Positions 1 to 64,000 of a stretch of DNA of 64,000 nt are shown here, one piece after another. The stretch is from sequence record NC_135728.1. One strand, written 5' to 3'. Each line of letters begins with the position of its first letter. The first letter of the stretch is position 1. The translations under genes were made by a program, and so were the position numbers. Under the pieces are notes generated by a model. That model did not search any database. It had not been told where the DNA came from and saw only the letters and a list, made by a program, of their open reading frames with translations. This DNA is from a phage.

Positions 1-1983
1 TTATTTGGTGTTATTCTTTGCGTCGATCAGTTCACGGTATTCAATCATAGCAGGAGTGTCCCAATATTTCAAGCCCACATGCTTCAAAAGCGGATATTTC
101 TTTTCCAATCTTGCAATATAGGCCTTCCCGCACTTGACTCGGTTAGCGATTAAGATTTTGGCACGATGATTTAGCTCACTGTGCTTCCACGCGGTGTTAC
201 CTTCCCACTTGTGGAAATGTGGCCGATAATTTCCAAAATCTTGCATGGGGATAATTTTCCCTAATTGTCTATACAGGCTGTCATATGAAGTTTCATTTGC
301 TGCGCGAGTCAGTAAGAATTGCCAGGCGTCCTCTTTCAACAAATGTTCCACATTTTTCTCTGTAACATACTGGCAATCAGGATCAGTCCAAAGCAGACGA
401 GATTCTGATACCAGGTACAGATCTTCACCTTTAGGAATCTGGAGTGCCGCACGCACACGGTCATAATTTTGCTGGTAGATGTTACTCAGCTGTCCCAGCC
501 AACAACTTCCACGTTGGATATCACCCTCATAAGGAATGCAATGCTTAATCTTCTTGAACTCTGCCTTAGTAATACGCTCACGACGGAAGTAACCATCCTT
601 CTCAAGTTTTTTAACCCAATAGCCTGGCTCATAACGAGTTTTTGTTTCACCTTTCTTGACAGGTCGGCGAGGGAGCTCTGATAACAATTTGACCGTATCT
701 GCAAAGAACGGGTGGTGTGCCGCTTCTTTAAACTCTTCCACCAGATCCGTGTTCCGGCAATAGAAAACGTTGCGTCCGGTGATCTCGCTTAAGTAGTTAC
801 ACTTATTCCGGTTATATTTGCCGTCTCCGTCGTTAAATACAAGGTATACACCTCGTAAGAACTCCGACTTTCCGTAACGAGCATAGCCTATGCGGCCCTT
901 ATTTAAGCCGCCAGCGAAAATTTCACAATCGCCTAAGTCACCAAGCCCTGTTTCTTCCCAACGGTTCCACATAAAGTTTTTGCCGAAGATGTGTCCGAAC
1001 ACACCACTATTCTTCATCATTTCACGTGCTTCTGCGGAGGTTTTTGCCGTCTCCAGTTCTGCAACAACTTCTGCCCCGCGAAGACGTATACCTTCTTTGA
1101 CAAAGGCCTCCAGGCGATCCTGGAATCCACCGTCGTCATGGCCCTCTATGGTCCATTCACGCCCAGGGTTAATATTGCAATCCCCAATAGGAATTTCCAC
1201 GCAGATTGCAGGGTAATCGGTCAATGTCTCCAGGAACTTAGAGCGGTAAGGTTGGTGACCCATCACAACACGGCTCTCATCAGAACTGGTATAACCTTTC
1301 AGGATGGTCATTTTCCAGCCATCCTTCTCGTAACGATACTGTGCCTCAACCTTGTCACCTTCTAACATCTTACTGGTCATGGGATCGGTGACGGTGAACG
1401 GAAACTTCGCATAGCGTAAGCACGATGCAATAGCAGTGCGATATTTCAGGACATGCTCTTTCTTAACATGGAACTGAACTTTTACCCCGTTGTGCTCTTC
1501 AGTCTTCCGCTCGCGGATCTTGGTAACGTTTGGGATACCCTGATCCAAGAACAATAGATATGTGCTTTCAACACCATTATGCACACTGATCACATCGAAA
1601 GTGTCCACCATGCTGAACGGAGCCTTTGAACCAACACCTTTATTACCTACCAGAGCGTTGCTGTTGCGCTTGGTTGACTCCCCGAGGTTCATGAAAGTGT
1701 TGCGGACCATCTCTTCTGACATGCCCAATCCAACGTCCTGTACAAAGAAGTATGGTTCAAGGTCTGTAGGAGAGTGAATGATGATCGGTACATCACCACG
1801 TCCAGACTCAACATGAGAGTCCACAGCATTGAAGATTGGTTCACGGCAGCTTGCCAGCACCTTATCTTCGTAAATCCCTTTAATGATTAGCCCAAAAGTC
1901 TCTTTGTTCAGAGAAATTGATCCCCTGGTGACCTCCATATTTCCGGTTAGCACTGCTTTAGTTTCATTACTGTTTACAATCAT
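1..1983 (-). CDS. GHKL-type ATPase domain protein, rIIA-like (660 aa)
   Basis: Complete ORF with stop at 1-3. N-terminal Bergerat-fold motifs: N-box REPIFNAVDS, G1 QDVGLGM, G2 GNKGVGSKA. Size and phage context fit rIIA-type proteins; homology not verified. Confidence 0.5.
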   Translation of the reverse strand: MIVNSNETKAVLTGNMEVTRGSISLNKETFGLIIKGIYEDKVLASCREPIFNAVDSHVESGRGDVPIIIHSPTDLEPYFFVQDVGLGMSEEMVRNTFMNLGESTKRNSNALVGNKGVGSKAPFSMVDTFDVISVHNGVESTYLLFLDQGIPNVTKIRERKTEEHNGVKVQFHVKKEHVLKYRTAIASCLRYAKFPFTVTDPMTSKMLEGDKVEAQYRYEKDGWKMTILKGYTSSDESRVVMGHQPYRSKFLETLTDYPAICVEIPIGDCNINPGREWTIEGHDDGGFQDRLEAFVKEGIRLRGAEVVAELETAKTSAEAREMMKNSGVFGHIFGKNFMWNRWEETGLGDLGDCEIFAGGLNKGRIGYARYGKSEFLRGVYLVFNDGDGKYNRNKCNYLSEITGRNVFYCRNTDLVEEFKEAAHHPFFADTVKLLSELPRRPVKKGETKTRYEPGYWVKKLEKDGYFRRERITKAEFKKIKHCIPYEGDIQRGSCWLGQLSNIYQQNYDRVRAALQIPKGEDLYLVSESRLLWTDPDCQYVTEKNVEHLLKEDAWQFLLTRAANETSYDSLYRQLGKIIPMQDFGNYRPHFHKWEGNTAWKHSELNHRAKILIANRVKCGKAYIARLEKKYPLLKHVGLKYWDTPAMIEYRELIDAKNNTK

Positions 1984-2480
1984 TTATTGCGCTCCTTGTA
2001 GTAGATATGGCTCCCGAATTGGGCTGTCCTCTGCATCTTTTTTGCCCATTTCGGTCGTACTTTGGTTGTATGGTAGTGTGTTGCTCCACCTGTTATGTCC
2101 ATAGCCATGTATGCAACATGGTTGTTATTATAGACCTTTAGAAGCATCTTTGCAAGACTTTTAGCGTGATCCCATGAATCTTTTTCTGTCACCTTAAAAG
2201 TTTTGCCGTGGTTTGTCCACGAAAACTGGTTAGGTTGGTAGACAATCTTTCTTATGGTGTCTGGGTATTTGGGGTGAGATTTCCTGTTTAGGGTGGCAAA
2301 CCCAGATGCCAGCATACCCATCGTGCCATCCCCTCTAGCTTCCCTGTAGATATTGCATGCTAGAATGTTTTCCTTAGTATCTGATGGCTTGCAAGTATGG
2401 TATACTTTTTGTTTTGGTGCTGCAACAACAGGCAGCGATAAAAATGCGCTCAAAATAATAGCAAAGATCTTAATTTTCAC
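1980..2480 (-). CDS. secreted cell-wall hydrolase, SleB-like (166 aa)
   Basis: N-terminal signal peptide MKIKIFAIILSAFLSLPVVAAP; NIYREARGDG motif typical of the SleB/cell wall hydrolase family; 4-nt overlap with the downstream gene. Confidence 0.6.
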   Translation of the reverse strand: MKIKIFAIILSAFLSLPVVAAPKQKVYHTCKPSDTKENILACNIYREARGDGTMGMLASGFATLNRKSHPKYPDTIRKIVYQPNQFSWTNHGKTFKVTEKDSWDHAKSLAKMLLKVYNNNHVAYMAMDITGGATHYHTTKVRPKWAKKMQRTAQFGSHIYYKERNK

Positions 2481-2486
2481 AATAAC

Positions 2487-2517
2487 TCCAAATAGAAAAT
2501 CCCCGCCGAAGCGGGGG
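2487..2517 (-). terminator. intrinsic terminator, CCCCCGC-UUCG-GCGGGG hairpin plus U-run
   Basis: Minus-sense stem-loop with UUCG tetraloop followed by AUUUUCUAUUU, directly after the stop of the 2530-2910 gene. Confidence 0.6.
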
Positions 2518-2529
2518 AGGTCTTAGAAA

Positions 2530-2910
2530 TTAATCGTAGTGTGCCAAAATCTCTCCATCGTTGCAAGTTCCCTCTACAAAGTTATGAAGATTCATGCACT
2601 CATCTTGATAGAAGAATTTACCGCTTTTCAGCCGTAAGCCAAACAACTCCGCATCTCCACGATGGCAAGCCTCTACAAGTTCATAGATTTCATACGGCAA
2701 CTCTCCGTCGTCATGGAAGAACCCAGCCTTATCGTTGACATAGATGAAGAAATAATCACTGCTGTCGCAAGCGTCCAATATTTTAAACCAGATTTCATCT
2801 ACATCTTTTTCTCGGATATCGATCACGCAAGTGGAGCTGCATTCGTACTCCTTCTCCGGCTCCTCGGTCAATACCACCAGGTAGTTTCCCCGCTTACCTA
2901 CTTTAGCCAT
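2530..2910 (-). CDS. hypothetical protein (126 aa, acidic)
   Basis: ORF in a tightly packed same-strand array. Confidence 0.5.
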   Translation of the reverse strand: MAKVGKRGNYLVVLTEEPEKEYECSSTCVIDIREKDVDEIWFKILDACDSSDYFFIYVNDKAGFFHDDGELPYEIYELVEACHRGDAELFGLRLKSGKFFYQDECMNLHNFVEGTCNDGEILAHYD

Positions 2911-2919
2911 ACAACCCCC

Positions 2920-4104
2920 TTAAGCTTTAGCCAAAATGGCGCTAAACTCTTCACCAAACTCTTTTACAATCTTCATCAGGTTTGGGTATGCTTTGATCAG
3001 CTGAGCAACAATCTTGTCACGCCCTTTGCCGATAAGCAAGGCATTTCCTAAGGCATTAGGTTTCATCATCGCCATAAAGACTGAGAATACAAAATCTCGG
3101 TTCTCGTCCTTGAAGTTTTCCCAAAGGAAATCGAGGAAGTTTGCCACGCAGCTGACAAGATCTTCGTCTGAGATACTTGCATTTTCCATCATATTACGAA
3201 TAGCGATACAACCTTCAGATCCAAGAATCCACAAAATGTCTGGCTGCTTAGGACCTACGTATTCTTTGCAACCACCTGCCATAATCCGACCGATTTCAGG
3301 TAAATTGCGTTTCTTGGTGTGGTATGTCCAGATCTCTACCGCTGCAGTGTGACCAATAGCACCTTGCAGAAGAACACGGGCCATAGCGTCAGAAATAATA
3401 CCGCTGTCAAAATCGTGCAAGATGTCAGATGCAGCAACCCAAGATCGTGGTGTGGCAAAAGATGGACAATTAATCTCAGCCATAGCCTCATAATTATCAA
3501 TAGCTGATGGAACTCTTTTCAGATACCCAATTACAGAGGAGTGAACCCCGTTGAGGAATGCGTAGTCCTCAATAAACACCTCTGCATTGCTTGTAACCTC
3601 TACAATGATAAAACGGTTAGCCAGAGGGGCTTCGAGCGCCGAAAGAACCGCACCATCTGTAGAACGGTTACCCGCAGCCACAAAAACAGAACCCTTAGGG
3701 AATGCATAGGTGCCGCACTTGTGGTCAAGCATAATTTGCATTGCAACCTTTTGCAGGTAGTTATCTGCATGAGTGAGCTCATCCAGAAAGATAATTCCGC
3801 TCCAGTCAGGATCCGCAGGCCAAAATTCTGGAATTGCAAACACTGTACGTGTAGTTCCATCCGCTTCTACAGGGATAGGTAGCCCAGATAAGTCGGCAGG
3901 ATCTTTATCTGACAGTCGCACGTCAACAAGGTTGTCATCTCGCTCACCGAACATATTATCAGCGATCTGCTTCATCACCTGGCTTTTACCCACACCCATT
4001 GGTCCCAAAATTAGGACAGATCGGCTATGACGTTGGGCAAACTGAATAATAGCTGGCAACTCACGGACAGTGATTTGACCACTTTCGAATACGTTTCTTG
4101 ACAT
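2920..4104 (-). CDS. AAA+ ATPase, MoxR-like (394 aa)
   Basis: Walker A GPMGVGKS and Walker B IIFLDEL; length and layout typical of MoxR/AAA_5 ATPases. Confidence 0.7.
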   Translation of the reverse strand: MSRNVFESGQITVRELPAIIQFAQRHSRSVLILGPMGVGKSQVMKQIADNMFGERDDNLVDVRLSDKDPADLSGLPIPVEADGTTRTVFAIPEFWPADPDWSGIIFLDELTHADNYLQKVAMQIMLDHKCGTYAFPKGSVFVAAGNRSTDGAVLSALEAPLANRFIIVEVTSNAEVFIEDYAFLNGVHSSVIGYLKRVPSAIDNYEAMAEINCPSFATPRSWVAASDILHDFDSGIISDAMARVLLQGAIGHTAAVEIWTYHTKKRNLPEIGRIMAGGCKEYVGPKQPDILWILGSEGCIAIRNMMENASISDEDLVSCVANFLDFLWENFKDENRDFVFSVFMAMMKPNALGNALLIGKGRDKIVAQLIKAYPNLMKIVKEFGEEFSAILAKA

Positions 4105-4373
4105 TAGTAAAAGTCCTCTACTTGTGTGTAAGTGTTTTCAAAGTTTTCCAAAACAGATATCACATCGAATCTGTCAATATCATACGTGACTCTCCAGTTG
4201 TACGCAACCCTTTCTGCTGTTGCCTCTTCTGGCGCTAGTCGTCTGCTGGCATAAAAGAGTGTTGGAGTACACTTTCTTGCTTGCCCTCTAACTTTCCCAT
4301 AATAATATCTGTGAATATCTTTGTCAAAATTTAACTCTTTTTCTGCACGAAGTTCATATTGCTGGTATAACAT
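4104..4373 (-). CDS. hypothetical protein (89 aa)
   Basis: ORF whose stop overlaps the start of the downstream gene. Confidence 0.45.
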   Translation of the reverse strand: MLYQQYELRAEKELNFDKDIHRYYYGKVRGQARKCTPTLFYASRRLAPEEATAERVAYNWRVTYDIDRFDVISVLENFENTYTQVEDFY

Positions 4374-4417
4374 CTCTACTACTCCTTAAGCGGCATCCTT
4401 GCCGCCATTCCTGCCCA

Positions 4418-4798
4418 CTAAAATGCAGTCCGAATCCAGACAAGGTTCTTATCTGCCCAATCATAGAGGCAAGTCATTGCACTATTGAATTGCTCACACG
4501 GAGGATAATCTTCTTCCATCTGGCGCATAGCAGAGCCTTGTGGGTAAAGCTCCCGTGCTGCAAACCACGCATCGTAGTCATCCACGGTATCGAAGTAGTA
4601 TACAACATCCTCCAACTCAGGATCGAACTTTGAACTATCAGGATCCAGTTGTTCAGGGAACTTGGAGCGTAACTTGCCAGCCACAATACTTGCCAACTCG
4701 CTAACATGCTTATTGTCCCACTCCACTAGCTTCCCGTCTTCAGTGATGCGTCCTAACCACTGATCATGAAGGTCAACTGTTGTCTTCCACTGAGCCAT
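4418..4798 (-). CDS. hypothetical protein (126 aa)
   Basis: ORF in same-strand array. Confidence 0.5.
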   Translation of the reverse strand: MAQWKTTVDLHDQWLGRITEDGKLVEWDNKHVSELASIVAGKLRSKFPEQLDPDSSKFDPELEDVVYYFDTVDDYDAWFAARELYPQGSAMRQMEEDYPPCEQFNSAMTCLYDWADKNLVWIRTAF

Positions 4799-4800
4799 TA

Positions 4801-5058
4801 TCAGTCCACCTCTTCTTCTCGTTGTAGTTCAAGATACCCGTAGGTCTGGACATCTTGAAGGGTGTGGAACTCCCCCTCTGCCGCTAAGGCACGAACAACT
4901 TGGCACAAAACCTTATGAGGAACTTCATCCAAACCTAGATTCAGTGCAGGAAACACCTTATCTAAGTCAACAAAATAAACGAACTGTAGCTCACCAGCTT
5001 CAAAAGGTGTATCTTCAATAAACATCTTCTCGGCATTAGTCAAGATCTGCACTTTCAT
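4801..5058 (-). CDS. hypothetical protein (85 aa)
   Basis: ORF in same-strand array. Confidence 0.45.
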   Translation of the reverse strand: MKVQILTNAEKMFIEDTPFEAGELQFVYFVDLDKVFPALNLGLDEVPHKVLCQVVRALAAEGEFHTLQDVQTYGYLELQREEEVD

Positions 5059-5414
5059 TATTCTACCTCCTCTTCTTTTTCTTCGGCATTAGTTTCATGG
5101 CTACTCCACTCGGGAGTTTCCACCTCGATAGTAAACTCACGCACTACACGGTAATTGCCCATGAAGCGCTCTACTTCGTCAAGGCTTATGGAGAGGCCAT
5201 TGGCAACCAGGTCTGCAGCACCCTCTTCTACCAGGTAGTCCAGATTGGCTTCCAGAGCCTCAGGTTCAAACCCTGTCAATGCAATCAGATAACCTTCCCC
5301 TTCATCAGGGAGGACAATACAGCCCAATTGATTTTCTTTAAAAAGGCAGTGACCATCATTATTGATTGGGTGTTCATTGCAGTACATAGCTGCACGATAA
5401 GTAACTTTAGACAT
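5058..5414 (-). CDS. hypothetical protein; start moved to the internal ATG (MSKVTYRA...)
   Basis: Track ORF begins at a TTG (5435); the ATG at 5414 is preceded by AAGGAGA at good spacing. The start lies inside the 29-bp inverted repeat. Confidence 0.5.
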   Translation of the reverse strand: MSKVTYRAAMYCNEHPINNDGHCLFKENQLGCIVLPDEGEGYLIALTGFEPEALEANLDYLVEEGAADLVANGLSISLDEVERFMGNYRVVREFTIEVETPEWSSHETNAEEKEEEVE

Positions 5415-5419
5415 CGGTA
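5391..5419 (-). repeat. 29-bp perfect inverted repeat, copy A (TACCGATGTCTAAAGTTACTTATCGTGCA in minus sense)
   Basis: Exact reverse-complement match to 7253-7281; spans the start codon and first 8 codons of the 5058-5414 gene. Confidence 0.85.
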
Positions 5420-5427
5420 AGGTCTCC

Positions 5428-5706
5428 TTAGGCAATTGTCATTTTACATTCTTGAAATTTTAACACAAGACGGTGATTGTGTCTAGTGTCTAAAAAGATT
5501 TTTTCAACCATCAGGCACACGGTATAACCGTCCATCTTGTTGACAACAAAATCTCCAGGATGAGGGAGGATGTCTCCCGGATTGGGGAAACATAGTCCAC
5601 TCAGAAAGGCATCGTCAGTGGTGGACTTAATAGATTTCCACACACTGTCTGCCTGAACATGTTCACCGACGTAATATACATTACCACACGCCTTCATCAT
5701 AGTCAA
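5428..5706 (-). CDS. hypothetical protein (92 aa)
   Basis: ORF with ATGA stop/start overlap to the upstream gene. Confidence 0.45.
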   Translation of the reverse strand: MTMMKACGNVYYVGEHVQADSVWKSIKSTTDDAFLSGLCFPNPGDILPHPGDFVVNKMDGYTVCLMVEKIFLDTRHNHRLVLKFQECKMTIA

Positions 5707-6602
5707 ACCCTCGCATAAATTAAACTTGTATCAGTATACTTCTTTAATGGGTAAATATCCTGTCCATAGATGCAATCATTAAACACCTCATCTACCCAAA
5801 GGCTACACTTATATCCCATCATTTCTAAAACACCCATCTCTTCTTCGGTAAACTTATCACCGCTCTTGCAAGATGTCAATACCTCATTCTGAACTCTTGC
5901 TACCTCGAAGCGGTTATTGGCAATATCGCTATTGGCGATCAAATACTCACCTAGAGGGTGTGCGGCATTAAAGATGCACAGTGGACGGCTGACGTAATAG
6001 TCTCCGGGTGTATAAAAATTGTTGAGGTCTTTCACTAGAACATTCTTATCAGTCACTTCATTTATAACATCATGCATATCGCACATCTTTATATGTTTGA
6101 GGATTCCATCCCCCATCACAAAATAAAAACTTGCTGAGACACTTTCGGCATAGATCTTACTAGATCCGTTGTAGTTGTATTTTACTCGGATGCTAACGGG
6201 GGTTTTTCCTGTCGCGTTAGCCATCATCCAAAGAAATGGCAGCTCATACTTCTCCTCTGAGGAAACAAAAGGTGAGGTAGCCAGAGATCGAAAACCTCCA
6301 GAGAAGTTGAAAGTTACAGAACCGCTCCGGCGGTATGATACCGCGTATTCTACTTTTATATCGACGTACCCATTGGAATAGGTGTGTCCTTCATTATCTA
6401 AATATGTCCACTTATCAGACCCAGATACCAATCTACGCTCAATAACCTTCATCACTACAGGAATTAGTGGGTTGGTACAAACCGCTTTTGAAGTAGCTTT
6501 ATCATCTAAAGCCTCGTAAATTGCAGAAAGGATGTCCCCAGCTGAAAGATTGGTTGTTATGTCCTGTTTCCACCGCGTACTAAAACTGTTAAGATTTGCC
6601 AT
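5703..6602 (-). CDS. hypothetical protein (299 aa)
   Basis: ORF with AGGAG RBS about 9 nt upstream of the ATG; first gene of the leftward early block. Confidence 0.55.
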   Translation of the reverse strand: MANLNSFSTRWKQDITTNLSAGDILSAIYEALDDKATSKAVCTNPLIPVVMKVIERRLVSGSDKWTYLDNEGHTYSNGYVDIKVEYAVSYRRSGSVTFNFSGGFRSLATSPFVSSEEKYELPFLWMMANATGKTPVSIRVKYNYNGSSKIYAESVSASFYFVMGDGILKHIKMCDMHDVINEVTDKNVLVKDLNNFYTPGDYYVSRPLCIFNAAHPLGEYLIANSDIANNRFEVARVQNEVLTSCKSGDKFTEEEMGVLEMMGYKCSLWVDEVFNDCIYGQDIYPLKKYTDTSLIYARV

Positions 6603-6642
6603 AAGTAAGTGCTCCTATGTTAGTTTTCTTTCGAATGGGTGC

Positions 6643-6671
6643 ACTATATTGTGGAGTTAGAGTAAAGTCAA
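6643..6671 (-). promoter_or_regulatory. sigma70-like promoter (TTGACT-17-TATAGT) for the leftward early block
   Basis: Minus-sense -35/-10 hexamers with 17-bp spacer in the divergent intergenic region. Confidence 0.45.
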
Positions 6672-6684
6672 CACGTTTTTGATG

Positions 6685-6713
6685 TTGACATCTGTTGAGA
6701 CAATTGATACGAT
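6685..6713 (+). promoter_or_regulatory. sigma70-like promoter (TTGACA-17-TACGAT) for the rightward block
   Basis: Plus-strand consensus -35 with 17-bp spacer and partial -10, back to back with the minus promoter. Confidence 0.4.
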
Positions 6714-6744
6714 TTCTTCACTTACAGAGCACGAGAGACGACTC

Positions 6745-7722
6745 ATGAATCTTGAAAAATATTATACACCAGAAGAGTTAGAGCGCTTGCTCAAAAAATA
6801 TAGACGCAAACAGAATAACGCACGGAAACGAGATATAGAGTTCGACCTGTCATGGGAAGAATACCTCCTATTTGGTAAAAAACTTTTAGGAGATGGAGTA
6901 TGCGACTATACCCTTATACCTTTTGACATGCACACAGATGAAAACGGGCTGGGAAATCCTTTCTACCCATCTCTGGAGCGGATAGATGATGAAGGTCCTT
7001 ATGCGGTTGATAACTGTTGTGTGGTGGGATTGAGATGCAACTCTCTAAAGGACTGTCTGGTAGATAAAAAGACTGCAGTCTTGATTAAAGACGAAACTGA
7101 TCGAAAAATTGTCCAGCAGATGATGCTCCACCTGAGCGAAGAGCGTATGGAGAAATTGAAAGGTGATTATACTTTTGAAGATTTCATCTTGCAATATGGA
7201 ACGGAAGAGGATAAACTAGCACTCTTTGACGAAGAAGAGGAGGAAGATATGCTACCGATGTCTAAAGTTACTTATCGTGCACCCAAGAAGCACATTTCCG
7301 ACATTGTAAACGAGCCTATCACAGAAGAGATTGAAGAAATGACGCAACAGGTGCATGAAGAGGAAAAAGAGACTCAGGAGGTCGAAGAGGAGCTTACAGA
7401 AGAGGTTCCTGCACTACCTGATGATGTTGAGATTGCCAAAGCTTACACTTTCTATTGTCAAACGTTCTACGATGTAGGTATGAAAGTTGATCTGTCGTTC
7501 AGCCAATTTAAGAGTTCGTATATTCGCAAATGCTGTGCTTTAACTGGTGAACGTCTTGGAGCTGGACTTAAACCTCTGTTGGTGACCGACTGGAATAAAG
7601 GTTTCACTAAAGGAAACTTTATGGTAGTATCTCCAATTATGGAGAAAGCTATGACAGATCTTATGAAGACCACCCGCATGACAATGACCGAGTTGGCAGG
7701 TATTTTCAAACACGTTAAATAA
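6745..7722 (+). CDS. hypothetical protein with HNH (His-Me finger)-like motifs
   Basis: Track ORF starts at TTG 6679, upstream of the predicted promoter; first ATG after it is 6745 (MNLEKYY). Motif SLERIDDEGPYAVDNCCVVGLRCNSLK plus an acidic linker; a second in-frame start (MSKVTYRA, 7258) sits in repeat copy B, so this may be two genes. Confidence 0.45.
   Translation: MNLEKYYTPEELERLLKKYRRKQNNARKRDIEFDLSWEEYLLFGKKLLGDGVCDYTLIPFDMHTDENGLGNPFYPSLERIDDEGPYAVDNCCVVGLRCNSLKDCLVDKKTAVLIKDETDRKIVQQMMLHLSEERMEKLKGDYTFEDFILQYGTEEDKLALFDEEEEEDMLPMSKVTYRAPKKHISDIVNEPITEEIEEMTQQVHEEEKETQEVEEELTEEVPALPDDVEIAKAYTFYCQTFYDVGMKVDLSFSQFKSSYIRKCCALTGERLGAGLKPLLVTDWNKGFTKGNFMVVSPIMEKAMTDLMKTTRMTMTELAGIFKHVK
7253..7281 (+). 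repeat. 29-bp perfect inverted repeat, copy B
   Basis: TACCGATGTCTAAAGTTACTTATCGTGCA on the plus strand; identical to the reverse complement of 5391-5419. Confidence 0.85.
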
Positions 7723-7734
7723 TAACAGGGGCCA

Positions 7735-9216
7735 ATGGCCCCTTCTGGAGTTTTAATGGATAGCAGAAGTTCAGAAATCATTGCCTCGCAGAAAGATGAT
7801 GCCCTGAGAATGTTGCAGGCTGCACGTATGTATCTCCTTGAAAAGCTGCCGTTCTATGGCACACTACTGTCAGGGTTGCAGTTCGTAGAAAACCACACAT
7901 GGTGCTCCACCATGGCAACCGACCATAAACGCATCTATTACAGTCCTGAGTTCATTATGGGATTGGCTGATGAACGCAAGGCTATTCTTAAGGCTTCTCT
8001 AACTGACGAGCAGTTTGAGATGGCTGAAGTTTTCTATTCCCCAAAATCTGTGAAAGAGGTGGCCTTCCTTCTGTCACATGAGGTGGGGCATATTATCTGT
8101 GATCACCTAGTCCGTGGTAAAAGCTTTGAGCCGGAACTGTTCAATATTGCTTGTGATCACGTTATCAACACAGGCCTTGTGGTTGACTTTAGCAAACCTC
8201 CTTGTGTTTTCTTCCCGAAGGGGAAAAGCACTACGTTCGTGAAAGGTAAGCCTTTTGGCTTCTTAGCCAGCTGCTACTGCGACATGAAGTTTCATGGATG
8301 GATTGCTGAGAACGTTTATGCAGTTCTTGATAAGCAAAGAGATCAGAATAACGGTAAAAGTAAGAACGGTAAAGGTGAGAACTCTCAAAGTGATAAGCGA
8401 CAAACCGATGATCACATGAGTGGGAACGGTGGCACCAGTGATAATCTTGGAAAGGCTATGGGGTATGATCAGCCACAACCTGTAATCAGCCAATCTGATA
8501 AAGATCAGGCCATGCAGGACTCTGGTGATATGCTGGAGGCAGCAATGCAAGCGTCCGGAGGCCGTTGCCCTGAGGCGGTGCGTGAGTTTGTCAAGAACAG
8601 AGGTAAACCTGTAATCAACTATATAGACATCATTAAGCAACGCATGTTGTCTAAAAGAAAGGCCGAACTGACCTACAGAAAACCTGGTCGCCGATCTGGG
8701 TCTTTGACCAGCACAATGCGAAAAGTTGGGGCTATAAACAAGAACCAGCACGTTATTGTTCCTGGTCGTAATCCGGAAAACACTATAGATATTGTGGTGG
8801 CTTTAGACGTTTCTGGCTCGATCTCTCAAAGAACTTTAAAGAAAATGTTCAATGAAATCACCGGATTGTGCAATCTGTATAAAGAGTTTAAGGTTACAAT
8901 GTTCTGTTGGTCAACTGAGGTTGGAGAGGTTAAAGTATACACTCGCGGCAACATAGACGAGATGATCAACTATGAGGTCCACTCAACATGGGGCACAACA
9001 GCTGCTTGCGTGTTCGAGTATCTGGATGCCAACATACCTAATGCAAAAGATGTCATCGTCCTGACCGACCTATACTTTGAGCATAACTTTGAACAAAAGG
9101 TTGTTGACAACAAGTGGAAAAAGTACGATACTCTATGGGTCCTCACTGAGGGGTATAATAAAAATTATATCCCGAGCTTTGGGAAAACTGTGGAATTAAT
9201 CGAGTACGCTAAGTAA
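7735..9216 (+). CDS. vWA-domain protein with N-terminal HExxH metallopeptidase-like motif (493 aa)
   Basis: HEVGHIICDH zinc-binding motif; C-terminal MIDAS-like VVALDVSGSIS; true start may be the ATG at 7756, since a hairpin overlaps 7726-7744. Confidence 0.65.
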   Translation: MAPSGVLMDSRSSEIIASQKDDALRMLQAARMYLLEKLPFYGTLLSGLQFVENHTWCSTMATDHKRIYYSPEFIMGLADERKAILKASLTDEQFEMAEVFYSPKSVKEVAFLLSHEVGHIICDHLVRGKSFEPELFNIACDHVINTGLVVDFSKPPCVFFPKGKSTTFVKGKPFGFLASCYCDMKFHGWIAENVYAVLDKQRDQNNGKSKNGKGENSQSDKRQTDDHMSGNGGTSDNLGKAMGYDQPQPVISQSDKDQAMQDSGDMLEAAMQASGGRCPEAVREFVKNRGKPVINYIDIIKQRMLSKRKAELTYRKPGRRSGSLTSTMRKVGAINKNQHVIVPGRNPENTIDIVVALDVSGSISQRTLKKMFNEITGLCNLYKEFKVTMFCWSTEVGEVKVYTRGNIDEMINYEVHSTWGTTAACVFEYLDANIPNAKDVIVLTDLYFEHNFEQKVVDNKWKKYDTLWVLTEGYNKNYIPSFGKTVELIEYAK

Positions 9217-9231
9217 GAGAGGAGGTTATTT

Positions 9232-9495
9232 ATGGCAACAGAGTTAAAATTTGCATCAAACCGTAAAACTAAGAAGTATCTGTCCTCAGTAGCTCCAGGC
9301 ACTGTGGTGATGTTTGTTGATGAACTTGGGGATGTGAATACAGCACTTGTTGTAAAATCACATCCTGCAAACATATATGTTGGGGTATTTGACCTGTTCA
9401 GAAAGGTGTTTGTAGAACTACCTCACAGTTTGGTTGTTACAGAAATGGATGCCTGCATAGAAATTCTTGGCGAAGTTATGGTGGAGGAACAATAA
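9232..9495 (+). CDS. small paralogous protein 1 of 4 (87 aa)
   Basis: Strong RBS GAGAGGAGG; shares G-T-V-V and V-x-E-x-D-x-x-I-x-I-L-G-E pattern with the next ORFs. Confidence 0.55.
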   Translation: MATELKFASNRKTKKYLSSVAPGTVVMFVDELGDVNTALVVKSHPANIYVGVFDLFRKVFVELPHSLVVTEMDACIEILGEVMVEEQ

Positions 9496-9758
9496 TGGCT
9501 ACCAGCATTGTATTCAATTCTAAGGTGAAGAACAAAAAGCGTGCAGACAGCTTTCCGTGTGGGACCGTGGTAAGTTGCGACGGAGACGGCATTCAAAACA
9601 TAGTTATGATTGTCAAAACAGGAGAACATTGTGTGTGGGGGTTCGATTTAGAAAATAATGAGTTGTACGATCTGCCACCAAACATGAAAGTTACAGAGCT
9701 TGACACCAAAATTACCATCCTTGGAGAGACAAGCTATTCAAAAGAAGGAGGAGAATAA
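9495..9758 (+). CDS. small paralogous protein 2 of 4 (87 aa)
   Basis: Same length and motif pattern as 9232-9495; ATGA-type coupling. Confidence 0.55.
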   Translation: MATSIVFNSKVKNKKRADSFPCGTVVSCDGDGIQNIVMIVKTGEHCVWGFDLENNELYDLPPNMKVTELDTKITILGETSYSKEGGE

Positions 9759-10021
9759 TGACCACAAAAATCACTATCGCAGAACCGAAAGCTAACACTC
9801 AACCTATCGAAAAGTTTAAGTGCGGTGAGGTGGTAACATTCACACCAGATAATGAAGATGCTAAGATTTTCGCAATGGTCACAGCTGAGTGGATGTGTGA
9901 CAACACCACACAGGTTCTGCGTTTTGACACCTATCTTACCGATGAAATCAGGAACGACAAGATTGTGACTGGTGTGGATACTGAGATTGTTTTCTACAAG
10001 AGCTTTTTAGAGGGTTTCTGA
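9758..10021 (+). CDS. small paralogous protein 3 of 4 (87 aa)
   Basis: Same length and related pattern (CGEVVTF...). Confidence 0.5.
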   Translation: MTTKITIAEPKANTQPIEKFKCGEVVTFTPDNEDAKIFAMVTAEWMCDNTTQVLRFDTYLTDEIRNDKIVTGVDTEIVFYKSFLEGF

Positions 10022-10022
10022 T

Positions 10023-10256
10023 ATGGCAAAAATTCGTAAATTATCTAGCAATCAGGTTGTGAAAGACTTTGAATCTGGAGAGATTCTTTATGTTCGTGAT
10101 GCAGATGACGAAGGTGAAGATCTCGTTATGTTGGTGGGGCACGCTGAGGACGGATGCATCCAAGCTGTTTTTCTTGAAACAGCTATGGTGCACTGGATAG
10201 AGCTGGACCTGAAAGCACGAAAACCTAAAGCAGAAATCCTGATTTACGAAGATTAA
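10023..10256 (+). CDS. small paralogous protein 4 of 4 (77 aa, more diverged)
   Basis: Related pattern (GEILYV ... LVMLVG). Confidence 0.45.
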   Translation: MAKIRKLSSNQVVKDFESGEILYVRDADDEGEDLVMLVGHAEDGCIQAVFLETAMVHWIELDLKARKPKAEILIYED

Positions 10257-10271
10257 TAAAAGGAGAGAGCC

Positions 10272-10721
10272 GTGTTGAGCAAACGTGAATGCGACAGCAT
10301 TAGCCTGAATTCTTATAAGAAACAATGGTTTGGGGTGGAAGTTTGCCGACTGCGGCTAGGCTCCTACCTGAACTTCGTTTATTATGAGAGCGATAGTCGT
10401 ATCGTTTCTTATGAAGTGTTCTACACTAAGAACACCTTCGAACTGCGCCGTAAAGTGGAGGGTGGGAGAACTACCCCCCAGAATAATTGGGAAACTATCC
10501 TACCTACAGATGTTATAGGAAGTCCTCTGAATGTATCTGAAGATGAAAATCTTATGGTTCATGCTATGATGGGGCTTGACAGCTTAGAGCTGGCGATCTA
10601 TGATATGTCCATCGAAGCAGTTAAGCTGGACTACATCGAAAACACTTTAGAGGAAGGTATCAAGAAGTTTCTCAGTGAGAAATTAAAAGACCACTTTCAT
10701 AAGGAGCTATATCTGTTATGA
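10272..10721 (+). CDS. hypothetical protein (149 aa)
   Basis: GTG start preceded by AGGAGAGAG. Confidence 0.5.
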   Translation: MLSKRECDSISLNSYKKQWFGVEVCRLRLGSYLNFVYYESDSRIVSYEVFYTKNTFELRRKVEGGRTTPQNNWETILPTDVIGSPLNVSEDENLMVHAMMGLDSLELAIYDMSIEAVKLDYIENTLEEGIKKFLSEKLKDHFHKELYLL

Positions 10722-10963
10722 AGACCCGTAAAGAACGTAACAAAATTTTACCTGGAGCTCTCGAACACCTGATGAAGTGCAGATCTATTTGGCACTCTGC
10801 CAAGGAAGGGCAGAAGGTGGTTGTGGTTAGTGACAATACCAACCCGTTTGGAGATTATACCACCATGATGGCCCCATATGTCCGTGATGGCGTTGTAGAA
10901 GTGGTCCCTTACAACGGTCTGCATGAACGGCACTTTGAAAGCACTTTGTTAGTGGAGCTATAG
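10718..10963 (+). CDS. hypothetical protein (81 aa)
   Basis: ORF overlapping the upstream stop. Confidence 0.45.
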   Translation: MKTRKERNKILPGALEHLMKCRSIWHSAKEGQKVVVVSDNTNPFGDYTTMMAPYVRDGVVEVVPYNGLHERHFESTLLVEL

Positions 10964-10965
10964 TC

Positions 10966-11532
10966 ATGGCGGTCAATGTGGCTTACAACACAGGAAAGCT
11001 TGACAGAGACATTGGGTGTCTTGTCCTTTCAGATACAGAAGAGTATTGGGGTTATGGGTTGCTGTCAGACCCACACCCGAGCAACCTTGTATCAACAGTG
11101 CTATACCGCTACGACCCTGTGCCAACGGTACACGACAAAGACATTCACGACCTTCGGATCAAGTGTCTGGAAGATCTGCTGAACAATGGTTGCAACGATC
11201 TGCGGGTAGCCAAAGAGAAGCTTACAAACATTCACAAAGAGGAAGTGATGAGCACTCTCAGTAAGAGATCAGTGCACAAAAAGATGATGCTGAACTTTGC
11301 AATGGGTATCTACATGGATGGGTATAAGGGAGGTGATCCGATTCTCAAGCTTCGCTGCCCAACACTGTGGGAAAGGGTGGTTGACAGTAAGGACGGCACT
11401 GCCCTGCTTGAGCTTCACACTGCAGGTTGGATATGGCGGTATGTTGATGGATACCCTCTATGGGCATGTGGGCCTGGGGAATTTGTTGACAGGCCTAGTG
11501 CGGTGGTGGACTTGCTATTGCAGTTTGAATAA
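10966..11532 (+). CDS. hypothetical protein (188 aa)
   Basis: ORF in same-strand array. Confidence 0.5.
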   Translation: MAVNVAYNTGKLDRDIGCLVLSDTEEYWGYGLLSDPHPSNLVSTVLYRYDPVPTVHDKDIHDLRIKCLEDLLNNGCNDLRVAKEKLTNIHKEEVMSTLSKRSVHKKMMLNFAMGIYMDGYKGGDPILKLRCPTLWERVVDSKDGTALLELHTAGWIWRYVDGYPLWACGPGEFVDRPSAVVDLLLQFE

Positions 11533-11587
11533 AAGTGAGATATAAGGTGTTCATGCACCTACTAACAATACAACAAGAGAGACTGAG

Positions 11588-11863
11588 ATGACGAAAGAAG
11601 AAGCTGACGTATTAGACTTTGCACTGGAGGCTACGCAAGAGGCTCTGGTGTTAGCTTGGAAAATGAACCAGCGTGCTGCAGAATGCAACCGCCGAATCAA
11701 TGAGATCCTGGGCATGTCTATGTATGATTTCACCATGCATGCCGGAGAGATTCCTGAATTAACTGCTGAGATGAATGATCTTGACGATAAAATTAATATC
11801 ATTCTGAAGACAGCAGAAACAACTCACCAAACCGCCCGTAAATTTATCAACGAGAAGGTGTGA
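11588..11863 (+). CDS. hypothetical protein (91 aa)
   Basis: ORF in same-strand array. Confidence 0.45.
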   Translation: MTKEEADVLDFALEATQEALVLAWKMNQRAAECNRRINEILGMSMYDFTMHAGEIPELTAEMNDLDDKINIILKTAETTHQTARKFINEKV

Positions 11864-12339
11864 ATATGGACTACAGCTACTGCGGGGAAGAGGTTCCTTT
11901 TAACTACAGCAATCTTACCACAAGCAATCCATATGAGACACGCCACGGAACACACATCATTGCCATTGACTTTGATGGAACATTTAATGCGAGTCCTTTC
12001 ATCTTCTCCCGCCTGATTAGGGACTTGAAAAAGGAAGGGTGGACAGTCTACCTTGTGACTTTCCGATTCATCACTCAAGACAACGTAGACATTGAGTATT
12101 GGCGCAAGGAGCTCGATGTTGGTGTGTTTTATACTGGCGGTGTTCAGAAGGCAGCCTACCTGGCGCAGTTTGATATCTACCCAGATATCTGGATTGATGA
12201 TTCTCCGGCATGTATTCCGGCTAAAAATCAGTTAGAGTTTGCAATGAAGGAGATTGAGTACAAGTCTGAGGCTAAGCGGAACGGATGGCCTTTTATTATT
12301 GAAGATTACCCAGATCCTGAACCGGAGAAAGAGCCATGA
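11860..12339 (+). CDS. HAD-superfamily phosphatase-like protein (159 aa)
   Basis: HAD motif I IAIDFDGT and C-terminal IWIDDS motif. Confidence 0.5.
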   Translation: MNMDYSYCGEEVPFNYSNLTTSNPYETRHGTHIIAIDFDGTFNASPFIFSRLIRDLKKEGWTVYLVTFRFITQDNVDIEYWRKELDVGVFYTGGVQKAAYLAQFDIYPDIWIDDSPACIPAKNQLEFAMKEIEYKSEAKRNGWPFIIEDYPDPEPEKEP

Positions 12340-12506
12340 GGCGAAGATATCATTACCTGATGTGGAAGTTATATCATGGTGCTGCTAAAGCTTACCGCAC
12401 CGTGTTTGGTAATGACAATCACTGCATTATGTTACACCTTACCGCCATTGAACATCACAATGAGTGGATTCGTGCAATCGTAATAGGTGACAAAGATTTT
12501 AAGTAA
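12336..12506 (+). CDS. small hypothetical protein (56 aa), absent from the ORF track
   Basis: ATG overlaps the upstream TGA (ATGA); fills an otherwise empty gap. Confidence 0.35.
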   Translation: MRRRYHYLMWKLYHGAAKAYRTVFGNDNHCIMLHLTAIEHHNEWIRAIVIGDKDFK

Positions 12507-12536
12507 AGTATTGCTTTCTAGATGGAGACTGATTAA

Positions 12537-12917
12537 ATGTGCAAGTGTAAATCCTATAATTGGAAAGTGAAAGGTGCCAAGCATCAAAATGTTATCGTTG
12601 ATGTGCCTAAAAAGCTCCGTGACGGCAAAAAACGTGTGTGCCTTGATAAGTGTATGGCTAAGCCTATCATGAGTCTATGGGCGGCAGGATTGAAAACTCT
12701 AAACTGCTGCTGTGGTCATAACAAAGATGTTCCAAGTATCATTATCCCAGAGGATGCAGACCCTAAAGCTTATGCCAAAATACTGACTCGCTACCCCAGC
12801 ACCTTTCTGATCGGAAAATGGTGTCACGATGAACTTCAATGGTGGGTAGCATACGGTAGTATAGGTACTGCTTTTGGCTTCCCAGCTTTGTCAGAGCGCT
12901 ACGTCAAAGTGTCATAA
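12537..12917 (+). CDS. Cys-rich hypothetical protein (126 aa)
   Basis: ORF with several Cys clusters (CKCKS, CLDKC, NCCCGH). Confidence 0.5.
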   Translation: MCKCKSYNWKVKGAKHQNVIVDVPKKLRDGKKRVCLDKCMAKPIMSLWAAGLKTLNCCCGHNKDVPSIIIPEDADPKAYAKILTRYPSTFLIGKWCHDELQWWVAYGSIGTAFGFPALSERYVKVS

Positions 12918-13021
12918 CCTATTTTAAGGCCTCAAACGAGGCCTGTGCCTTCATAAATTGCCCTACCCTGTGAGATTACCCTCCTGAATAAAATACCCTC
13001 TCAAATTGCTTAAAATTAAGC

Positions 13022-13050
13022 TTGACATCAACACCAGATTTATATATGAT
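13022..13050 (+). promoter_or_regulatory. sigma70-like promoter (TTGACA-17-TATGAT)
   Basis: Consensus -35, 17-bp spacer and near-consensus -10, 30 nt upstream of the ATG at 13081. Confidence 0.5.
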
Positions 13051-13080
13051 TATCTCATCAACCAAGCAGAGGAGATTGTC

Positions 13081-13488
13081 ATGGATAATCTTGCAAGTGT
13101 GAACGTCGAAATTGTTAAACTAAAGTTCTTGGGCTTTCGAGACCCGAATTCTTTAACAGCTATACTGATGGATACCCACTTCACACCTGGGAAAGAGTAC
13201 ACCGCCTTCCGTTATATTTGTGGAGACCACGAATCAGCCTATAGTGTGAATACAAATCTTGGCGAGGGATATTTCATCAAAGATATTACAGACCACCTGT
13301 GGGGTATATGGGAGCTGGTGGAAGAAGAGAATAAATCCCTTCCTAAAGAGATTTGGGTGCACACCTTCCACACAGGCAAGTTTGGAGGTACGGAACATAA
13401 GTCTATCCACTATGATGAAGAGAGTGCCATCAAGCAACAAGCTGTGCTTGGTGGATCTGTAGAAAAATTTGTTAAATGCGAGGACTGA
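13081..13488 (+). CDS. hypothetical protein (135 aa)
   Basis: First ATG (MDNLASVN) after the promoter, with GAGGAG RBS; the track start at 13006 lies upstream of the promoter. Confidence 0.5.
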   Translation: MDNLASVNVEIVKLKFLGFRDPNSLTAILMDTHFTPGKEYTAFRYICGDHESAYSVNTNLGEGYFIKDITDHLWGIWELVEEENKSLPKEIWVHTFHTGKFGGTEHKSIHYDEESAIKQQAVLGGSVEKFVKCED

Positions 13489-13491
13489 GAA

Positions 13492-13692
13492 ATGGCTGAT
13501 TTTTGTAAAGATTGCTCTGAAGAGTTGTTTGGCTTTGACTGCAAAGATTTGGAAGGTCTGATCACTGAGGATCAGTGGAAGGAAGGCTATGCAGCACCTG
13601 TTATTTGTGAAGGTTGTGGCTATACCTATGTTGACCATAAAGGTAAGCGCGTCAAGCCGTCTGAAGATGGGGCATGTTGGGAGTATTACTAA
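13492..13692 (+). CDS. small Cys-rich zinc-ribbon-like protein (66 aa)
   Basis: CxxC ... CxxC pairs (CKDC, CEGC). Confidence 0.45.
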   Translation: MADFCKDCSEELFGFDCKDLEGLITEDQWKEGYAAPVICEGCGYTYVDHKGKRVKPSEDGACWEYY

Positions 13693-13704
13693 TTATAAAA
13701 AGAA

Positions 13705-13730
13705 AGGGGCCGTTTGGCCCCTTTTTATTT
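13705..13730. terminator. bidirectional intrinsic terminator between convergent blocks
   Basis: AGGGGCC-GTTT-GGCCCCT hairpin flanked by T-runs on both strands. Confidence 0.65.
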
Positions 13731-13739
13731 ACCCCCTTG

Positions 13740-16700
13740 CTAACGAGAAAAGGTTGCGTAGGCTTCTAGACGATACTGCTGGTCACCAGGGAACATAACA
13801 CCTATAGAGGCTGTCCCTAGAATCCTGCCTTCCTTTCCAGACTCCATTCTGAACCCTACCCATCCTGAACTTCTTGCAGCATCGATGTTGTCGCTATACC
13901 CGAAAGTGGCAAGATCGTCAACACCAGCCCCAAACAGCAACTGAAGCTGACTTCTCGGAAGCCCTATAATTTCAGGAATATACGCACCAAAGTACACCAT
14001 CTGTCCTACCTTAGGACCGCTGCCGTACTCCATCGGTTTGCTTGTAGAGAAAGTCTTCATACCAGAAGTACCTGCCGGATTAGGGTATGCCCCGTTTGTT
14101 GCTGTACCTATCCACATTCTCCACTGTGGTGCCATCTGTCTGACAGTAAACGATGTTGAAGACGTTTTGCGGCCTGCATCATCTGTAACTACAAACTTTA
14201 TGGTGACATTCCCAGTAGCTTTAAATGTTACCAGCCCTGTGGTGGCATCCACTGTCGCAATGTTGGTATTACTACTTTCCCAAGTCTTTCTAATCCCGGA
14301 TACGTTGGAAGGGGTAATAGAAGGTTCCTGCATCTGCAACTTACCACCCACAATCCCTATGCCGTTACCTGGATTATACAACACACCAACCTCGTCTATA
14401 ATGTTTCCTGCTTTGAGACTATACTTCCTTGAGAAGTTGTAAGTTCCGTTATAAGTGTGTGTCCCTGAGAAGGTGACATCTGCTTTTCCGTAAGAGATGC
14501 AAACCAAAGCATACTTCCTGTCAGGCAACGTTGCTCCCGTCTCTGGGTGGGTTTTACCAACCTGGAACACGCTGGGGTCAGTAGAATCGTGGCTATCGCT
14601 GACAGAGCTTGGACCACCCATCAACTGAGGTAAGCAATTCCTTACCCACGTCCAGTTATTATCGCTAGAAAAGTCAACAGCCAGATCAAATACAACCCAC
14701 TCATTTGGCTTCCATACTGGTGTTGCAATAGATTTACCTACGCCACCTCCTTGGAGTGTTGCCGACTGTTCAGTGATCAGGGCCGCATAGGCTAGAGTTC
14801 CTAAACTCAGAGTCTGGCTTGCTGTCCTCACTACCTTAGAATCAGCATCTGTGAAGTTGTTGATGATCTGGAATGTGCCATAAGTGTTTTTACAGGTAAT
14901 TCTGGCGTTCAGCGTGTCAATCTTCCTCACATCTGCCATAGCAGTGTTAGACACAGAGAAGTCAGAAGCTTTAGCTGAGTTTGCCGCAACAGCAGGATCA
15001 ACGTTAAGAGTTGCGTTGAACTGGCAGGCAGGGGTAACCAGCAGCTTGTTATCACCTATTTGCTTCCATGAAACACTTTGAACAGGGAGATTCCATTTAA
15101 TACCTGAGAAAACCTTAGCAACCCTTGGCCCCAAAGCTCCAGTCCTGTTGTCTTTACAGCACATAGACATGGTGATCGTTGACGGAGTGGCCTGACCAAA
15201 TAATTGCTGTGCTTTTGCAGAGGACATAGTGTAGAAATTGTCCTTAACAAACTCATCAGCAGCTAAAGACCCATCAGCTCTCCACCACTGAACCTGATAC
15301 CCTGTTTTGTCCCAACCACCGACCTGCTTCAAGTCCTCCCAGGAGATTTCCAGATCCCCAGTGGTAGGGTTGATTGCAGCAGTTCCCGGTGTTCCAGAGG
15401 ACCATAATGGGATATCGAACCACGCTGGTTTAACAGATTGTACTGCGTTCGGCCCTATTGCAGCAGCAAGTTGCTGACCCATCAACACACGAGCATCTTT
15501 TACCAAGCCCCATTCAATCATGGACCCGGAGTAGCCTTCTTTCTTATAGGCCGAAGATCCGTTCAAATGGATAAGCCTGCTGCAGTCGAAACCATACGCC
15601 CCGCCACCGTTAGGATCTGCAAAGTTAGTTATGATTCTATCCCTTATATTTTTCCATGCCCTGCCTCCAATCTCATAGTCATGGTCATAACATCTCTGCA
15701 GCGTTGTCCAGCAAATGATTGCCATTCTTCTGCCACCAGTAAACCCGAAAGCGCCGTCATTCAACTCTTTCCACAGATAGCAGTTAGTTGCCCACATAGC
15801 TCTGTGGATATTGAACCAGTTTATAGACTTAGCAGAATTGTCCCACTGAGTTCCCGGTAATTCAGGCCACACCGCATTCACCAGCATATCCTCTGTGCCA
15901 GCATCGACCAAGAAGCCTCTTACCTTCCTACCCATCCCTTCTCTGTCTTTAGCAATCCAATTGCCAAACAGCCTCAGTTTTGGACCATAAACAACATCTT
16001 CAGGGTGCTCAAAAGAGACATACTTCAAGTATACCGTAGGATCACCGTAGGTGCCATCACAAACACTTTTATGCATGTTCTCACCCAGGTCTAGACGAAG
16101 TCCTGTCACCACTTTAGATGTGTCGGTGAATTTGTCTGTTAAATCAAATTCATACCACCACCATTCGCCACCAAGCATAAATTTCTTGCACCGCGCAGTG
16201 TCTGTATCTGATATTCTCTTATCTCCTGCAAAAGGTGAATCAGCAAACTGATAGTGCAGAGCAGTCTCAAATAGATGTGTTGAGGTTCCGTTTTCTGCAA
16301 GAACTTGCTTACCTATTAAGTCACACTTAATGATCATCACAACACGCTTGTAGCCGTTTGTTATCGGAACCTGCATAGATATGGATGTTCCGTCCATGTT
16401 CGATCTTAGTGCGGTCATGATGATGTAAGGATCAACAGCATTACCCAAAGTTTCAGGTCCTGGAATTATCTTGTATTTCTTGACCTGGCCCATAAATCTG
16501 TCACTGGCGTAAGTTGCAGCCTCAAAACAAGAGCCACCACCAGGTAATTCTCCAGGTCCCCAGAAAAATGCCCCATAGCAGTTATAGAACCACTTATTAG
16601 GGTCGTATTTGTTCTTGAAGGTCTGGACCTCGTTGGCCTGTTTTGTCAAGAAAACCTGCGTGTCTGTGAAGATTGCAGGGTTTACTCTCGCCTGTCTTGG

Positions 16701-19376
16701 AGGGTAACCTGTAGTTTGGTTAAACCACAAATTACAAGAGTAATCCCTCATATAGTCATAATCAGAGTATTTGTTTACATCTTCGTTCCAACACATGTTT
16801 AGGTTGGTACCGCCCATGCATACAATATATTCTGCGACATACTTATCACTTCTGGTAGGAATACCTATGAACCATCTGTTAACAGGCTCATCCCAAGCTG
16901 TGCGCTCATCTTTAACGCAGATAGCAATCCAGTCATGTGTTCCTGTTTTCTTGCACACATCTCGCTTCATACCATAGTAGAACTCTTTAGTATTCGGCTC
17001 AGGTGCATTTATCAGGTAACTCCATGCCTGATTTGCATAAGTTCCATTGGTGCGTGGATCATGATCAAAGGCATACATGATGATCCTTTCCCCACCAAGA
17101 TGTTCGCCAAGAGTAACTTTGACATTCACATCGCCGTAACCATTGCGAACAACATCCATATTATCAATAGAGATACCTCTGGGCGTGTAGGCAATTTTCA
17201 GCGAGTTATCTTCACTAGTGCCGCCAAGTGTAATCCCTATGTTGTTTGTTGTCCCGTCGACATATCTTACTGTAGCTTCCCAGCGTATTCCGAAATACCC
17301 TGCATCATGGCTGACAATTTTCAGTGTACGAGCTCCTGGGTGAGGTTTTCCAGGATCAGGCCAAGGGTCTGGGTGTTCGTGAACAGTCAACGACGTTCCG
17401 TTCTGCTCATTAACCTGCAACATTTTACCACCCTTGCCATTAGGATTGAACTCCCACAAGGCTTGTGTTTTCACAATATTGTCATACGTGGCGCGTCTTT
17501 GATCGTAGATCTCTTGGGTCACATCATAAGTGACTGATCCAGCATCCATTCTGTGGAGTCTGACCATATACGATGTATCCCCTTCTACTGCAGGCTGGGT
17601 CCCATTCAGCCCAAAGTATACAGTATCATTAACATGGAACTGTTTGTTTCTACCGACAGTATGCCATTTACCATCAGACGGGTACGCAGGAACTATGGTG
17701 TTCCAGTTCAAAGTCCTTGTCGTATGGGTTCTGCCTGTGCCATGCTTGTCATGATAGGTTATTTTTACAGAGTACAGGCCACGTCTGTTAACATTTCTGT
17801 TATACTGGGTAACAACAACTTCGTTGGCCCCGCCGTGGTTCCAGTTGGTGGAGAATTGGTAATTTGCATCTGTAACAACCGTACCTGCAGCATTCACCAG
17901 TTCAATCTTGTCAATGATGAACGTAGCTCCCTCTGGCTGAGGCTTCAATTTCATCTTGACCGTGTCACCAATGTAGATATTGCTAACACTGCTAACACCA
18001 TTAACGTCGAAAATATCATCAACGCCCCAACTGTCTACTGGGACATTTTTATACCAATTCTCAGGAACCTCTGTGAACCCCTGACTATTAAGTCTGCCGC
18101 CAAACAGGTTATTAGAGCCTGTAAAACTTCCCCTCGGGATACCTGACCACCAAAGTTTACCATTAACAACAGTAAAGGTCCCTAAGAAACCTTCTCTGTG
18201 GATGCCTTGGAAATAAACACTCTCTGTCCAGCTGACTGGCAGGCGTTGCTCAACATATTTAGCTGTAGCAAGAGCTTGATAGTGGATAAAATCGGCCCTA
18301 GGACTATTGTTTGCAGATTGTGCACCAATATCATTACATAAGTTGCGAGAGAACCCACGATACTGCTTAGTGCCATTATTGAAGAAAATGCCACTTGTGC
18401 CGTACCCACGAGCCATCATTACCTCATGGGTGTAGGTGATATTCAGTTCCCGCCATGTATCATCTCCCCAAATGTTTTGACCATAAAATACGTTAACAAG
18501 CTGCTGGTCATCGGGTCTATGCATCCTCTGTGTAGCAATTACTGCCCCGTTAGGACCACACATAAACCCTTTCCACTCCTCATCTGCAGGAATGCCCCTC
18601 AAATCGTTACGAGTAATCTGCACAGGAGGCCAAACAAGGTCGTTTCTACTGTTATTTCTCAGAAAGTCGTAACCTGCAATCCAGAATCCGTTAGGACCAC
18701 CAAAAATAACCGAGTTGTCATGAACTTCACAATTAATTCTTGGATTTTTCCAAGGACCTGTCTCTGGACTTTCAGATGTTTCACCGATCTTAACTGGAGT
18801 AGCGTGTTGACTTTTGTCAACATGAAGAGAGCCGTAAGTATTATTGCCAGAGCCGTACAGGTGAAGCATACCATCAGCCTCTGGTGCAGCAATTACCCAC
18901 ACGGTATTGTTTACGCCACCCATCACTTCAACAAGTCTCTCAGGATGGGTGTCCAAATGCAACCCTGTTACGATCTGTTCCGGCAAAGGTGTCCACTCTC
19001 TGACACAAACATCGTTTCCACCTGCTGCCTCCGATCCGATAAGACCAGCTGTGCAACCAATATAGAAAAATTTATTATCGAATGTGCGGATTACAAATGC
19101 ACGGTCAGCTCTCCAAACATGGTCTACGTTCCAAGCTGCCTCATTAGGATAGTTTATTGTATCAAGATCTCCAGTCCGACACTCTCCGAACCTATTATAG
19201 CCAGTAATATTAAGCTGACCATCATCAAAAAGTATAGCTAAGCTATTTACATAGGATACTGTGTTGCTTGTACCATCACTGTTGTCTATTGGGTATGACA
19301 GAACAGCAAGTTCCTTAATTCCACCCCTCTTATCGAGGAAATGACGACCAAGTTTTAGCAAAGGGATTGGAAGCAT
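13740..19376 (-). CDS. giant virion-associated protein (1878 aa) with C-terminal Big_2-like Ig domain
   Basis: Uninterrupted ORF; C-terminal segment TGLVTFKATGNVTIKFVVTDDAGRKTSS resembles bacterial Ig-like group 2 domains; last gene of the structural block. Confidence 0.6.
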   Translation of the reverse strand: MLPIPLLKLGRHFLDKRGGIKELAVLSYPIDNSDGTSNTVSYVNSLAILFDDGQLNITGYNRFGECRTGDLDTINYPNEAAWNVDHVWRADRAFVIRTFDNKFFYIGCTAGLIGSEAAGGNDVCVREWTPLPEQIVTGLHLDTHPERLVEVMGGVNNTVWVIAAPEADGMLHLYGSGNNTYGSLHVDKSQHATPVKIGETSESPETGPWKNPRINCEVHDNSVIFGGPNGFWIAGYDFLRNNSRNDLVWPPVQITRNDLRGIPADEEWKGFMCGPNGAVIATQRMHRPDDQQLVNVFYGQNIWGDDTWRELNITYTHEVMMARGYGTSGIFFNNGTKQYRGFSRNLCNDIGAQSANNSPRADFIHYQALATAKYVEQRLPVSWTESVYFQGIHREGFLGTFTVVNGKLWWSGIPRGSFTGSNNLFGGRLNSQGFTEVPENWYKNVPVDSWGVDDIFDVNGVSSVSNIYIGDTVKMKLKPQPEGATFIIDKIELVNAAGTVVTDANYQFSTNWNHGGANEVVVTQYNRNVNRRGLYSVKITYHDKHGTGRTHTTRTLNWNTIVPAYPSDGKWHTVGRNKQFHVNDTVYFGLNGTQPAVEGDTSYMVRLHRMDAGSVTYDVTQEIYDQRRATYDNIVKTQALWEFNPNGKGGKMLQVNEQNGTSLTVHEHPDPWPDPGKPHPGARTLKIVSHDAGYFGIRWEATVRYVDGTTNNIGITLGGTSEDNSLKIAYTPRGISIDNMDVVRNGYGDVNVKVTLGEHLGGERIIMYAFDHDPRTNGTYANQAWSYLINAPEPNTKEFYYGMKRDVCKKTGTHDWIAICVKDERTAWDEPVNRWFIGIPTRSDKYVAEYIVCMGGTNLNMCWNEDVNKYSDYDYMRDYSCNLWFNQTTGYPPRQARVNPAIFTDTQVFLTKQANEVQTFKNKYDPNKWFYNCYGAFFWGPGELPGGGSCFEAATYASDRFMGQVKKYKIIPGPETLGNAVDPYIIMTALRSNMDGTSISMQVPITNGYKRVVMIIKCDLIGKQVLAENGTSTHLFETALHYQFADSPFAGDKRISDTDTARCKKFMLGGEWWWYEFDLTDKFTDTSKVVTGLRLDLGENMHKSVCDGTYGDPTVYLKYVSFEHPEDVVYGPKLRLFGNWIAKDREGMGRKVRGFLVDAGTEDMLVNAVWPELPGTQWDNSAKSINWFNIHRAMWATNCYLWKELNDGAFGFTGGRRMAIICWTTLQRCYDHDYEIGGRAWKNIRDRIITNFADPNGGGAYGFDCSRLIHLNGSSAYKKEGYSGSMIEWGLVKDARVLMGQQLAAAIGPNAVQSVKPAWFDIPLWSSGTPGTAAINPTTGDLEISWEDLKQVGGWDKTGYQVQWWRADGSLAADEFVKDNFYTMSSAKAQQLFGQATPSTITMSMCCKDNRTGALGPRVAKVFSGIKWNLPVQSVSWKQIGDNKLLVTPACQFNATLNVDPAVAANSAKASDFSVSNTAMADVRKIDTLNARITCKNTYGTFQIINNFTDADSKVVRTASQTLSLGTLAYAALITEQSATLQGGGVGKSIATPVWKPNEWVVFDLAVDFSSDNNWTWVRNCLPQLMGGPSSVSDSHDSTDPSVFQVGKTHPETGATLPDRKYALVCISYGKADVTFSGTHTYNGTYNFSRKYSLKAGNIIDEVGVLYNPGNGIGIVGGKLQMQEPSITPSNVSGIRKTWESSNTNIATVDATTGLVTFKATGNVTIKFVVTDDAGRKTSSTSFTVRQMAPQWRMWIGTATNGAYPNPAGTSGMKTFSTSKPMEYGSGPKVGQMVYFGAYIPEIIGLPRSQLQLLFGAGVDDLATFGYSDNIDAARSSGWVGFRMESGKEGRILGTASIGVMFPGDQQYRLEAYATFSR

Positions 19377-19424
19377 TGTGTTCTCCAGATAAGAAAACCG
19401 CCCCGTCAGGAGCGGTTAGATATA

Positions 19425-21170
19425 TTAACGTTGTGCAATTACTACGTCTACGATATCACCAACACCACAATACGTTAATTGCAGCAAGGTAACACTGTTA
19501 GCCTTGTTGTTAATAACAGGTGTTGCCGACAGGATAGCATACTTATCGTGCAAAGTCACGTTGTGACCTACAGCATCCTGAATTACATAGATAACCGCAG
19601 TGAATGGATAAGGTTTATCTTCCGCTGATGTCCCAGGCCACTGCCCTATTGTAAAATCCCCTTTAGCGTGGACAACATACATACTGGCCTGCCCGTTAGG
19701 TGTCCATGTCCCACTGGCCGCGTCAACCTCCTCTAAATCGAAATCTACCTTCCCTGCGTGGAAAGTGGGGGCAGTGATGGTTTTACCAGCCTCAATTTCT
19801 TGAGAGGTGGTTATCTTACCACTGGAGTTAATGCCATTACAGACAAAGTTGACATTAGAGAAGTCTGGCAGCCATCCGGTCACCGTGCCGGATATTTCAA
19901 GGTTGTGAACAGAGGTGGTGCCAGTCCCTGCTGCGTTTAAACTGACATCTCCATTTACCTGCAAGTTGCGGGTAACGTTGCAGTTTTCAGAGTTTGCAGT
20001 TGTTGCAGTTAAAGTGGTTGTTGTCAGCTCGGTAATTACACCTTTGTTGGCTGTAAGCCCTTCTCCTTCAAAAGTTGCACGCTCATTGACTCTTAAGGTA
20101 TTCAGAGCTATGTTTTGGATAGAGGCCGTACCTCGAATAACTACAGACCCGCCAACCTCCAAATCGCCATTTATCAATGCATCACCCGTGCTTTCAATAT
20201 AGCTAGGGTAGATCATGGTGCCATCGACAGAGTATGTTATCCCTGTAACGGTACCTGTCACCTCAAGGTTCTTAACCCTGGTGGTCCCATCGACCTGCAA
20301 TGTCGGTTCGGTTGCTGCCTTCATGGCATTACCACGAATGTACACGTAGTCAAAAAAGTTATTACCCAGACCATCAAAATGCACATCGTTATTATTAGCC
20401 ACTGGTTTCCCAGAAGTTATAGTGTCAGCTATAACCCTGTGGGTGGACACTTCATGAGGTTGCAGCTCTGTACTTCTCCAGTCTGCATGCTTAGGATCGC
20501 TCCACGCAAAAGTAAGTGTAGAAGTATTTGCCGTGAGGATTAGATTCCTAAAGCGTGCAGTAGAATCTGCCCCATTAACAGGTCCATGCAAGGTAAGGGT
20601 GCCACCAACTATAGTGTTAGCGAGCTCTGTAAGACCTTTTACCACCAAAGATCCTACAGTAACTTTCATCCCCTCCATGGCTTTAAATATGCTATCAACA
20701 TAGTCAACAACAAACTCTGTGTTTGCTATGGACTCTGACTTATCGTCCATTGGAGGTGTAGGTACTCGCGGGTCACCTTCGAACCTTGGGCTGTTAAGTT
20801 TTGCGTAGTATTTTGCCATTACTGCAGAATCGGTATATAATCTCCAGTTTGGAGATTGTGAAGGATCTGCTGGCATTCTAACCGGGTTAGATTTTGATGC
20901 TGCGGGAGCGTACCACCACTGAGGGCCTGTGTCCCCTTTAAACTCGTACAGCTGGTTAAAAACTGTTGTGGATGCACCATACGCCCAAGGGATCGGTGGC
21001 GTTTTAAAATAAAGGGTGTCAAGCATGGCTTTTCGTACCGTAGGGATGGTGGTCCCATCCTCTACGACAACTTCATCCACAGCGTTACCGTTGACAATCA
21101 GGTGCAAACGTTCAGAATCAACAATTACTTGATCTACCGCCTGCTCAAAGCTTGTCATGTCTTGCGCCAT
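19425..21170 (-). CDS. tail fibre/tailspike-like protein (581 aa)
   Basis: Thr/Gly/Asn-rich repetitive beta-strand sequence; position in the fibre module. Confidence 0.5.
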   Translation of the reverse strand: MAQDMTSFEQAVDQVIVDSERLHLIVNGNAVDEVVVEDGTTIPTVRKAMLDTLYFKTPPIPWAYGASTTVFNQLYEFKGDTGPQWWYAPAASKSNPVRMPADPSQSPNWRLYTDSAVMAKYYAKLNSPRFEGDPRVPTPPMDDKSESIANTEFVVDYVDSIFKAMEGMKVTVGSLVVKGLTELANTIVGGTLTLHGPVNGADSTARFRNLILTANTSTLTFAWSDPKHADWRSTELQPHEVSTHRVIADTITSGKPVANNNDVHFDGLGNNFFDYVYIRGNAMKAATEPTLQVDGTTRVKNLEVTGTVTGITYSVDGTMIYPSYIESTGDALINGDLEVGGSVVIRGTASIQNIALNTLRVNERATFEGEGLTANKGVITELTTTTLTATTANSENCNVTRNLQVNGDVSLNAAGTGTTSVHNLEISGTVTGWLPDFSNVNFVCNGINSSGKITTSQEIEAGKTITAPTFHAGKVDFDLEEVDAASGTWTPNGQASMYVVHAKGDFTIGQWPGTSAEDKPYPFTAVIYVIQDAVGHNVTLHDKYAILSATPVINNKANSVTLLQLTYCGVGDIVDVVIAQR

Positions 21171-21179
21171 GATTTCTCC

Positions 21180-21446
21180 TTAAGCTTTTTGCTCTTCGTT
21201 TTTAACGTGGTCAGGGTGCTGGCAACCCCACCGGAGCGAGATGAATTTGCTAATAAGCTGGGGGCAAGCTACTGAAGGCGCGTATATCCACGCATACCAT
21301 TCAGGAAGCGTATCATTATACCCCATATGAATAAACACCCCAGTCATCACCGCCATGCCTATGTTCGACCATAGCTTAGATTGGGACACTTTCGTAGGGT
21401 CATCAGATGCCGCAACCAGTCCCCATAAAAACTGAGTTAGTTTCAT
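21180..21446 (-). CDS. small membrane protein (88 aa), possible holin
   Basis: Hydrophobic segments WSNIGMAVMTGVFIHMGY and WYAWIYAPSVACPQLI; function is inferred only. Confidence 0.35.
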   Translation of the reverse strand: MKLTQFLWGLVAASDDPTKVSQSKLWSNIGMAVMTGVFIHMGYNDTLPEWYAWIYAPSVACPQLISKFISLRWGCQHPDHVKNEEQKA

Positions 21447-21457
21447 TTACCCTCTTT

Positions 21458-22504
21458 TTAAGCATAAGATATAGTGATCCATTGACCATTTACAAGTTTT
21501 TGGATAGCACCTGTCCAGTAATCACCTTGATAAGGGTGTTTATAAGCGTAGTTACCAGAGCACATCACATGTCCAGGGTAGACTCTTGACTCTCTGTAGG
21601 TGGTTTTAAAACGGTTTGCTATCCTTACATCATCAACCCCTCTGCTAGGCATAGGGATAGTAAGGTTACCGCTACTGTCTGCGCCGTTACCATTTACCCT
21701 GCGGACCACGTTTCTTCCACCAACTGTTGCATATTGGCCCCTGACGGTTTCATCGTTACAATCAACTCTTCCACCTATTTGAGCGCTTCCGCAGGATTGT
21801 TGTCCATTAACAGTGGCTCTTGGTATCGTGACCGCATTGGCATTTGCAGAGGAACTTTTTGCATCGTTGCATTCAAGATTTCCTTGGATAGCCAGTCTTG
21901 CACGGTTGGCAGTTATAGCATTGAGCTTCATAGCTGAAAACACAGGCTGCCCACCAGAAGGTTGAAATCTCCAACGGAACCCATCTATTTGGTGAGAAGG
22001 ATCATCAAGGTCTGTGCCGTCAGCACCACCGATGTTGTCCATAATCCAGAAATCCATCGTCGTCTTGTCTGGAGTTATGGTGGTATATATTGCCGCACTG
22101 TCTGTTGACGCAGATGCAAACTCGATTCTTTGAAGACCTAAAGTTTGAGTCTGAGTCATTATGTCTCCAGACTTGTCAACATATAGATCGTCCATTTCTT
22201 CAGGTGAGTATACATTGAGAACTTGACGTGCAGCAGCTTTGTCTGGAACGTCTGCTAGATTATTAGTGACCCTTAAGAATCTATTATCCCATCCTGGGAC
22301 AACATCTTCTGTTAAATGCTTCAACCACGCAGAAAGCATGTGAAGTTCAAAGTTAACAACTTCACATGCCATTCTTTGTGTCATATCCCAACCTTTCAAT
22401 CTCTCTTCTTTTTTTGGTTGAGATTTATTCAACTCTCCCGTATTTTCAAGCACAACATCCTGATTGGCCCAAATATCAAGAGGGATAACTGGTTTAGTCA
22501 TCAC
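21458..22504 (-). CDS. tail fibre protein, paralogue B (348 aa)
   Basis: Shares N-terminal (PLDIWA), central (GPDKTT-DF, LNAITANRA) and C-terminal (QKLVNGQWIT) blocks with 23516-24556. Confidence 0.6.
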   Translation of the reverse strand: MMTKPVIPLDIWANQDVVLENTGELNKSQPKKEERLKGWDMTQRMACEVVNFELHMLSAWLKHLTEDVVPGWDNRFLRVTNNLADVPDKAAARQVLNVYSPEEMDDLYVDKSGDIMTQTQTLGLQRIEFASASTDSAAIYTTITPDKTTMDFWIMDNIGGADGTDLDDPSHQIDGFRWRFQPSGGQPVFSAMKLNAITANRARLAIQGNLECNDAKSSSANANAVTIPRATVNGQQSCGSAQIGGRVDCNDETVRGQYATVGGRNVVRRVNGNGADSSGNLTIPMPSRGVDDVRIANRFKTTYRESRVYPGHVMCSGNYAYKHPYQGDYWTGAIQKLVNGQWITISYA

Positions 22505-22548
22505 GTTCTCCTGAGAAAATTCCTTAGGACTATTTTAACACTTTAGAG

Positions 22549-22580
22549 AACAAAATGCAAGAACGGAGTCCTTTCCGTTC
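22549..22580 (-). terminator. intrinsic terminator
   Basis: GAACGGA-loop-TCCGTTC hairpin followed by a U-rich run in minus sense. Confidence 0.5.
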
Positions 22581-22590
22581 TGACCTTTGT

Positions 22591-22905
22591 TTACCTTTTA
22601 CTATGCTCTACGAGCATGTGCAAAATCTTTTGTACATCAGCTCGGATGCCGGAGACATCTGTCCTGACATCCTGCTTAAGGTCGTTAATATCGGCCTCTA
22701 GCTTGCTTAACCGAGTCTCGATAACGGAATCAAGTCTATCTTTTGTAACCATACTGTTTTTCACTAAGATGAGGTCTTTCTCCAGCTCATCCAACCTCTT
22801 GGAAATGCCTTTCCATTTGGTGTGCCACTGGTTGAAAGCCCATACACAGATCGGGACAACGGTACCCATGCAGATACCGTACAATGCCGCCAAATCCAAC
22901 TCCAC
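22591..22905 (-). CDS. membrane-anchored coiled-coil protein (104 aa)
   Basis: N-terminal hydrophobic segment followed by heptad-rich region. Confidence 0.4.
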   Translation of the reverse strand: MELDLAALYGICMGTVVPICVWAFNQWHTKWKGISKRLDELEKDLILVKNSMVTKDRLDSVIETRLSKLEADINDLKQDVRTDVSGIRADVQKILHMLVEHSKR

Positions 22906-22916
22906 AACACCTCCTC

Positions 22917-23501
22917 TTAGAGGGTAGGTCGCTCCGGGAAGAAAATGTCAGGGGCTTTAGATGTATCTATTTCAAGAAGTTTTACCCTGTACATTTTCAA
23001 ATCTCTGATGTTACGTTTCTGGTCATCAGTAAGATCATATTCAAGGTCAATCATGTCTTGATAGGCACCAATTCTAGCAGTAGCCCAAGCAAGTTCTGTC
23101 TCTATGACACCCTCTGCCTGTTGAACAAAGAATTCATTGTCTGTGACAAATCCATCACCAACTAAACGCAAAGCGTCGTGGTGAAGCGTAATGTTTTCTG
23201 GTACCTCTTCTTTTTTGGCGATAACCACACGGAGACCTGGAGCAGGCCATAAGGCATCAGGTTCTTCTGTAGATGTCTTAAGAATTCCCTTCTCGTCAAC
23301 AAGCAGGAAGATACAACCTGGATTTTCTTGTCGTAATGTTCGTGACTGCACATACCAATCGCCATCATCATTACGTAAAAAATACCCGGTGTATGCGGTG
23401 TAATCCTCAACCTCTTGAGGGGTCAGCTCTTTGGTTTCCTTGTTGGCGTGGTATTCGCCAGATCCCGGTTGGTAAAGTTTAAACTCTTGAAGTATTTTCA
23501 T
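22917..23501 (-). CDS. tail fibre assembly chaperone (Tfa-like, 194 aa)
   Basis: C-terminal motif YRVKLLEIDTSKAPDIFFPERP typical of tail fibre assembly proteins; immediately downstream of a fibre gene. Confidence 0.55.
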   Translation of the reverse strand: MKILQEFKLYQPGSGEYHANKETKELTPQEVEDYTAYTGYFLRNDDGDWYVQSRTLRQENPGCIFLLVDEKGILKTSTEEPDALWPAPGLRVVIAKKEEVPENITLHHDALRLVGDGFVTDNEFFVQQAEGVIETELAWATARIGAYQDMIDLEYDLTDDQKRNIRDLKMYRVKLLEIDTSKAPDIFFPERPTL

Positions 23502-23515
23502 GCTAGTCCTCCGAT

Positions 23516-24556
23516 CTATGCATAATTAACAGTGATCCATTGACCATTTACAAGTTTTTGTAAAGGTCCTGCCCAGTAGGTTGAACCACGCATCTCTTTT
23601 TTGTCACCGAAATGCCAGCCTGTGACAACGTAGCCGTTGCGGATTGGAGATTCAGAAACGCCGTCCACAAGTCTTGCACCGATTCTGATGTCTTGCACAC
23701 CTGTCTGCGGGATAGTGATCGTTACATCACCGTTACCGTTAGCCGTCACTCCGTTCACAGAGCGAACCACATTTCTGTTACCTACAACACAGTGCTGGCT
23801 TCTTACAACCATACTGTCACAACTTGCACCACCATTAACATATACTGACCCAGCCGTCAACTGACTGGCCACATTACAGTTGGTGAATGTTGCGGTATTG
23901 CTGATAGTAAGGTTATTGCACCTCATGTTATCGACAACTTCAACATTGCCTACCACTTTCAACAGCGCACGGTTAGCCGTGATCGCGTTAAGGTACATCA
24001 AAGTGAACTCCGGATTAATATCCGGCTGAGTTGGCTGGAATCTCCAACGAAACGCATCTATTGTAGATGTGCCACCATCATCAAACGCCCCAGTATTATC
24101 ACTTAACCCAAAGTCGAGAGTTGTCTTATCTGGGCCAATAGTTGTCTCTATCCAAGCCTTATCTGTCTCGGCAGCTTTAAAGTTGATACGTTGCAAACCC
24201 AATGGGCCTGTCATTGTATCACCTGTAACTTTTACATACCTGGCGTCTGCCTCTTCCTTAGTAATAATCCCAAGGTTTCTACGGGCAACAGGAATGTTCA
24301 AAAGATCACTCAAGTTATTATCACGTACCAGATAACGGCCTTCTTGAGCGGGGATCTGCTCGTCAGCAATGTATTTTGCCCAAGTTCCGAGCATATTGAA
24401 AATATAGTTAAGTTCTTCACATGAGGGCTTTTGACCAAGATCCCAACCTTTTCTCCACAAATCATCAATCGGGCGTAGCCTGTTCTGTCTGTGGGTGTTA
24501 GGCAGAACCTGATCCTCCTCTGCCCAAATCTCTAATGGAAAACTAGGTTTTGACAT
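23516..24556 (-). CDS. tail fibre protein, paralogue A (346 aa)
   Basis: Paralogue of 21458-22504. Confidence 0.6.
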   Translation of the reverse strand: MSKPSFPLEIWAEEDQVLPNTHRQNRLRPIDDLWRKGWDLGQKPSCEELNYIFNMLGTWAKYIADEQIPAQEGRYLVRDNNLSDLLNIPVARRNLGIITKEEADARYVKVTGDTMTGPLGLQRINFKAAETDKAWIETTIGPDKTTLDFGLSDNTGAFDDGGTSTIDAFRWRFQPTQPDINPEFTLMYLNAITANRALLKVVGNVEVVDNMRCNNLTISNTATFTNCNVASQLTAGSVYVNGGASCDSMVVRSQHCVVGNRNVVRSVNGVTANGNGDVTITIPQTGVQDIRIGARLVDGVSESPIRNGYVVTGWHFGDKKEMRGSTYWAGPLQKLVNGQWITVNYA

Positions 24557-24568
24557 TTTATCTCCTGA

Positions 24569-26641
24569 TTATGAGAAGTCTGGCGGGACAACATCTTCTA
24601 CATACCCTTTCAGAGCAACCTGCCCCATATGAAGCACGGTAGAATCTCTAGCGGTAACAGTGATGCTGTCAGACATTACTTGCGGATATGCCCATACATA
24701 CTGTTTTACCTCAGGGTATCTATACTCTATAGTTGCCATGTTTCCGCAAATACATCTCCATAAAAATTCTTGGTAATTCCTAGTTGGGTCGTAGCCATAT
24801 ACCGGAGCAAGCTCTTTACTAGGAACGAACCCTGCAAGGTATTGTATTTCAGACGGTTGCCAACCTAACTTAACGATAGGTATGTTTACAGACTCTTTTG
24901 CCTTTTCAATACCTCCCTGCATCACCCAATCGTAGCACTCAGTGCAGAAGAAATCAAGAGCACCTGCTTCCTTTTTATATTGGTCAGCAAGGTTCAGCTT
25001 TTGCGTAAGCTCGGTTTCCATAATGGTTGGGAAAAACAGCAAAGCTGTCATCTGAGCTGATGCAGCGTGTGCCTTTATTGCCTTTGAAATGGCCGCAATA
25101 CGAGCGCCAAGCTTACCACGACAAAATGCTACATACTTGTCGTAAACACCGCCAGTTTTAGGATCGTCAATAGTCCCAATATCTAATGCATACTCACCTG
25201 TCTCATCATAAAACGCCTGCTTTGTAGGGTAATCATAAATACAAGGTCTACGAGTATCGGTATTGTACCACCACCACGGTTCACCAACCTGCATAATCAC
25301 TGGCAGGTTGTTTCTCATAGCGGCTGATGCAAAATTCTTAAATACTGCAGTAAGGAAATTCATACCCTCTTCAATGGTTGGAGACAGGAGGTAGCTACAG
25401 GGTGTATACCCTGTTTTAGCGTAGTTATCGTTCCAGTCTCTTTGGGTCCATTCCAACGGGCAGGCATCGCTGAAAAGCTCAAAACTTACAGATTGCATAA
25501 CGTCGAAGTTATGTCGTTTGGCATTGTACATAAAATCATCATGCCATTTATAAGCTGCAGCGTTTAGCGCCCCTGTTCTGTTTATAGACCATTGGGTTCC
25601 TGACCATGTGTAGTCATAATAATGACTCATACCAACATAATGGTTTATGGTTCCGGTATAGCCCAGACGCTTGATATTGTTCAACACCCTTAAAGGAGAT
25701 ACGTTCCACATATCGTCATATGCGGTGCAGATCCCAACGTCGTGCTCTTTAACCTGAATATTGTTAAGTTGCATCATTTTCCAGCCTGTGTCTGGCTGGA
25801 GCAGATCTAGGCGCAACTCACACTCTACATTTTCCGTTCTCGGGTCTGTGCTATTACTTACCCAGTCTTTAGGCATAAGCGGTATTAAAATCCTTCTCAC
25901 CTGTCGAGGATCAACACCCATCATGTTGTTGTTCTGATCCATCCCGACGCAGTCCTCGAAATCAATATGAATCTCTGCAACATTCTTATCCTCTGAGATG
26001 CTGACAGCATATTGAGCTAAAGGAACATAGATGATTGTGCCATCAACAAGGTCTACAGTCATAATCATCTTTTCAGGGGTGGAGAAGTTGCTGGCATTGG
26101 TTATTGACATTCTGAACCAAAGCTTGGTGTTTCTCATCTCATAGTGATCATCAAACCCAATACCGAAATGGTCATACTTGTCAACTGTTTCCCAAATGCA
26201 CCCAGCCATACCTCCATATGTTCTTGACACTAAACGGTTAATACAACAGTTGTCATCTGCAACAATACAGGTACTTTCAGTCTGCTGAGTGGTTGTAACC
26301 CAATATCTTGGGTGAAACATTCTCTCCTCAACAGTATCCCAGGATATCCTGTCAAGATTCTCATCTGAAACTATTGTACATTTCGCCCTTTGTGTTCCAA
26401 TCATCACCCCTTGAGATTTTGATGAAAACTCCATAAAGAAGCTTCTTGGCAACCTGTTGGGTAATTTGTCAACAATTTCCACAGGGATCTCAATACTGGT
26501 TGCCCCAATTGGGATAGTTACATCGCCCTCAACATGATTATAATCCCTACCAGGAACGGCAGTATCCTGAACTGTTCGGTAATGAAACTGTGCAGCCATT
26601 GTAGAGTAATCACGGTAAGGTTTAAAAACAGCTGTTGCCAT
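24569..26641 (-). CDS. tail/baseplate-associated protein (690 aa)
   Basis: Large ORF in baseplate module; no diagnostic motif. Confidence 0.45.
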   Translation of the reverse strand: MATAVFKPYRDYSTMAAQFHYRTVQDTAVPGRDYNHVEGDVTIPIGATSIEIPVEIVDKLPNRLPRSFFMEFSSKSQGVMIGTQRAKCTIVSDENLDRISWDTVEERMFHPRYWVTTTQQTESTCIVADDNCCINRLVSRTYGGMAGCIWETVDKYDHFGIGFDDHYEMRNTKLWFRMSITNASNFSTPEKMIMTVDLVDGTIIYVPLAQYAVSISEDKNVAEIHIDFEDCVGMDQNNNMMGVDPRQVRRILIPLMPKDWVSNSTDPRTENVECELRLDLLQPDTGWKMMQLNNIQVKEHDVGICTAYDDMWNVSPLRVLNNIKRLGYTGTINHYVGMSHYYDYTWSGTQWSINRTGALNAAAYKWHDDFMYNAKRHNFDVMQSVSFELFSDACPLEWTQRDWNDNYAKTGYTPCSYLLSPTIEEGMNFLTAVFKNFASAAMRNNLPVIMQVGEPWWWYNTDTRRPCIYDYPTKQAFYDETGEYALDIGTIDDPKTGGVYDKYVAFCRGKLGARIAAISKAIKAHAASAQMTALLFFPTIMETELTQKLNLADQYKKEAGALDFFCTECYDWVMQGGIEKAKESVNIPIVKLGWQPSEIQYLAGFVPSKELAPVYGYDPTRNYQEFLWRCICGNMATIEYRYPEVKQYVWAYPQVMSDSITVTARDSTVLHMGQVALKGYVEDVVPPDFS

Positions 26642-27327
26642 TAACCCTCCTGTCTAGTTGCGTTTACTGTAATACTTTCACAATAAATGGTTGTGGTGTC
26701 CCAATCAGGTCTTACGTCAGGAACATATAGCAAAGTAGCCAGCCCACCAACTCCGAATTGGCTTTCTTCCCACACTGATCCGAAGCCAAGAGCTGTAGAG
26801 TCCCCTTCAAAACCAAAAGCTTGCCCTTGCGATTCTGTAAGACGTAAATGACAAGGTAATGGTAGCATATCTAAGATCTGATCGATAGACTGCAATATGT
26901 CAAAGCAAGTTTTTCTAATATTTATGTCAAACCTGAAGTTGTCTCCTTTCCACGTATCGAAATTGTCTCTTCCGAACAATTGTCGCAAGGTGGAGATGAC
27001 ATCTTCGCGAGTCCCGCCCCTTGATGCTGCGGCCTGCTGAATAATTAGTGTGGCACGAAAATCAGCATCTGAAAGTCCATTCCTAAGAATACCAAGTTGA
27101 TTACCAACTTCGTCAAGGTATCTTCCGCTGGCATTGTTAAGCAATCTTCCTTCAGCCAAACCTACCAGCATCTTATCAACATCCTCCAACCTTTTAAGGT
27201 ATACGGTTAAGAATGTGACTAAATTAACCTTCTCAGCCAGAAAATCTCCAGGTAGGTAGTCAAGACCTCCCTGAACAAAATCTGGCAGAGTGTGGATGTG
27301 GTTAACATCCGACTTAATCTCTGCCAT
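26641..27327 (-). CDS. baseplate-associated protein (228 aa)
   Basis: ATGA-coupled to the upstream gene. Confidence 0.45.
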   Translation of the reverse strand: MAEIKSDVNHIHTLPDFVQGGLDYLPGDFLAEKVNLVTFLTVYLKRLEDVDKMLVGLAEGRLLNNASGRYLDEVGNQLGILRNGLSDADFRATLIIQQAAASRGGTREDVISTLRQLFGRDNFDTWKGDNFRFDINIRKTCFDILQSIDQILDMLPLPCHLRLTESQGQAFGFEGDSTALGFGSVWEESQFGVGGLATLLYVPDVRPDWDTTTIYCESITVNATRQEG

Positions 27328-27338
27328 ATCTCGCCGCC

Positions 27339-28829
27339 TTAAATAGTTTGTTGGAAAGTTATATTACTTTCGTCGAGGTCAAACACCTCGGTCATGTTCG
27401 CAACAATATCGTTTGTAGTGTAAGCTTCATCAGAAGCTCCTACGGATTTAACTTGAATTACCAGTCTATTAAATCTGCCTATTGACACAGCAGCAGATGC
27501 AGCACCTACCAATTGGATATTATACAACGTATCTGCAACATCCAGTCCGTTAACAACCTGCAAAAGAGCCTCTATAATGGCATCTTTTTCGGTTGTAGAA
27601 AGCGCAGCACCGGAGTAGGTAATTCTCATATCCAGGCGGTAGGTGTTTGCCTTGGAGTAATAAATTCTTTCAGTTTGACCGTCAGATGTAGTGACATCGT
27701 AGAAAATATTACCATAAGTCCTGTTCGTACAGGCTATAGTTTGGTAAAGTGCTTGGCAAATGTCTTCCGTTGCACCACCAAACACAACCACTTGGAACTT
27801 GTAAGGAGGTATACCTTTAGCATCAGTTTTATCGGTGTTGTTGGAGAACACTCTCACTTTCTCAACACCTTTCACCTCGCTTACAGCGCTAAGGATTGCA
27901 GGACGGGTAGCCTTAGATGTTAACTGTTTTGTGCTGGAAGCTCTTAAGCGATACTCTGAGTCTTTCTCAACATCCCTGCCCTCATTGAATCTTTCTCGGT
28001 TGGTAAGCTTGATAAATCCACTAGGAGTAGGTGACATTGTTGTCACGGTTTCTGCTTCTCTTGACAGCTCACCAGCCTCGTTAGCGATAACATCCAGTGT
28101 GATAGTTCTTTCCCCTACAATCGGGGATACTCTGAAATCTACCCTACTATTAAGTCCAACTTGATCAAGATTCGAATTGTACCCTATCCACAACGTTCCT
28201 GTCAACATATCGATCTGAATCAAATCGTCGTTCAACAGGGTTGTATTATCGACAATGAATTGCTTAATCTCTCCGTAAAAGCTTGGCAGATCAGAAGAGT
28301 CCAGAGCCTTATCTGTTAAAACCAAACTTTTTGTTTTGATACTTCCATCTGTCTGGTTGGTAATTTGAAAGTTGTATTTACCAATCCTCAGGTCTGGAGC
28401 ATTTATTCTGTGGGCAATAAGATTCCCTGCCACTTGCACATCATTGCTAAGAACAAAGTTGCCACTATCCAGCGTATAAGTTTTGGAATCATAAATCATA
28501 TTGTACGGCACAGTTGTGTTGATCGTCAACTGGCAGGTACCTGATGATTTAGAACGGCCTCTTCGGTAAATACCCCGTCTTCCAAGAAGCTCATCCAGGT
28601 AAATACCTTCTGCCCCATACAGCGTCTGTGATGCGTATACAGATGCTGCCATAAGAATAAGTTGATACTCTCGCTCGTTGAAGATAGTGGTCAACTTATC
28701 TGCAACGGAGTTACTCTGTACGTTGAAGTTTTCGCCAAAAGCACGGATCAGGCTTTGCTTAGTTTCAACGATTAGGTCATTTAGGGTTGGTATAACGAAA
28801 CCAGCCTCTGTCAATCCATACTTAGCCAC
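27339..28829 (-). CDS. baseplate protein, possibly J-like (496 aa)
   Basis: GTG start with GGAGGA RBS; call by position and size, homology not verified. Confidence 0.45.
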   Translation of the reverse strand: MAKYGLTEAGFVIPTLNDLIVETKQSLIRAFGENFNVQSNSVADKLTTIFNEREYQLILMAASVYASQTLYGAEGIYLDELLGRRGIYRRGRSKSSGTCQLTINTTVPYNMIYDSKTYTLDSGNFVLSNDVQVAGNLIAHRINAPDLRIGKYNFQITNQTDGSIKTKSLVLTDKALDSSDLPSFYGEIKQFIVDNTTLLNDDLIQIDMLTGTLWIGYNSNLDQVGLNSRVDFRVSPIVGERTITLDVIANEAGELSREAETVTTMSPTPSGFIKLTNRERFNEGRDVEKDSEYRLRASSTKQLTSKATRPAILSAVSEVKGVEKVRVFSNNTDKTDAKGIPPYKFQVVVFGGATEDICQALYQTIACTNRTYGNIFYDVTTSDGQTERIYYSKANTYRLDMRITYSGAALSTTEKDAIIEALLQVVNGLDVADTLYNIQLVGAASAAVSIGRFNRLVIQVKSVGASDEAYTTNDIVANMTEVFDLDESNITFQQTI

Positions 28830-28862
28830 GTCACTCCTCCGGTATGAAAATCTCTACAAGGT

Positions 28863-28891
28863 ATTTTACCAAATTTTGTAACAATAGTCAA
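28863..28891 (-). promoter_or_regulatory. sigma70-like promoter with extended -10 (TTGACT-N14-TGGTAAAATA)
   Basis: Hexamers with 17-bp spacer between the upstream terminator and the GTG start at 28829. Confidence 0.5.
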
Positions 28892-28898
28892 TCTGAGC

Positions 28899-28926
28899 AT
28901 AAAAATAAACCCCGCCGAAGCGGGGC
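28899..28926 (-). terminator. intrinsic terminator, CCCCGC-UUCG-GCGGGG hairpin plus UUUAUUUUU
   Basis: Same hairpin core as the 2487-2517 terminator; follows the J-like gene. Confidence 0.65.
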
Positions 28927-28934
28927 TTTAAAGG

Positions 28935-31900
28935 TTAGTCGTGAGACTCGTTCCAAGGTCCTTGGAAACTAGAGTTAGAACGGCTTACCACAACAGTAGG
29001 ACAGGATATTGCGACCCCTGTTACAGAAGACGTTGACCATGGTGTGTAGATTTCAACAACAATATCTATGGTTTGTTCACCAAGACCTGTTATCCCTACC
29101 GCACACATGCCGTTGTTGTCGTTTCCGTACTTCTTACCTGCAAGGATTTGATGTCCGGCTATCCAAACGTTGAGCTGGGAGCTGGCAAGAGTACCATTCA
29201 GTTTAAAGAAGAATGTTACGTTCTTACCCTGACCTGAAACGTTATCTACATATCTCCACCTCCAACGGCAAACCCTTTGCTGGGAGTTATATACTGGAGC
29301 ACAATCCCCGTAAGTCCTGTGTGCAACTATTGCACCTTCGAACTGGTTAGCACGGATAACAGAAGCTTCTACACGACCACGGAATGTACCTCCGGTTGCA
29401 TCTATGGTGCCTCTAAAGCTACCATTATTGGCATAAACATCCCCACGGAAGGTACCACTAGTGGCGTTAACTGCCCCTGTGAAGTTACCAGAACTGGCGT
29501 TGATGTTGCCTTTCACCCACACATCCATAAATTGGGCGTGCCCGTTCTTGTTAATATACCAACCGTATTGATGGTACCCGTTACCATCGTAGTTGTTTGA
29601 CGAAATTTCTTGTGCGATCTTGGCAGAGGAGATCGTGCCATTCTCTATAAAAGCGTCTTTCAAGAACGCTTGGTTGTTCTTGATTGCGAAAGCAAGGGTT
29701 GCTGTTCCATTTCCAGGGTTGTATACCGCAAAATTGTTTGCACTAACCATGAAGTAGGATTGAACTTGTCCTCCAGACCCCTCCATGCCCAGCTGGATAC
29801 CTGCAACATATTTATTACCATGGCTGTCAACCTGAATCTTAGCTCCCCACTGAGCATCTATTTTACCCTCAAGTGTTGTTACAGCTTTAGAGGTATTAGA
29901 TACTGTAGCCCTGAGCTCATCAATATTACCCATTTCGTCAACAATTTCTTGTTTTGCAGAGGTAAGTTCTTGACGGATCGCTGTGGCTGTATTATTAACA
30001 AGATCAACTGTTGTACTATTAGTTTCTTGAATAGATGCTTGCAGATTGGCAACCTCTTTCTGCACATCATCTTCCAGCTTGGTGATCTTCCCTGTAGCTG
30101 CCACCAGATCCTGCTTAATAGCTTCCGTTGTCTTATTTAGCAGATCGGTTGTTGCCTTGTTGGTTTCTTGAATAGAGGAGTTAAGTTTGCTCTCAGTGTT
30201 CTTCAACTCTTCCCGCAGAGTACCTTGAGTTGCAGTTATTTGCTCACTCAATGCTTGAGTTTTACGATTAACAAGATCAACGGTTGATCTATTTGTTGTC
30301 TCGATTAGTGACCCAAGCCTACCAGACTCTGCTGCAAGTTTATCGTCAAAGGATTGCTGAGCTGCTACCAGCTTACTGTTAAGGGCAGAAATTTCTCCAT
30401 TAACCCCTGTAAATTTTTCTGTCGTCTCTCTGACAACACCCTCTATTGTATCCCCAAGCTCTTCAAAAATGCTAGTAACACGGTCATTGACTGCACCAAC
30501 ATTTTTATCCATTTCCTTGACTGCATTATCAAGATTGGCGGTAAGCTCTTTATAAGTCTCTGTCTTTTTGAACTCAGCATCAATCTGTGGCATAAGATCT
30601 TCTATGGATGTGTAACAGTGGGCTGCACACTCCATAAAAGCAGATGAACCAAAAGCATTTGTTGTCCTGATATACCAGTAATAAATCTTATCGTTCTGCA
30701 GACCTTCAGATGTCCAAGTTGAACCAACACCCATACGAGTGGCTTTTGAAGTAACTGTTACATCACTGGTATCTGGCAATCTTGTCATCCCAGATGTCCA
30801 AAAGTCGTACTGGGTGCTTACACTAGCCAAGTCTCTGCTGTGCGGGATCAGGGTAATAGCAAAGTATCCCTGCTTAACCTCTACAGAAACAGGAGCTTCA
30901 GGTGCCTGAATGTTGAACTCGCAGTACGCTTCTGGAGATACACCACCTTTATAAGATGTTGCAACCACGGTTGCTGTGTATGATCCTTTGGTCAAGCCTT
31001 CTACTCGGACAAACTGCTCAACTGTCTGTGCTGTCCAAACAATCTCTCCGTTCTTTCTTACCTGCACAATATTTTGAGCGTAAGTTCCAACGTTGTCCCA
31101 AGCCAAAACACCGTGAGTTACTTCCCCGGCTTGGAGAACGGAATATCTGAAGTTTTGCGGTTGAGCTACACCAGATGGAGATATCGGAATATCTACATCA
31201 CCAGAATCCGGAAGTTGCCCTGTGGCATCATTCCACTCTTTAGCATCTTGACGAAGTTTTACCTTGACACCGCCCTTTTTGGTGAACTCCCATTCAAGAA
31301 CCCTCATTTCTTGGCCTACTATACCAATACTTGGAAGGTCCATTGTAACGTAACGGCCAGGTTTAAATTTAAAACCTCGCATATTGCAGGTGACTTCAAT
31401 AATCCTGCCAGCTCTAGCACGTCTTAAGAAGATTGCAGAAACACGCTGAGCTTGATAAGGACTGGTAACAAAGCGATAGTCTATATCAATTATCTTTCTT
31501 TCTCCATCCTTCTCTATCCACTCTGGGACAAACACTGATGGAAAATCTGTTTCAGAATACCCTTTGGTCGGACTAGTGAATCTGCCAGTTATTGTGTTGG
31601 ATCTCTTGTCAAAGGAGGCTTCCGGATAGATCTTGACCTCACCACAGACACAATCCTCACTCAGTGTCATTGTTGCTGGGCCATAGTATGCACCAACCAG
31701 CAAACCATACTTACCAGCAACATAACTAAGGTCTGCACCGCAAGCTTTCAGCATTTCTGCCATAATACTTGCTGGGGCCTCATCCATGTCAAACTCACCG
31801 TTAATGGTGTAACGTCGCTCACTGGTTCCGTCAGCGTTTTTTACCGCCTCGTCGCATATATTGGCAGCCTCCCTAAAGGACTCCCAGTTGATGGTTTCGT

Positions 31901-32534
31901 CAGGACATTTAAGGTACGTTCTTAAATAGTCCAGGATCACCAAGGCTGCGTTATTGGTGTACACCTCTTTACTGATGCGAGGATCATAGCATTTTTTACC
32001 AACCTTGACGAGTGTAACGTTTGGCAACCCAAAAGGAAACTTGTTAGGGTCAAACTTGAAACTGGCACGTAGCCAACTGATCCCTCTACCTATCATGTCG
32101 GGTGACCATGATGGGCAGTGTGTACCCATGAAAGGATCAGATGTTTTTCTGTCGTTATGTAGCTCCCACGATACCAGATCTCCATACGAGGAAATAGGAT
32201 TACCGTCGATGAGTATGTCTTCTATACCTTCCAGAGGATGATTAGCAAGAACAATGGCACAATGGAGGGTTCTGTCTCTGTCCTGCTCCAAAAACGCAAG
32301 CAGCCCAGACGTGCGTGTCTTCCCATACACTACAGAGCAGGGTGCAGCAGAAGATCTGAGAAGCTTTTGTCTATCTTGCTGACTTCTGTAAGATTTGTTG
32401 CCCTCAAAAATCTTATCCAGAGTTCTGGTGGTAACAGTGTTCAGGCTGTCAGCCAGAGCTGCCTTGGATGCGTTCCAGTCATAACTTGAAGATCTTGCAG
32501 AAGCAACGATGTTATCAATCATTGCAATTGGCAT
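28935..32534 (-). CDS. central tail fibre/host-specificity protein, lambda J-like (1199 aa)
   Basis: Architecture and local sequence reminiscent of lambda gpJ (e.g. KIYYWYIRTTNAFGSSAFME versus lambda DYYFYIRSVNTVGKSAFVE, recalled from memory); coiled-coil repeats; C-terminal receptor region. Confidence 0.65.
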   Translation of the reverse strand: MPIAMIDNIVASARSSSYDWNASKAALADSLNTVTTRTLDKIFEGNKSYRSQQDRQKLLRSSAAPCSVVYGKTRTSGLLAFLEQDRDRTLHCAIVLANHPLEGIEDILIDGNPISSYGDLVSWELHNDRKTSDPFMGTHCPSWSPDMIGRGISWLRASFKFDPNKFPFGLPNVTLVKVGKKCYDPRISKEVYTNNAALVILDYLRTYLKCPDETINWESFREAANICDEAVKNADGTSERRYTINGEFDMDEAPASIMAEMLKACGADLSYVAGKYGLLVGAYYGPATMTLSEDCVCGEVKIYPEASFDKRSNTITGRFTSPTKGYSETDFPSVFVPEWIEKDGERKIIDIDYRFVTSPYQAQRVSAIFLRRARAGRIIEVTCNMRGFKFKPGRYVTMDLPSIGIVGQEMRVLEWEFTKKGGVKVKLRQDAKEWNDATGQLPDSGDVDIPISPSGVAQPQNFRYSVLQAGEVTHGVLAWDNVGTYAQNIVQVRKNGEIVWTAQTVEQFVRVEGLTKGSYTATVVATSYKGGVSPEAYCEFNIQAPEAPVSVEVKQGYFAITLIPHSRDLASVSTQYDFWTSGMTRLPDTSDVTVTSKATRMGVGSTWTSEGLQNDKIYYWYIRTTNAFGSSAFMECAAHCYTSIEDLMPQIDAEFKKTETYKELTANLDNAVKEMDKNVGAVNDRVTSIFEELGDTIEGVVRETTEKFTGVNGEISALNSKLVAAQQSFDDKLAAESGRLGSLIETTNRSTVDLVNRKTQALSEQITATQGTLREELKNTESKLNSSIQETNKATTDLLNKTTEAIKQDLVAATGKITKLEDDVQKEVANLQASIQETNSTTVDLVNNTATAIRQELTSAKQEIVDEMGNIDELRATVSNTSKAVTTLEGKIDAQWGAKIQVDSHGNKYVAGIQLGMEGSGGQVQSYFMVSANNFAVYNPGNGTATLAFAIKNNQAFLKDAFIENGTISSAKIAQEISSNNYDGNGYHQYGWYINKNGHAQFMDVWVKGNINASSGNFTGAVNATSGTFRGDVYANNGSFRGTIDATGGTFRGRVEASVIRANQFEGAIVAHRTYGDCAPVYNSQQRVCRWRWRYVDNVSGQGKNVTFFFKLNGTLASSQLNVWIAGHQILAGKKYGNDNNGMCAVGITGLGEQTIDIVVEIYTPWSTSSVTGVAISCPTVVVSRSNSSFQGPWNESHD

Positions 32535-32971
32535 TAATACCTCCAGACATCAACAACGATAGAATCTTTCATGTCGAACATAAAGACCCCTTTATCACCT
32601 TTCGCCCAAATCTGGTTGTTCCAGAACACACCAGCGGTGAGCCCGTTCAGACCTTCGAAAATGACAATATCTCCACGCTGAACCTGTTTAGGAGTATCCA
32701 GCCGAGTCATAAAGAGATCAAAAATAGTAGGCAGGTGTGTGGTTTTGAAACGGAGCATGCACCATCTTTTGCTTTCCAACTCTGTTTTATACGTTCCTTC
32801 GAAGTTAGAAAGAAAATCTGTTCCGTACTGGGCATCAACACACTTAGCTGCAAAGGTGCAACAATCGTGGAATCCCCATTCAAAAGGTATGGTGGCCTCT
32901 TCGTCAAACACTTTCCACAATCTTTCTTGCCAATCCACTAAACGAGGGTGTGTGCTCATTAAACCTCCCAA
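32534..32971 (-). CDS. tail-associated protein, possible NlpC/P60-like peptidase (145 aa)
   Basis: HDCCTF Cys-containing motif; position immediately upstream of the J-like gene as for lambda gpK. Confidence 0.4.
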   Translation of the reverse strand: MGGLMSTHPRLVDWQERLWKVFDEEATIPFEWGFHDCCTFAAKCVDAQYGTDFLSNFEGTYKTELESKRWCMLRFKTTHLPTIFDLFMTRLDTPKQVQRGDIVIFEGLNGLTAGVFWNNQIWAKGDKGVFMFDMKDSIVVDVWRY

Positions 32972-33525
32972 ATGATCGGGCGGCTCGCCACCTGATCCAC
33001 ATATTTAAAAAATCTGTCATTATCGTTTCTTGAGCTGTGGCTTTCCTCCGTGTACCTATAAGGAAAACCTCTTAACCAACTGTTGAAGATGGAAGAGATG
33101 GATATGGACAAAGCACTATTCTCACCTGTCTGAATAGCCATATCTGTTATAAGGCCGTCAAACAAGCCATTAGTTGTAACAGGCAGACCATTCTCCATAG
33201 CGGTAATGTACAACGTGGCACGACAACCAGAATACTCCGTCTTCAGCAGATCACCAACATACTTAGGATCAAACCCGTTCAATGTTGCTACCACAGATCC
33301 GAAGTTGGTGGCATCTTTCTCAGACACAGCAGTTAATGTTGCTGATCCACCTATCCCTATAAAATGTTGCCCCTCAATTACTACAACACCAGTGCCTGAG
33401 CACACCCTGACAGTTCCTGTCGGTAGCTCCAGCTTTGCAGCAATTAAGATCTCAACACCATCAAGCTCCAGCTTTTCAAGAAATAAATTATCTAATGGCG
33501 CTCTGATCATCTTAGAAATCCTCAA
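32959..33525 (-). CDS. minor tail protein (188 aa)
   Basis: Overlapping start/stop with neighbours; positional call. Confidence 0.4.
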   Translation of the reverse strand: MRISKMIRAPLDNLFLEKLELDGVEILIAAKLELPTGTVRVCSGTGVVVIEGQHFIGIGGSATLTAVSEKDATNFGSVVATLNGFDPKYVGDLLKTEYSGCRATLYITAMENGLPVTTNGLFDGLITDMAIQTGENSALSISISSIFNSWLRGFPYRYTEESHSSRNDNDRFFKYVDQVASRPIIWEV

Positions 33526-34102
33526 AGAAGTTGATAACTATATTATCACCTTTTTGCATAGCATCGACTTTTTGCTTAATTTTATAAATATCTCTGATAT
33601 GAAACCTACCCTTTGGGGATTGAGTTATTATCTTCATAGTATCCCCTGCGGCAATAGGTTTCCTAAGTCTTGGAGATATGCTTATAACAGCAGCCCCAAC
33701 ACCATCGCTGCGTACTGGAGCTGTTACTACTTTCAACTCATCGTTCACAGATATTTTATCACCAGCTCTGGCTATGTCTCTGTTTGGCTCCCACCCGACC
33801 GTCTTCAAAAAATCGTCGTTACCAGTAGGCCCAAGAGCGATTGGCTCATTAGCTGTTACCGAGTGACCGTAAGTTTTAATGAGAAATATGTTCCCATCTT
33901 TATATACCTGATCAACAAAGCTCTTAAGCTCTAACAACTGTGACTCGCTGATATTGGAAACCGTCAAAGTGCCTTTCCAGTTAGGTGTGGCATAGGTTAC
34001 TTTTTGCGTTTTACCTGTAAACGGACTTTTAAACGTAACAATATCTGCTAGCAGCTCCAATCTAATATCTGGAAGGTATCTAGGCCTTTCCCATAAAAAC
34101 AT
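33512..34102 (-). CDS. minor tail protein (196 aa)
   Basis: Positional call. Confidence 0.4.
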   Translation of the reverse strand: MFLWERPRYLPDIRLELLADIVTFKSPFTGKTQKVTYATPNWKGTLTVSNISESQLLELKSFVDQVYKDGNIFLIKTYGHSVTANEPIALGPTGNDDFLKTVGWEPNRDIARAGDKISVNDELKVVTAPVRSDGVGAAVISISPRLRKPIAAGDTMKIITQSPKGRFHIRDIYKIKQKVDAMQKGDNIVINFFEDF

Positions 34103-34133
34103 TGTGCCTCCAGGTTAAACAATCATGATAGTT

Positions 34134-34162
34134 ATTTTACCAGATTTTAAGTTAATACGCAA
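34134..34162 (-). promoter_or_regulatory. sigma70-like promoter with extended -10 (TTGCGT-N14-TGGTAAAATA)
   Basis: Shares the TGGTAAAATA motif; sits between a terminator and the gene start at 34102. Confidence 0.45.
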
Positions 34163-34165
34163 TAT

Positions 34166-34194
34166 AAACAAAAAGCCCCCGCCGAAGCGAGGGC
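34166..34194 (-). terminator. intrinsic terminator, GCCCUCGC-UUCG-GCGGGGGC hairpin plus U-run
   Basis: Third copy of the UUCG-tetraloop terminator motif. Confidence 0.55.
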
Positions 34195-34199
34195 AATAC

Positions 34200-34532
34200 T
34201 TAAAATACTTCCAAGGTAGACGCTGGAGGGTCGAACATGTTCAATTTCATCGACTCTACAACTTTTCCGCTTTTTGAGATAATGTTTTCTGCACCTTCGT
34301 CCAGAGTTAAAACATTAACATAAAACAATTCGCTTTTCTCACAAACAGGATAGACAACCATGTTGCCAAACTCATCTTCTGCCTCATAGGTATCTCCCGT
34401 CTCTGTGTAAACAAAGCCAGCAACCTCTACAAGAAGTGTGTTTTGCAACACCTCATTTTCGTAAAAGCCGATTTCATCCATGAAACCGTTGAAGTCCTCC
34501 CTGTCAGTGAACCCGAGGGTAAAGGTATTCAT
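34200..34532 (-). CDS. hypothetical protein (110 aa)
   Basis: ATGA-coupled to the 1479-aa gene. Confidence 0.45.
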   Translation of the reverse strand: MNTFTLGFTDREDFNGFMDEIGFYENEVLQNTLLVEVAGFVYTETGDTYEAEDEFGNMVVYPVCEKSELFYVNVLTLDEGAENIISKSGKVVESMKLNMFDPPASTLEVF

Positions 34533-37500
34533 TATTCAACACTCTCCATCATAAGTTGGGTATCTGTCAGCGCAGAGTTCCAAACTCTTATGTCCTTAAT
34601 ATGACCAAACAAATGTCTTTCTCCTGTTGCCGTTTGACCACCGATACGGATGAAAGCTCCTCCTGCCAGGAACTCCCAAGAAGACTGTGTTTCAGTGCTC
34701 ACCAGTCCGTTAGCAAAAGAGCAAGTTTTACCGTCTTCTTTTATCCTGAACCCCATCTTCAGTTTACGCGCTTTAGCCATCTCGTAGACACGTCTGTTTG
34801 ACCCTCCAATATCGCAGTATGGATACCCATCCTCTGCAATATTTGTTGCAGAACCAAACCCGAGAATAAAAGCTGCGCTCGTCTGGTGTCCTTCTGTGTC
34901 TATAACCCTAGGGGCTGCGTTAGGAGCTTTGCCCCAACCTCTCCAGTTAGCATCCACAGTAGCGGCGATAGTGAACGGTCTAGGTGCTAAGTTATCCGTC
35001 ATCGGGAATTTGCAAAGGTCTGCCGCTCTAGTTACAGGTGAAGATCCTGTGGGAATAAACGAGGACTCGCAAGAACCTAACTCAAATTGAGGTATTGCAA
35101 CATCAACCCAATCCCCTACAACATGCTGAGCACCTTCAGGTGGAGAAATCTGGAACTGGCACCCGATATTCTTGTCAGAGGCCACTGCCTCAAACGTAGC
35201 GGCAATCCTTACCCAAGCAGGTCCGGCTGTTTGCCATCTCTCAGCTTTTACTTTAATTCTCCCAGCTGCACCACCTGTTGTTTTAACTTCAAGTGTTGAC
35301 AGGTTAACATAAGCGTCACCTTGGAATACTGTGGTGGATCCGTCATACATGTCGAATCTTACACGTAATCTCTGGTTCGCTTTACCTCCCCTTGCAATAA
35401 TAGACCCAGTACAGAATTTCTCAGCACCTGTCACATCGGCACCTCTGGTGGCTGGAACTGTAGCAAGGTTTAACGCTGTTGTTTCCACACCGGATGCAGT
35501 GTTTACTGTAAATCTTGCACCTTTTGTGCCGTTGGTGTTTGTTACAGTACCACCAACAGTAATCTGTTGACTGGCTCCCCATTTACTAGGGTCTTCACTG
35601 TTAAGCATTAGGTTTGTCCTTTGCCCTTCAATAAGCAGACCATCTCTTTCAAACCGAGGATGATCGTTCTGAGCAGTAACCATCACACCGCGTTTAGAAA
35701 AGTATGTTGCTGTAGAAGGTCTGGAGAATACCATCTCTCCCTCACCAAGTGCAGGTTTTAAGTTGGAGGTCAAAGGTAACCAAAGATCAGGCATAACTGG
35801 GGCGGTTGTGCTTTCCGGGAAGCTTGTTCTCTTCCAAGGACTCCAAGCCATTCCACTACCAGTGTTATTATAATACCTTTCCCATGTTCCACCAAGGTAC
35901 ATCTTGTAGATCTGAATACAGCCCGTGCCCTCGTTAGCAGAGTTTCTAAGCACAATCAGCGTACCAGCCATCTGCTGTCCAGGCGGGTAATGTCTTTCAG
36001 CTGTAGCGTTAGCATTCGCCTCTTGATGGTAGATACCTTCACGATCTGCTTTATAATCGTTAAGGTCGCTATTCCCCAGTCCTTGACCACGGTGCTGAAT
36101 AACCTTGTTCCACGCTCTGTGATTTCCCTGCTCTATGGAACGGGTATATAGCTGATCTAATCGACCTGCTATCTGGAAAGCATAGTTCCCAGAGAATGCC
36201 ACAGACAACCCGCCAACAACCATCGAACCTTCAGGCCCGTTAACATTACCAGCCATTATTTTAGAAGGGTTGTTATTCCCGAACTGGTTGTTCCAGTCTG
36301 CACCTGTGTGGCATACAAAACCACCAGGAGCTGAGAAAGTGCCATCTTTGTTGAAGTTGTAGAATCTATGGGATGAACCAACAACATCTCTAACAATGAC
36401 CTGACCAGCCTCTGGGGTAGACCTGAACTCTGCCTGACCTTTGAGACCAGCACCATTACCGCATTTAGAGGTAAATGTACCGTTAGTTAAGTCCTCTGTC
36501 CCATCTGATGCACACTGGAATCCTGCATTAGAGAATAAAGCCTTTCTAGGGCTGCCGTAGCACAAATAGTCAAGACCGTCTGCCCATAGCTCGACTTTTG
36601 GCATATTCATTTTGCTCATCACAGCATAGCGTTCAGCAGTGCCTATATAGTGCCACTGTGTACCGCCGCCAGTGTAGAATCCAGAGGTACCTTTGAAGTC
36701 AACAATAGGTCTGGTGTTGGTATTGTTATCTCCAAGAACAGCAAGATTCAAATCTGCCGACTGGAGAGGTGCAACAAACTTAACCCCGTCCTGATTGTTT
36801 GTTACAGAACCAACCTGGTAGTCTTGTTCTTTGGTAAACACCTCTAAAACATTTCTACTTGCGTATATGCTGACAGGGAAAGCACGCGCCTCTGCATAGA
36901 AAGCAACATATTCTTGTTTACCCCTTGTTGGAGCAACCATCCCAAGAATTGCTTTTTCATTCTGGTAGAAATTTACTACTCCGTAGAAAGAGTCCCCTCT
37001 ATCTGTCCACCCACCAGTTCTATAATGACACTGTAAGGTAGCACAGTTCATGGGGTCACCACCAGATGACGACCTAGTAACTATGGTAATATCGGTGCCA
37101 GTAGCTGGAGCATAATACGGATCTGTTCTAACTATAATTGGGTAGTATTTCCCATCTTCCATCCCTGCGGTTCTTGGCAGCGTTAAGAAATCTTTTACGC
37201 CTGCAGCTATAGGAACTCTAAACAGATTCTGAGCCTCTGCCAAAGTTGTAGCCCCAGTACCACCTGCGGCTTGCGGTAAAGGTTCCCACTTGGCCTTCCG
37301 GTTGTTATAAACACCCCATTCCAGAGTGCCGTTACCGGATTCATCCATCCCGCCATCCCAGATGACCATCTTGGCGGCTTTCTTGGATCCCCAGAAGCCT
37401 CTTTCTGCTCCTGAACTACGGATCCACTCTCCGAGTCCCCAGTTTGTCAGCTGACCAGTAAGATCCCCAACCTGCATGTATTTAGGGCAGTCTAGCACGC

Positions 37501-38971
37501 CGTCTTCTCGGAAACCTAAATATCTATGGGTTTCAGATCCTTTTGCACCTTTGTGCAGGTGGATTGTCAACCAAGCCTTATTGTCGTTTCTTACCTCAGA
37601 ATAGATCCTATAACCATGCTCAAGAACACCATCAGTATTATATTTATCTCCATGGAGAATACCTGAGGCAGATTTAACATCTCCAGAGTATTGAGCTAAG
37701 TAAAGGTGCCCGAAGGCTGGTGAGTTGTTTTTACCAAGGCCGATATGAGATCTGAAGGTATCATCGTTACGAGGTCTGACCATCGGCTGCCATGCAGTCC
37801 ACTGATTTGTGTTGGCCTGATAGGTTCTCAAATACCAAACATCTACGTTAGAGAATGGATAGTATTCCTGACGACAACCTGCACCGCCGTTAGCATTGTT
37901 CTGCCAAACAATCAGGTGACCAGCACCAGAACCTGCTGGGTAACCATTTGCCTCGGTGGCATTGGCAGTCATGGGCTGGTAGTATACACCATCCTGATTG
38001 CCAGTCAAATTGTTAATATTGAAATTTGCCTCAAGGGCTGCACGTTGTTTATAAAAAGTTCCTAAATTAATACGTGCACCTGCGGCATCTCTGGCACCTG
38101 TACCACCTTGCTCTATAGCAAGAGGTTGCCATGAAGATGTCTGTTGGTTCCACATGCCCCAACGACCTGTTGCATCAAGCTGCAAGTACCCGGCTGTGTT
38201 TACATCATCACCAGCACGAATAACGGTTCTTGTTGGGTTGTTTGCCTCTAGGCGTTTAAATTCATCACGAAGTGCTATTCTTTTTGTTGTTGCTACACCG
38301 TTGGTTACTGCAATGGTGTACATAGCTCCGGAGGTAGCGCCACGGAAAATACCATCAACAGTTGTAGTATCACGACGAGATACCACACCGTTCAGGAATT
38401 TTTCACCAGCTGCTACGGAAGGGTAGTTAGTAGTTCTTCCCTCTTCAATAACTGCAGGGCCAACAAAATTGACAAGGTGAATAACATCGCCTACAGTGTG
38501 CACGGTACCAAAATCTACCCGCTGTGCAAGTGCTTTAGCATCGTTGGCGGTCTTAACTGTAACATCCATTACATCCTGGACAGACTGACCTTCAGCTGTC
38601 ATAATCATGGATGCGCCAATAGTTGATTCCAGCTCCTCTCTTAATGATGGATCTGTATATACCATCCATGCAGCATCAGTAATCCCACCATCGGAGTACG
38701 GTGAAGATAGTGCAGGAACGGTGTGCGGAAATTCGCCTTTCCAACGCAGGTAGAGGTCTTCCTCTTCGAAGTAGGCAAAATCCATTGGGCCGTTTAACTT
38801 ACCACCTTCCTTAAAGGAGATTACATGAGAAACAGTCCCATCCACATGGACAACATCGCCAATTTTTACACGACGAGTCAGGTCTGGTTGTTGAACAACC
38901 AGGTAATCATCCTCTGTCACTGCGGTAGTGGCAGGAAGAGATTCAATTCTGACAACTTTAATATCAGCCAT
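34532..38971 (-). CDS. large tail fibre/tailspike protein (1479 aa) with conserved N-terminal anchor
   Basis: N-terminal ~80 aa shared with 41606-42274 (DDYLVVQQPDLTRRVKIGDVV ... EGGKL ... DFAY); long Gly/Asn/Thr-rich body. Confidence 0.6.
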   Translation of the reverse strand: MADIKVVRIESLPATTAVTEDDYLVVQQPDLTRRVKIGDVVHVDGTVSHVISFKEGGKLNGPMDFAYFEEEDLYLRWKGEFPHTVPALSSPYSDGGITDAAWMVYTDPSLREELESTIGASMIMTAEGQSVQDVMDVTVKTANDAKALAQRVDFGTVHTVGDVIHLVNFVGPAVIEEGRTTNYPSVAAGEKFLNGVVSRRDTTTVDGIFRGATSGAMYTIAVTNGVATTKRIALRDEFKRLEANNPTRTVIRAGDDVNTAGYLQLDATGRWGMWNQQTSSWQPLAIEQGGTGARDAAGARINLGTFYKQRAALEANFNINNLTGNQDGVYYQPMTANATEANGYPAGSGAGHLIVWQNNANGGAGCRQEYYPFSNVDVWYLRTYQANTNQWTAWQPMVRPRNDDTFRSHIGLGKNNSPAFGHLYLAQYSGDVKSASGILHGDKYNTDGVLEHGYRIYSEVRNDNKAWLTIHLHKGAKGSETHRYLGFREDGVLDCPKYMQVGDLTGQLTNWGLGEWIRSSGAERGFWGSKKAAKMVIWDGGMDESGNGTLEWGVYNNRKAKWEPLPQAAGGTGATTLAEAQNLFRVPIAAGVKDFLTLPRTAGMEDGKYYPIIVRTDPYYAPATGTDITIVTRSSSGGDPMNCATLQCHYRTGGWTDRGDSFYGVVNFYQNEKAILGMVAPTRGKQEYVAFYAEARAFPVSIYASRNVLEVFTKEQDYQVGSVTNNQDGVKFVAPLQSADLNLAVLGDNNTNTRPIVDFKGTSGFYTGGGTQWHYIGTAERYAVMSKMNMPKVELWADGLDYLCYGSPRKALFSNAGFQCASDGTEDLTNGTFTSKCGNGAGLKGQAEFRSTPEAGQVIVRDVVGSSHRFYNFNKDGTFSAPGGFVCHTGADWNNQFGNNNPSKIMAGNVNGPEGSMVVGGLSVAFSGNYAFQIAGRLDQLYTRSIEQGNHRAWNKVIQHRGQGLGNSDLNDYKADREGIYHQEANANATAERHYPPGQQMAGTLIVLRNSANEGTGCIQIYKMYLGGTWERYYNNTGSGMAWSPWKRTSFPESTTAPVMPDLWLPLTSNLKPALGEGEMVFSRPSTATYFSKRGVMVTAQNDHPRFERDGLLIEGQRTNLMLNSEDPSKWGASQQITVGGTVTNTNGTKGARFTVNTASGVETTALNLATVPATRGADVTGAEKFCTGSIIARGGKANQRLRVRFDMYDGSTTVFQGDAYVNLSTLEVKTTGGAAGRIKVKAERWQTAGPAWVRIAATFEAVASDKNIGCQFQISPPEGAQHVVGDWVDVAIPQFELGSCESSFIPTGSSPVTRAADLCKFPMTDNLAPRPFTIAATVDANWRGWGKAPNAAPRVIDTEGHQTSAAFILGFGSATNIAEDGYPYCDIGGSNRRVYEMAKARKLKMGFRIKEDGKTCSFANGLVSTETQSSWEFLAGGAFIRIGGQTATGERHLFGHIKDIRVWNSALTDTQLMMESVE

Positions 38972-39006
38972 TCTTTCTCCTGAAAGGGGGCAAACAGCCC
39001 CCTATG

Positions 39007-41604
39007 TTAAAGGTACAATCCACGGTATTGAGCATAAAGGCCCAGACCGCGAAGGATTTCGCCAGAGTGATAGCCAACCGGATCAGAAACTGCCCAGCAG
39101 CCGTTTAAAACATTATCCCCATTAATGAAGTGGTGCTTTTGCAGTAGCTTCACACAGGCCTCTACAACAATATCTATTTGGGGTATTGTCTCTGAATACC
39201 CGCACAGACCTAGCCAGCAGCAACCTGCAAGCCATTCACCTACCACCCACATCCTGTCGCCTCTATCTTGATAAGAATATCCCCCAGAGGTGTTAAAGTC
39301 TGTAGGTAGGTTTCCTGAATGAGATGACTGGAATCTGTTGAGAAACCATGCCCATTTCTGGCAGAACAGGAATAATCTTTCATCAACAGGTTCTTTATGT
39401 TTCTTGAGCTCATAGATTGTGCGGCACGCAGCAACAAAAGATCTTGACTGGAGTTTAGAGTTATCTACCATCTCCCACCAACCAGTCAACCCTTCATTAC
39501 CTCTTTGCCATACATAACGTGAGGCAACTGGACCCTCTGTCTTAAATGTATTATTATACCAGACTTGAGCGTCATACAGAAAGCCTATTGTATTTGACAA
39601 TCTATGGCGATCTATGTTTTCTGCACCCATGCAGTATACTGCTGGGTATTGCATGCCAGGGTAGGGCCAATTTGGCTTTTCCTCTAAGAGATAGTTTTCC
39701 TTATCTATCACCTTTCCGGCAGGGAACACACCTGGTGTGTGCCTGTATGCACCTTGCTTGTAGTTTCTGACATAGCAATCACCAACCTTAGCGGTTGATT
39801 CTGTCTTGCTTGCCATCCATACGCTAAACCATATTAGATAAGCATCCCTATCTGCAATATAGAACTGCGGCAGCGTGTTTACGCAGTACAGATCAAACAA
39901 GCCATTGCCTATCTGCCTGTCGCTTAGGCTGAAATCTACAGAGGTGAGTCCCTTAGGATTAGCAAAGAAAGGTTTAATCTCTTCTTCGGTGTGATGAGGT
40001 TGTGTCGGATCTAGTTTGAAATCTCCTAGAGTAAGAGTTTCTGTTATCCATTGTCCATTAGTGGCATATAGATCAGCATACCATAACCACCTATCTTTGT
40101 CAAGAAATTTGACCCTTACCATCTCATCATCTGATCGATAAGTTACTGAGTTTAAAGAAATCTCTCTCCCAAAATTGAAAGTTACTTTACCTCTTGCTAT
40201 ATTACAACGGGTGAAGTTGTCAGAGTGGTTGTAAATGTCGGTATCATACTGCATACTAACACTAGCGCCACCGCTTACGACAATGTTTTCCTCTTTAGGT
40301 AAGAGATACGGATTACCGTCTTTACCAACTACCTCTACGAAATCAGTAACCTTGGCAACTATTTCTGTTACCTCTGCCCCTCCAAAAGGAACCCCTATCC
40401 TGTACTGTTTTTTGTTATTGTTGCCATCATTAAGGATGAAATGTGGCTGGAACAGAACCCCTTCTCCTCCGAAATTCATAACAATTTCAGCATCTCTGCC
40501 TATTTTGTATGTAGTCCCTTTTTGAATTATTTCGCAAGGCTGGCGTGCGTTCATTCTAAAATTGATATACCCGTCACTGTCCCTGCTCATGGCAGGAACT
40601 GTTCCTGCAACAAGGCAAGTACCATCTGTAAACGGTGCCTTAATCAACGTGGTCTTCCTAAACAGTTTGTCGTAGGCGTTTATATCACTGAAATTAAGCA
40701 ATTTGTTGTAAGACTGTTTAAACGCGGTGTAATACTTTTCCTCACCTGTCAAGGTGTAGAGTTGATAACAAGCGTCACACCACATTTCTTCCCCGTCCAA
40801 CTCTGGGGCCTGATTATCTGCAACCACGTTTATAGGATTTACAATTACAGGGGATCCTGCAGGTATCACCGATCCGCCCTGCTCTTGAGGTAATCTTACA
40901 CAATAGGTCACCTTGTGGCTGCCTGTAACACCCTTATCTTGTAATTGGATTGTGCCGAACTCTACAGACGTATGACCACTGTCGGCTATGCTACCGTTAG
41001 CCCAATAGCGGTTACCATCCCATGCTATGTACCACTCAACCCCCCAACTTAATCCGGATGTTGTCCAATCTGGGTTAGCATCTGTGCCACCGTAAACATC
41101 GGAGTCTACAGTATCTCTTCCTAACACACCGTTATACGCTTGGAATGCCTTGTCAAGGTATTCCCCCCATGTCGGAGATCCAGCTGGGATTTTTCCTCTA
41201 CCGTTGGTAAAAGACACCACCACATCTTTAAACCCACCATGTGATGGAACCCCATCTGTGGATAGAGGGTAGTGGGACAATCTTTGCATTTTACTTTCTA
41301 CTGCATATGCACCCAGAAGATGACTATTGTAAGCTTCCCAAGCATCTTTTGCCCTATCCAGATAGAAATCGCTTTTCGATGCCCTGTATGCTTCAATGTA
41401 TCCCAGAATCAACACAGCTTGGGACTCATGCATTGCCCAATCATTATTTATCTTATTACCTGCCCACCCTGCAGCTATAAGACCATCAGGGTTTACTAAC
41501 TTATTTTGAGTATGGGTGTTGGTAATACCTGTGTTGTTATCGAGGCACTTCCTGTGCCCCTCAATCATCTGAAATACGTTATCAATGTTGTGTTGAATAC
41601 GCAT
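39007..41604 (-). CDS. large tail-associated protein (865 aa), possible depolymerase or receptor-binding protein
   Basis: Large ORF between two fibre genes; aromatic/Gly-rich; no catalytic motif identified. Confidence 0.45.
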   Translation of the reverse strand: MRIQHNIDNVFQMIEGHRKCLDNNTGITNTHTQNKLVNPDGLIAAGWAGNKINNDWAMHESQAVLILGYIEAYRASKSDFYLDRAKDAWEAYNSHLLGAYAVESKMQRLSHYPLSTDGVPSHGGFKDVVVSFTNGRGKIPAGSPTWGEYLDKAFQAYNGVLGRDTVDSDVYGGTDANPDWTTSGLSWGVEWYIAWDGNRYWANGSIADSGHTSVEFGTIQLQDKGVTGSHKVTYCVRLPQEQGGSVIPAGSPVIVNPINVVADNQAPELDGEEMWCDACYQLYTLTGEEKYYTAFKQSYNKLLNFSDINAYDKLFRKTTLIKAPFTDGTCLVAGTVPAMSRDSDGYINFRMNARQPCEIIQKGTTYKIGRDAEIVMNFGGEGVLFQPHFILNDGNNNKKQYRIGVPFGGAEVTEIVAKVTDFVEVVGKDGNPYLLPKEENIVVSGGASVSMQYDTDIYNHSDNFTRCNIARGKVTFNFGREISLNSVTYRSDDEMVRVKFLDKDRWLWYADLYATNGQWITETLTLGDFKLDPTQPHHTEEEIKPFFANPKGLTSVDFSLSDRQIGNGLFDLYCVNTLPQFYIADRDAYLIWFSVWMASKTESTAKVGDCYVRNYKQGAYRHTPGVFPAGKVIDKENYLLEEKPNWPYPGMQYPAVYCMGAENIDRHRLSNTIGFLYDAQVWYNNTFKTEGPVASRYVWQRGNEGLTGWWEMVDNSKLQSRSFVAACRTIYELKKHKEPVDERLFLFCQKWAWFLNRFQSSHSGNLPTDFNTSGGYSYQDRGDRMWVVGEWLAGCCWLGLCGYSETIPQIDIVVEACVKLLQKHHFINGDNVLNGCWAVSDPVGYHSGEILRGLGLYAQYRGLYL

Positions 41605-41605
41605 C

Positions 41606-42274
41606 TTAGATAGCTCCTGCGATAATCAGTGCTCCGTACCAAGTTAACCCGTTGTCGTAGGTTTCCAACTTGAAAATGTCTGTTGCACCAGCTGTAAATG
41701 TTAGGATAGGATCTCTTCCGTAGGCCCATTTAACATTATCAGGCCAATAGACTTTGTTGCCGCCAGCGGTCTGAGTAATGCATACGGTTATAGTTCTCGC
41801 CACCCCTTCAAGACCTTCTGTTTGATTTTCAAAAGAGATTGTGGTATTTGAAGTTAGTCGAACTTTAAAGGTGTCTGCAACTTCAAGATCCATATCAAGC
41901 TGACCACCGATAGATCCGTAATCAACTATCCTGCCAGAAGAAGTTGCAGCAAGCTCACCAAAAACAGACCATGCTTTTGCAGACACACCCCCAGCACCCT
42001 CTACAGTGGAGTCTGGGAGGATTATTTTAGGATAATCCCCGTTCCACGTGTAGTAGCGCTTGGTCTCTGGATCATAGGCAAAGTCCTTCTTGCTCTTAAG
42101 ATAACCACCCTCTGTGAAATAGATTATTTTAGTAATGCTGAGATCGTTGACAACATCATCAATCTTAGCCTTTCTTGTCCCATCAGTCTGGTTGACAACC
42201 AAGAAGTCATCACTCAGGACTGTTTCTGCATCTTCAAGATCTGGAATTGGTATTGTAGGATAAGCTACAGCCAT
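41606..42274 (-). CDS. tail fibre protein with conserved N-terminal anchor (222 aa)
   Basis: N-terminus DDFLVVNQTDGTRKAKIDDVV ... EGGYL ... DFAY matches the 34532-38971 N-terminus. Confidence 0.55.
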   Translation of the reverse strand: MAVAYPTIPIPDLEDAETVLSDDFLVVNQTDGTRKAKIDDVVNDLSITKIIYFTEGGYLKSKKDFAYDPETKRYYTWNGDYPKIILPDSTVEGAGGVSAKAWSVFGELAATSSGRIVDYGSIGGQLDMDLEVADTFKVRLTSNTTISFENQTEGLEGVARTITVCITQTAGGNKVYWPDNVKWAYGRDPILTFTAGATDIFKLETYDNGLTWYGALIIAGAI

Positions 42275-42283
42275 GATTTCTCC

Positions 42284-43000
42284 TTAGTTAACATCAATAG
42301 CACGACCAGACTGGTTGGCAATAGCCTCATCATTGGAGGTAGCAATAACACCAGAGTATTCGCGCTCATCTGGAGCAAGCGTCCAGGTATTGCGGTTAAT
42401 GGTTTGTTCTGCCTCAGTCATCAGCAGATCTTTATCCTGAGTCAACAGAGAGCCTACAGGGATCGGGTTTTCCATCTCAGGACCAGCATACTGGTTCCAC
42501 CATGTGGCATCTCCGGTTCTAGGCAATCTGAAGTTAATCAGGTAGTACAGTTTATTAGCCCACTTAATCCAACCTTCATCATCACAGAGAGAGGTTGTCC
42601 CAGAATCAGGCTGTGGGTAGGTAAACTGATCAAGACCTACGAAAGCCAGCCTTACAATCTCGTTCTCTTTGGTAACAACCTCAAAGAACGCTTGGTATGT
42701 TCTCGATCTTCGATCCATAGTAGACTGGAAGTTTATGATGTTTAGCACATCCGGCTCTTGTCTTGCCACTTCCATGATCTTGTTATCAAGAACAGTCTTC
42801 ATGACCTTCTTACTGAGAAAGTCCATATAAGGGAAGCCAAACAACTCGTCAAAGTACCAGCTCCCCTTCCACGTATTAAACCTCATCCACAAGCGCTGGC
42901 GCAGACTTACCTGGTTTGAATCTATCAACTCAAGACCTTTGTCTATCGCCAAATCGCCTGTCTGTGGGTCCATCAATATATCACTATAAAGCGTAGCCAT
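42284..43000 (-). CDS. baseplate protein (238 aa)
   Basis: Positional call. Confidence 0.4.
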   Translation of the reverse strand: MATLYSDILMDPQTGDLAIDKGLELIDSNQVSLRQRLWMRFNTWKGSWYFDELFGFPYMDFLSKKVMKTVLDNKIMEVARQEPDVLNIINFQSTMDRRSRTYQAFFEVVTKENEIVRLAFVGLDQFTYPQPDSGTTSLCDDEGWIKWANKLYYLINFRLPRTGDATWWNQYAGPEMENPIPVGSLLTQDKDLLMTEAEQTINRNTWTLAPDEREYSGVIATSNDEAIANQSGRAIDVN

Positions 43001-43012
43001 GAAAGCCCTCTA

Positions 43013-43690
43013 TTAGTGCGGTCCACTTGTCTCGCCATCAGGGCAAGAGTGGGTATGACCTTTATATTCTGCATAGAATGAATCCAAATCCACACCAGCA
43101 GCAGTTATAATTCTACCAGATGGGTCTATTGTGGCACCATTCATTCTGATATTTCCATCCACAGCAGCTCGCAAATTGGCAGCACCGTTAGTGAAAGAGA
43201 ACTCCCCGCTGCTGTCGCACCGTAATGTCCCACCAGGTGTTTGAAGCTCAAAATCGCCAGAAGGTGTCAGTTTAAAATAAACCCTATCATTCCATAACTC
43301 TACGTTATCAGGATCGATCTGTAAAGCGTTCGAGTCTGAATGAACAGAGGTGATTGCCCACCCAGGAAACAGGCCGTGAGTTTGTTGATCATCGTTATTG
43401 TTTTCATTTCTCTCTGAAAACTGCAATCCTACAACATCTCCAGCCTTAATAGGAAGTGTTAACCTTGCCTTTCCGCTGTTTGCAGACATCACCTGAATTG
43501 GAACGTCATAGATAAGAGGGTATCTCTCTACATCCCCGTCATCAAACGTAGTTTCAGCTATTGGCTGCACGGCTGCAGAAGGTATACTGTAGTCTACACT
43601 GACAACCCTGGCCCTGATACTGGTGTGGTAGTCCCTCATTATTTTTTCTATAAAAGATCTTACAGCAGCATCTTTCCTATTTATTGCCAT
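43013..43690 (-). CDS. baseplate central spike protein (gpV/gp5-like) with metal-binding apex (225 aa)
   Basis: C-terminal His/Cys cluster YKGHTHSCPDGETSGPH resembles the spike-tip metal site of contractile-tail spikes. Confidence 0.5.
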   Translation of the reverse strand: MAINRKDAAVRSFIEKIMRDYHTSIRARVVSVDYSIPSAAVQPIAETTFDDGDVERYPLIYDVPIQVMSANSGKARLTLPIKAGDVVGLQFSERNENNNDDQQTHGLFPGWAITSVHSDSNALQIDPDNVELWNDRVYFKLTPSGDFELQTPGGTLRCDSSGEFSFTNGAANLRAAVDGNIRMNGATIDPSGRIITAAGVDLDSFYAEYKGHTHSCPDGETSGPH

Positions 43691-44694
43691 TATACCTCCT
43701 CAGTTTTGTCAACAACTCCACCCACTGTTTCCCCAAGGCCAAGCTCTGTAGTGTAATCACCACCTTCTATGGTGCCCTTATGATGCACCGTGATCACCTT
43801 ATAGAAGCCTGTATATTGCTTGCTTTTAAGATAAATAGTGGACTCTGGGAGGATAGCTCCGTTAAGGCATGTGGTTACAGTAAGGCCAACATCCTCTCTC
43901 GGGTTTTTCTTTTTCTTTTTAGATGTCGAACCACCTTTGGCAGCAGCTTTAGCTCTTCGTTTTTTAGCAGGTTCTGGGTTTTTAGGAGTAGGAGATCCGT
44001 GCATCCCAGACTCTGCACTTATTTCAAACACAGAGTCCTTGAACCTTTTTCCAACCTTGGTCCAATACAAAGCCCCATCCTGAACGCTAAATGTTGAGTT
44101 GGTCAGCCTTGCAAACCTGCGGAGGTTCTCTGCAGTGTTTCCAGAGAAAGCCATAGAGTATTGCAAAGTCTGGTTTCCAAAACCAACAACCCTACCCTTT
44201 GGCAAGTTCATATCCTTCAGTAGGTCATTAAGCACAGAGTTCAGAGGTGTGCCTTTCTGATAAGATCTTGTGCTTTGGCACTTAATGATGTTCTCAGTGC
44301 CATCCCCAAAGATGAACTTAGTTTTTCTGGTCGGACCTTCCCATCTGTCTTCAACAAACTCCACAGTTCCGGAGAATATCAACTGGTTCTCATTATCATA
44401 GCCAGCTTCAAACATAACTGCAAGGGCATCAGCCTGATGCATATCCAAATAGTTAACTGTATCGTCAGACAGGTTGTAAACTGTCACATAACCTTTGTTT
44501 GGCTCTTTGGTATTGTCCTTTTGTATGTCAAACTCTATATTGGCAGCACCAGTGTCCGAGCTAACTTCATAAACTCCGGAATCACTCTCCCCTTTCTTTT
44601 CAACAGATTTTGGGATATTGGTTTTTGATTTGCCGCCATGTTCTACAGGACGACCAAACAATAATCGCCATGTTCTACGTCTGTACTCTGCCAT
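43690..44694 (-). CDS. baseplate/tail protein with Lys-rich segment (334 aa)
   Basis: ATGA coupling; internal KKRRAKAAAKGGSTSKKKKK tract. Confidence 0.45.
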   Translation of the reverse strand: MAEYRRRTWRLLFGRPVEHGGKSKTNIPKSVEKKGESDSGVYEVSSDTGAANIEFDIQKDNTKEPNKGYVTVYNLSDDTVNYLDMHQADALAVMFEAGYDNENQLIFSGTVEFVEDRWEGPTRKTKFIFGDGTENIIKCQSTRSYQKGTPLNSVLNDLLKDMNLPKGRVVGFGNQTLQYSMAFSGNTAENLRRFARLTNSTFSVQDGALYWTKVGKRFKDSVFEISAESGMHGSPTPKNPEPAKKRRAKAAAKGGSTSKKKKKNPREDVGLTVTTCLNGAILPESTIYLKSKQYTGFYKVITVHHKGTIEGGDYTTELGLGETVGGVVDKTEEV

Positions 44695-45074
44695 TATTCT
44701 AACCCTTGCTGTTCCTTGTAAAGATCAACCGGGGTGCCGTATACAAGCTGTAGCTCAGATCTCGCCCCAAGGTTATATCTTCCAACCCTGCCCCAATATT
44801 GATCGTCTTTAAACGACAGCGCCATCAGTCTACCTTTCGGTAAATCATCTCTGTAATGCAGTCCGTCTAAAATATCTTGACAAGCTGTTACTTTTCTGGT
44901 TACTAAAGGGCTGTCACCTACTGGACCAAGAGATAACCACCAGGACTCATCCCTCTCATTCCATTGCATACGCATTTCATACGTTTCATTGTCTAAAACA
45001 ACACGCATGGTTTGATCAGGAAAGCCATCAATGTCCCACACAAAAGTGATTACACACCAATCTTTAAGCTCCAT
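44694..45074 (-). CDS. tail protein (126 aa)
   Basis: ATGA-coupled. Confidence 0.4.
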   Translation of the reverse strand: MELKDWCVITFVWDIDGFPDQTMRVVLDNETYEMRMQWNERDESWWLSLGPVGDSPLVTRKVTACQDILDGLHYRDDLPKGRLMALSFKDDQYWGRVGRYNLGARSELQLVYGTPVDLYKEQQGLE

Positions 45075-45085
45075 TGCTGTTCCCC

Positions 45086-45997
45086 TTATTTTCCGTTAAC
45101 TTTGTCGTAGTTTCCCTGCTCTGACGGAACTATAGTGGAAGGTCTTCCATATTCCTGATAGTACCAATCGGCAGCGGACTGGGTAACACCGTTTTCATCT
45201 GTCCACATCATAGACTTGTATGGCTGCCACTCTTCTGCAGCATTTGTGGATGCAGTGTCTGCAAATGCCCCTGTATCTCTCTTGTTACCTACATTACTAC
45301 CATTCTTACAATCGTTGACAGCACCTTTTTGCTGGGTCTTCCCAACTTTTTTAGGATTGCTGTACACTGTTGCATTAACAACTTTGTTCAAGTAAAATGT
45401 GCGGAATTCTGTAAGTTCTACATCAAACACCATTGCAGCTCCTTCACCAACAGACTTGTTGGCAGAAAGGCTGGTTATGATATAGTTCTCAAGGAGTCTC
45501 TCCTCGGTAACCAAGGAAACCAACTGTCGCTTATTGATAATCTCAGTCAAAGCCTCCAATGCAGCTCCTGGTCTCATAGATGCTGCAGGGTTTTTAGAGT
45601 CAGTATTCCTATCAATGTAGTTTTGCTCATAAATTATATGTGGGGATGTATTTACCCTGCCAGTAAAAGAAAATACACCATCTTTAATTACAGCGTGGTC
45701 TGACATGGTAGATTTATCTTCCACTGCAAAACCAGTTTTATCAACAGAATGTTTGAAAGAATAGTTCTCAACCTGGTCGAAGATAATGGCAAGATCGTTA
45801 GTAAAGTTTTTACCCTTCATCTCCGTATTGCGACCACCATAGTTAAGACCGCTGACAAACATAGTGTACTTTACATCACCTTCAGTTTGCTGCTCAGCCT
45901 TTTCAGCCTTTGGAGACTTAACCTCTTGAGGCTTGTACAGATCTTTTTCATCAACTATATTATTTGGCATAACCTCTCCAGGACACTCCGATACCAT
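45086..45997 (-). CDS. tail protein (303 aa)
   Basis: Immediately downstream of the tape measure gene; an alternative start with GGAGAGG RBS lies near 45970. Confidence 0.45.
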   Translation of the reverse strand: MVSECPGEVMPNNIVDEKDLYKPQEVKSPKAEKAEQQTEGDVKYTMFVSGLNYGGRNTEMKGKNFTNDLAIIFDQVENYSFKHSVDKTGFAVEDKSTMSDHAVIKDGVFSFTGRVNTSPHIIYEQNYIDRNTDSKNPAASMRPGAALEALTEIINKRQLVSLVTEERLLENYIITSLSANKSVGEGAAMVFDVELTEFRTFYLNKVVNATVYSNPKKVGKTQQKGAVNDCKNGSNVGNKRDTGAFADTASTNAAEEWQPYKSMMWTDENGVTQSAADWYYQEYGRPSTIVPSEQGNYDKVNGK

Positions 45998-46037
45998 TTA
46001 GATATTGTATCATAAAATAGCTGTTTTTACAACACCG

Positions 46038-46066
46038 ATAAAAATAAAGGGGGCCGGAGCCCCCCC
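46038..46066 (-). terminator. intrinsic terminator after the tape measure gene
   Basis: GGGGGC-loop-GCCCCC hairpin followed by UUUAUUUUUAU. Confidence 0.5.
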
Positions 46067-46074
46067 GCAGTTTA

Positions 46075-48414
46075 TTACCAAAGATCTGTTGACATAAAGT
46101 TAATATCTTTGCTATTCTCCCACTCAAGTTTTGCATCAAGTATTTTGCTAAACTCACCTTCATCTATAGAAATGGTGATTTTACCATCGCTGATCTCCAA
46201 AGGTAACATTTCCATGGTTCTCAGTTGAGAGGCAAAACCAGGGCCACCAGGTAGCGGAAGGGTTCCACCAGGTAAAGTGTCTAGAGGATTAACAAACCCG
46301 TTGCCACCCGATACTATATCTTTGCGGATCATGTCACTAATAGTATCCAGCTGTTGATTTCTCTCACTGAAAGGGTTGAAACGATCATTAACCATAGCCC
46401 CAGCACTCAATAATGTCCCAAGTATCCCCAACTTACCTAACATACCGGTACCTTTGATGCCTGGTGCTTTTATTCCACCACCTTTTCCTGCTGCGCCACC
46501 TACAGAACCCCCTGTGGTGATGGCACCAGCGCCAGCAGCTCCAGCTGCACCTTTCAGGGTGCTAAGGAACTTAAAAGTTTTTACAAGCATGGATGCCATG
46601 ACAAACCCTTTTGTAAGAGCGTGCACTACCAGCATAATGGCAGCAGCATACCCTGCCCATTTGGCAGTGCTGAAGGTGTCATGCAGCTCTTCGGAATACT
46701 CCTTCGTCTTAGCTGTTATGAACCCCCATTTGATGCCCCACTCAAGGAAAAACAGGCGGATCTTAACTATAGTGTTGTTTAGCTCACCAACAACCCAGTT
46801 AAGGCCTCTAATAAATCCGCTAACAAAATCACCTGAGGCATCCCACACAAATTGCAGAGTCTCACCTGTGCGGATCAAGGTGTAGTAGAACTCTGTCAAT
46901 TCATCTGCCCAACGGGTGAACAGTTTCTGACGAGACAGTTCTATGAAGGTTTTCAGTCTGTTTTCTGCCAGTACGTTAGACTTCTGCATTCTTTCATAAC
47001 CAGCTGCAGATGCCTCGTTCATGTACTTAGCCACATACTTCATGATCTTAGCTGTTTTAACCTCACCTTTCTTCATCATATCCATGAACTGATCCATGGA
47101 GAGTTCAGAAAGACCAAAAGCCTCTTTGGTGGCCTTGATAAAAGGTTCGTATGCACCAGGTAATGCTTCAGCAAGTTGTTGCTTCAGTTCTTCGGACATT
47201 ACTTGTCCCTTGCCTAGCATCTGTTGGATTGCCATGATACCACGCTGGTATTTTACCTCATCGGCACCATAAGCAGCAGCATACTGGGAGTATGCAGAGA
47301 ACAGCTCATGAACCTCCTGATTTGTCATCTGGTTTTTGGCGTTTACCGCCATCTGGGCGTAACCTTGAAGACCAGATTTGAGATCAAAACCAAGACGCAT
47401 AGCCTCTTGCTGGACAAACGCAACCTCACTGTTGGCTTTGTTTGGATCTCCAGTAACAGCAGTAAGAGCAGCACTTGCACCCTCCATCATGTGACCGGAT
47501 CTGTTAACAGCAGTAAATCCAGAAAAAGCCGTATACGCAGCTGTTGCATTAATAACAGATCTACGTAAGTCTCTCATGGCATCGCCTAGTGTAAGCGTTT
47601 GGTTGGTGGCGCTTTTAAACCCAGACTGCAGCGCTGACAGGTGGGCGTTAAAGGTTGACTTCTTCATCTCCCCGCGAGCAAACCTGGACTCTAACTCTGA
47701 GTATCCTGGCAAGCTTCCACGGAATCCGGCCCCATACTTGGCAGAAAGTCTTATCGCGGAGTTGTAGAGGTGGGTTCTCCTTGCCTCACGATCCGACATA
47801 AGCTTATTATCCATACCAGCTTTACTGTCTCTTCTTAGCTGTCTATGATAACGATTCATAGCGGCTGTCTGAGCTTTCACAAGGTTAGGGTCGGAAGCCA
47901 CACCACCCATATTAGGGTTACCGGGGATATATTTGAAAGATTTGGCATTAGCCAAAACTCTTGCCTTAGGTGCCTTATAACCACCGTAAGACACTGGTGC
48001 AGATTTGGCAGCCTTTTTGGCCTCTTTAGCTTGCTGCTGGTAGAACTTACGCATCCTAGCCATTTCTGGATTTTTAGCGGTAAGATTACCTACAGCTTGT
48101 TTACGTCTCGCATTCTCCCTACGTTCTATTGCAGCCCTTACTGCAGCCTCTTTCTTGGCCTGTGCTACGCTCTCTCTGTGCAGTTTAGCATTTGCCTGAG
48201 ATTGCTGTCTGGCAACCCTCTGCATTGTCTGCTGGGTTTTAACAGCTACCGCCTGCCATCTACTCATGGGGTTGGCTGAGTTAAAATCCTCGCCCAGTTT
48301 CCTGAACTCCCTCCCAATACTGCGAATTTTCTCTACAGCTTTTTTGTAGGAGGAGTTCTCTATCTCAAAGCCAATCTTGTTGACTGTTGTGGCAACTATT
48401 TTGTTTGTAGCCAT
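46075..48414 (-). CDS. tail tape measure protein (779 aa)
   Basis: Long helical, Ala/Gln/Lys-rich protein with C-terminal Gly-rich hydrophobic segment (GAAGAAGAGAITTGGSVGGAAGKGGG); sits after the tail chaperones. Confidence 0.7.
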   Translation of the reverse strand: MATNKIVATTVNKIGFEIENSSYKKAVEKIRSIGREFRKLGEDFNSANPMSRWQAVAVKTQQTMQRVARQQSQANAKLHRESVAQAKKEAAVRAAIERRENARRKQAVGNLTAKNPEMARMRKFYQQQAKEAKKAAKSAPVSYGGYKAPKARVLANAKSFKYIPGNPNMGGVASDPNLVKAQTAAMNRYHRQLRRDSKAGMDNKLMSDREARRTHLYNSAIRLSAKYGAGFRGSLPGYSELESRFARGEMKKSTFNAHLSALQSGFKSATNQTLTLGDAMRDLRRSVINATAAYTAFSGFTAVNRSGHMMEGASAALTAVTGDPNKANSEVAFVQQEAMRLGFDLKSGLQGYAQMAVNAKNQMTNQEVHELFSAYSQYAAAYGADEVKYQRGIMAIQQMLGKGQVMSEELKQQLAEALPGAYEPFIKATKEAFGLSELSMDQFMDMMKKGEVKTAKIMKYVAKYMNEASAAGYERMQKSNVLAENRLKTFIELSRQKLFTRWADELTEFYYTLIRTGETLQFVWDASGDFVSGFIRGLNWVVGELNNTIVKIRLFFLEWGIKWGFITAKTKEYSEELHDTFSTAKWAGYAAAIMLVVHALTKGFVMASMLVKTFKFLSTLKGAAGAAGAGAITTGGSVGGAAGKGGGIKAPGIKGTGMLGKLGILGTLLSAGAMVNDRFNPFSERNQQLDTISDMIRKDIVSGGNGFVNPLDTLPGGTLPLPGGPGFASQLRTMEMLPLEISDGKITISIDEGEFSKILDAKLEWENSKDINFMSTDLW

Positions 48415-48468
48415 GGTTTCCTCATAATAAAAAGGGCCAGATCCCAGAAAAGGAATCCGGCCCTTAGA

Positions 48469-48717
48469 TTATCCTCTCCTGCGCTTAGCTTTCGCAGCAG
48501 CTGCGGCAGCCTTCTGCTCCCGCTCCATTTCCCTGTTTTGGACGGTATCTAGGAATTCTTCGATATCAAGATACTCACAGAGCTTCAGGAAATACGCCAT
48601 ATCTGCAAGATTTAGCGATTCAAAATTTTCCCCTTTGAAATTCTTGAGCACTCTGCACCAAAGAAAGTCGAACCAGTTGAGTGAACTGTTCTTGGCTGCC
48701 CACTCACTGGCCCTCAC
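48469..48717 (-). CDS. tail assembly chaperone, -1 frame extension ORF (T part of G-T)
   Basis: Lies in the -1 frame relative to 48729-49202 and is open back to the slippery site; GTG is only the first in-frame start in the track. Confidence 0.45.
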   Translation of the reverse strand: MRASEWAAKNSSLNWFDFLWCRVLKNFKGENFESLNLADMAYFLKLCEYLDIEEFLDTVQNREMEREQKAAAAAAKAKRRRG

Positions 48718-48728
48718 AACAACCTTGC

Positions 48729-49202
48729 TTATTCCTGCTCTTCCGGAGTCTGATCCAGGTTGTTCACCTGCTGAATCATACCCATCTGCTGTAACATCTC
48801 CAGAAGGCTTCCTAAACCGTCTTGTGTGAAAAAACAGCCGTAGTTAACCTCCAGAACCTTACCTGCCAGCTTAATCATCTCCAGCAGATGCCCTGCAAAC
48901 ACAACATCTGGGTTAAGCTTATCCACACCATCTACGGTAATATCTTCGAACAAGATTTTAAATAACTCTTCAATAGAGCTATCATCAAGTTCTTGGAACA
49001 GGTAAGCCAGGGCAGTAGGAAGGACCTCTGCCATATTCTGACCGCCTGAGATAATAGATCCACCGATAGCACCTAGCGGAACAGCCACAATCTTACCGAT
49101 TTTAGGCATGTTTTTCATTGCTTTCATCGGTCCCCAGTGGGTGATCACAAAGTTGTGCCCTGCTAAATCAATCTCTGTTGTAGGTCTAAAGTTTATAGCC
49201 AT
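48729..49202 (-). CDS. tail assembly chaperone (G-like, 157 aa)
   Basis: Position between tube-like and tape measure genes; contains the heptamer T_TTT_TTC about 35 codons before its stop. Confidence 0.55.
   Translation of the reverse strand: MAINFRPTTEIDLAGHNFVITHWGPMKAMKNMPKIGKIVAVPLGAIGGSIISGGQNMAEVLPTALAYLFQELDDSSIEELFKILFEDITVDGVDKLNPDVVFAGHLLEMIKLAGKVLEVNYGCFFTQDGLGSLLEMLQQMGMIQQVNNLDQTPEEQE
48828..48834 (-). other. candidate -1 programmed ribosomal frameshift site (U_UUU_UUC)
   Basis: In-frame slippery heptamer in the chaperone ORF; the -1 frame is open from here through 48469. Confidence 0.45.
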
Positions 49203-49245
49203 TTTATAGCATCCTTATTAGTCATGTTGTGCACCATATTTGTGT

Positions 49246-49274
49246 ATTTTACCATGATTATGGTGCATTGTCAA
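49246..49274 (-). promoter_or_regulatory. sigma70-like promoter with extended -10 (TTGACA-N14-TGGTAAAATA)
   Basis: Consensus -35, 17-bp spacer and TGGTAAAATA, upstream of the chaperone and tape measure genes. Confidence 0.55.
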
Positions 49275-49310
49275 TTTAACCTTTCAAGCAATTCAAGAAC
49301 GTGTGTCAAA

Positions 49311-49347
49311 ACCATAAAAAGCAAAAAGCCCCACCCTAAGGTGAGGC
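49311..49347 (-). terminator. intrinsic terminator after the tube-like gene
   Basis: 8-bp GC-rich stem (GCCUCACC/GGUGGGGC) with 4-nt loop, then CUUUUUGCUUUUUAUGG. Confidence 0.6.
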
Positions 49348-49365
49348 TTATGCTAAAGTGTGCCC

Positions 49366-49839
49366 TTAGATAATACCTGCAAGACCTGCGAGGCCAGTGA
49401 GAGCACCAGTAATGTTATCACGGTTGAGCCATGCATCCAGAATACCGATATCCCAGTCCAGTTGACCTACTTCGGTTCCGTAAGTCAGGTCTGGTTGTTT
49501 CTGGATCCAACCGATTGTGGAAATACCAGGGCCCTGGCTACCTTCCAGCAGAACCGGGAAGAATACCAGGCCAGTAATCGATGCCTGTTTCTGCCAGTCA
49601 GAGAGGTAAGCGTTCCATACTGAAGTGTTCTGCAAAGACACAGTCATGACACCAGATTGGTTACGGGACAGAGCCGCAGACATTTCACCATCCACACCGA
49701 CGTGAGGATAAATGTTGTCTTCGTTTCTTGAAACAACAATCTTGGTGTCAGCAGCGAAGCCAGTGACACGCTGCTGCATCAGATACAGTTTGACCTTTTT
49801 AGGGTCATACGCATAAGGAGTTAAAATTTGAGTTTCCAT
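49366..49839 (-). CDS. tail tube protein (putative, 157 aa)
   Basis: Size and position between sheath-like and chaperone genes; no sequence motif verified. Confidence 0.4.
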   Translation of the reverse strand: METQILTPYAYDPKKVKLYLMQQRVTGFAADTKIVVSRNEDNIYPHVGVDGEMSAALSRNQSGVMTVSLQNTSVWNAYLSDWQKQASITGLVFFPVLLEGSQGPGISTIGWIQKQPDLTYGTEVGQLDWDIGILDAWLNRDNITGALTGLAGLAGII

Positions 49840-49849
49840 CTAGGCTTCC

Positions 49850-51226
49850 TTATTCAGTCATTGCAACAGCATTGGTGGATTTAGAACCAACTTTGTCCAG
49901 AAGGACGTTGATCCGGATACGAACGAAGTGCAGGGCGTTATTATACACCAGTTCTACTTTCACACCTTCCAGAACACGAGCAGCCAACTGATTGGTTGGG
50001 ATTTCTGCACGTTTAGGAACTGTGATGATCGGGTCGTAGAATACATTATTGTCTTCGTCGAAACCTGTCAGGATCGCACCATTCTTAATGCCAGTGTTGA
50101 TTGGGTTGTTCATCAGGACAGACTTGATAACCGGAAGATCATCATCAGACATCTTCATGCTCAGACCCATATTAGATCGGCGATGCATGTATCCAAACAT
50201 AGACTCTTCGGATCTGAATTTAATCCAGTGGGCGAAGCGGATAGCATCTGCATACTGACCAGAAGCACATTTACCTTCCCAGAAAGCACCAACACCGTTG
50301 ATTGTTCTGTAGAAGTTAATGTTGTTCTCCCAAATCGCCATGCGCTGGGTCAAGGTCAGGGATGGTGCAAGAACACCAGGCATCTGTTTTAAGTGTAAGC
50401 TGTCGCCGTAGGACGGATCGTTGGATGCCATAGCACCGATAATACCGCCCTCTGGGAAGTCTTTGTCGGCGCGAGGGTCGTACATACCAATACTGTCATA
50501 TTTTGCAGCTTTCAGTTTAGTGGCAATGTTGCTGTCTTTGCCAGTCACATCTTCTGCAGTAGAGTAGACATGCAGTTTGTAGTTAGCCTGAGCCCACTTA
50601 GCACATGCTTCAATATCTGTGTGGTCTTCATGGCACAAGAAGTACCAATTATCCTGCTCAGCGTTGATCTTGTCGATCACGGTAGAAGGTTTTTCACTAT
50701 TGGCAATGTTTTTGATCGTATAATTACCAGTATGATAACCAACAGTACAATCACCAGTGATGGTGATAACACCTTCGTCTGCCTGCACGGTGATACCGTC
50801 TAAGCTATCATCAGCCTCAATTTTTTCCTTCATTGCCTCTGCGATCTGAGTTGCCCCTGTTCCACCAGAGATAGGGACTATCAAGGCAGTATTGTAGTCA
50901 CCTTTTGCAATAGTCATTACGACATCGGTATCAGCTGCGGCAGCAATACCTTTAAAATCTACAGTGGTCTTTTCTTTGGCCTGTCTGCCGATCATAACGT
51001 ATTGTGGAGGGAATACACCACCAAAAGCTTTTGCTGCAAACTCATACGCTGCAGAGCCTTGTGCGAAACCATCTTCCACCATCTGATCCAGCTCCGCATA
51101 TACGCGAGCTCGCTCAGTAAAGTTATTGTGGATAGCGATGAACAGGGGAGTTTCGAAACCTACAGTGTCAATAGGCTGGGTTCCGAGGTTAACTGTAACA
51201 TCTACCACTTTATCTAAATATGGCAT
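49850..51226 (-). CDS. tail sheath protein (putative; alternatively major tail protein, 458 aa)
   Basis: Size, position after neck proteins, codon usage of a highly expressed gene; call is positional. Confidence 0.45.
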   Translation of the reverse strand: MPYLDKVVDVTVNLGTQPIDTVGFETPLFIAIHNNFTERARVYAELDQMVEDGFAQGSAAYEFAAKAFGGVFPPQYVMIGRQAKEKTTVDFKGIAAAADTDVVMTIAKGDYNTALIVPISGGTGATQIAEAMKEKIEADDSLDGITVQADEGVITITGDCTVGYHTGNYTIKNIANSEKPSTVIDKINAEQDNWYFLCHEDHTDIEACAKWAQANYKLHVYSTAEDVTGKDSNIATKLKAAKYDSIGMYDPRADKDFPEGGIIGAMASNDPSYGDSLHLKQMPGVLAPSLTLTQRMAIWENNINFYRTINGVGAFWEGKCASGQYADAIRFAHWIKFRSEESMFGYMHRRSNMGLSMKMSDDDLPVIKSVLMNNPINTGIKNGAILTGFDEDNNVFYDPIITVPKRAEIPTNQLAARVLEGVKVELVYNNALHFVRIRINVLLDKVGSKSTNAVAMTE

Positions 51227-51298
51227 TTGTTTCCTCTTAATATCTGTGCACGGATATCAAACACGCAGTGTAATCATTACACTACACAATTATAACGA

Positions 51299-51850
51299 TT
51301 ACTGACCACTGTCTGTAACCGCTTTACCAGAATTGGGTGAAGGGAAGTGTGTGGTTATTTCAGCCTTAATTCCCTGAAGATCCTCAAAAGCCCCAATGTC
51401 TGTTTCAACAAACCTTACGTTAAATGTCAGCATCACAGTGGCTCTATTTTCATACGTCTGCTTATTCAACGGCACTCTTTGAGGTGAGATTGTTGAATTG
51501 TTAGAGTAGGCAAAGCACGATCCCAGAGGGAAATACTTGTCATAAAACATTGGAAGGTTTATTGCTTGCAATACTCTGCTAAGTGCAGCATATGCCCTGC
51601 CACGATAAGCTGTTAATAGATAAGTAACAGTGTAGCTGTGGGTGACGTAAGCATTACCCTCCGCATCTTGAAATTCATTATCTTCCCAAGTGGTGGGATT
51701 GATCGCTAAGGTTTGTAAAAGTACAAACTCACCTTCCGGCTTCGGTATGGTAGAGCTTTCTGCCAGAACTACAGTTCTTCCTGTGGCAACCTTGACGAGC
51801 TTAGCAATGGTTGTTTCAAGATCAGAAAAAACTTTTTCGAAAGCTTCCAT
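51299..51850 (-). CDS. head-tail joining/tail completion protein (183 aa)
   Basis: Positional call. Confidence 0.4.
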   Translation of the reverse strand: MEAFEKVFSDLETTIAKLVKVATGRTVVLAESSTIPKPEGEFVLLQTLAINPTTWEDNEFQDAEGNAYVTHSYTVTYLLTAYRGRAYAALSRVLQAINLPMFYDKYFPLGSCFAYSNNSTISPQRVPLNKQTYENRATVMLTFNVRFVETDIGAFEDLQGIKAEITTHFPSPNSGKAVTDSGQ

Positions 51851-52275
51851 CAGTTCTCTCCTTCAGGCTCTTCTACCACAAAAAATCTATATCTCCCGCC
51901 GCCGGAGGTAACATATGCATCGCATTTTAAAACGGTAAACCATTTCAAGTCACCACGGATGTCAGGCAGCTGAATTTGGTCAGCCATTGCATATGTTCCT
52001 TCGTCCGGACTATACAACTTGGTTGAGGAGTAAACTGTAAAAGCCTCGTACTGTCTGTCACCTTCAGGGTTTATTTGAGAGGAGTAATCTTTAGCTGCCC
52101 TTCCTGTCAACGGCTGCACAACACACTCTAAGACATCAAACTCTTCATACTCAAGCTCTAACCCCTCGTTGACAAAAGGACCGCCAACTGTTTTGTTATA
52201 CACTCTGTGGCGACCTTTGAATGTTTTACGAGGTATTAGTCTGTTATTTCCTATCAGCTTATAACCTGCTGCCAC
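51850..52275 (-). CDS. head-tail connector protein (141 aa)
   Basis: ATGA-coupled; positional call. Confidence 0.4.
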   Translation of the reverse strand: MAAGYKLIGNNRLIPRKTFKGRHRVYNKTVGGPFVNEGLELEYEEFDVLECVVQPLTGRAAKDYSSQINPEGDRQYEAFTVYSSTKLYSPDEGTYAMADQIQLPDIRGDLKWFTVLKCDAYVTSGGGRYRFFVVEEPEGEN

Positions 52276-52290
52276 TCAACCCCCTTATTT

Positions 52291-52761
52291 TTACTGTCCG
52301 ATTTTAAAGGTTGCAGATTCAAGCAGCACATCGTAATGCCGCATAGCCTCGTTGAAGCCCTTTTCTTGTGCCCACTGCTCACTAACAGTAGGATTACTAA
52401 ACTGACCAGCCTCAATAACAAACTGGATAGCTTTGGCCCCTGTGTCCCCCATCTGCTTAAGAATAGCCTCTGCACTTGATCCTCTAGCCATAGCTCTCAA
52501 CAATTTTTCTGTCAAGGTCTGTAGTTGAGTGCTGTGAAATGCAAAGGCTGTCTCCATGAAATTGCGAACAGGCAGCCCGTTCCAACCGAAGTTGTGAATG
52601 GCTGCCAATGTTGCCATATTTAAGCCTGACGGGTGAGGTTCGTCATAAAAGCCGTAGGTTATTGTTTTACTTTCAAGTCTCACAAGTTCTTTGTAGAAGC
52701 TATCTAAACGCTTTAGGTTGAACCTTGTTTGACATTTAACCTTTAGCATTATATCCCTCAC
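52291..52761 (-). CDS. head-tail connector/neck protein (156 aa)
   Basis: GAGGGA RBS; positional call. Confidence 0.4.
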   Translation of the reverse strand: MRDIMLKVKCQTRFNLKRLDSFYKELVRLESKTITYGFYDEPHPSGLNMATLAAIHNFGWNGLPVRNFMETAFAFHSTQLQTLTEKLLRAMARGSSAEAILKQMGDTGAKAIQFVIEAGQFSNPTVSEQWAQEKGFNEAMRHYDVLLESATFKIGQ

Positions 52762-52767
52762 TAATGT

Positions 52768-52796
52768 ATTTTACCACAAAGATACATCAAAAGCAA
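52768..52796 (-). promoter_or_regulatory. sigma70-like promoter with extended -10 (TTGCTT-N14-TGGTAAAATA)
   Basis: Fourth copy of the TGGTAAAATA motif, upstream of the 52291-52761 gene. Confidence 0.45.
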
Positions 52797-52802
52797 CAAT
52801 TT

Positions 52803-53480
52803 TTAAAAACTGCGTTTGCGTCTTGGGTGGCGAGGAGGTTGGTTATTTAGACCACTGATAGGTGTAATACCCTGGACATCGAACGGCCCGTTGCTGTTTT
52901 CATTAAATTTAACCCGAATTCCTTCATCTACACGAACACCACCAATGATAATCATTCTGCTGTAAGCATCTAGCTCAGAATCTACATAGTCTGGGTGTGC
53001 CAGCAGCCAATCAAGGAAATCTTTCCATTGGGCGTAGGAAGATCCACCACGAATCTCTATGGTCTCATCACCTATTTTTTCCAGACGGGAAGTTATACTT
53101 GCATTACCGCTGGAAACTTCCTGCATCATCAGCCATCGCACAAGCTGCACAAGCACATTGTACTTAAGCAGTGGTAGCTTATCAGGGTCTGCCGGATAAT
53201 TTAGTTTCAGCTTCTCCATATCAAGGAATGTTTTAATTACCTCATCAGGGAGTGTTTCCTCATCAACATTGCCAAGCAATAACCTCATAATATCAATAAG
53301 AGGTTGGTCTGGATCAGGTTCCGGAGGTACAGGATCTTCTTTTGGTGGCTCTTCTGGGGTATCGACTACACCATCATGGTTAGGCGGGGACGGGATAATA
53401 TCTTCATCTTCATACCATGCCATTTGAAAATACCTCGTAAAAATAAAGCCCCATTCCTGATTTGGAAGGGGCCTTAACAA
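52803..53480 (-). CDS. head completion/adaptor protein (Pro/Glu-rich N-terminus)
   Basis: Positional call; start may be the internal ATG (MAWYEDED). Confidence 0.4.
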   Translation of the reverse strand: MLRPLPNQEWGFIFTRYFQMAWYEDEDIIPSPPNHDGVVDTPEEPPKEDPVPPEPDPDQPLIDIMRLLLGNVDEETLPDEVIKTFLDMEKLKLNYPADPDKLPLLKYNVLVQLVRWLMMQEVSSGNASITSRLEKIGDETIEIRGGSSYAQWKDFLDWLLAHPDYVDSELDAYSRMIIIGGVRVDEGIRVKFNENSNGPFDVQGITPISGLNNQPPRHPRRKRSF

Positions 53481-53482
53481 AA

Positions 53483-54307
53483 TTATGCCAGTGCAGCCTC
53501 AAAATCTTTCATCATATTTTGGAAAGTTTTTGCCTTACTTAAGGTAACACCGTGCTCTTTAGCGAAGGTTTGGAGTGCATCTTTTGAACCACTTTTGTCA
53601 TCTTCGTTGTTAAGAGCTGCGGCCTGTTTAAGGATTTCATCCTTATTCTCAACAGCTGTAGATGCGAAAGAGGCTACAGCCACATCTTGTGGATCTGCTA
53701 CAGGACCTTCACCGTCACCCTCTCCAGGCGGCTCAGGCTCTGGTTCAGGCTCAGGTTCTGGTTCAGGTGCTACTGTAGAAGTCAAACCCAGATTTATAAC
53801 CTGAGAACGTTTCTTAGGCCACTCAATGGTGAAAGTTTGGGTATCTTCTTCATAAACAATGTTGCATTGCTCATCGTTTATGGTCACTTTTTTAGGCATT
53901 CCTGCAGGGTCCCATAGATGGCCCTCTGCCACGGAAACCTTGAAAGCAGCATCTACCTCTTTAAACACTGAAGGGGTAAGTGTAATGTTGACATCACCAC
54001 TTTGAAGTGTTAAAGTGCTTTCATCAAGGTTTTCTGTGAAGAACAGAAGAATAACACCCATACGGATAGTTGAAATACCAGTATCAATTGGCAGACCTGT
54101 ATGTTTTGCAATCTTCTCGAAGAAGTCTACAATCGTTCTACATGGATAGTGAACACTGCCAATAACGAATTCTGTTGGTGGCAGAAGGGCTGATAAACCA
54201 ACATTGATTTCTGGATTATATTGTGCTAAAAATTGATAAAAACTTAACTGATTGTTGAAAACTCTTAATAGAGGATCATACTCAACTGGATATACGGCTC
54301 TCTTCAC
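53483..54307 (-). CDS. structural protein with (PE)n linker (274 aa)
   Basis: PEPEPEPEPEPEPPGEGDGEG low-complexity linker; lies after the capsid gene and its terminator. Confidence 0.45.
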   Translation of the reverse strand: MKRAVYPVEYDPLLRVFNNQLSFYQFLAQYNPEINVGLSALLPPTEFVIGSVHYPCRTIVDFFEKIAKHTGLPIDTGISTIRMGVILLFFTENLDESTLTLQSGDVNITLTPSVFKEVDAAFKVSVAEGHLWDPAGMPKKVTINDEQCNIVYEEDTQTFTIEWPKKRSQVINLGLTSTVAPEPEPEPEPEPEPPGEGDGEGPVADPQDVAVASFASTAVENKDEILKQAAALNNEDDKSGSKDALQTFAKEHGVTLSKAKTFQNMMKDFEAALA

Positions 54308-54330
54308 GGGGCACTCCTGTTAAACCCTAA

Positions 54331-54364
54331 TAAATAAAAAGGGGAGGGGGAGAACCCCCTCCCC
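54331..54364 (-). terminator. strong intrinsic terminator after the major capsid gene
   Basis: GGGGAGGGGG-UUCU-CCCCCUCCCC hairpin followed by UUUUUAUUUAUU. Confidence 0.65.
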
Positions 54365-54391
54365 ATATGGGATGAATCACCTCAGTGATTA

Positions 54392-55399
54392 TTAATCACC
54401 TTTCAGAGTTGCTTTAACAACCAGCTCTGGACGGGTGTTAACTGCCAGCATAGAAGTTTCAGATTCAATCTTCTCTTCACGCAGGTATGCAGAGTGTTTA
54501 TACCACATATACAGTTCCTGTGCTGGGGTATTTGCTTCGTTAACATCATCTGCCGGAGCAAAGTGCAGCTGGAACATCTGATCAATACCCATCGGCAGAA
54601 TGCGAGCTTCTTTCTTAGGAATATTGCCAGAGATATCTTCGATAAAGGTGATACCTTTATGTTCGAACACACGATAAACGCTGTCCTGACCGCCAGCACC
54701 CAGACGACGACGCAGAGGTTCCTGAGCAGAGCCGTAGTAGGTGTATGCCAGCTCTACCAGCGGGTGGTGAGTGACTGCACTGAAGAACTCAGGAGAGCAC
54801 AGAGCCACGATACGGTAGCCAGCAGCGTTGTCACCAGCTTGCAGGGCGATATGCAGACGAGCGTCTTCCAGAACTTCCATCGGGTCCTGATCTGCTTTTG
54901 CAGGATCGATCTCAACAGATTTCTGAGACACACCCCACAGAGTGTAGTAATCATACTGGCAGGTAGCGTCACCAGGTGCATAGGATTTACCCAGAATAGC
55001 CTGGAACAGCGCTTTCTCACGCAGTGCTTCATGGGAAACACGGATACGGCGAACAACTCGGGTTACTACGTCCTGAACAGTTTTCGGAGCATCAGGGGTG
55101 AAGTAACGACGGAAGTTCTGAACATCTGCGGCGGTGATGCCTTTGTCCAGAGGGAAGAACGGGATGTTCAGGTTTTTAACCTGAGCACGTTCATTACCAA
55201 CGTAGTTACGCTCACCACCACGACGGCGTGCCGGAATGTCGGTTACAACTTCATCAACACGCTCGATCTGAGCAATCGTTGAGGTGCCGAGACGGGTTTC
55301 GAACAGATCCATACCAGTAATCAGTCGGAATTGGCGCGGAACAAGGTCCAGAGTAGCACCTAAATCAACAATGCCAAATTCATCTTTACGAGTAATCAT
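54392..55399 (-). CDS. major capsid protein (335 aa)
   Basis: Position after scaffold and decoration genes; high-expression codon usage; strong terminator downstream; homology not verified. Confidence 0.6.
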   Translation of the reverse strand: MITRKDEFGIVDLGATLDLVPRQFRLITGMDLFETRLGTSTIAQIERVDEVVTDIPARRRGGERNYVGNERAQVKNLNIPFFPLDKGITAADVQNFRRYFTPDAPKTVQDVVTRVVRRIRVSHEALREKALFQAILGKSYAPGDATCQYDYYTLWGVSQKSVEIDPAKADQDPMEVLEDARLHIALQAGDNAAGYRIVALCSPEFFSAVTHHPLVELAYTYYGSAQEPLRRRLGAGGQDSVYRVFEHKGITFIEDISGNIPKKEARILPMGIDQMFQLHFAPADDVNEANTPAQELYMWYKHSAYLREEKIESETSMLAVNTRPELVVKATLKGD

Positions 55400-55447
55400 T
55401 TATTTCTCCAAAGTAAAACTTAAATATTTTCCCGAACAATTTAGGGC

Positions 55448-55837
55448 TTACTCATCACCAAGAGTCTGGACGTGAACTTTGTTACCTAAAGCTTCCAACT
55501 TATCCAGAATTCTTTGGTCTGCTTTAGTTCCACCTGCACCTAACAGCATGTCTTTTGCAAAGGTAACACCATGGACGGCAACAACCAGGTTATAGGCTTG
55601 ACCTACTTCTAAAGGTTTTGCAAGATGAACCGTACCAGCATCTTTGACAAGAGCACGGTCAACAAGAACGCCGTACACATCAGAACCGTCTGCGTTAGCG
55701 ATGGTACCTGTTTTTGTTACAACAGTGCCAGCGTGGTGATGCTCTGTCAGTGTTACCTTAATCTCTTTAAAATTGTAGCCAGCATCGCTAGAATCAACTT
55801 TGCCGAGCACGATATCAGAATATTGAGCGGTAATCAT
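55448..55837 (-). CDS. head decoration/small capsid protein (129 aa)
   Basis: Small Gly/Ala/Val-rich protein between scaffold and capsid genes. Confidence 0.45.
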   Translation of the reverse strand: MITAQYSDIVLGKVDSSDAGYNFKEIKVTLTEHHHAGTVVTKTGTIANADGSDVYGVLVDRALVKDAGTVHLAKPLEVGQAYNLVVAVHGVTFAKDMLLGAGGTKADQRILDKLEALGNKVHVQTLGDE

Positions 55838-55857
55838 TTATTTCCCCCGTTAATGTC

Positions 55858-56835
55858 TTATTTGGCAGATTCTGCACGTGCACGAGCAAGTGCTTTTGCA
55901 ACGTTTTCAGCAAGAATTTCTTCTGCGGATTTTGCAATATCATCCACAACAGGTTCGCCATCATTACCATGTTCAGTGGTGGCAAACTCTTCTTTGGTTT
56001 TATGCACCTCTGCTTCCAGCTCTTTAATTTTGGCTTGAGCTTTCTCCAGCATAGCTACGATAGGTTCGTTAGCTTTTTCCAGCATGAAGTCAACCAGGGT
56101 TGCATGATCTTCTTCACCAACAAAGCTTAAAGCTTGAGCCTTGGTCAGCATTTTAGCTTTTTCAACTTCAACCTGGGCCTTAATAATTTCTTCAGCTTTA
56201 CTCTGGGTCGCTTTCAGCTCTTCTACTTGCTTCAGCAGGTCCAGGTACTCTTTGGTTTTGGTTACGTCCACCGGATTCTCCTCGGTATTTGCGGATTTTT
56301 CAATATCATCCACCTTGGTAGTTTTATCCACCTCAGCAGGTTCCTGTACCGCCTTAATCAGGTTCCCTTCTTTATCGAAGAGATCAGCGGTTACTTGTTC
56401 AAAAATCTGTTGTGTTTTTAACAGACTGTATTGATCTACCACACTAAGCTGCTTGCCTTCTTTTGCAGCTTTATGAATGGTCACGTTATCACAACGCTCT
56501 TCCAGCCATGCAATACAAGACTCTGCGTCAGCTTGCGCCCATTCCCAATCAGGATGCTCTTTAGCCCAAGCCTCTTCTTCAATCTCAAAGCCAAGCATGT
56601 GTGCAAGTGCTTTAGCATCATCATACCACATATCGAAGAAACGACGCAGGTATTCTTCAAAACTAAGCTCCACAGTAACTTGACGAAGTGCCTTAACAAT
56701 ATCGTCTGTTAACTGCTCAGGCTTAAGATCACTCTTCATCAAAAGAGATACAGGTCTGTTGTTAGCGCTATAGCCTTGCGCCTTGTGGCACAGGGCAATC
56801 CCCTTCTCTTTAATAGTAATCGTTTTTTCAGACAT
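55858..56835 (-). CDS. capsid scaffolding protein (325 aa)
   Basis: Highly charged, Ala/Glu/Lys-rich helical C-terminal half; position between protease-like and capsid genes. Confidence 0.55.
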   Translation of the reverse strand: MSEKTITIKEKGIALCHKAQGYSANNRPVSLLMKSDLKPEQLTDDIVKALRQVTVELSFEEYLRRFFDMWYDDAKALAHMLGFEIEEEAWAKEHPDWEWAQADAESCIAWLEERCDNVTIHKAAKEGKQLSVVDQYSLLKTQQIFEQVTADLFDKEGNLIKAVQEPAEVDKTTKVDDIEKSANTEENPVDVTKTKEYLDLLKQVEELKATQSKAEEIIKAQVEVEKAKMLTKAQALSFVGEEDHATLVDFMLEKANEPIVAMLEKAQAKIKELEAEVHKTKEEFATTEHGNDGEPVVDDIAKSAEEILAENVAKALARARAESAK

Positions 56836-57254
56836 TATTCATTGCCCTCTTCTACAACACTGATCCCGAAGTTTACGTTGGTAATTTCACCAGTTTCTTC
56901 ATCAACATTACCTGTTGCCTGAATGCTTAGGCCACCAACAATGCCAGCCTTCTTAGCTTCCCATAATTCAGGATTATTGTATTTAACTTTAGCAACCCAA
57001 GAGCCAGCCTTGATGACCTGCTCAGTGCCAATCACTACAACATCAAACTCTTCTTGAATCCACGTCTTTTCAATGGTGAAAGCATCTGTAGAGGTCAAGT
57101 GAAAAAGGTTTTCAGAAACTAGTCCTGCGGCGTATGCTGCGTCCCAGTTATCTTTAGCCTTTTTGATGGTGTCTTTACTCATCCACTCACCGTGAGCATC
57201 TTTAGTGTCAGGCTCGTAGATGATTTCGTAGGAAATCATTTCTTCCTGTGGCAT
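56835..57254 (-). CDS. prohead protease-like protein; start ambiguous
   Basis: The track ORF (start 57410) overlaps the portal 3' end by 89 nt; internal ATGs at 57266, 57254 and 57239 are more plausible, the last with an AGGAAG RBS. Confidence 0.4.
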   Translation of the reverse strand: MPQEEMISYEIIYEPDTKDAHGEWMSKDTIKKAKDNWDAAYAAGLVSENLFHLTSTDAFTIEKTWIQEEFDVVVIGTEQVIKAGSWVAKVKYNNPELWEAKKAGIVGGLSIQATGNVDEETGEITNVNFGISVVEEGNE

Positions 57255-57321
57255 CTTATTCCCCATGTGGATTATTTTATCACGCCAAAGGAGGTTTTGC
57301 AACCCCCTGTGTTGATAATTT

Positions 57322-58878
57322 TTAATTTTCCATGTTGGATATGGAATTATCTCTGGTTGATGACATCTTAGAAGTGCCGTTACCCGTGGATCCTGCAGCC
57401 ATTCCATCACCAGCTCTACTGATGTCCTGGCCCAAGAGCTTCATCAGCTCTTCCTGATCCATGTCCTCGTCAAATCTTTCATCAAACCCACCTACTTCAA
57501 GAATCTTATTAATTACTGCAGGAGTTTTTGGCAAGTAACCTACAGCACCGATCCTCTGGACAAACTTGGAGAAGCTCTCCATGTCCACCTCTTCAATCAG
57601 ACCAGGTTTCAGTTTAGGCATATCATCATCTTCAAGGATGATACCATTCAATGCCAAAAGCTGTGGAATAAGATCTTTATTGAAGGCTTCAGTGATAATA
57701 TCTATATCACGCTGAACAAAATGACCATGGATAGACTGTTTTGACTCAGACAGAGAGAAGGATCCAACGTTATCGTTACCGAGGTTAATAAAGCCAGCAC
57801 CGAAACGGTCAAGAATCGCCTTCTTACGGGCATCAATCAAATCTTTAGTGGAATACTGCTTACCCATACCGTCAACCCCCTTCAGGGTCATGGAGTAAAG
57901 CTCTTTACCAGACTTATCTCTATCAGACGGAAGTATAAAGAAACTTTGCTCACCACTATGGGCGTTTGCTGCGTCAAGCATAAGATCTGCAACCATTCTC
58001 CCTTCCATTGAATTCGGGTCAATGCTGGCCTTGTTCAAAATATTGGAAGGAATTTTCAGCTCAAGTACACCACCAAGGTCTTTGGAACAGCCAACAACCT
58101 CAAGGTTTTCAATCAGAACTTTCTCACGGAAAGATCTGTAGCAACCTATCATAGGTGACACACCTGCAGGGTTAGATTCTGTTCCTGACAGGGTCATGAG
58201 CATAAGTTTTTTAGCAGGGATGAAAATTTCAGGCTCATTAAAGCCTTTTGAAGGCATTGCAGCAAGAGGTCCAGCCCAGCGTGCATTCTGAGTGTTTAGA
58301 AATGCATTAGGTGACTGATAAATACCTGTCAGTGTTCTACTGTTCTTGTCAAAGACAAACGGCTCTGATCTAGACAGACTGGCCTGAGGTCGGAATGCAA
58401 TTTTATCAATAAGAAGCATCCCGGCATATTTACCTTCTTTCTCTCTGCGGTATACTTTCTCAAACAGTGAAAAACCATACTCGTTAAAGGTAGCTGCGCT
58501 TCTTGCAATATCCCGAAGGGTTTGTTGGTTTGCCAAATTACGCAAAGAATACTCTATAAGCTCTGCAGCTTTCTTAGAGTCTTCACTTTTAACATTATAA
58601 AGGATCTTAAAATCATTAAATGCTTTCGTGATGAAAACGTATTTTGTATCTAAGGCAGTAGCAACTGTGGAATCACATTTCATAGTCTCCACTGTGGCAA
58701 TCAGCTGAGGCCAACGCAATTCCTCAACCATCATAGATTGCGATTCTGCCATAATTTGGGAAAGTGCGCCAGAACCGATCTCACTCATACGAACATTATG
58801 AGTTGGTGCGCCTGCGTTCCCAGATTTATTCACAGTTTTGGCTGTGGCGTTGTGTTTCCTGCGGTTCTTTTTGGACAC
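57322..58878 (-). CDS. portal protein (518 aa)
   Basis: Size, acidic C-terminus and position directly downstream of the terminase large subunit. Confidence 0.65.
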   Translation of the reverse strand: MSKKNRRKHNATAKTVNKSGNAGAPTHNVRMSEIGSGALSQIMAESQSMMVEELRWPQLIATVETMKCDSTVATALDTKYVFITKAFNDFKILYNVKSEDSKKAAELIEYSLRNLANQQTLRDIARSAATFNEYGFSLFEKVYRREKEGKYAGMLLIDKIAFRPQASLSRSEPFVFDKNSRTLTGIYQSPNAFLNTQNARWAGPLAAMPSKGFNEPEIFIPAKKLMLMTLSGTESNPAGVSPMIGCYRSFREKVLIENLEVVGCSKDLGGVLELKIPSNILNKASIDPNSMEGRMVADLMLDAANAHSGEQSFFILPSDRDKSGKELYSMTLKGVDGMGKQYSTKDLIDARKKAILDRFGAGFINLGNDNVGSFSLSESKQSIHGHFVQRDIDIITEAFNKDLIPQLLALNGIILEDDDMPKLKPGLIEEVDMESFSKFVQRIGAVGYLPKTPAVINKILEVGGFDERFDEDMDQEELMKLLGQDISRAGDGMAAGSTGNGTSKMSSTRDNSISNMEN

Positions 58879-58948
58879 AAGCTTTACCCCTCAAAACAGT
58901 ATAACAAAATAGCCCTCGTGTTAGAGGGCTAGTATCTCCGATTAATCT

Positions 58949-58977
58949 ATTCTACCACATCTAATTAAGATTGGCAA
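58949..58977 (-). promoter_or_regulatory. sigma70-like promoter (TTGCCA-17-TAGAAT) upstream of portal
   Basis: Hexamers with 17-bp spacer; a hairpin plus U-run (58901-58925) lies in the predicted leader. Confidence 0.4.
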
Positions 58978-58980
58978 CAC

Positions 58981-60069
58981 TTAGATAAAACGCTTGAACA
59001 TAGAAGGTGATGAGATTGATGGAATCACACAAGGAAGTGCTACCTCCTCTTTCTCCAGGAAATTAATTGCAGAAGCTACACAGTCAGCCCAGTCGTCTTT
59101 TCTGTTAAATGTTGATCTTTCCCCGTTGAATTTTTCAAGTTCGGTCAGAAATGCTTCCAGAGTATCAGGATGGAAACTGGATTTTACAATCCTCACCATC
59201 CCTTGTTGGGCAAGATTGGCAAAAGGTGAGAACCTTGTCAGTTTAGACTTGTTGGAAGGCATTGGGTCTTCTTCAACCCTGAACCCTTCTGCGAGCAAGG
59301 ATCTGGATGAGGTTAAGAACTCACTCTTACCTGCCTGACCAGGGTCCACAGAGAATACGATTATGCAATCATCACCATCAAACTGCGCCTGTTTCCTGAT
59401 GATCACATCTCGTTCACCAGCCTTTTTACAGAACTTGCCTTCCAGACCTGTGGAATACCTCCCGTCATCCACGTTTTCAGGACAATAATCCCCTGACAGG
59501 TAATAAAAGCCGTCGCTATCTTTACTTACCTTAATACTGGCAGTAAAGTCAGGAAATTTATTGCCAGAAGTTCTCTCGGTTCCTGCCTTATCCCATGCCC
59601 TGCAAGATACTGATCCAAGGGGTACTCTATCGGCATCACGAAGGAAAGATCTTTGAAAATAGTTTGCACCCTCAGGCTTTGCAAACCAGTTACCATGGAG
59701 AAGCTGAGCTTTTTCCAGCTCTGGTAGACCTTCGAGGAAAGCAAGGTATTCTGGGTTGTCTCTCAAACAGACAGGATTATCAAATATTGTTGCGCCTATG
59801 AACGAGAATGACAACGGTCTTGGCTTGATCTCTACACCCAGTCCGTTAACCGTGGTGTATTTCTCTATCAACTCTTCCTTAGAGTCTCCCCAAATAAATT
59901 CACCGTCGCGTCGGATAAAATATCTTTTCTTACCACATTTCTCCGGATCTGGATACCCTTCATCGTCCAACCACCATCTAACCAGTTTGGCAAGCATGTG
60001 TTCTGAATCAGGGTTACAGCTGATAACCATCCTTGATGGATACTTTGACTGAGATCGCAGACGAGACAT
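58981..60069 (-). CDS. terminase large subunit, exon 2 (nuclease domain); 5' boundary approximate
   Basis: Continues the ATPase exon after the intron; Asp/Glu-rich RNase-H-like C-terminal region; the real 3' splice site lies within about 50 nt upstream of the ATG at 60069. Confidence 0.7.
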   Translation of the reverse strand: MSRLRSQSKYPSRMVISCNPDSEHMLAKLVRWWLDDEGYPDPEKCGKKRYFIRRDGEFIWGDSKEELIEKYTTVNGLGVEIKPRPLSFSFIGATIFDNPVCLRDNPEYLAFLEGLPELEKAQLLHGNWFAKPEGANYFQRSFLRDADRVPLGSVSCRAWDKAGTERTSGNKFPDFTASIKVSKDSDGFYYLSGDYCPENVDDGRYSTGLEGKFCKKAGERDVIIRKQAQFDGDDCIIVFSVDPGQAGKSEFLTSSRSLLAEGFRVEEDPMPSNKSKLTRFSPFANLAQQGMVRIVKSSFHPDTLEAFLTELEKFNGERSTFNRKDDWADCVASAINFLEKEEVALPCVIPSISSPSMFKRFI

Positions 60070-60418
60070 CAGATAGTCTATCTGCTCCCATTCAAATTGT
60101 GTCGTTTATGTTCGGGCAAGGTCGCTAGTCTTGCCCCGCCATTTTCAGGCAGCTGCATGTCTCCATGCAGACCAGACTATATCTTATAAGCGACAACAAC
60201 CGCTTACCCTCCCGTTTCGAATCGCTTGATTCTACGTCTCTCGACTAGTCGTTGAACGTTCATCCTCTCGGATGCTTCGCTGCGGATTATCTAAATTAAC
60301 ACACTGTTACCCTACCTTCGATCTCTCTTCGAAGCCTCTATCATGTTACCATGACAGGTTGGTGGTGTCAATAATAAAGATTTCCCCGCAATTAGGGAGG
60401 TTTTACGAGAGCTGCAAA
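60070..60418 (-). ncRNA. group I self-splicing intron (ORF-less) in the terminase large subunit gene
   Basis: In mRNA sense, conserved core elements in canonical order: P AAUUGCGGGGAAA (60393-60381), Q AAUCCGCAGC (60288-60279), R GUUCAACGACUAGUC (60257-60243), S AAGAUAUAGUCU (60185-60174); in-frame TAA right after the exon-1 GGU. Confidence 0.8.
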
Positions 60419-60847
60419 TTAACCCTCATCGAAGCAAACCATGGTGTACTCAAGCCCCTGATGGTTAAGCTTATCTTGTACATACTCCATGTGGCAGTAT
60501 TTTACAACAGCTCCCTTTTTGCTTCTATCCCACTTACCAGTGTTCGGATCAAACCGTGGAAAAATGAACTTATGATCCTTCTCTCTGAACTTTGGCTTAA
60601 TGTTTTCAGGCAGATCACTATAAATAGCTACTGCTTTAGGCCATAGTCCACCCTCACCTTCCAACTGTGGGGTTGTTCTTCGGAACATAACCACAGAGCT
60701 GTGGGGGTCATCAATAATTTTAAGTGGCATCAACTGCAAGAGGAACGACTTGCCAGACCCTGCGGCACCTCCGATTACCAAAATATCTGCATCGTTTTCT
60801 AGGATCATCTTCTGCTTTTCAGAACACGGTCCGTAAATCTTAGACAT
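60419..60847 (-). CDS. terminase large subunit, exon 1 (ATPase domain)
   Basis: Walker A GGAAGSGKS and Walker B MVCFDEG; ORF ends ...GAU GAG GGU UAA at 60422/60419, with the stop probably intronic. Confidence 0.75.
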   Translation of the reverse strand: MSKIYGPCSEKQKMILENDADILVIGGAAGSGKSFLLQLMPLKIIDDPHSSVVMFRRTTPQLEGEGGLWPKAVAIYSDLPENIKPKFREKDHKFIFPRFDPNTGKWDRSKKGAVVKYCHMEYVQDKLNHQGLEYTMVCFDEG

Positions 60848-61134
60848 TAACCTCTCTCCTTTGGAAACAGTGTTCTAATATAGTCTTGCAAAATGATCAA
60901 TTTAGCTCTATCATTACTACAAGACAGATTATTATCCCTCATAATGCCAGAATTCACCGCATCTGGCGCACCTTTCTTCAAAGGCATAGCTCTAGCAGGT
61001 GGTTTCATGGCACCTTCTGGGGGTTTAACAATCAACCTTCCTACATCTGGAGTGTCAATCCTATATTCTCTCTCAACGCTGGTTGCACACCCACATAATA
61101 ACAAGCACACAATAAACAGTGTAGCAACTCTCAT
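60847..61134 (-). CDS. o-spanin-like outer-membrane lipoprotein (95 aa)
   Basis: Lipoprotein signal with lipobox LLLCGC; Pro-rich; immediately follows the i-spanin-like gene. Confidence 0.5.
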   Translation of the reverse strand: MRVATLFIVCLLLCGCATSVEREYRIDTPDVGRLIVKPPEGAMKPPARAMPLKKGAPDAVNSGIMRDNNLSCSNDRAKLIILQDYIRTLFPKERG

Positions 61135-61529
61135 CGATCCTCCTGATTGATACTCTCATTATAAATATCTATAAGCTGATCAGGGAGTGTTGACTTCTTA
61201 CCTTCAGGTGATTGGAGGTAGATAGTCTGCTTTTCTCTACCTGCCCTCTCAGCTATATTTAATTTATCCTGCAGATCAGAAAGAGATTTTTCAAGGTTTT
61301 TAACCTCCTCTGCGTGGCCCATTTTAATTTTGTCGGCCTGCTTTTGTTGCTGATCAAGGATCCGTTCCCACTTTAACTCTGTTGCTGACACACCCTCTTG
61401 GTAGGCATCATTAAGCTTAGAGTTAAACCAATACACGGCCCCAAGATAAGCTGTACCTATAGCCGCTGCAAAAACTAAACCTTTTATGATCCCTCTATAC
61501 CTACTAAGCCATGTTAAACCTGAAATCAT
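61131..61529 (-). CDS. i-spanin-like protein (132 aa)
   Basis: N-terminal transmembrane segment (GLVFAAAIGTAYLGAVYWF) followed by a coiled-coil-rich periplasmic region; overlaps the o-spanin gene start. Confidence 0.5.
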   Translation of the reverse strand: MISGLTWLSRYRGIIKGLVFAAAIGTAYLGAVYWFNSKLNDAYQEGVSATELKWERILDQQQKQADKIKMGHAEEVKNLEKSLSDLQDKLNIAERAGREKQTIYLQSPEGKKSTLPDQLIDIYNESINQEDR

Positions 61530-61634
61530 TTTAAGGCTCCAGAAACGAAAAAACCCCGCAGCTATACAGCTAACGGGGCGGGTTAAAATTGAGTAACCTA
61601 AATAGATCGAAACTAACTAAAAGGAGACTAATAC

Positions 61635-61904
61635 TTATCGAGGCACTCGGTGGATGATTCTAACAGTAACTGCATTTTCATTCATCAAGTATGCATCTAC
61701 ATCTCTGTAAATATAAAACTTCTGCTCACTATCAACAACACAAGCTACCGCCCCTTCAGAGTTGTCTTCAAAAAAGACCACCACTGCATCGCAGCTGAGT
61801 TCATGATATGACTCTCGAAGATTTACAGCCAGAGGATTGAAATCGTCACGAAAATCTACAGTATTGGTTGGATTTACACGCTCTACAATTTTAAGTGTAT
61901 ACAT
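61635..61904 (-). CDS. hypothetical protein (89 aa)
   Basis: ORF between the tRNA cluster and the spanins. Confidence 0.4.
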   Translation of the reverse strand: MYTLKIVERVNPTNTVDFRDDFNPLAVNLRESYHELSCDAVVVFFEDNSEGAVACVVDSEQKFYIYRDVDAYLMNENAVTVRIIHRVPR

Positions 61905-61950
61905 TTTAAAGGTTCCTTTCGTTTGTATATGTTTAAAGTATAACTAAAGG

Positions 61951-62027
61951 TGGTCTCCACGGAGTGATTCGAACACTCGACCTCCTGATCCCAAATCAGG
62001 CGCTCTACCAAGCTGAGCTACGCGGAG
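61951..62027 (-). tRNA. tRNA-Pro (anticodon UGG), CCA encoded
   Basis: Manual cloverleaf: acceptor CUCCGCG/CGUGGAG (C1-G72), D-arm GCUC/GAGC, anticodon loop UUUGGGA, T-loop UUCGAAU. Confidence 0.8.
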
Positions 62028-62038
62028 TATTTATAATT

Positions 62039-62113
62039 TGGTGGCCCTGGGTGGAATTGAACCACCATCTGGCGATTATGAGTCGCTTGCTTGAACCTTC
62101 CAGCTACAGGGCC
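62039..62113 (-). tRNA. tRNA-Met (anticodon CAU; elongator or Ile-lysidine type not resolved), CCA encoded
   Basis: Acceptor GGCCCUG/CAGGGCC, anticodon loop CUCAUAA, T-arm GGUGG-UUCAAUU-CCACC. Confidence 0.7.
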
Positions 62114-62114
62114 A

Positions 62115-62190
62115 TGGTGCTGATGGCAGGACTTGAACCTGCAACCTATTGATTACAAATCAATTGCACTGCCAATTGTGCTACATCAGC
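62115..62190 (-). tRNA. tRNA-Thr (anticodon UGU), CCA encoded
   Basis: Acceptor GCUGAUG/CAUCAGC, D-stem GCAC/GUGC, anticodon stem AUUGA/UCAAU, loop UUUGUAA, T-loop UUCAAGU. Confidence 0.8.
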
Positions 62191-62195
62191 AAAAA

Positions 62196-62294
62196 GGTGC
62201 TAGGCGGTGGAATCGAACCACCTATGTATTCAACGACTACCTCGTCTATTTTCAGGATTAAAAATCCTCGCCCTTGCCAAAGGGCTTACCTAGC
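62196..62294 (-). ncRNA. atypical tRNA-like element (~99 nt), possible disrupted tRNA-Lys(UUU) or stable tRNA-like RNA
   Basis: Canonical T-arm GGUGG-UUCGAUU-CCACC and acceptor GCUAGGU/GCCUAGC, but ~30 nt of extra sequence between the anticodon-like hairpin (AGGA-UUUUUAA-UCCU) and the T-arm; no encoded CCA. Confidence 0.4.
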
Positions 62295-62392
62295 TCAGTA
62301 TGTTGACCATGTTGCTAGTCGGCGATGACGACTGTAACATTTGATAATCCGGTTCTGCTTCCGGCTTTCGCTTAATTACAAGGTCAACAATG

Positions 62393-62483
62393 TGGCGGAG
62401 AGTAATGGAATCGAACCATCATCGAGTCATCCTCAATGGGACGGTTTTCAAGACCGCTTGAGCACCATTGCTCCCTACCCTCC
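62393..62483 (-). tRNA. tRNA-Ser (anticodon UGA), type II with long variable arm, CCA encoded
   Basis: Acceptor GGAGGGU/ACUCUCC, anticodon stem GCGGU/ACCGU, loop CUUGAAA, ~20-nt variable arm, T-loop UUCGAUU, discriminator G. Confidence 0.75.
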
Positions 62484-62598
62484 TTTATAAATTATACTGA
62501 TAATGACACTGATTTTCGAGCAGTTAGTGACTAGTATAAACGACGATAAATATCAATGCCATTATCTGTATTATTTACGCATCTAAAAAATATAAATT

Positions 62599-62685
62599 TG
62601 GTGGGGAGTGGTGGAGTCGAACCACCCGAGTCGCAATGACAATAGATTTACAGTCTACACCGCTACCTCTACGGGATAACTCCCC
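62599..62685 (-). tRNA. tRNA-Tyr (anticodon GUA), type II, CCA encoded
   Basis: Acceptor GGGGAGU/ACUCCCC, anticodon stem GUAGA/UCUAU, loop CUGUAAA, ~15-nt variable arm, T-loop UUCGACU. Confidence 0.75.
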
Positions 62686-62689
62686 AATT

Positions 62690-62764
62690 TGGCACCCCGT
62701 ACTGGACTCGAACCAGTGTCAACGGCTTAGAAGGCCGCTGCTTTATCCACTAAGCTAACAGGGC
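62690..62764 (-). tRNA. tRNA-Arg (anticodon UCU), CCA encoded
   Basis: Acceptor GCCCUGU/ACGGGGU (two G-U pairs), D-arm GCUU/AAGC, anticodon stem GCGGC/GCCGU, loop CUUCUAA, T-loop UUCGAGU. Confidence 0.75.
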
Positions 62765-62860
62765 ACTGGGTGGCTTTCTTTTACACCTTAGCCGCCAGAA
62801 AAGGTGGGAGACCATGTTTACAATATTACACTGTTAAGCAAAGTTTGTCAAGAAAATATT

Positions 62861-63199
62861 TTAGCTATTGCTAACAGGCTGTATTTCTGTAGTAAATGGC
62901 ATAAAAGGTGCTGGTTTTTCAGCCTCTTCTACTACCACCTCTTCCTCTTCACCAAACATCTCATCATATTCTTCCTGCATTCGGTCTGCCTTATCAAGAA
63001 CATACTCTGCAATGCTTTGACGAATATTTTGTTTGGTTTTCGGGTCCAACATCAGCTCTCTTAAAACTTTGTGAGCTTCTGGAACCATCGCTATGAAAGA
63101 TTCCTTCATATCAAGGATGTTCTTCTCTAGCTGAATGGCGTTGGACTCCTCTTTCAGAGGTCTGCCTCTACGGCGACGCTTTTTAGTTGTATCCGCCAT
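62861..63199 (-). CDS. small basic protein (112 aa), possible DNA-binding protein or terminase small subunit
   Basis: Start moved to the ATG at 63199 (MADTTKKRRRRGRP) with GGAGGAAAC RBS; Arg/Lys-rich N-terminus and acidic C-terminus; function speculative. Confidence 0.4.
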   Translation of the reverse strand: MADTTKKRRRRGRPLKEESNAIQLEKNILDMKESFIAMVPEAHKVLRELMLDPKTKQNIRQSIAEYVLDKADRMQEEYDEMFGEEEEVVVEEAEKPAPFMPFTTEIQPVSNS

Positions 63200-63545
63200 G
63201 TTTCCTCCATTATCACGTGATAGGTGGATTTTATCATAGCAAATACTGATTGTCAAGTTCGCCGCAGGGTGGTATTCCCTGCGACTTGTCCAGCGTCCTG
63301 GACCAGCAAGACCCAACAAGTGGGTTACCAGAGGCCTATTACCCGCGCTTCGGCCCGACCTTGTTACAGGTTGGCTGGGGTCACATCGTCATGTGCTGGC
63401 TGCCCCTACCATTTTAAGTGTGGTGCACTATCAAGCCCTCTGAGGGGAACTCAGCTTTCTCCGAACCCTGTTTCAAAGCATCCGGAGATAAAGCCATCAA
63501 ATTCATCTTTAAATTGGATATTCATCATGATACACGAAAACAACC

Positions 63546-63788
63546 TCATTGTAAAGCACAAATAAATAAAACATACTTAATTTGTTTGTTATCAGGCTCA
63601 GGGTAGAAGTAGAAGATCTTGCTATCACCGATCTGAACACCACCATCCCAACAGCATAGCCCATAACCTGTATTCATACAAGCTAAGTCGTTGGCAAAAT
63701 CTATTGCATCATCCAGTGCACGAAATTCACCTTCATCTTCTAAATAATCCTCATTCATGGAACGAAAAACGAGCTTAACCTTAAACAT
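63546..63788 (-). CDS. hypothetical protein (80 aa)
   Basis: ORF from track. Confidence 0.4.
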   Translation of the reverse strand: MFKVKLVFRSMNEDYLEDEGEFRALDDAIDFANDLACMNTGYGLCCWDGGVQIGDSKIFYFYPEPDNKQIKYVLFICALQ

Positions 63789-63864
63789 AGCATTACCTGT
63801 AGACCTCGTAAGTTAAAATTGCATCACATCATATTGCAGATCTTATCAGGTAACACTATTTTTG

Positions 63865-64000
63865 TCAACAGATTCCGGCCTTATCCTTCCTGTCTGCGTA
63901 TTCTTTAATCGCAACCTCATCTGCATTAGTGACCAGGTCTTCAAAGTAACTCTCAAGCTCCTCATCAATGTCAGGAGACCAGCTCTTTTTCCTGTCAGTG
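63865..64000 (-). CDS. hypothetical protein, C-terminal fragment (gene continues beyond the window)
   Basis: Open minus frame from the window edge to a TGA at 63865-63867 (...EYADRKDKAGIC*). Confidence 0.3.
   Translation of the reverse strand, partial: TDRKKSWSPDIDEELESYFEDLVTNADEVAIKEYADRKDKAGIC

Follow-up and report, generated by a model that had tools for sequence, protein, structure and literature searches.

A siphovirus-type tail-tip gene cassette within the contractile tail module of Vequintavirus

The tail tips of lambda (gpM, gpL, gpK, gpI and gpJ) and T1 are built around a ring of distal tail protein (Dit) and a J-type hub that is completed by a small hub protein. The gene of an NlpC/P60-fold protein precedes that of J, which extends into a central fibre carrying Ig-like and tail-tip domains, and these features recur in the locus described here, with the Dit as a putative assignment. 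Lambda gpK additionally carries an MPN/JAB domain, while lambda gpL has the cysteines of an iron-sulphur cluster. In T5 and DT57C the hub is a single chain, pb3, accompanied by the Dit protein pb9. The closest relatives of the cassette are found in the Queuovirinae (Nonagvirus JenP2 gp17-gp20 and Seuratvirus), with JenP2 having the order tape measure, gp17, gp18, gp19, gp20, such that the four genes adjoin the tape measure gene and their products close a non-contractile tube. Five more siphoviruses, with Klebsiella, Vibrio (two), Pseudomonas and Roseobacter hosts, have these genes in identical order immediately behind the tape measure, while Acinetobacter phage IME_AB3 has a single 904-aa gene inserted after the first gene, the cassette thus following the tape measure directly in six of the seven siphovirus comparators. 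Among contractile tails, the solved Vequintavirinae-type baseplates of phiTE and phi92 share sheath, spike, hub, plug, tube initiator, sheath initiator and wedge proteins with the phage analysed here, with neither having a modelled J-type protein or cassette. The phi92 paper lists no J-like protein among its fibre candidates (PMC13450770).

The window is a stretch of 64,000 nucleotides from the phage record NC_135728.1, in which the tail block is that of a Vequintavirus (rV5-like myovirus, coliphage) and, along its 22 kb, is ~95% identical to upwards of 100 phages in GenBank. The best DNA match was JLBYU08 with 95.7% identity across all 22,292 bases, and 112 records span at least 80% of the query. 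Every open reading frame considered was present at its given coordinates, all on the minus strand, and the features of the block are as follows in the direction of transcription.

49850-51226, minus strand: contractile tail sheath protein, 458 aa (Pfam DUF3383; PHROG tail sheath 5e-118)
49366-49839, minus strand: tail tube protein, 157 aa (Pfam KPP10_Orf10 7e-9; PHROG virion structural protein)
48729-49202, minus strand: tail assembly chaperone, 157 aa (Pfam Phage_TAC_15 3e-23)
48469-48717, minus strand: small ORF directly after the tail assembly chaperone gene
46075-48414, minus strand: tape measure protein, 779 aa (Pfam TMP_3 9e-19)
45086-45997, minus strand: tube initiator of the myovirus baseplate core, 303 aa (Pfam Dit_like 3e-22; tail tube initiator in CarlMeissner)
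44694-45074, minus strand: baseplate plug/spacer, 126 aa (Pfam Pam3_gp18 3e-18)
43690-44694, minus strand: central baseplate hub, 334 aa (PHROG baseplate hub 2e-83)
43013-43690, minus strand: central spike, 225 aa (PDB phiTE 9cuy_Y 5e-62; phi92 gp138 3pqi_A 2.5e-18)
42284-43000, minus strand: sheath initiator, gp25-like, 238 aa (PHROG baseplate wedge subunit; Pfam Sheath_initiator in the orthologue of lineage L016)
34532-42274, minus strand: three accessory fibre genes, 222, 865 and 1479 aa (Pfam Tail_spike_N anchor in the 222-aa and 1479-aa proteins)
34200-34532, minus strand: small partner of the 1479-aa fibre, 110 aa (JenP2 gp24 homologue, phmmer E 1e-8)
34175-34194, minus strand: terminator-like hairpin closing the upstream fibre operon (GCCCTCGC-TTCG-GCGGGGGC, then a T run; equivalent to rV5 t041)
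34134-34142, minus strand: promoter-like motif of the extended -10 kind, TGGTAAAAT, preceding the cassette (equivalent to P040 among the predicted rV5 promoters of supplementary Table S4)
33512-34102, minus strand: cassette gene 1, putative distal tail protein homologue, 196 aa (JenP2 gp17 'distal tail protein', 32% identity full length)
32959-33525, minus strand: cassette gene 2, free-standing N-terminal hub piece, 188-aa ORF (JenP2 gp18, 38% identity)
32534-32971, minus strand: cassette gene 3, DUF6950 protein with a predicted NlpC/P60 fold in the lambda gpK position, 145-aa ORF (Pfam DUF6950 3e-33)
28935-32534, minus strand: cassette gene 4, J-type hub and central-fibre protein, 1199 aa (BLASTP, PDB, Pfam and PHROG)
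28907-28928, minus strand: terminator-like hairpin closing the cassette (AAGCCCCGC-TTCG-GCGGGGTTT, then a T run)
28863-28891, minus strand: sigma-70-like promoter for the wedge genes (TTGACT-17-TAAAAT with TG; equivalent to rV5 P036)
27339-28829, minus strand: baseplate wedge 1, gp6/Baseplate_J-like, 496 aa (Pfam Baseplate_J)

The injection machine is complete and of the Pam3/phiTE/phi92 type, comprising sheath, tube, chaperone, tape measure, tube initiator, plug, hub, spike, sheath initiator and wedge. The original prediction had suggested a sheath- and tube-sized gene pair upstream of the chaperones while allowing that the 458-aa protein might be a siphovirus major tail protein instead. The pair was confirmed and the latter option refuted, with the 458-aa protein matching the phiTE sheath (9cb9, E 2.7e-146) and phi92 gp130 (E 7.7e-50), and electron microscopy of rV5 having revealed a contractile tail with contracted sheath (PMC3606486). 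In another myovirus of E. coli, the tail sheath protein FV3 gp053 is reported to assemble into polysheaths (PMC6357053). The orthologue of the 157-aa tube protein is labelled tail tube protein in CarlMeissner, taxonomically a Vequintavirus, and the protein is 85% identical to a Seunavirus orthologue whose gene adjoins the Seunavirus sheath gene; in the window the tube gene lies upstream of the Phage_TAC_15 chaperone gene and the tape measure gene. The 225-aa protein belongs to the phi92 gp138/phiTE puncture-apparatus spike family, bearing out the proposed gpV/gp5-like spike with a His/Cys apex, and ends ...GHTHSCPDG with an HTH(SC) apex motif. The HxH motif of the phi92 spike binds iron (PMC13450770) and the apex motif aligns with the phi92 HTH, hence the protein is predicted to be an iron-spike protein. 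The profile searches thus returned sheath and spike families, and not the siphovirus major tail and non-spike families that had been named as the outcome contradicting the original prediction. A sheath homologous to solved sheaths, a hub with an HxH spike, and a sheath initiator with a Baseplate_J-type wedge were all found, the wedge being 60% identical to its Seunavirus orthologue and 51% to that of UPEC06.

Between the sheath-initiator and wedge genes sit the accessory fibre genes, the cassette included, with the myovirus baseplate genes resuming with wedge 1 past the insertion. Over its last 420 aa the 1479-aa fibre resembles the lateral fibre gp23 of the siphovirus JenP2 (residues 1060-1478, 34% identity, E 2e-59 by BLASTP), such that JenP2 shares with Vequintavirus the lateral-fibre C-terminus and its small partner (gp23 and gp24) next to the cassette as well as the cassette itself. 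The 110-aa partner is missing in the Vequintavirus lineages that carry a Peptidase_S74 chaperone domain on the fibre (L016 and L017). The four minus-strand genes between 34102 and 28935 correspond gene for gene to the siphovirus post-tape-measure cassette in the order distal tail protein, N-terminal hub piece, DUF6950 and J, with lengths of 196/188/145/1199 aa against 196/194/138/874 aa in JenP2 and identities to gp17-gp20 of 32%, 38%, 46% and 49-54%, respectively; across the Queuovirinae identity ranges from 32 to 59%, with Seuratvirus reaching 58.7% in the J hub region. While the JenP2-type cassette adjoins the tape measure, in the myovirus ten genes stand between the two. Neighbouring ORFs in the cassette overlap by 1-14 bases, and the cassette is predicted to be an operon of its own with a promoter-like site between two terminator-like hairpins, these signals being a feature by which it differs from the Queuovirinae cassette.

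Pairwise sequence similarity between the small cassette proteins and lambda gpM, gpL, gpK and gpI was not detectable. The 196-aa protein matches the PHROG distal tail protein (4e-50) and its family profile has DT57C Dit as best match in the PDB at a borderline E of 0.027, so that its putative assignment as Dit combines this borderline match with orthology to Dit-annotated genes. The 188-aa ORF (183 aa with the rV5 start) corresponds to lambda gpL and to residues ~18-180 of T5 pb3, its family profile (71 sequences) having as top matches the hub N-terminus of DT57C and T5 pb3 (residues 18-179; E 6e-7 and 4e-5) and 10 of the 71 family members matching PF09931. While pb3 is a single chain, Vequintavirus resembles lambda and T1 in dividing the hub between two proteins, here the 188-aa piece and the N-terminus of J. 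The family alignments contain no conserved cysteine columns equivalent to the gpL iron-sulphur cysteines, the two cysteines of the NC_135728.1 protein being non-conserved.

A small NlpC/P60-like protein had been proposed before J, and the 145-aa ORF (141 aa in rV5) agrees with this. Its AlphaFold2 model (pLDDT 92) has a papain-like alpha+beta fold for which NlpC/P60 peptidases, including MepS, LytE and RipD, were 23 of the 24 best Foldseek PDB matches, MepS with E 3e-5 and a TM-score of 0.58-0.66. A WGxxDC motif is invariant in the family, with D36 and C37 placing the cysteine at a helix N-terminus. The family column opposite the MepS segment GRHVGIY in the HMMER alignment, which we take to be the site of the catalytic His, is occupied by Thr, Ser or other residues, and there is no conserved His column in 42 DUF6950-family sequences. 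The model points to an NlpC/P60 fold, for which the canonical His of the Cys-His-polar triad is not conserved in the family. The MPN/JAB domain of gpK is missing from the 145-aa protein.

The lambda gpJ-like nature of the 1199-aa protein was confirmed by BLASTP to gpJ (E 8e-17 and 9e-17 over J 667-836 and 858-990), by PDB 8iyk_J (E 5e-27), by Pfam Phage_Tail_Tip (9e-39) and Ig_J_second (1e-29) and by PHROG 'central tail fiber J' (6e-164), with the PDB sequence search giving no phiTE or phi92 chain. The protein consists of a hydrophilic N-terminus (1-58), hub domains (~60-435), Ig/FN3-like domains (~450-655), a coiled coil (~655-875), a tail-tip domain (878-1017) and a genus-specific tip in the last 160 aa. 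An AlphaFold2 model of residues 1-500 matched T5/DT57C pb3, lambda J, T1 J, the gene transfer agent (GTA) hub, Chi and JBD30 (E 4e-23 to 7e-14), the best match being T5/DT57C pb3 with a query-normalised TM-score of 0.62-0.65. In comparison with Queuovirinae J the coiled coil is ~150 residues longer, the C-terminal tip is different, and the N-terminus is hydrophilic rather than hydrophobic. The best 19-residue Kyte-Doolittle hydropathy at the N-terminus is 0.3-0.4 in Vequintavirus with nine charged residues within the first 45, whereas siphovirus and prophage copies score 1.5-2.5 and have 0-5 charged residues there. All complete homologues inspected from siphoviruses or prophages keep the hydrophobic J N-terminal segment, which Vequintavirus has lost. 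Neither group of J N-termini matched Pfam Lambda_tail_I, and the cassette has no separate counterpart of the gpI gene. The C-terminal tip of J is conserved genus-wide, a pattern atypical for a host-range determinant and one that counts against the explanation proposed below. The rV5 orthologue, gp37, was detected in virions by mass spectrometry and annotated as COG4733, such that its J-like nature has been public since 2013 (PMC3606486), and RefSeq annotation already carries 'central tail fiber J'. No mention of either the whole four-gene cassette or the lost J N-terminal segment was found in the literature searched.

The cassette is fixed genus-wide, with all four frames intact in 116-117 Vequintavirus records. 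Match identity in the phage collection drops from at least 95% in these records to below 60% with no intermediates, and among the matches listed those outside Vequintavirus were all phages without a sheath. The combination of tail types had been called unusual, a description to be tempered by its occurrence throughout the genus and by a J-likeness already described. In Seunavirus KE22 and UPEC06, tblastn gave no match to the 196-, 188-, 145-, 1199- or 110-aa proteins, while all core tail and baseplate genes are retained in the same order with 32-85% identity. The modular exchange suggested by the original prediction is thus supported more strongly than proposed, by a collinear four-gene cassette that is missing in the two sister lineages examined. 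In an unbootstrapped neighbour-joining tree, Vequintavirus J was placed beside the Queuovirinae, inside enterobacterial siphovirus and prophage sequences. Comparison with the divergent lineages L016 and L017 revealed saturated synonymous sites with 83-89% amino-acid identity, which indicates that the cassette evolves under strong purifying selection; the 145-aa protein is faster evolving than its neighbours (57-60% amino-acid identity), while the 196-aa and 188-aa proteins are conserved to the same degree as core baseplate proteins.

Taken together, the cassette is probably a four-gene tail-tip operon from a Queuovirinae-like siphovirus that has been reused as an additional host-binding fibre of the contractile-tailed Vequintavirus. 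The genus would have accumulated accessory fibre genes between the sheath initiator and the wedges, among them this self-contained operon, with the direction of transfer, from a Queuovirinae-like siphovirus, suggested by the distribution and the unbootstrapped tree. In siphoviruses the cassette builds the tail tip, a distal tail protein ring with a hub made of the small N-terminal piece and the N-terminal third of J, accompanied by the NlpC/P60-fold assembly protein and with the remainder of J extending as the central fibre. Since the tail axis is already filled by the myovirus hub and spike, we infer a tube-less, tip-like complex off the axis, which would be mounted either peripherally on the baseplate or on some other fibre, and would act as a host-binding fibre. 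The kept hub, Ig-like and tail-tip domains, the longer stalk and the hydrophilic N-terminus fit a complex that has given up its channel or membrane role but still works as a fibre. No structure has placed the J-like protein on any Vequintavirinae virion, and the fibres that cryo-EM resolved near the baseplate of Bas49 and Bas54 numbered only three, the J-like class not being among those described as found (PMC12143355).

It is possible, although in our view somewhat doubtful, that virions carry autonomous tube-less tip complexes, each with a Dit ring, split hub and J fibre, at the periphery of the contractile baseplate and assembled without tape measure or tube. Rather unlikely is an arrangement in which J alone is incorporated, as a trimeric side fibre anchored by its hub-like N-terminal domains, with the 196-, 188- and 145-aa proteins serving as assembly factors or chaperones. 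Lambda gpK sets a precedent for this, being required in tail assembly yet not known as a modelled part of the tip, and the faster evolution of the 145-aa protein points the same way. In the rV5 gene table gp37 has mass spectrometry evidence while gp38, gp39 and gp40, the counterparts of the three small proteins, have no 'MS evidence' flag and are listed as conserved hypothetical, which may mean that they serve assembly and are not part of the virion. Shotgun mass spectrometry, however, easily misses small, low-copy proteins, the 196-aa and 188-aa proteins match core baseplate proteins in conservation, and in solved siphovirus tips the hub is completed by J together with Dit and the small hub protein, both of them structural parts in stoichiometric amounts (T1 tip, PMC11945409).

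Placement of the J complex on the tail axis, where it would be a genuine central fibre lying, for instance, beyond the spike or taking the place of the spike in some particles, would accord with J-type proteins being central in every solved case; it is nevertheless highly improbable, as the hub and iron-loaded spike fill the axis in the solved phiTE and phi92 structures and the same genes are encoded here, the siphovirus cassette follows the tape measure directly or after one insert while ten genes intervene in Vequintavirus, and the hydrophobic N-terminal segment of J is lost. A non-contractile tail, with the 458-aa protein as a siphovirus-type major tail protein and J as its true central fibre, is practically untenable: the lambda-J-like protein and its NlpC/P60-like neighbour alone speak for it, against the phiTE and phi92 sheath matches, the encoded sheath initiator, wedges, central hub and predicted iron spike, the contracted sheath of rV5 (PMC3606486) and the polysheaths of FV3 gp053 (PMC6357053). 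There is very little likelihood, too, that the cassette lacks a virion function and is a mere passenger, whether decaying or selfish. Its moron-like bracketing by terminators and its absence from the two sister lineages examined, which makes it dispensable for a basic tail, would suit a passenger, as would the Keio screen with the rV5-like phage LL12, which revealed no receptor for the cassette: six genes affected growth and the surface factors were only those of the LPS outer core, with no outer-membrane protein (PMC7229145), so that a requirement for the J fibre on K-12 is not established. A passenger would, however, hardly keep four frames intact in 116-117 records, 83-89% amino-acid identity at saturated synonymous sites and tightly packed, overlapping ORFs, and its J orthologue is found in rV5 virions.

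If virions do carry autonomous, tube-less tip complexes of Dit ring, split hub and J fibre at the baseplate periphery, an entire tail-tip organelle, beyond a fibre domain, would have been converted in Vequintavirus from a DNA-channel gate into an adhesin, with the loss of the hydrophobic J N-terminal segment marking this conversion.

The 22.3-kb tail block at 28935-51226 is 95.7% identical over its whole length to Escherichia phage JLBYU08, and dozens more rV5-like phages are at least 95% identical to it, with coverage of at least 80% in 112 records. CarlMeissner, a well-annotated relative, is classified in the genus Vequintavirus of the Vequintavirinae. Every gene of the block lies on the minus strand and most of the block is ordinary, well-annotated Vequintavirus tail machinery. 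The original prediction of a sheath-sized and tube-sized pair upstream of a chaperone, together with a spike bearing a His/Cys apex, is borne out. The 458-aa protein carries Pfam DUF3383 and matches the PHROG 'tail sheath' (5e-118), the 157-aa protein belongs to a family whose CarlMeissner member is named 'tail tube protein', and the 225-aa protein is related to phi92 gp138 (E 2.5e-18) and to the puncture apparatus of phiTE (E 5e-62), its C-terminus GHTHSCPDG containing an HxH motif. The HxH motif of the phi92 spike coordinates iron (PMC13450770).

Contractile tail genes of the block, in gene order
49850-51226, minus strand: sheath, 458 aa (phiTE 9cb9, E 2.7e-146; phi92 gp130, E 7.7e-50)
49366-49839, minus strand: tube, 157 aa (KPP10_Orf10), followed by the tail assembly chaperone and the tape-measure gene
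after the tape measure: baseplate core of tube initiator, Pam3-gp18-type plug and hub

The tail is contractile. A contracted sheath is visible in electron micrographs of rV5 (PMC3606486), and in the solved baseplates of phiTE and phi92 the same hub and spike proteins lie on the tail axis. This refutes the fallback reading of the 458-aa protein as a siphovirus major tail protein, since the protein matches solved contractile sheaths and the rV5 sheath contracts; profile searches placed it in contractile sheath families and the 225-aa protein in a spike family. An 82-aa ORF (48469-48717) lies between the tail assembly chaperone (48729-49202) and the tape-measure gene, the usual site of a frameshift-extended chaperone of the G/GT type.

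Within this block the 196-, 188-, 145- and 1199-aa ORFs are tightly packed with neighbours overlapping and the J-like gene last. The same four genes occur in the same order in the RefSeq record of JenP2, a Nonagvirus (Queuovirinae) siphovirus, straight after the tape-measure gene. Modular exchange, originally proposed from the combination of the J-like and NlpC/P60-like proteins with a spike and a sheath/tube-sized pair, stands in a wider form, the J-like and NlpC/P60-like proteins both belonging to a whole four-gene siphovirus cassette, while the siphovirus-tail alternative falls.

The four cassette genes and their JenP2 counterparts
33512-34102, minus strand: 196 aa; JenP2 gp17, 'distal tail protein', 196 aa, 32% identical
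32959-33525, minus strand: 188 aa; JenP2 gp18, 194 aa, 38% identical
32534-32971, minus strand: 145 aa; JenP2 gp19, DUF6950, 138 aa, 46% identical
28935-32534, minus strand: 1199 aa; JenP2 gp20, 'central tail fiber J', 874 aa, 49-54% identical

The cassette order also lies directly behind the tape measure in five more siphoviruses, of Klebsiella, Vibrio (two), Pseudomonas and Roseobacter, and is kept in Acinetobacter phage IME_AB3, where a single 904-aa gene separates the first gene from the second. A metagenomic contig found via the J N-terminus also has the four genes in this order straight behind its tape measure.

The 1199-aa protein is lambda J-like as predicted, matching gpJ residues 667-836 and 858-990 at about 30% identity, and its Pfam domains are Ig_J, Ig_J_second and Phage_Tail_Tip. 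An AlphaFold2 model of J residues 1-500, confident over about 60-435, matches T5/DT57C pb3, lambda J, T1 J, the gene transfer agent (GTA) hub, Chi and JBD30 (E 4e-23 to 7e-14). For the small proteins, single-sequence PDB searches (196, 188 and 145 aa) gave no relevant match while family profiles succeeded, and Pfam and NCBIfam at permissive thresholds gave no match for the 196- and 188-aa proteins or for a neighbouring 110-aa protein. A word-index search for 188-aa homologues returned only three near-identical proteins, the wider set coming from an exhaustive representative search. The resulting family profile (71 sequences) matches the N-terminal ~180 residues of pb3 from DT57C (E 6e-7) and T5 (E 4e-5), with PF09931, 'Baseplate hub protein, N-terminal attachment domain', found in 10 of the 71 members. 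Since the family matches both the pb3 N-terminus and PF09931, the predicted hub is divided between the 188-aa protein and J, as it is likewise split between a small and a J-type protein in lambda gpL/gpJ and T1 gp36/gp33 (PMC11945409).

The 196-aa protein is likely, though not proven, to be a Dit, an assignment that draws on orthology to annotated Dit genes, a match to the PHROG 'distal tail protein' (4e-50) and the top PDB match of its family profile, the DT57C distal tail protein, at an E of only 0.027. The NlpC/P60-like protein predicted before J is confirmed as the 145-aa Pfam DUF6950 protein, whose AlphaFold2 model (pLDDT 92) has NlpC/P60 proteins as 23 of its 24 best Foldseek PDB matches, including MepS, LytE and the non-catalytic RipD. 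The WGxxDC motif is invariant in this family and the canonical catalytic histidine is not conserved; the protein may act in assembly or as a structural part without being catalytic. Pairwise phmmer of the small cassette proteins against lambda gpM, gpL, gpK and gpI gave noise only, so it is fold and gene order, not pairwise sequence, that connect them to lambda.

The distribution of the cassette was examined in two sister lineages, UPEC06 (Vequintavirinae; wedge protein 51% identical) and Seunavirus KE22 (wedge 60% identical). In UPEC06 the wedge genes directly follow the sheath-initiator gene, while in KE22 three fibre genes lie between them. All core tail and baseplate genes were found in order by tblastn in both phages, with no tblastn match in either to the 110-, 196-, 188-, 145- or 1199-aa proteins, and a J-like protein is absent among the fibre candidates named in the phi92 paper. 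In the phage collection, identity to the 188-aa protein and the J hub region is at least 95% in 116-117 records, all rV5-like, and then drops below 60% with nothing between. Below this gap, all phages among the matches listed are without a sheath, the closest being Seuratvirus at 58.7%. A neighbour-joining tree of the hub region, built without bootstrap, places Vequintavirus beside Queuovirinae within an enterobacterial siphovirus and prophage clade. On these comparisons the cassette is a predicted insertion in the genus Vequintavirus, and we read it as probably one old transfer from a Queuovirinae-like siphovirus to the Vequintavirus lineage.

Salmonella P0044-type J-related genes were considered as donor and rejected, the locus being a prophage remnant without the upstream genes. 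On the Salmonella enterica chromosome (loci L003/L004, 10001-12316) a J-related gene lies in an apparent prophage remnant, adjoined by an integrase and a Tox-PLDMTX toxin-domain gene. It shares 51% identity with the window J across the aligned part of the hub, and no Dit, hub or DUF6950 gene precedes it. Separately, 18 GenBank MG0656xx 'Campylobacter phage' records, with Campylobacter jejuni or Campylobacter as stated host, match E. coli rV5-like phages at about 95% identity along the full 22 kb and look like mislabelled or contaminated deposits.

The hub, Ig-like and tail-tip domains are full-length in both JenP2 J and the window J, but the coiled coil of the latter is about 150 residues longer and its last 160 residues, unlike those of JenP2 J, are genus-specific, with 114 of 117 records conserving them to at least 90%. 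The N-termini differ in character. All complete siphovirus and prophage J homologues inspected have about 40 residues at the start that form a hydrophobic, Gly/Ala-rich segment (best 19-residue hydropathy 1.5-2.5; 0-5 charged residues in the first 45), whereas the Vequintavirus N-terminus aligns without gaps and keeps the initial MP.A motif, yet is hydrophilic (hydropathy 0.3-0.4; nine charged residues). This change points to an altered role of J. In lambda-like tips the cone lumen is occupied by the C-terminal end of the tape measure together with a separate insertion protein (PMC11945409), and we infer, but cannot show, that the hydrophobic segment has a lumenal or membrane-active function no longer needed here. 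That the segment might be a fused gpI was considered and rejected; Pfam Lambda_tail_I matched none of the J N-termini and gpI homology is therefore not claimed. One member has a weak glycine-zipper match (E 0.02).

The cassette is maintained and appears to have its own expression signals. The rV5 authors predicted the corresponding elements P040, t041 and P036.

Putative expression signals flanking the cassette
34194-34175, minus strand: strong terminator-like hairpin closing the upstream fibre operon
34142-34134, minus strand: TGGTAAAAT motif, followed by a ribosome-binding site and the ATG at 34102
28928-28907, minus strand: second hairpin, past the J stop codon
after the second hairpin, minus strand: promoter-like TTGACT-17-TAAAAT, serving the wedge gene

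Two divergent Vequintavirus contigs, L016 and L017, retain all four cassette genes. Compared with the window, both are saturated at synonymous sites, yet three cassette proteins keep 83-89% amino-acid identity, much as core baseplate proteins do; the 145-aa protein keeps 57-60%.

The largest fibre gene exists as alternative alleles (window 34200-38971; L016 4961-8758; L017 4924-8745). The window allele encodes 1479 aa with a C-terminus like JenP2 lateral fibre gp23, followed by a 110-aa partner like gp24, while the allele of rV5, L016 and L017 has no partner gene and encodes about 1270 aa, including a Peptidase_S74 intramolecular chaperone; exchange thus appears to move the distal part of the fibre together with its helper. 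The 1479-aa fibre (34532-38971) and a 222-aa protein (41606-42274) have in common an N-terminal Pfam Tail_spike_N domain of about 100 residues, 38-39% identical between the two, as seen in CarlMeissner. Tail_spike_N is familiar from branched tailspike complexes and may be a common anchor of accessory fibres. The 690-aa protein (24569-26641, minus strand) has Pfam 'non-contractile tail sheath protein' domains (NCTSP_N and TIM barrel, E 4e-80) and Calx-beta, with no tblastn match within the Seunavirus and UPEC06 structural regions searched. It is the N4 gp65-like glycan deacetylase fibre, which the literature ties to the N4 glycan receptor (NGR), at first taken for enterobacterial common antigen (ECA; PMC8594841).

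With DNA injected by the contractile machine, the acquired cassette would build a tip-like complex unable to occupy the tail axis, and this complex would most likely act as an extra receptor-binding fibre, placed on the baseplate periphery or on another fibre. Several observations count against this proposal or limit it. Cryo-EM of two Vequintavirus phages resolved no more than three fibres near the baseplate, the J-like class not being among those it described (PMC12143355), a Keio screen with the rV5-like phage LL12 identified surface factors in the LPS outer core only (PMC7229145), and the primary receptor, NGR, has been assigned to a different fibre (PMC8594841). The main rival, that J alone is incorporated in the virion with the small proteins serving as assembly factors, is considered rather unlikely. 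Mass spectrometry detected rV5 gp37, the J orthologue, in virions (PMC3606486), and the rV5 gene table lists the three small proteins (gp38, gp39 and gp40) as conserved hypothetical without a mass-spectrometry flag.

Public records already cover the phage itself, its sheath, tube and spike, and the J-like annotation. In 2013 rV5 gp37 was annotated with COG4733 and a gp27-like match (PMC3606486), RefSeq names the J-like protein 'central tail fiber J', and the RBPseg work described the N-terminal region of one Vequintavirinae fibre as 'common in central tail fibers'. The Vequintavirus literature searched contained no account of the whole Dit-hub-DUF6950-J cassette in these phages, of its being confined to a single genus or of J having lost its hydrophobic N-terminus.

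Among coliphages, the rV5-like group is one of the most frequently isolated, and its members are therapy candidates. They carry many fibres for which the gene-to-fibre assignment is still unresolved (PMC8594841), and the cassette offers cryo-EM groups a concrete model for unassigned baseplate density and, as a self-contained operon, might be swapped by engineers. If these phages do use a complete siphovirus tip cassette as an additional fibre, it would be a clear example of a whole multi-protein assembly passing between tail morphotypes, and a natural experiment on a Dit-hub-J complex freed from tube gating.

Follow-up and report, generated by a model that had tools for sequence, protein, structure and literature searches.

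The locus analysed here, which lies in a stretch of phage DNA of 64,000 nucleotides (sequence record NC_135728.1; the window), is read with moderate confidence as encoding two host-recognition devices with a docking module of the same type: a 222-aa protein combined with an 865-aa protein, and a 1479-aa lateral tail fibre. This reading is preferred because 62 of the 79 viral loci compared have the C-terminal domain of the 222-aa protein, behind varying N-termini, beside a gene of the 865-aa family, and because the predicted model of the 865-aa protein is glycosidase-like. The initial annotation had proposed several host-recognition devices with the 865-aa protein as a possible third component; the plural stands, but the adjacency of C-terminal domain and 865-aa family makes two devices likelier than three.

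The window belongs to a Vequintavirus (an rV5-like myovirus of E. coli), and the three genes are those of rV5 gp43, gp42 and gp41 (Table 1). The locus is 98.7% identical in nucleotide sequence to phage MiataMamis across 7,743 nt and 90-99% identical to more than 100 Vequintavirus-type records; gene order matches MiataMamis and Bas54. The reading frames had been placed exactly in the initial annotation; all three are on the minus strand. The 222-aa protein is matched by phrog_7760 over its full length (E 3e-118). Its stop codon and the start codon of the 865-aa gene are separated by 1 nt (TAA, then g-ATG), the equivalent pair abuts or overlaps in five further phages, and the two genes are taken from this arrangement to be translationally coupled. 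A frameshift or fusion of the two genes was ruled out by the conserved C-terminal domain that the 222-aa protein has of its own and by its clean TAA stop.

Table 1. Features of the locus, with positions in the window.
Feature	Position	Strand	Basis or assignment
222-aa protein	41606-42274	-	Equivalent of rV5 gp43, Bas54_0025 and phi92 gp140; proposed adaptor; ORF list and translation
Anchor peptide of 222-aa protein (aa 1-48)	42131-42274	-	Anchor HMM E 9e-23; aligns with N-terminus of 1479-aa protein
Tail_spike_N of 222-aa protein (aa ~50-108)	41951-42127	-	Pfam 40.4 bits; PDB sequence matches
C-terminal domain of 222-aa protein (aa 111-222)	41609-41944	-	phmmer and HMM; conserved neighbour domain of the 865-aa family
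865-aa protein	39007-41604	-	Equivalent of rV5 gp42, Bas54_0026 and phi92 gp141; predicted (alpha/alpha)6-barrel, glycosidase-like, with beta-sandwich inserts; without anchor of its own
1479-aa lateral tail fibre	34532-38971	-	rV5 gp41 position; RBPseg class TC12; phrog_6578
Anchor and Tail_spike_N of 1479-aa fibre (aa 1-107)	38651-38971	-	Pfam PF18668; anchor HMM E 2.5e-21
Mosaic shaft of 1479-aa fibre (aa ~108-1050)	35822-38650	-	Cassettes present or absent in relatives
C-terminal lectin-type head of 1479-aa fibre (aa ~1051-1479)	34532-35821	-	NCBIfam, PDB and siphovirus matches
110-aa protein	34200-34532	-	Candidate chaperone or accessory accompanying the lectin head
Terminator	34175-34194		After the 110-aa gene

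By BLASTP, residues 8-105 of the 222-aa protein were aligned with residues 7-105 of the 1479-aa protein (39% identity, 55% positives, one gap, E=1e-18); all other segments of the two proteins gave no significant match (E>2). When the N-terminal 110 aa of each were searched by phmmer (--max) against the six-frame ORFs of the window, the only counterpart found was the other protein (E 3e-17 and 1e-18), the next-best match in the window lying at E 0.09-0.7. The N-terminal similarity noticed at first in the sequence is significant in a proper alignment, which contains all of the motifs quoted for it (DDF/YLVV.Q.D.TR..KI.DVV, EGG.L, DFAY and W.G.(Y/F)P); a length of ~80 aa had been given, but the shared domain extends over ~105 aa and is bipartite. 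An anchor peptide (aa 1-48) is followed by the Pfam domain PF18668, Tail_spike_N (~aa 50-105). With membership of PF18668 defined as a score over the curated Pfam gathering threshold (25 bits), the domain was found at aa 51-104 of the 222-aa protein and at aa 46-103 of the 1479-aa protein (40.4 bits and E 3e-10 in each case). Behind the module the divergence is complete, as had been claimed, with nothing common to both proteins past residue ~108. Tail_spike_N domains are trimeric neck domains. Profile and single-sequence searches of the PDB gave 9occ, 4oj5, 5w6f, 5w6h, 4qnl, 8x8m and 9vvr as relatives, with matches restricted to module positions 53-108; they include Sf11 gp13, CBA120 TSP1/3/4 and G7C gp63.1, and Tail_spike_N (the TSP1/Gp66 N-terminal domain) occurs in the tailspikes of CBA120, G7C and Sf11. 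A word-indexed protein search gave one match for the N-terminal 120 aa and four for the full 222-aa protein, too few for a deep alignment.

An exhaustive profile search placed the full module at the first residue of cluster representatives, 214-1599 aa long, whose bodies are unrelated; among the bodies behind the module are beta-helix spikes, the endosialidase of phi92, a colanidase, and fibres with S74 chaperone or lectin-head ends. In these representatives the similarity to the 1479-aa protein ends at aa 104-134. The N-terminal 108 aa of the 1479-aa fibre show at least 99% identity across 110 phage records with differing bodies, and the full 1479-aa body is present in only 34 records. Two proteins within one locus are headed by the module in each related genus (a 224-aa protein and a colanidase in Seunavirus, 250 and 247 in nepoznato, and, under the anchor, gp140 and endosialidase gp143 in phi92), and three anchor-bearing proteins are present in Klebsiella phage KP12. 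Because the same module precedes unrelated bodies in public sequences, the proposal of an exchangeable docking module at the shared N-terminus is well supported; the recombination boundary of module-bearing proteins would lie at about aa 105-135.

The C-terminal domain of the 222-aa protein (C-domain) was matched by phmmer to the small proteins preceding 865-family genes in nepoznato, BP63, 7-11 and Asesino (E 1e-15 to 1e-27). The small protein that carries it directly precedes the 865-aa homologue in Phapecoctavirus, Rosemountvirus, podovirus 7-11 and jumbo phage Asesino, and the N-terminal parts of these small proteins vary between lineages. The 62 IMG/VR loci that were positive with a C-domain HMM comprise myo-, podo- and jumbo phages; all 62 matches (8,781 ORFs searched) were located at the C-terminus of a same-strand ORF of 111-566 aa adjoining the 865-family gene upstream. 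The putative adaptor and its cargo are thus encoded side by side and inherited together, and in this phage and the five further ones their stop and start codons abut or overlap. The rV5-type anchor was present on only 15 of 61 adaptors, and in 16 of the 61 loci the anchor of the adaptor recurs on the next gene downstream, including lineages with unrelated anchors. A constant C-domain behind a changing N-terminus is predicted by an adaptor and not by an independent spike. On these comparisons, the 222-aa protein is most likely an adaptor that keeps the 865-aa protein on the tail; contrary to what had first been assumed, it probably does not stand alone as a receptor-binding protein with a body of its own, the C-domain being the conserved neighbour of the 865-aa family. 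Fusions of adaptor and 865-family protein (Rosetta-stone proteins) were sought in the 79 loci and six database homologues, and none was found. The C-domain is probably a trimeric knob, since phi92 gp140 is remarked to resemble structurally the capsid spike gp52 of Pseudomonas phage Pa223 (PMC13450770). A 21-sequence C-domain profile gave chance matches only against PDB sequences (E 0.37), and the single-sequence AF2 model of the 222-aa protein (pLDDT 35) gave no usable C-domain fold. The conserved adjacency of the two genes could also mean co-function without binding.

The 865-aa protein was modelled with moderate confidence (pLDDT 61, pTM 0.44) as an (alpha/alpha)6-type barrel with CBM-like beta-sandwich inserts, and on this model it looks like a glycan-hydrolysing or glycan-binding protein of that barrel type (GH105/GH88/GH76-like). 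Many Asp and Glu residues are invariant in the family alignment. A Foldseek search of the model against BFVD returned low-TM matches and nothing past homologues, and no attachment module was recognisable on the protein by phmmer in the window, Pfam or the anchor HMM.

The 1479-aa protein is a mosaic behind its module. Three relatives correspond to aa 1-399 and 967-1479 of it (P0007, 827 aa), to aa 1-331 and 547-1050 with an S74 end (P0006, 988 aa), and to aa 1-503 with S74 (P0005, 617 aa), and segments of its shaft are common to siphovirus lateral fibres. The head contains a match to NCBIfam GTA_spike_fiber (NF048003; E 7e-21, aa 1113-1317) and a weak Pfam match to Laminin_G_3, is matched by the RcGTA head-spike fibre 6tb9 (E 2e-8), and is 30-48% identical to the heads of siphovirus side tail fibres. 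The start of the 110-aa gene overlaps the stop of the fibre gene (TAATG). The 110-aa protein accompanies the lectin-head variant only, adjoins the same head in siphoviruses and is absent in Bas54; by this distribution it is a candidate chaperone or accessory to the lectin head.

In rV5, gp41, gp42 and gp43 were all detected by whole-phage proteomics (PMC3606486); because homologues of all three proteins are contained in these virions, the objection that only one of them might be present in the particle does not apply. Cryo-EM of Bas49 and Bas54 placed the gp41-type fibre on the baseplate wedge (PMC12143355). Insertions in Bas54_0026 and Bas54_0027 are tolerated on K-12 (bioRxiv 10.1101/2025.11.20.689424), as is expected of accessory devices. 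By cryo-EM of phi92, fibres I and II come together on the wedge, fibre II joining fibre I at its base, which is consistent with the first proposal of docking at one virion site; particles of this type carry three fibre sets per wedge. This 2026 paper (PMC13450770) says nothing of gp141 or gp142 and does not assign fibre II, and the assignment of genes to fibres in rV5-like phages is unsettled (Maffei 2021; PMC13450770). In other systems, residues of Sf11 gp13 that precede Tail_spike_N bind the tail, attachment being modelled through helices upstream of the domain (PMC12724387), and the TD1 domain of Ackermannviridae docks tailspikes onto partner spikes (PMC11414711).

We infer the following arrangement for the two devices. 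The module (aa 1-105, an anchor of ~48 residues and Tail_spike_N) would trimerise and fix its protein at a lineage-specific site on the baseplate wedge. In the first device, the 222-aa adaptor would dock on the virion by its N-terminal module, and its C-domain (aa 111-222) would bind the anchorless 865-aa protein and hold it on the tail, where this cargo may hydrolyse or bind glycan. The second device would be the 1479-aa lateral fibre, which combines the same module with a shaft of swappable cassettes and a lectin-type head that a small gene downstream accompanies. Recombination past the module would swap the bodies (fibre, colanidase, endosialidase and beta-helix spikes) and leave the baseplate unchanged.

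Three independent devices, with the 222-aa protein as a spike bearing a receptor-binding knob, the 865-aa protein attached by itself, and the 1479-aa fibre, are considered unlikely. C-terminal knobs are common receptor-binding tips, and 222-type C-domains also end some long fibre proteins according to PHROG profiles (phrog_3904); about ten high-GC P2-like loci have an 865-family gene and no adaptor. The three fibre sets of phi92-type particles would suit this alternative, as would the entry of gp141 as a glycosidase among the five RBPs of phi92 in a review table that cites Schwarzer 2012 (PMC5380687). However, the 865-aa protein has no recognisable means of attaching itself, its gene is coupled to that of the 222-aa protein, and the C-domain is tied to the 865-aa family while the N-terminus of the small protein changes with the type of virion. 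The 865-aa protein is thus probably not the independent third component that had been suggested.

A branched complex, in which the 865-aa protein is a hub on the baseplate and the 222-aa and 1479-aa proteins hang from it by their common module, much as the tailspikes of CBA120 and G7C are held by gp10-like domains, is improbable. The position of the 865-aa gene between both anchor-bearing genes, the contact of fibre II with the base of fibre I in phi92, and the docking of spike on spike (not on the baseplate) by Tail_spike_N/TD1 in Ackermannviridae are in its favour. The anchor should then follow the 865-aa family, yet the rV5-type anchor is confined to a quarter of the adaptors and it is the C-domain that co-varies; in addition, no 865-family gene is annotated in the 18-kb locus examined of KP12, with its three anchor-bearing proteins, in Bas49 and Bas54 the gp41-type fibre was fitted in the wedge region of the baseplate, and no T4 gp10-like (XD) domain was detected among 16 proteins encoded in the cluster for baseplate and fibres by Pfam, the sensitivity of which is limited. 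Least probable is a shared N-terminus that is a relic of gene duplication or a tag for assembly or trimerisation without a docking role: Tail_spike_N is a trimeric neck domain and its role varies between Ackermannviridae and Sf11, but the module stands always at the extreme N-terminus, is conserved throughout the 110 genomes with varying bodies, recurs on unrelated bodies, and has analogues in N-terminal segments of Sf11 gp13 and Pa223 gp52 that are attachment elements.

Conserved N-terminal anchors with swappable bodies are already a well-established principle, and a common docking module is ordinary where a phage carries several devices for host recognition. The rV5-like phages of E. coli, which are common and have a broad host range, are in use for biocontrol and therapy. 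Host-range engineering gains concrete boundaries, that is, a docking module of ~105 residues, a recombination boundary at ~aa 105-135 and a probable adaptor, and assignment of the 222-aa protein as adaptor gives a testable candidate for unexplained cryo-EM density. Slightly less than an even chance is given to a wider proposal, that the 222-type C-domain and the 865-aa family together make up a mobile cassette of two genes, adaptor and glycosidase, which has been fitted to very different virions by replacing only the anchor at the N-terminus of the small protein. If right, it spans rV5/phi92-like myoviruses, Rosemountvirus, podovirus 7-11 and jumbo phages; the unassigned fibre density of phi92-type baseplates would be gp140 and gp141 beside the anchor-sharing endosialidase, and a general rule would be obtained for re-targeting a device of adaptor and glycosidase-like protein.

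The locus resembles those of Ackermannviridae (CBA120 TSP1-4) and G7C (gp63.1/gp66) in having several RBPs with Tail_spike_N/TD1 near a conserved N-terminus and exchangeable C-terminal bodies. Those complexes are joined by T4 gp10-like XD domains in two spikes, whereas none was detected here by Pfam; here a 48-residue anchor peptide comes before the module, and one of the module's bearers has 222 aa and no enzymatic body. A small adaptor carrying an enzymatic protein, as proposed here, is known from K1E/K1-5/SP6, and the anchor and conserved-peptide model of Klebsiella phage RBPs (Latka et al. 2019, PMC6872550) likewise has short conserved N-terminal peptides, a common docking site and bodies swapped by recombination. 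In contrast to K1E/K1-5/SP6, where a peptide is found on a beta-helix spike, the context is a myovirus baseplate and the proposed contact is between the adaptor C-domain and an (alpha/alpha)6 protein that does not look trimeric. The 'Swiss army knife' apparatus of phi92 (gp140-gp143, gp150 and gp151) is the orthologous locus: gp140 (157 aa) is the counterpart of the adaptor, gp141 (958 aa) belongs to the 865-aa family, and endosialidase gp143 has the same anchor peptide. Unlike the 222-aa protein, gp140 lacks Tail_spike_N, its anchor peptide being joined straight to the C-domain, and the exchangeable slot holds the endosialidase instead of a 1479-aa fibre. The best solved relative of the module is the tailspike gp13 of the Shigella siphophage Sf11 (PDB 9OCC; E 2.5e-10 and 5e-5), in which an N-terminal segment also precedes Tail_spike_N and the N-terminal ~59 residues contact the tail (PMC12724387). 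There is no homology between its N-terminal helices and the anchor peptide, as the profile aligns from the Tail_spike_N part only, and its docking partner is the Dit extension of a siphovirus. Pa223 gp52 decorates the capsid, whereas the 222-aa protein belongs to the tail, and no sequence similarity to it was found in the C-domain profile search of the PDB; it nevertheless shares the plan of an N-terminal attachment peptide (~40 residues) and a C-terminal knob, which has a TNF fold in gp52 and is predicted here.

The 7.7-kb region carrying the genes for the 222-, 865- and 1479-aa proteins shares 98.7% identity with Escherichia phage MiataMamis and 90-99% with over 100 records of rV5-like (Vequintavirus) phages. 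The window in full is the structural module of an rV5-like myovirus, coded on the minus strand in the order baseplate hub, spike, gp25-like 238-aa protein, 222-aa, 865-aa, 1479-aa and 110-aa proteins, terminator, Dit-like and lambda-J-like genes and Baseplate_J wedge. ORFs and translations of the three proteins agreed with the initial annotation; their genes correspond to rV5 gp43, gp42 and gp41 and to Bas54_0025, 0026 and 0027, respectively.

Features of the fibre locus and its surroundings (all on the minus strand)
Feature	Position	Remarks
222-aa protein	41606-42274	
865-aa protein	39007-41604	
GC-rich hairpin	38975-39000	GGGGGCtgttTGCCCCC; no U-tract; lies within the 35 nt that separate the 865-aa and 1479-aa genes; an AGGAGA ribosome-binding site comes next
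1479-aa protein	34532-38971	
110-aa ORF	34200-34532	start codon overlaps the 1479-aa stop (TAATG)
Intrinsic terminator	34175-34194	strong; 3' of the 110-aa gene
Lambda-J-like 1199-aa protein and Dit-like small proteins	28935-34102	Phage_Tail_Tip and Ig_J domains in the 1199-aa protein
690-aa protein	24569-26641	Calx-beta; 'non-contractile tail sheath protein' N-terminal and TIM-barrel domains (PF23844, PF23845; E 4e-80)
1878-aa protein	13740-19376	Big_2 Ig-like domains

The 690-aa and 1878-aa proteins are additional members of the fibre locus. The lambda-J-like and Dit-like genes, of siphovirus-tail-tip type, occupy the stretch from the fibre genes to the wedge inside a myovirus baseplate cluster and are absent from the equivalent loci of Seunavirus SalP219 and phi92; insertions on K-12 are tolerated by the Bas54 homologue. 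Some 18-24 GenBank records (MG0656xx) titled 'Campylobacter phage', with Campylobacter jejuni as stated host, are 94-95% identical across the entire region to this E. coli rV5-like phage and are probably mislabelled or contaminant assemblies.

BLASTP comparison of the 222-aa and 1479-aa proteins gave one significant alignment (residues 8-105 and 7-105, 39% identity, E=1e-18), and phmmer searches of each N-terminus against all six-frame ORFs of the window returned the respective partner alone, at E of about 1e-17 to 1e-18 (next-best match 0.09-0.7). The shared N-terminal domain proposed in the initial annotation was thus upheld, and every motif cited there was found in the alignment of the two N-termini; its length is ~105 residues, not ~80. 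Tail_spike_N (PF18668, TSP1/Gp66 N-terminal domain) was assigned by Pfam to residues 51-104 of the 222-aa and 46-103 of the 1479-aa protein, scoring 40.4 bits in both (cut-off 25). PDB sequence and profile matches (Sf11 gp13, 9OCC; CBA120 TSP1/3/4; G7C gp63.1; others) were confined to module positions 53-108. The first ~48 residues form a separate element, the anchor peptide, with the pattern I.I..LP.....(D/E)D.LVV.Q.D.TR(K/R). An anchor HMM built from 14 N-terminal peptides matched the N-termini of both window proteins, the 224-aa protein and colanic-acid-degrading spike of SalP219, phi92 gp140 and endosialidase gp143, nepoznato 250 and 247, and three Klebsiella phage KP12 proteins. Because in phi92 gp140 and nepoznato 250 this peptide runs straight into a domain equivalent to residues 111-222 of the 222-aa protein (C-domain), without Tail_spike_N, the two elements of the module are separable.

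An exhaustive profile search with the module through 1.84 billion cluster representatives returned 471 proteins at E<=1e-3. Among the best matches, the entire module spans positions 1-108 in proteins with lengths of 214, 220, 224, 518, 617, 690, 704, 757, 827, 871, 988, 1481 and 1599 aa, and the bodies behind it in matched sequences include beta-helix spikes, S74-chaperone fibres and lectin-headed fibres. Likeness of module bearers outside Vequintavirus to the 1479-aa protein stops at residues 104-134. Within Vequintavirus the first 108 residues of the 1479-type protein are at least 99% identical (110 records); the full body occurs in only 34 records, and ~85 lose the match at residue 1048 and continue with other ends. 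The body is a cassette mosaic: three module-bearing relatives consist of its residues 1-399 and 967-1479 (P0007, 827 aa), 1-331 and 547-1050 plus an S74 end (P0006, 988 aa), and 1-503 plus an S74 end (P0005, 617 aa). Lateral or side tail fibres of T5-like, Dhillonvirus, Seuratvirus-type and lambdoid siphoviruses have segments and the head in common with it (30-48% identity); for the head there is also a match to the GTA head-spike-fibre domain (NF048003; PDB 6tb9). This mosaic agrees with the RBPseg account of the class TC12 fibres of Bas49 and Bas54, which have permutable subdomains and a lectin head or S74 end and were placed on the baseplate wedge by cryo-EM (PMC12143355). The reading as exchangeable receptor-binding proteins is well supported.

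Within Vequintavirus, the 110-aa ORF is limited to ~35 records with the lectin-head variant; Bas54 (S74 variant) lacks it. Its relatives (29-42% identity) directly follow same-head side or lateral fibre genes in lambdoid, Dhillonvirus and T5-like siphoviruses; lectin head and 110-aa gene seem to travel as a two-gene cassette.

The 865-aa family is widespread: members occur in 524 records of phages, among them Vequintavirinae, Phapecoctavirus, Rosemountvirus, podovirus 7-11 and a number of jumbo phages. In every annotated example inspected, a small protein (154-258 aa) finishes just where the large gene begins; by phmmer, these small proteins resemble the 222-aa protein over its residues ~111-222 (E 1e-15 to 1e-27) and have N-terminal parts unrelated to its own. 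A C-domain HMM was applied to 79 IMG/VR loci recovered with the 865-family alignment (8,781 ORFs). It matched 62 ORFs, each the adjacent upstream ORF on the same strand, with the C-domain at the C-terminal end (ORF length 111-566 aa). Of the 17 loci that had no match, six have scant or zero upstream DNA, and about ten others, with no adaptor C-domain upstream by this HMM, form one high-GC P2-like group. The contigs of this group (L039-L048, L051, L082; ~14-20 kb) are prophage or tailocin-like and carry the 865-family gene directly after baseplate gpJ/gpI, the usual tail fibre gene position. The rV5-type anchor is present in only 15 of 61 adaptors. In the window, 222-aa stop and 865-aa start lie one base apart (TAAgATG) with GGAG just upstream, and the 1479-aa gene is preceded by the hairpin and its own ribosome-binding site. 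As the C-domain is tied to the large protein while the N-terminus varies with virion type, the 222-aa protein, initially annotated as one of two fibre or spike proteins, is more plausibly an adaptor for the 865-aa protein than a spike in its own right; anchor and exchangeability hold.

In 16 of 61 loci the adaptor shares its anchor with a second protein of that locus, and among these are lineages whose anchors are unrelated. Reuse of non-rV5-type anchors was noted in L004, L057/L077, L022, L055, L067 and L068; it was seen between 7-11 gp013 and gp015 (44% over 43 aa, E 4e-8; L004, 3193-3969 and 6869-7309) and in 1290-aa proteins of two jumbo-phage contigs.

The 865-aa protein gave no anchor match (anchor HMM, phmmer), no Pfam match and no PDB sequence match. 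Its AF2 model from a six-sequence alignment was of moderate quality (pLDDT 61, pTM 0.44), with helical hairpins at each end and beta-sandwich domains between. The model fits earlier annotations as a putative glycosidase or hydrolase: phi92 gp141 appears as 'glycosidase' in the table of a review, with Schwarzer 2012 as the cited source (PMC5380687), S144 ORF17 has an HHpred match to a hydrolase (PMC7432712), and Bas54_0026 is annotated 'with glycosidase domains'.

We consider it moderately probable that each wedge would bear two devices, fixed by their homologous N-terminal modules: a trimeric 222-aa adaptor carrying the glycan-binding or glycan-cleaving 865-aa protein, and a trimeric, lectin-headed 1479-aa fibre. 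The place of docking, the stoichiometry and the contact between the 222-aa and 865-aa proteins are inferred; the hairpin may set differing expression of the two devices. rV5 gp41, gp42 and gp43 are virion proteins (PMC3606486). On K-12, transposon insertions in Bas54_0026 and Bas54_0027 are tolerated; on clinical strains, certain lateral fibre genes become conditionally essential (bioRxiv 10.1101/2025.11.20.689424). Accessory host-range devices are expected to behave in this way.

In the literature searched, Schwarzer 2012 outside it, no description was found of a conserved adaptor and 865-family cassette across morphotypes. In phi92 cryo-EM, fibre II meets the base of fibre I on the wedge; the paper (PMC13450770) gives fibre II no gene and does not treat gp141 and gp142. 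Two anchor-sharing proteins emerging from one place would suit this arrangement. Published precedents exist for attachment of this kind: tail contact is made in Sf11 gp13 by residues 4-59, upstream of Tail_spike_N (PMC12724387), Pa223 gp52 attaches solely through a 40-residue N-terminal peptide, and spikes of Ackermannviridae dock onto partner spikes through the TD1/Tail_spike_N domain (PMC11414711). Established knowledge covers the 'Swiss army knife' of multiple fibres in rV5- and phi92-like phages, the Tail_spike_N domain, and the pairing of swappable bodies with conserved N-terminal anchors or peptides (PMC6872550; bioRxiv 10.64898/2026.05.12.724579); the shared module is a clear and correct case of this anchor-plus-swappable-body principle in a well-sampled phage group.

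What the first reader, a model, noticed from the sequence alone, without database searches (positions are those of the whole stretch)
48469..49202. Candidate -1 programmed frameshift in the tail assembly chaperone (G/GT arrangement)
The chaperone ORF 48729-49202 contains the in-frame slippery heptamer U_UUU_UUC (48834-48828, minus sense) about 35 codons before its stop. The -1 frame is open from that site through the downstream 48469-48717 ORF, so a -1 slip would give a C-terminally extended product. This is the conserved arrangement between tube and tape measure genes in tailed phages.
Basis: partly seen in the sequence, partly recalled or inferred. Interest (0 to 1): 0.45.

Follow-up and report, generated by a model that had tools for sequence, protein, structure and literature searches.

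The report
Unannotated tail-chaperone frameshift in rV5-like phage
This rV5-like coliphage almost certainly makes a short and a long tail assembly chaperone from one gene by a -1 ribosomal slip on UUUUUUC; the trick is a textbook one, but public records of this phage group do not annotate it.

Summary
T_TTT_TTC (48834-48828, minus strand) lies in X_XXY_YYZ phase at codons Cys123-Phe124-Phe125 of the 157-aa tail assembly chaperone (48729-49202; Pfam Phage_TAC_15). The -1 frame is closed by a TAA three codons upstream. From the heptamer it stays open through the 82-aa ORF to the stop at 48469, which predicts a 244-aa fusion.

The window is a Vequintavirus (98.7% identical to Escherichia phage vB_EcoM-Pr121LW). 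The gene order is sheath, tube, chaperone, small ORF, tape measure.

Comparative evidence is strong. All 47 relatives examined, down to 28% protein identity, have an in-phase slippery heptamer and an uninterrupted -1 frame: 46 have TTTTTTC and one has GGGAAAG. The three synonymous positions that make the heptamer never vary in 42 unique sequences. The small ORF has no conserved start codon. In two genera, 44 conserved codons contain no ATG, GTG or TTG, yet they evolve like coding sequence.

No downstream RNA structure was found. An SD-like GGAGG lies 13 nt upstream.

I conclude that this is a genuine G/GT-type -1 programmed frameshift. It is a new member of a well-known kind and has no experimental proof. 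Its main value is correcting annotation. Interest is low to moderate.

The parts
48729..49202 (-). Tail assembly chaperone short form (G-like, TAC-N), 157 aa, stop TAA at 48731-48729
   Evidence: Translation. Pfam Phage_TAC_15 at 3.3e-23. PHROG 3840 'tail assembly chaperone' at 6.5e-69.
48828..48834 (-). Slippery heptamer T_TTT_TTC (U_UUU_UUC) in X_XXY_YYZ phase: third base of Cys123, then Phe124 TTT and Phe125 TTC
   Evidence: In 42 unique relative sequences the preceding wobble base is always T, Phe1 is always TTT and Phe2 is always TTC. Present in 46 of 47 relatives; the other has GGGAAAG.
48469..48828 (-). The -1 frame segment of the predicted long form (GT-like, TAC-NC): 119 codons plus a TAA stop. 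Base 48828 is read twice. The full product is complement(join(48469..48828,48828..49202)) = 125 + 119 = 244 aa.
   Evidence: One search shows an uninterrupted translation. Searches show the same arrangement in all relatives.
48732..48827 (-). Dual-coding overlap. The 0 frame encodes the 32-aa G-specific C-terminal tail. The -1 frame encodes a Gly/Ser/Pro/Asp-rich linker that starts with a conserved R-F-R motif.
   Evidence: A low-confidence AF2 model shows no secondary structure for residues 1-32 of the -1 segment.
48469..48717 (-). The 82-aa ORF annotated in GenBank as a separate 'hypothetical protein' (GTG start). It is interpreted here as the conserved C-terminal T-like domain of the long form.
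   Evidence: PHROG 10409, unknown function, at 1.9e-51. The start codon is not conserved. Substitutions fall 219:174:654 by codon position in this frame.
48844..48846 (-). TAA stop that closes the -1 frame three codons upstream of the heptamer
   Evidence: In relatives the -1 frame is closed within 3-14 codons upstream of the TTTTTTC heptamer.
48848..48852 (-). SD-like GGAGG, 13 nt 5' of the heptamer. Candidate upstream stimulator; this is an inference.
   Evidence: A GGAGG, GGAG or GAGG lies 13-14 nt upstream in 20 of 28 unique contexts. It is absent in the Certrevirus (L009, L015, L026) and related unassigned loci (W70, L028, L030) and in most Mydovirus-like sequences.
46075..48414 (-). Tape measure protein (779 aa), the presumed client of the chaperone pair
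   Evidence: Pfam TMP_3 at 9e-19. PHROG 5255 at E = 0.
49366..49839 (-). Tail tube protein (157 aa), upstream neighbour
   Evidence: Pfam KPP10_Orf10 at 7.2e-9. Annotated as 'tail tube protein' in phage RudolfGeigy. rV5 gp52 was identified as the tube protein by mass spectrometry (PMC3606486).

Best explanation
The chaperone gene is decoded in two ways.

Most ribosomes read frame 0 and finish at the TAA at 48731-48729, giving the 157-aa short chaperone. A minority slip back one base. This happens when tRNA-Phe in the P site (UUU, 48833-31) and tRNA-Phe in the A site (UUC, 48830-28) re-pair with UUU and UUU at 48834-29. Those ribosomes then read CAC at 48828-26 and continue in the -1 frame. The product is a 244-aa long form: G residues 1-125, a roughly 35-residue flexible linker, and the conserved roughly 80-residue domain now annotated as a separate 82-aa protein.

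By analogy with lambda gpG/gpGT, the long form would bind the tape measure protein through its C-terminal domain. The abundant short form would coat the tape measure, and the slip frequency would set the ratio of the two.

Shown here: the sequence anatomy, its conservation, and the lack of an independent start in relatives. Inferred: that slippage actually occurs, how efficient it is, any role of the upstream GGAGG, and the division of labour between the two forms.
For: (1) Phase, uniqueness and frame topology of the heptamer.

(2) The gene is a tail assembly chaperone placed between the tube and tape measure genes.

(3) All 12 GenBank relatives from Seuna-, Henuna-, Mydo-, Avuna- and Certrevirus, Phapecocta- and Justusliebigvirus, Aeromonas Plateaulakevirus and Rheinheimera Barbavirus (28-55% aa identity) and all 35 IMG/VR loci have an in-phase slippery heptamer. 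In each, the -1 frame is open to the end of the downstream ORF or, in one truncated locus, to the end of the contig. Barbavirus has the lambda-type G_GGA_AAG instead, which is a functional replacement.

(4) In 42 unique sequences the codon before the Phe pair is TGT, CCT or AGT. That is three different amino acids, always ending in T. Phe1 is TTT in 42 of 42 and Phe2 is TTC in 42 of 42, against 181 TTT to 172 TTC elsewhere in these genes. Neighbouring wobble sites vary.

(5) There is no conserved start codon for the downstream ORF. GenBank records start it at five or more different places or leave the region unannotated. Gene callers in metagenomes give lengths of 43-102 aa. In L006 and L019, 44 conserved codons have no ATG, GTG or TTG, yet differences among 8 lineages fall 219:174:654 at codon positions 1:2:3.

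(6) U_UU.U_UU.C belongs to the most efficient E. coli heptamer class, H_HH.U_UU.Y. The A-site hierarchy is A_AA.G >> U_UU.C > U_UU.U (PMC4066793).

(7) A conserved poly-T -1 frameshift has been argued on the same grounds for the chaperones of the related Vandenendeviridae and Andersonviridae (PMC12846349).
Against: There is no experimental evidence: no trans-frame peptide and no reporter assay. The rV5 proteomics paper does not mention these proteins.

No downstream stimulatory structure was found. Fold z-scores were -0.71 and +0.93, the consensus structure energy was -0.25 kcal/mol with no covariation, and there was no Rfam hit.

In this genus the downstream ORF does have a GTG with a weak AAGG 5 nt upstream. 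Some independent initiation therefore cannot be excluded in this particular phage.

The relatives are not phylogenetically independent, and the IMG/VR search pattern was anchored on the F-F peptide, though not on its codons. No natural in-frame G-T fusion was found.
Confidence: 0.88

Rival explanations
1. There are two independent genes. The 82-aa ORF is translated on its own from GTG 48717, and the heptamer is a by-product of a conserved Phe-Phe dipeptide.
For: GTG at 48717 has an AAGG 5 nt upstream. All 18 GenBank records read annotate separate CDSs or nothing. Phe124 and Phe125 are nearly invariant at the protein level.
Against: The start is not conserved. In most relatives the first usable start lies inside the conserved domain, and in L006 and L019 there is none in 44 conserved codons that show a 219:174:654 codon-position pattern. 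A conserved dipeptide does not explain invariant wobble bases across three different preceding amino acids. Nor does it explain an uninterrupted 18-34-codon overlap in 47 of 47 relatives, or the substitution by GGGAAAG in Barbavirus.
Confidence: 0.05
2. Transcriptional slippage: RNA polymerase slips on the T6 run and makes a minority of mRNAs lacking one U, which encode the fusion in a single frame.
For: The site is a homopolymeric run of six. Slippage on A/T runs is a known alternative route to two products (review PMC5009743, listed; own knowledge).
Against: Efficient slippage by bacterial RNA polymerase generally needs runs of about 8-9 or more (own knowledge). The run is held at exactly T6 followed by C in 42 of 42 sequences rather than lengthening to T7. 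Barbavirus has GGGAAAG, which has no long homopolymer but is a classic ribosomal site. The conserved phase fits tRNA re-pairing.
Confidence: 0.04
3. The signal is a decayed relic. The heptamer and open frame are inherited from an ancestor, but shifting in this phage is negligible, and the T domain is supplied by independent initiation or is dispensable.
For: No stimulatory structure was found. This genus alone has a plausible own start for the ORF.
Against: The signal is intact, and the T domain is under purifying selection throughout the subfamily. Lambda G/GT also works without a downstream structure (own knowledge of Levin et al. 1993). An SD-like GGAGG sits at a spacing compatible with stimulation.
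Confidence: 0.03

Closest known systems
Phage lambda gpG/gpGT tail assembly chaperones, and the conserved frameshift described by Xu, Hendrix and Duda 2004 (Mol Cell 16:11; cited in PMC8785237)
   Same: Two overlapping ORFs lie between the tail tube gene and the tape measure gene. [quoted passage not shown] A -1 slip gives a C-terminally extended minor product. No downstream RNA structure is required.
   Different: The heptamer is U_UUU_UUC, not G_GGA_AAG. The slip occurs 32 codons before the G stop, so one fifth of G is specific to the short form, whereas in lambda only a few codons are. There is no detectable sequence similarity to lambda G or T. The host virus is a large lytic myovirus.
Proposed -1 frameshift at the invariant GTTTTT motif in the tail assembly chaperone locus of Vandenendeviridae (Pseudomonas phage Adele and other Pakpunavirus) and Andersonviridae (PMC12846349)
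   Same: The phage families are related, with the same virion architecture and synteny. The slip motif is poly-T at the 3' end of TAC-N. The downstream ORF is routinely mis-annotated as a hypothetical protein. The -1 frame is uninterrupted across divergent genomes. The argument is purely comparative.
   Different: That paper tested its own two families and did not test Vequintavirinae or Stephanstirmvirinae. I did not compare the chaperone sequences of those families with this one directly.
Phage P2 E/E+E' and Mu-type myovirus chaperone frameshifts (own knowledge; Christie et al. 2002)
   Same: The context is a contractile-tail phage. The gene order is sheath, tube, chaperone with a -1 frameshift, then tape measure. 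The slip site is T-rich (P2 uses TTTTTTG).
   Different: No sequence relationship was tested here. P2 shifts very near the end of E.
E. coli dnaX -1 frameshift signal (own knowledge; Larsen et al. 1994)
   Same: An SD-like element lies about 10-14 nt upstream of the heptamer and could act as a stimulator. Here it is GGAGG at 13 nt.
   Different: dnaX also has a strong downstream hairpin, and its shift yields a shorter product. Here the SD-like element is only partly conserved (20 of 28 contexts) and is untested.

Membership tests
G/GT-type programmed -1 frameshift of tail assembly chaperones (Xu et al. 2004) | The first ORF is a tail assembly chaperone | tested here: met
   Pfam PF21822 Phage_TAC_15 at 3.3e-23, 83 bits against a 22-bit cutoff. 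PHROG 3840 at 6.5e-69.
G/GT-type programmed -1 frameshift of tail assembly chaperones (Xu et al. 2004) | The ORF pair lies between the major tail (tube) gene and the tape measure gene, on the same strand | tested here: met
   Tube at 49366-49839, G at 48729-49202, T ORF at 48469-48717 and tape measure at 46075-48414, all on the minus strand.
G/GT-type programmed -1 frameshift of tail assembly chaperones (Xu et al. 2004) | A canonical slippery heptamer in X_XXY_YYZ phase lies within the stretch where both frames are open | tested here: met
   T_TTT_TTC at 48834-48828. It is the only such heptamer in the gene, and the -1 frame opens three codons upstream.
G/GT-type programmed -1 frameshift of tail assembly chaperones (Xu et al. 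2004) | The second ORF is in the -1 frame and continuous with the slip site | tested here: met
   119 uninterrupted codons from 48828 to the stop at 48469.
G/GT-type programmed -1 frameshift of tail assembly chaperones (Xu et al. 2004) | The slip site and frame arrangement are conserved among diverged relatives | tested here: met
   47 of 47 relatives. The wobble positions are invariant. One relative has a functional replacement by GGGAAAG.
G/GT-type programmed -1 frameshift of tail assembly chaperones (Xu et al. 2004) | The downstream ORF lacks its own conserved translation start | tested here: met
   The window itself, however, has a GTG with a weak AAGG.
G/GT-type programmed -1 frameshift of tail assembly chaperones (Xu et al. 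2004) | Two proteins, a short form and a fusion, are actually produced at a fixed ratio, and both are needed for tail assembly | not testable with these tools
   This needs mass spectrometry, a western blot, a reporter assay or genetics. The rV5 proteome paper gives no data on these proteins.
G/GT-type programmed -1 frameshift of tail assembly chaperones (Xu et al. 2004) | The C-terminal (T) domain binds the tape measure protein | not testable with these tools
   The AF2 model of the -1 segment has low confidence (pLDDT 51; four predicted helices after an unstructured 32 residues). There is no Pfam, NCBIfam or PDB relative.
Frameshift signals with a downstream stimulatory RNA structure (IS3 or coronavirus type) | A stable, conserved hairpin or pseudoknot 5-9 nt 3' of the heptamer | tested here: not met
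   z = -0.71 for 105 nt and +0.93 for 58 nt. RNAalifold gave -0.25 kcal/mol, 4 pairs and no compensatory changes. No Rfam hit.

The most novel reading that the evidence does not exclude
The U_UUU_UUC chaperone frameshift may be an ancient signal that needs no RNA structure, shared by the whole supergroup of large lytic myoviruses (Vequintavirinae, Stephanstirmvirinae, Plateaulakevirus, and probably Andersonviridae and Vandenendeviridae). In many lineages its efficiency would be tuned by an SD-like GGAGG 13 nt upstream. The conserved 20-34-residue tail specific to the short form would give that form a function the long form lacks. In rV5-like phages specifically, the chaperone pair has additionally become its own small transcription unit, with a terminator, a near-consensus promoter overlapped by a 9-bp inverted repeat, and a second terminator. 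That would allow chaperone dosage to be controlled separately from the tube and tape measure genes.
Probability: 0.25. Interest if true: 0.4.

Novelty: new member of a known kind. Interest (0 to 1): 0.22.

Why it matters
The main value is for annotation. Several hundred deposited genomes carry this locus as two unrelated genes, as a truncated 'hypothetical protein', or as an empty 300-nt gap: 490 records match the chaperone and 279 match the downstream domain. Many of these phages are being developed for therapy or biocontrol. In none of the 18 records read, and in none of the 60 sampled rows, is the downstream region labelled as part of the chaperone.

Recognising the 244-aa long form gives the correct protein for structural and assembly studies of rV5, phi92 and phiTE-type tails. 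The phiTE cryo-EM paper does not mention a chaperone at all. It also gives frameshift-prediction tools a clean family with a conserved U_UUU_UUC site and no stimulatory structure.

It does not change our understanding of frameshifting or of tail assembly.

Tried and rejected
- Downstream stimulatory structure. I folded 105 nt and 58 nt of the window and ran RNAalifold on 12 diverged sequences. Nothing exceeded shuffled controls and there was no covariation. An apparent CGAAA...TTTCG hairpin in PVP-SE1-like sequences is not conserved in the window or in Certrevirus. The conserved CGGTTTCG block is explained by dual coding (G-F-G/A in frame 0, R-F-R in frame -1).
- Rfam scan of 48300-49500 at E <= 1. 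Only chance-level hits.
- Natural in-frame G-T fusions as independent support. The word-indexed search gave 3 hits of 80-82 aa. The exhaustive phmmer search gave 17 hits. Twelve are short ORFs of 43-102 aa. Five are long proteins; the three I scanned are DUF285/LRR repeat proteins that match by repeat periodicity. No fusion was found.
- Structure of the long form. The -1 segment with a 4-sequence alignment gave pLDDT 51, too poor for a fold search, so none was run.
- PDB sequence search with the chaperone profile and NCBIfam. Nothing significant.
- Literature. I found no statement of a frameshift in rV5, phi92, PVP-SE1 or phiTE in the papers I could search. Vladimirov et al. 2022 (Virology) is not held.
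- Other slip sites. There is no other in-phase X_XXY_YYZ heptamer in the gene. In Stephanstirmvirinae an overlapping C_CCT_TTT precedes T_TTT_TTC. It is absent from the window.

Full report
**What the window is.** The 5.3 kb around the finding is 98.7% identical to Escherichia phage vB_EcoM-Pr121LW and 94-96% identical to more than 100 other rV5-like phages of genus Vequintavirus. On the minus strand the genes run in this order:
- neck or tail terminator-like protein (51299-51850)
- sheath (49850-51226)
- tube (49366-49839)
- a 157-aa protein (48729-49202)
- an 82-aa ORF (48469-48717)
- tape measure protein (46075-48414)
- a Dit-like protein (45086-45997)

The 157-aa protein is a tail assembly chaperone. 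It matches Pfam Phage_TAC_15 at 3.3e-23 and PHROG 3840 at 6.5e-69. The 82-aa ORF matches only PHROG 10409, a family of unknown function.

**Checking the observation.** On the minus strand the codons are GGC TGT TTT TTC ACA. T_TTT_TTC (48834-48828) is therefore in X_XXY_YYZ phase, covering the last base of Cys123, then Phe124 and Phe125. The -1 frame read from 48828 runs for 119 codons through the 82-aa ORF to the TAA at 48471-48469. A -1 slip would give a product of 125 + 119 = 244 aa.

This is the only in-phase heptamer in the gene. The -1 frame is closed by a TAA (48846-48844) just three codons upstream, so the heptamer sits at the very start of the stretch where a shift would be productive.

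As a control I scanned every ORF of at least 120 aa in the window. There are 58 in-phase heptamers in 22,210 codons. Only this one, in a real gene, gives a -1 extension past the 0-frame stop; the two other candidates are antisense shadow ORFs. From this one sequence alone, the chance of a heptamer falling in the 38-codon overlap is about 0.1. That is suggestive only.

**Comparative evidence.** tblastn found the chaperone in 490 phage records and the downstream domain in 279. I read 12 diverged loci with 28-55% chaperone identity:
- Salmonella phage PVP-SE1
- Erwinia phage pEa_SNUABM_55
- Klebsiella phage K54_rec2
- Escherichia phage 18-1-2
- Escherichia phage W70
- Cronobacter phage PBES 02
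- Pantoea phage F5M2A
- Escherichia phage phAPEC8
- two phi92-like phages
- Aeromonas phage phiA009
- Rheinheimera phage Barba5A

I also read 35 IMG/VR loci. In all 47 an in-phase slippery heptamer is followed by a -1 frame of 93-128 codons (101 in one locus cut off by its contig end) that stays open to the end of the downstream ORF. The -1 frame is closed 3-14 codons upstream of the TTTTTTC heptamer. Forty-six loci have TTTTTTC. [quoted passage not shown]

In 42 unique sequences the codon before the Phe pair is TGT, CCT or AGT. These encode three different amino acids and all end in T. Phe1 is always TTT and Phe2 is always TTC. Elsewhere in the same genes Phe is 181 TTT to 172 TTC, and the neighbouring wobble sites (TAC/TAT, GGC/GGA/GGT) vary.

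One caveat applies. The sequences are related to one another, and the IMG/VR pattern was anchored on the F-F peptide. It was not anchored on codon choice.

**The downstream ORF is not an independent gene in relatives.** Aligning the -1 products shows a variable Gly/Ser/Pro-rich linker followed by a conserved domain (...SKVVxRAxxYAxKNSSLxWFDYLWCRxLKxFKGE...LxxADMxYLLKLxEYLD...). No start codon is conserved upstream of this domain.

GenBank records start the ORF at different places, giving products of 43-88 aa, or leave the region empty, as in Hena1 and muut. Metagenome gene calls range from 43 to 102 aa.

In L006 (a Mydovirus-like Klebsiella phage) and L019 (Henunavirus-like) the 44 conserved codons before the ADM methionine contain no ATG, GTG or TTG. 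Yet differences among eight lineages fall 219:174:654 at codon positions 1:2:3. That is the signature of a translated, constrained frame. Ribosomes can only reach it from the chaperone gene by changing frame.

In the window itself a GTG with a weak AAGG exists. Some independent initiation therefore cannot be excluded for this genus.

**Mechanism.** The best explanation is a tandem -1 slip of the two tRNA-Phe on U_UUU_UUC. In E. coli, U_UU.U_UU.C belongs to the most efficient heptamer class (H_HH.U_UU.Y). The A-site hierarchy is A_AA.G >> U_UU.C > U_UU.U, which fits the invariant final C (PMC4066793).

No downstream stimulator exists. Fold z-scores were -0.71 and +0.93. There is no conserved structure and no covariation, and no Rfam match. 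The conserved CGGTTTCG block after the site is explained by dual coding: G-F-G/A in frame 0 and R-F-R in frame -1.

An SD-like GGAGG (48852-48848) lies 13 nt upstream. A GGAGG, GGAG or GAGG is present at 13-14 nt in 20 of 28 unique contexts. It could act as the dnaX upstream element does, but that is an inference.

Because the slip is 32 codons before the stop, the short form has a tail of its own, which is moderately conserved. The same nucleotides encode the linker of the long form.

Transcriptional slippage is unlikely. The run is held at T6 followed by C, and Barbavirus uses GGGAAAG.

**Comparison with what is known.** This is the arrangement described by Xu, Hendrix and Duda (2004) for lambda G/GT and many other phages. 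A 2025 paper argues for the same poly-T frameshift in the related Vandenendeviridae and Andersonviridae, on the same kind of evidence (PMC12846349).

I found no statement of it for rV5, PVP-SE1, phi92 or phiTE. None of the 18 GenBank records I read carries a joined CDS. I therefore class it as a new member of a known kind.

**What could not be established.** The following remain open:
- whether the long form is made at all
- how often the shift occurs
- whether the GGAGG matters
- what the T domain binds

The AF2 model of the -1 segment was too poor to use (pLDDT 51). No in-frame G-T fusion exists among homologues.

**Verdict.** Novelty is low (interest 0.22). The practical value is in correcting the annotation of several hundred phage genomes.

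Noticed in passing
window 49228-49349 (minus strand), between the tube and chaperone genes: In rV5-like phages the chaperone pair looks like its own transcription unit. A terminator-like hairpin (49349-49326) follows the tube gene. Then comes a near-consensus sigma-70 promoter, TTGACA-17-TAAAAT with an extended-10 TG (49274-49246, 11 of 12 positions). A perfect 9-bp inverted repeat, TATGGTGCA/TGCACCATA (49267-49259 and 49238-49230), brackets the -10 region and the likely transcription start, like an operator. This roughly 100-nt insert is conserved in 5 close relatives, with one arm mismatch in L016. It is absent from the Seuna-, Mydo-, Avuna-, Certre-, Phapecocta- and Justusliebigvirus loci checked.
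   Followed up: partly
window 48432-48465 (minus strand): A strong terminator-like hairpin (14 pairs, followed by a T run) lies between the stop of the -1 frame ORF and the tape measure start codon. It is also annotated as a terminator in phage Murica. It would separate or attenuate transcription between the chaperone and its client.
   Followed up: no
GenBank MG0656xx records, e.g. MG065635.1 and MG065652.1: About 20 records named 'Campylobacter phage', with Campylobacter jejuni given as host, are 94-100% identical to E. coli rV5-like or phi92-like phages across this locus. They are unannotated. The host labels are probably wrong, or the samples contaminated.
   Followed up: no
L012 (Rheinheimera phage Barba5A) 1330-1617 and 1632-2270: Barbavirus uses G_GGA_AAG instead of T_TTT_TTC at the chaperone slip site. 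It also has an oppositely oriented 'putative DNA binding protein' gene inserted between the chaperone pair and the tape measure gene.
   Followed up: partly
L010, L013, L014, L033 and L036-L050 (Stephanstirmvirinae-like loci): These phages have CCCTTTTTTC, which holds two overlapping in-phase heptamers (C_CCT_TTT and T_TTT_TTC). Both lead into the same -1 frame, so the slip site may be compound.
   Followed up: no
P0010, P0012 and P0013 (hits): Long DUF285/LRR repeat proteins (737-1269 aa) match residues of about 46-88 of the -1 segment several times each, at E = 1e-4 to 1e-6. This is most likely repeat periodicity rather than homology. P0013 also weakly touches Pfam 'Pre_tape_measure' (PF23789), below its cutoff.
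   Followed up: partly
L004 (Salmonella phage PVP-SE1) 1486-1752: The RefSeq CDS for the downstream ORF appears to start at an Ile codon, not at ATG, GTG or TTG. I worked this out by hand from the coordinates and the translation. It shows how annotators forced a start onto this ORF.
   Followed up: no
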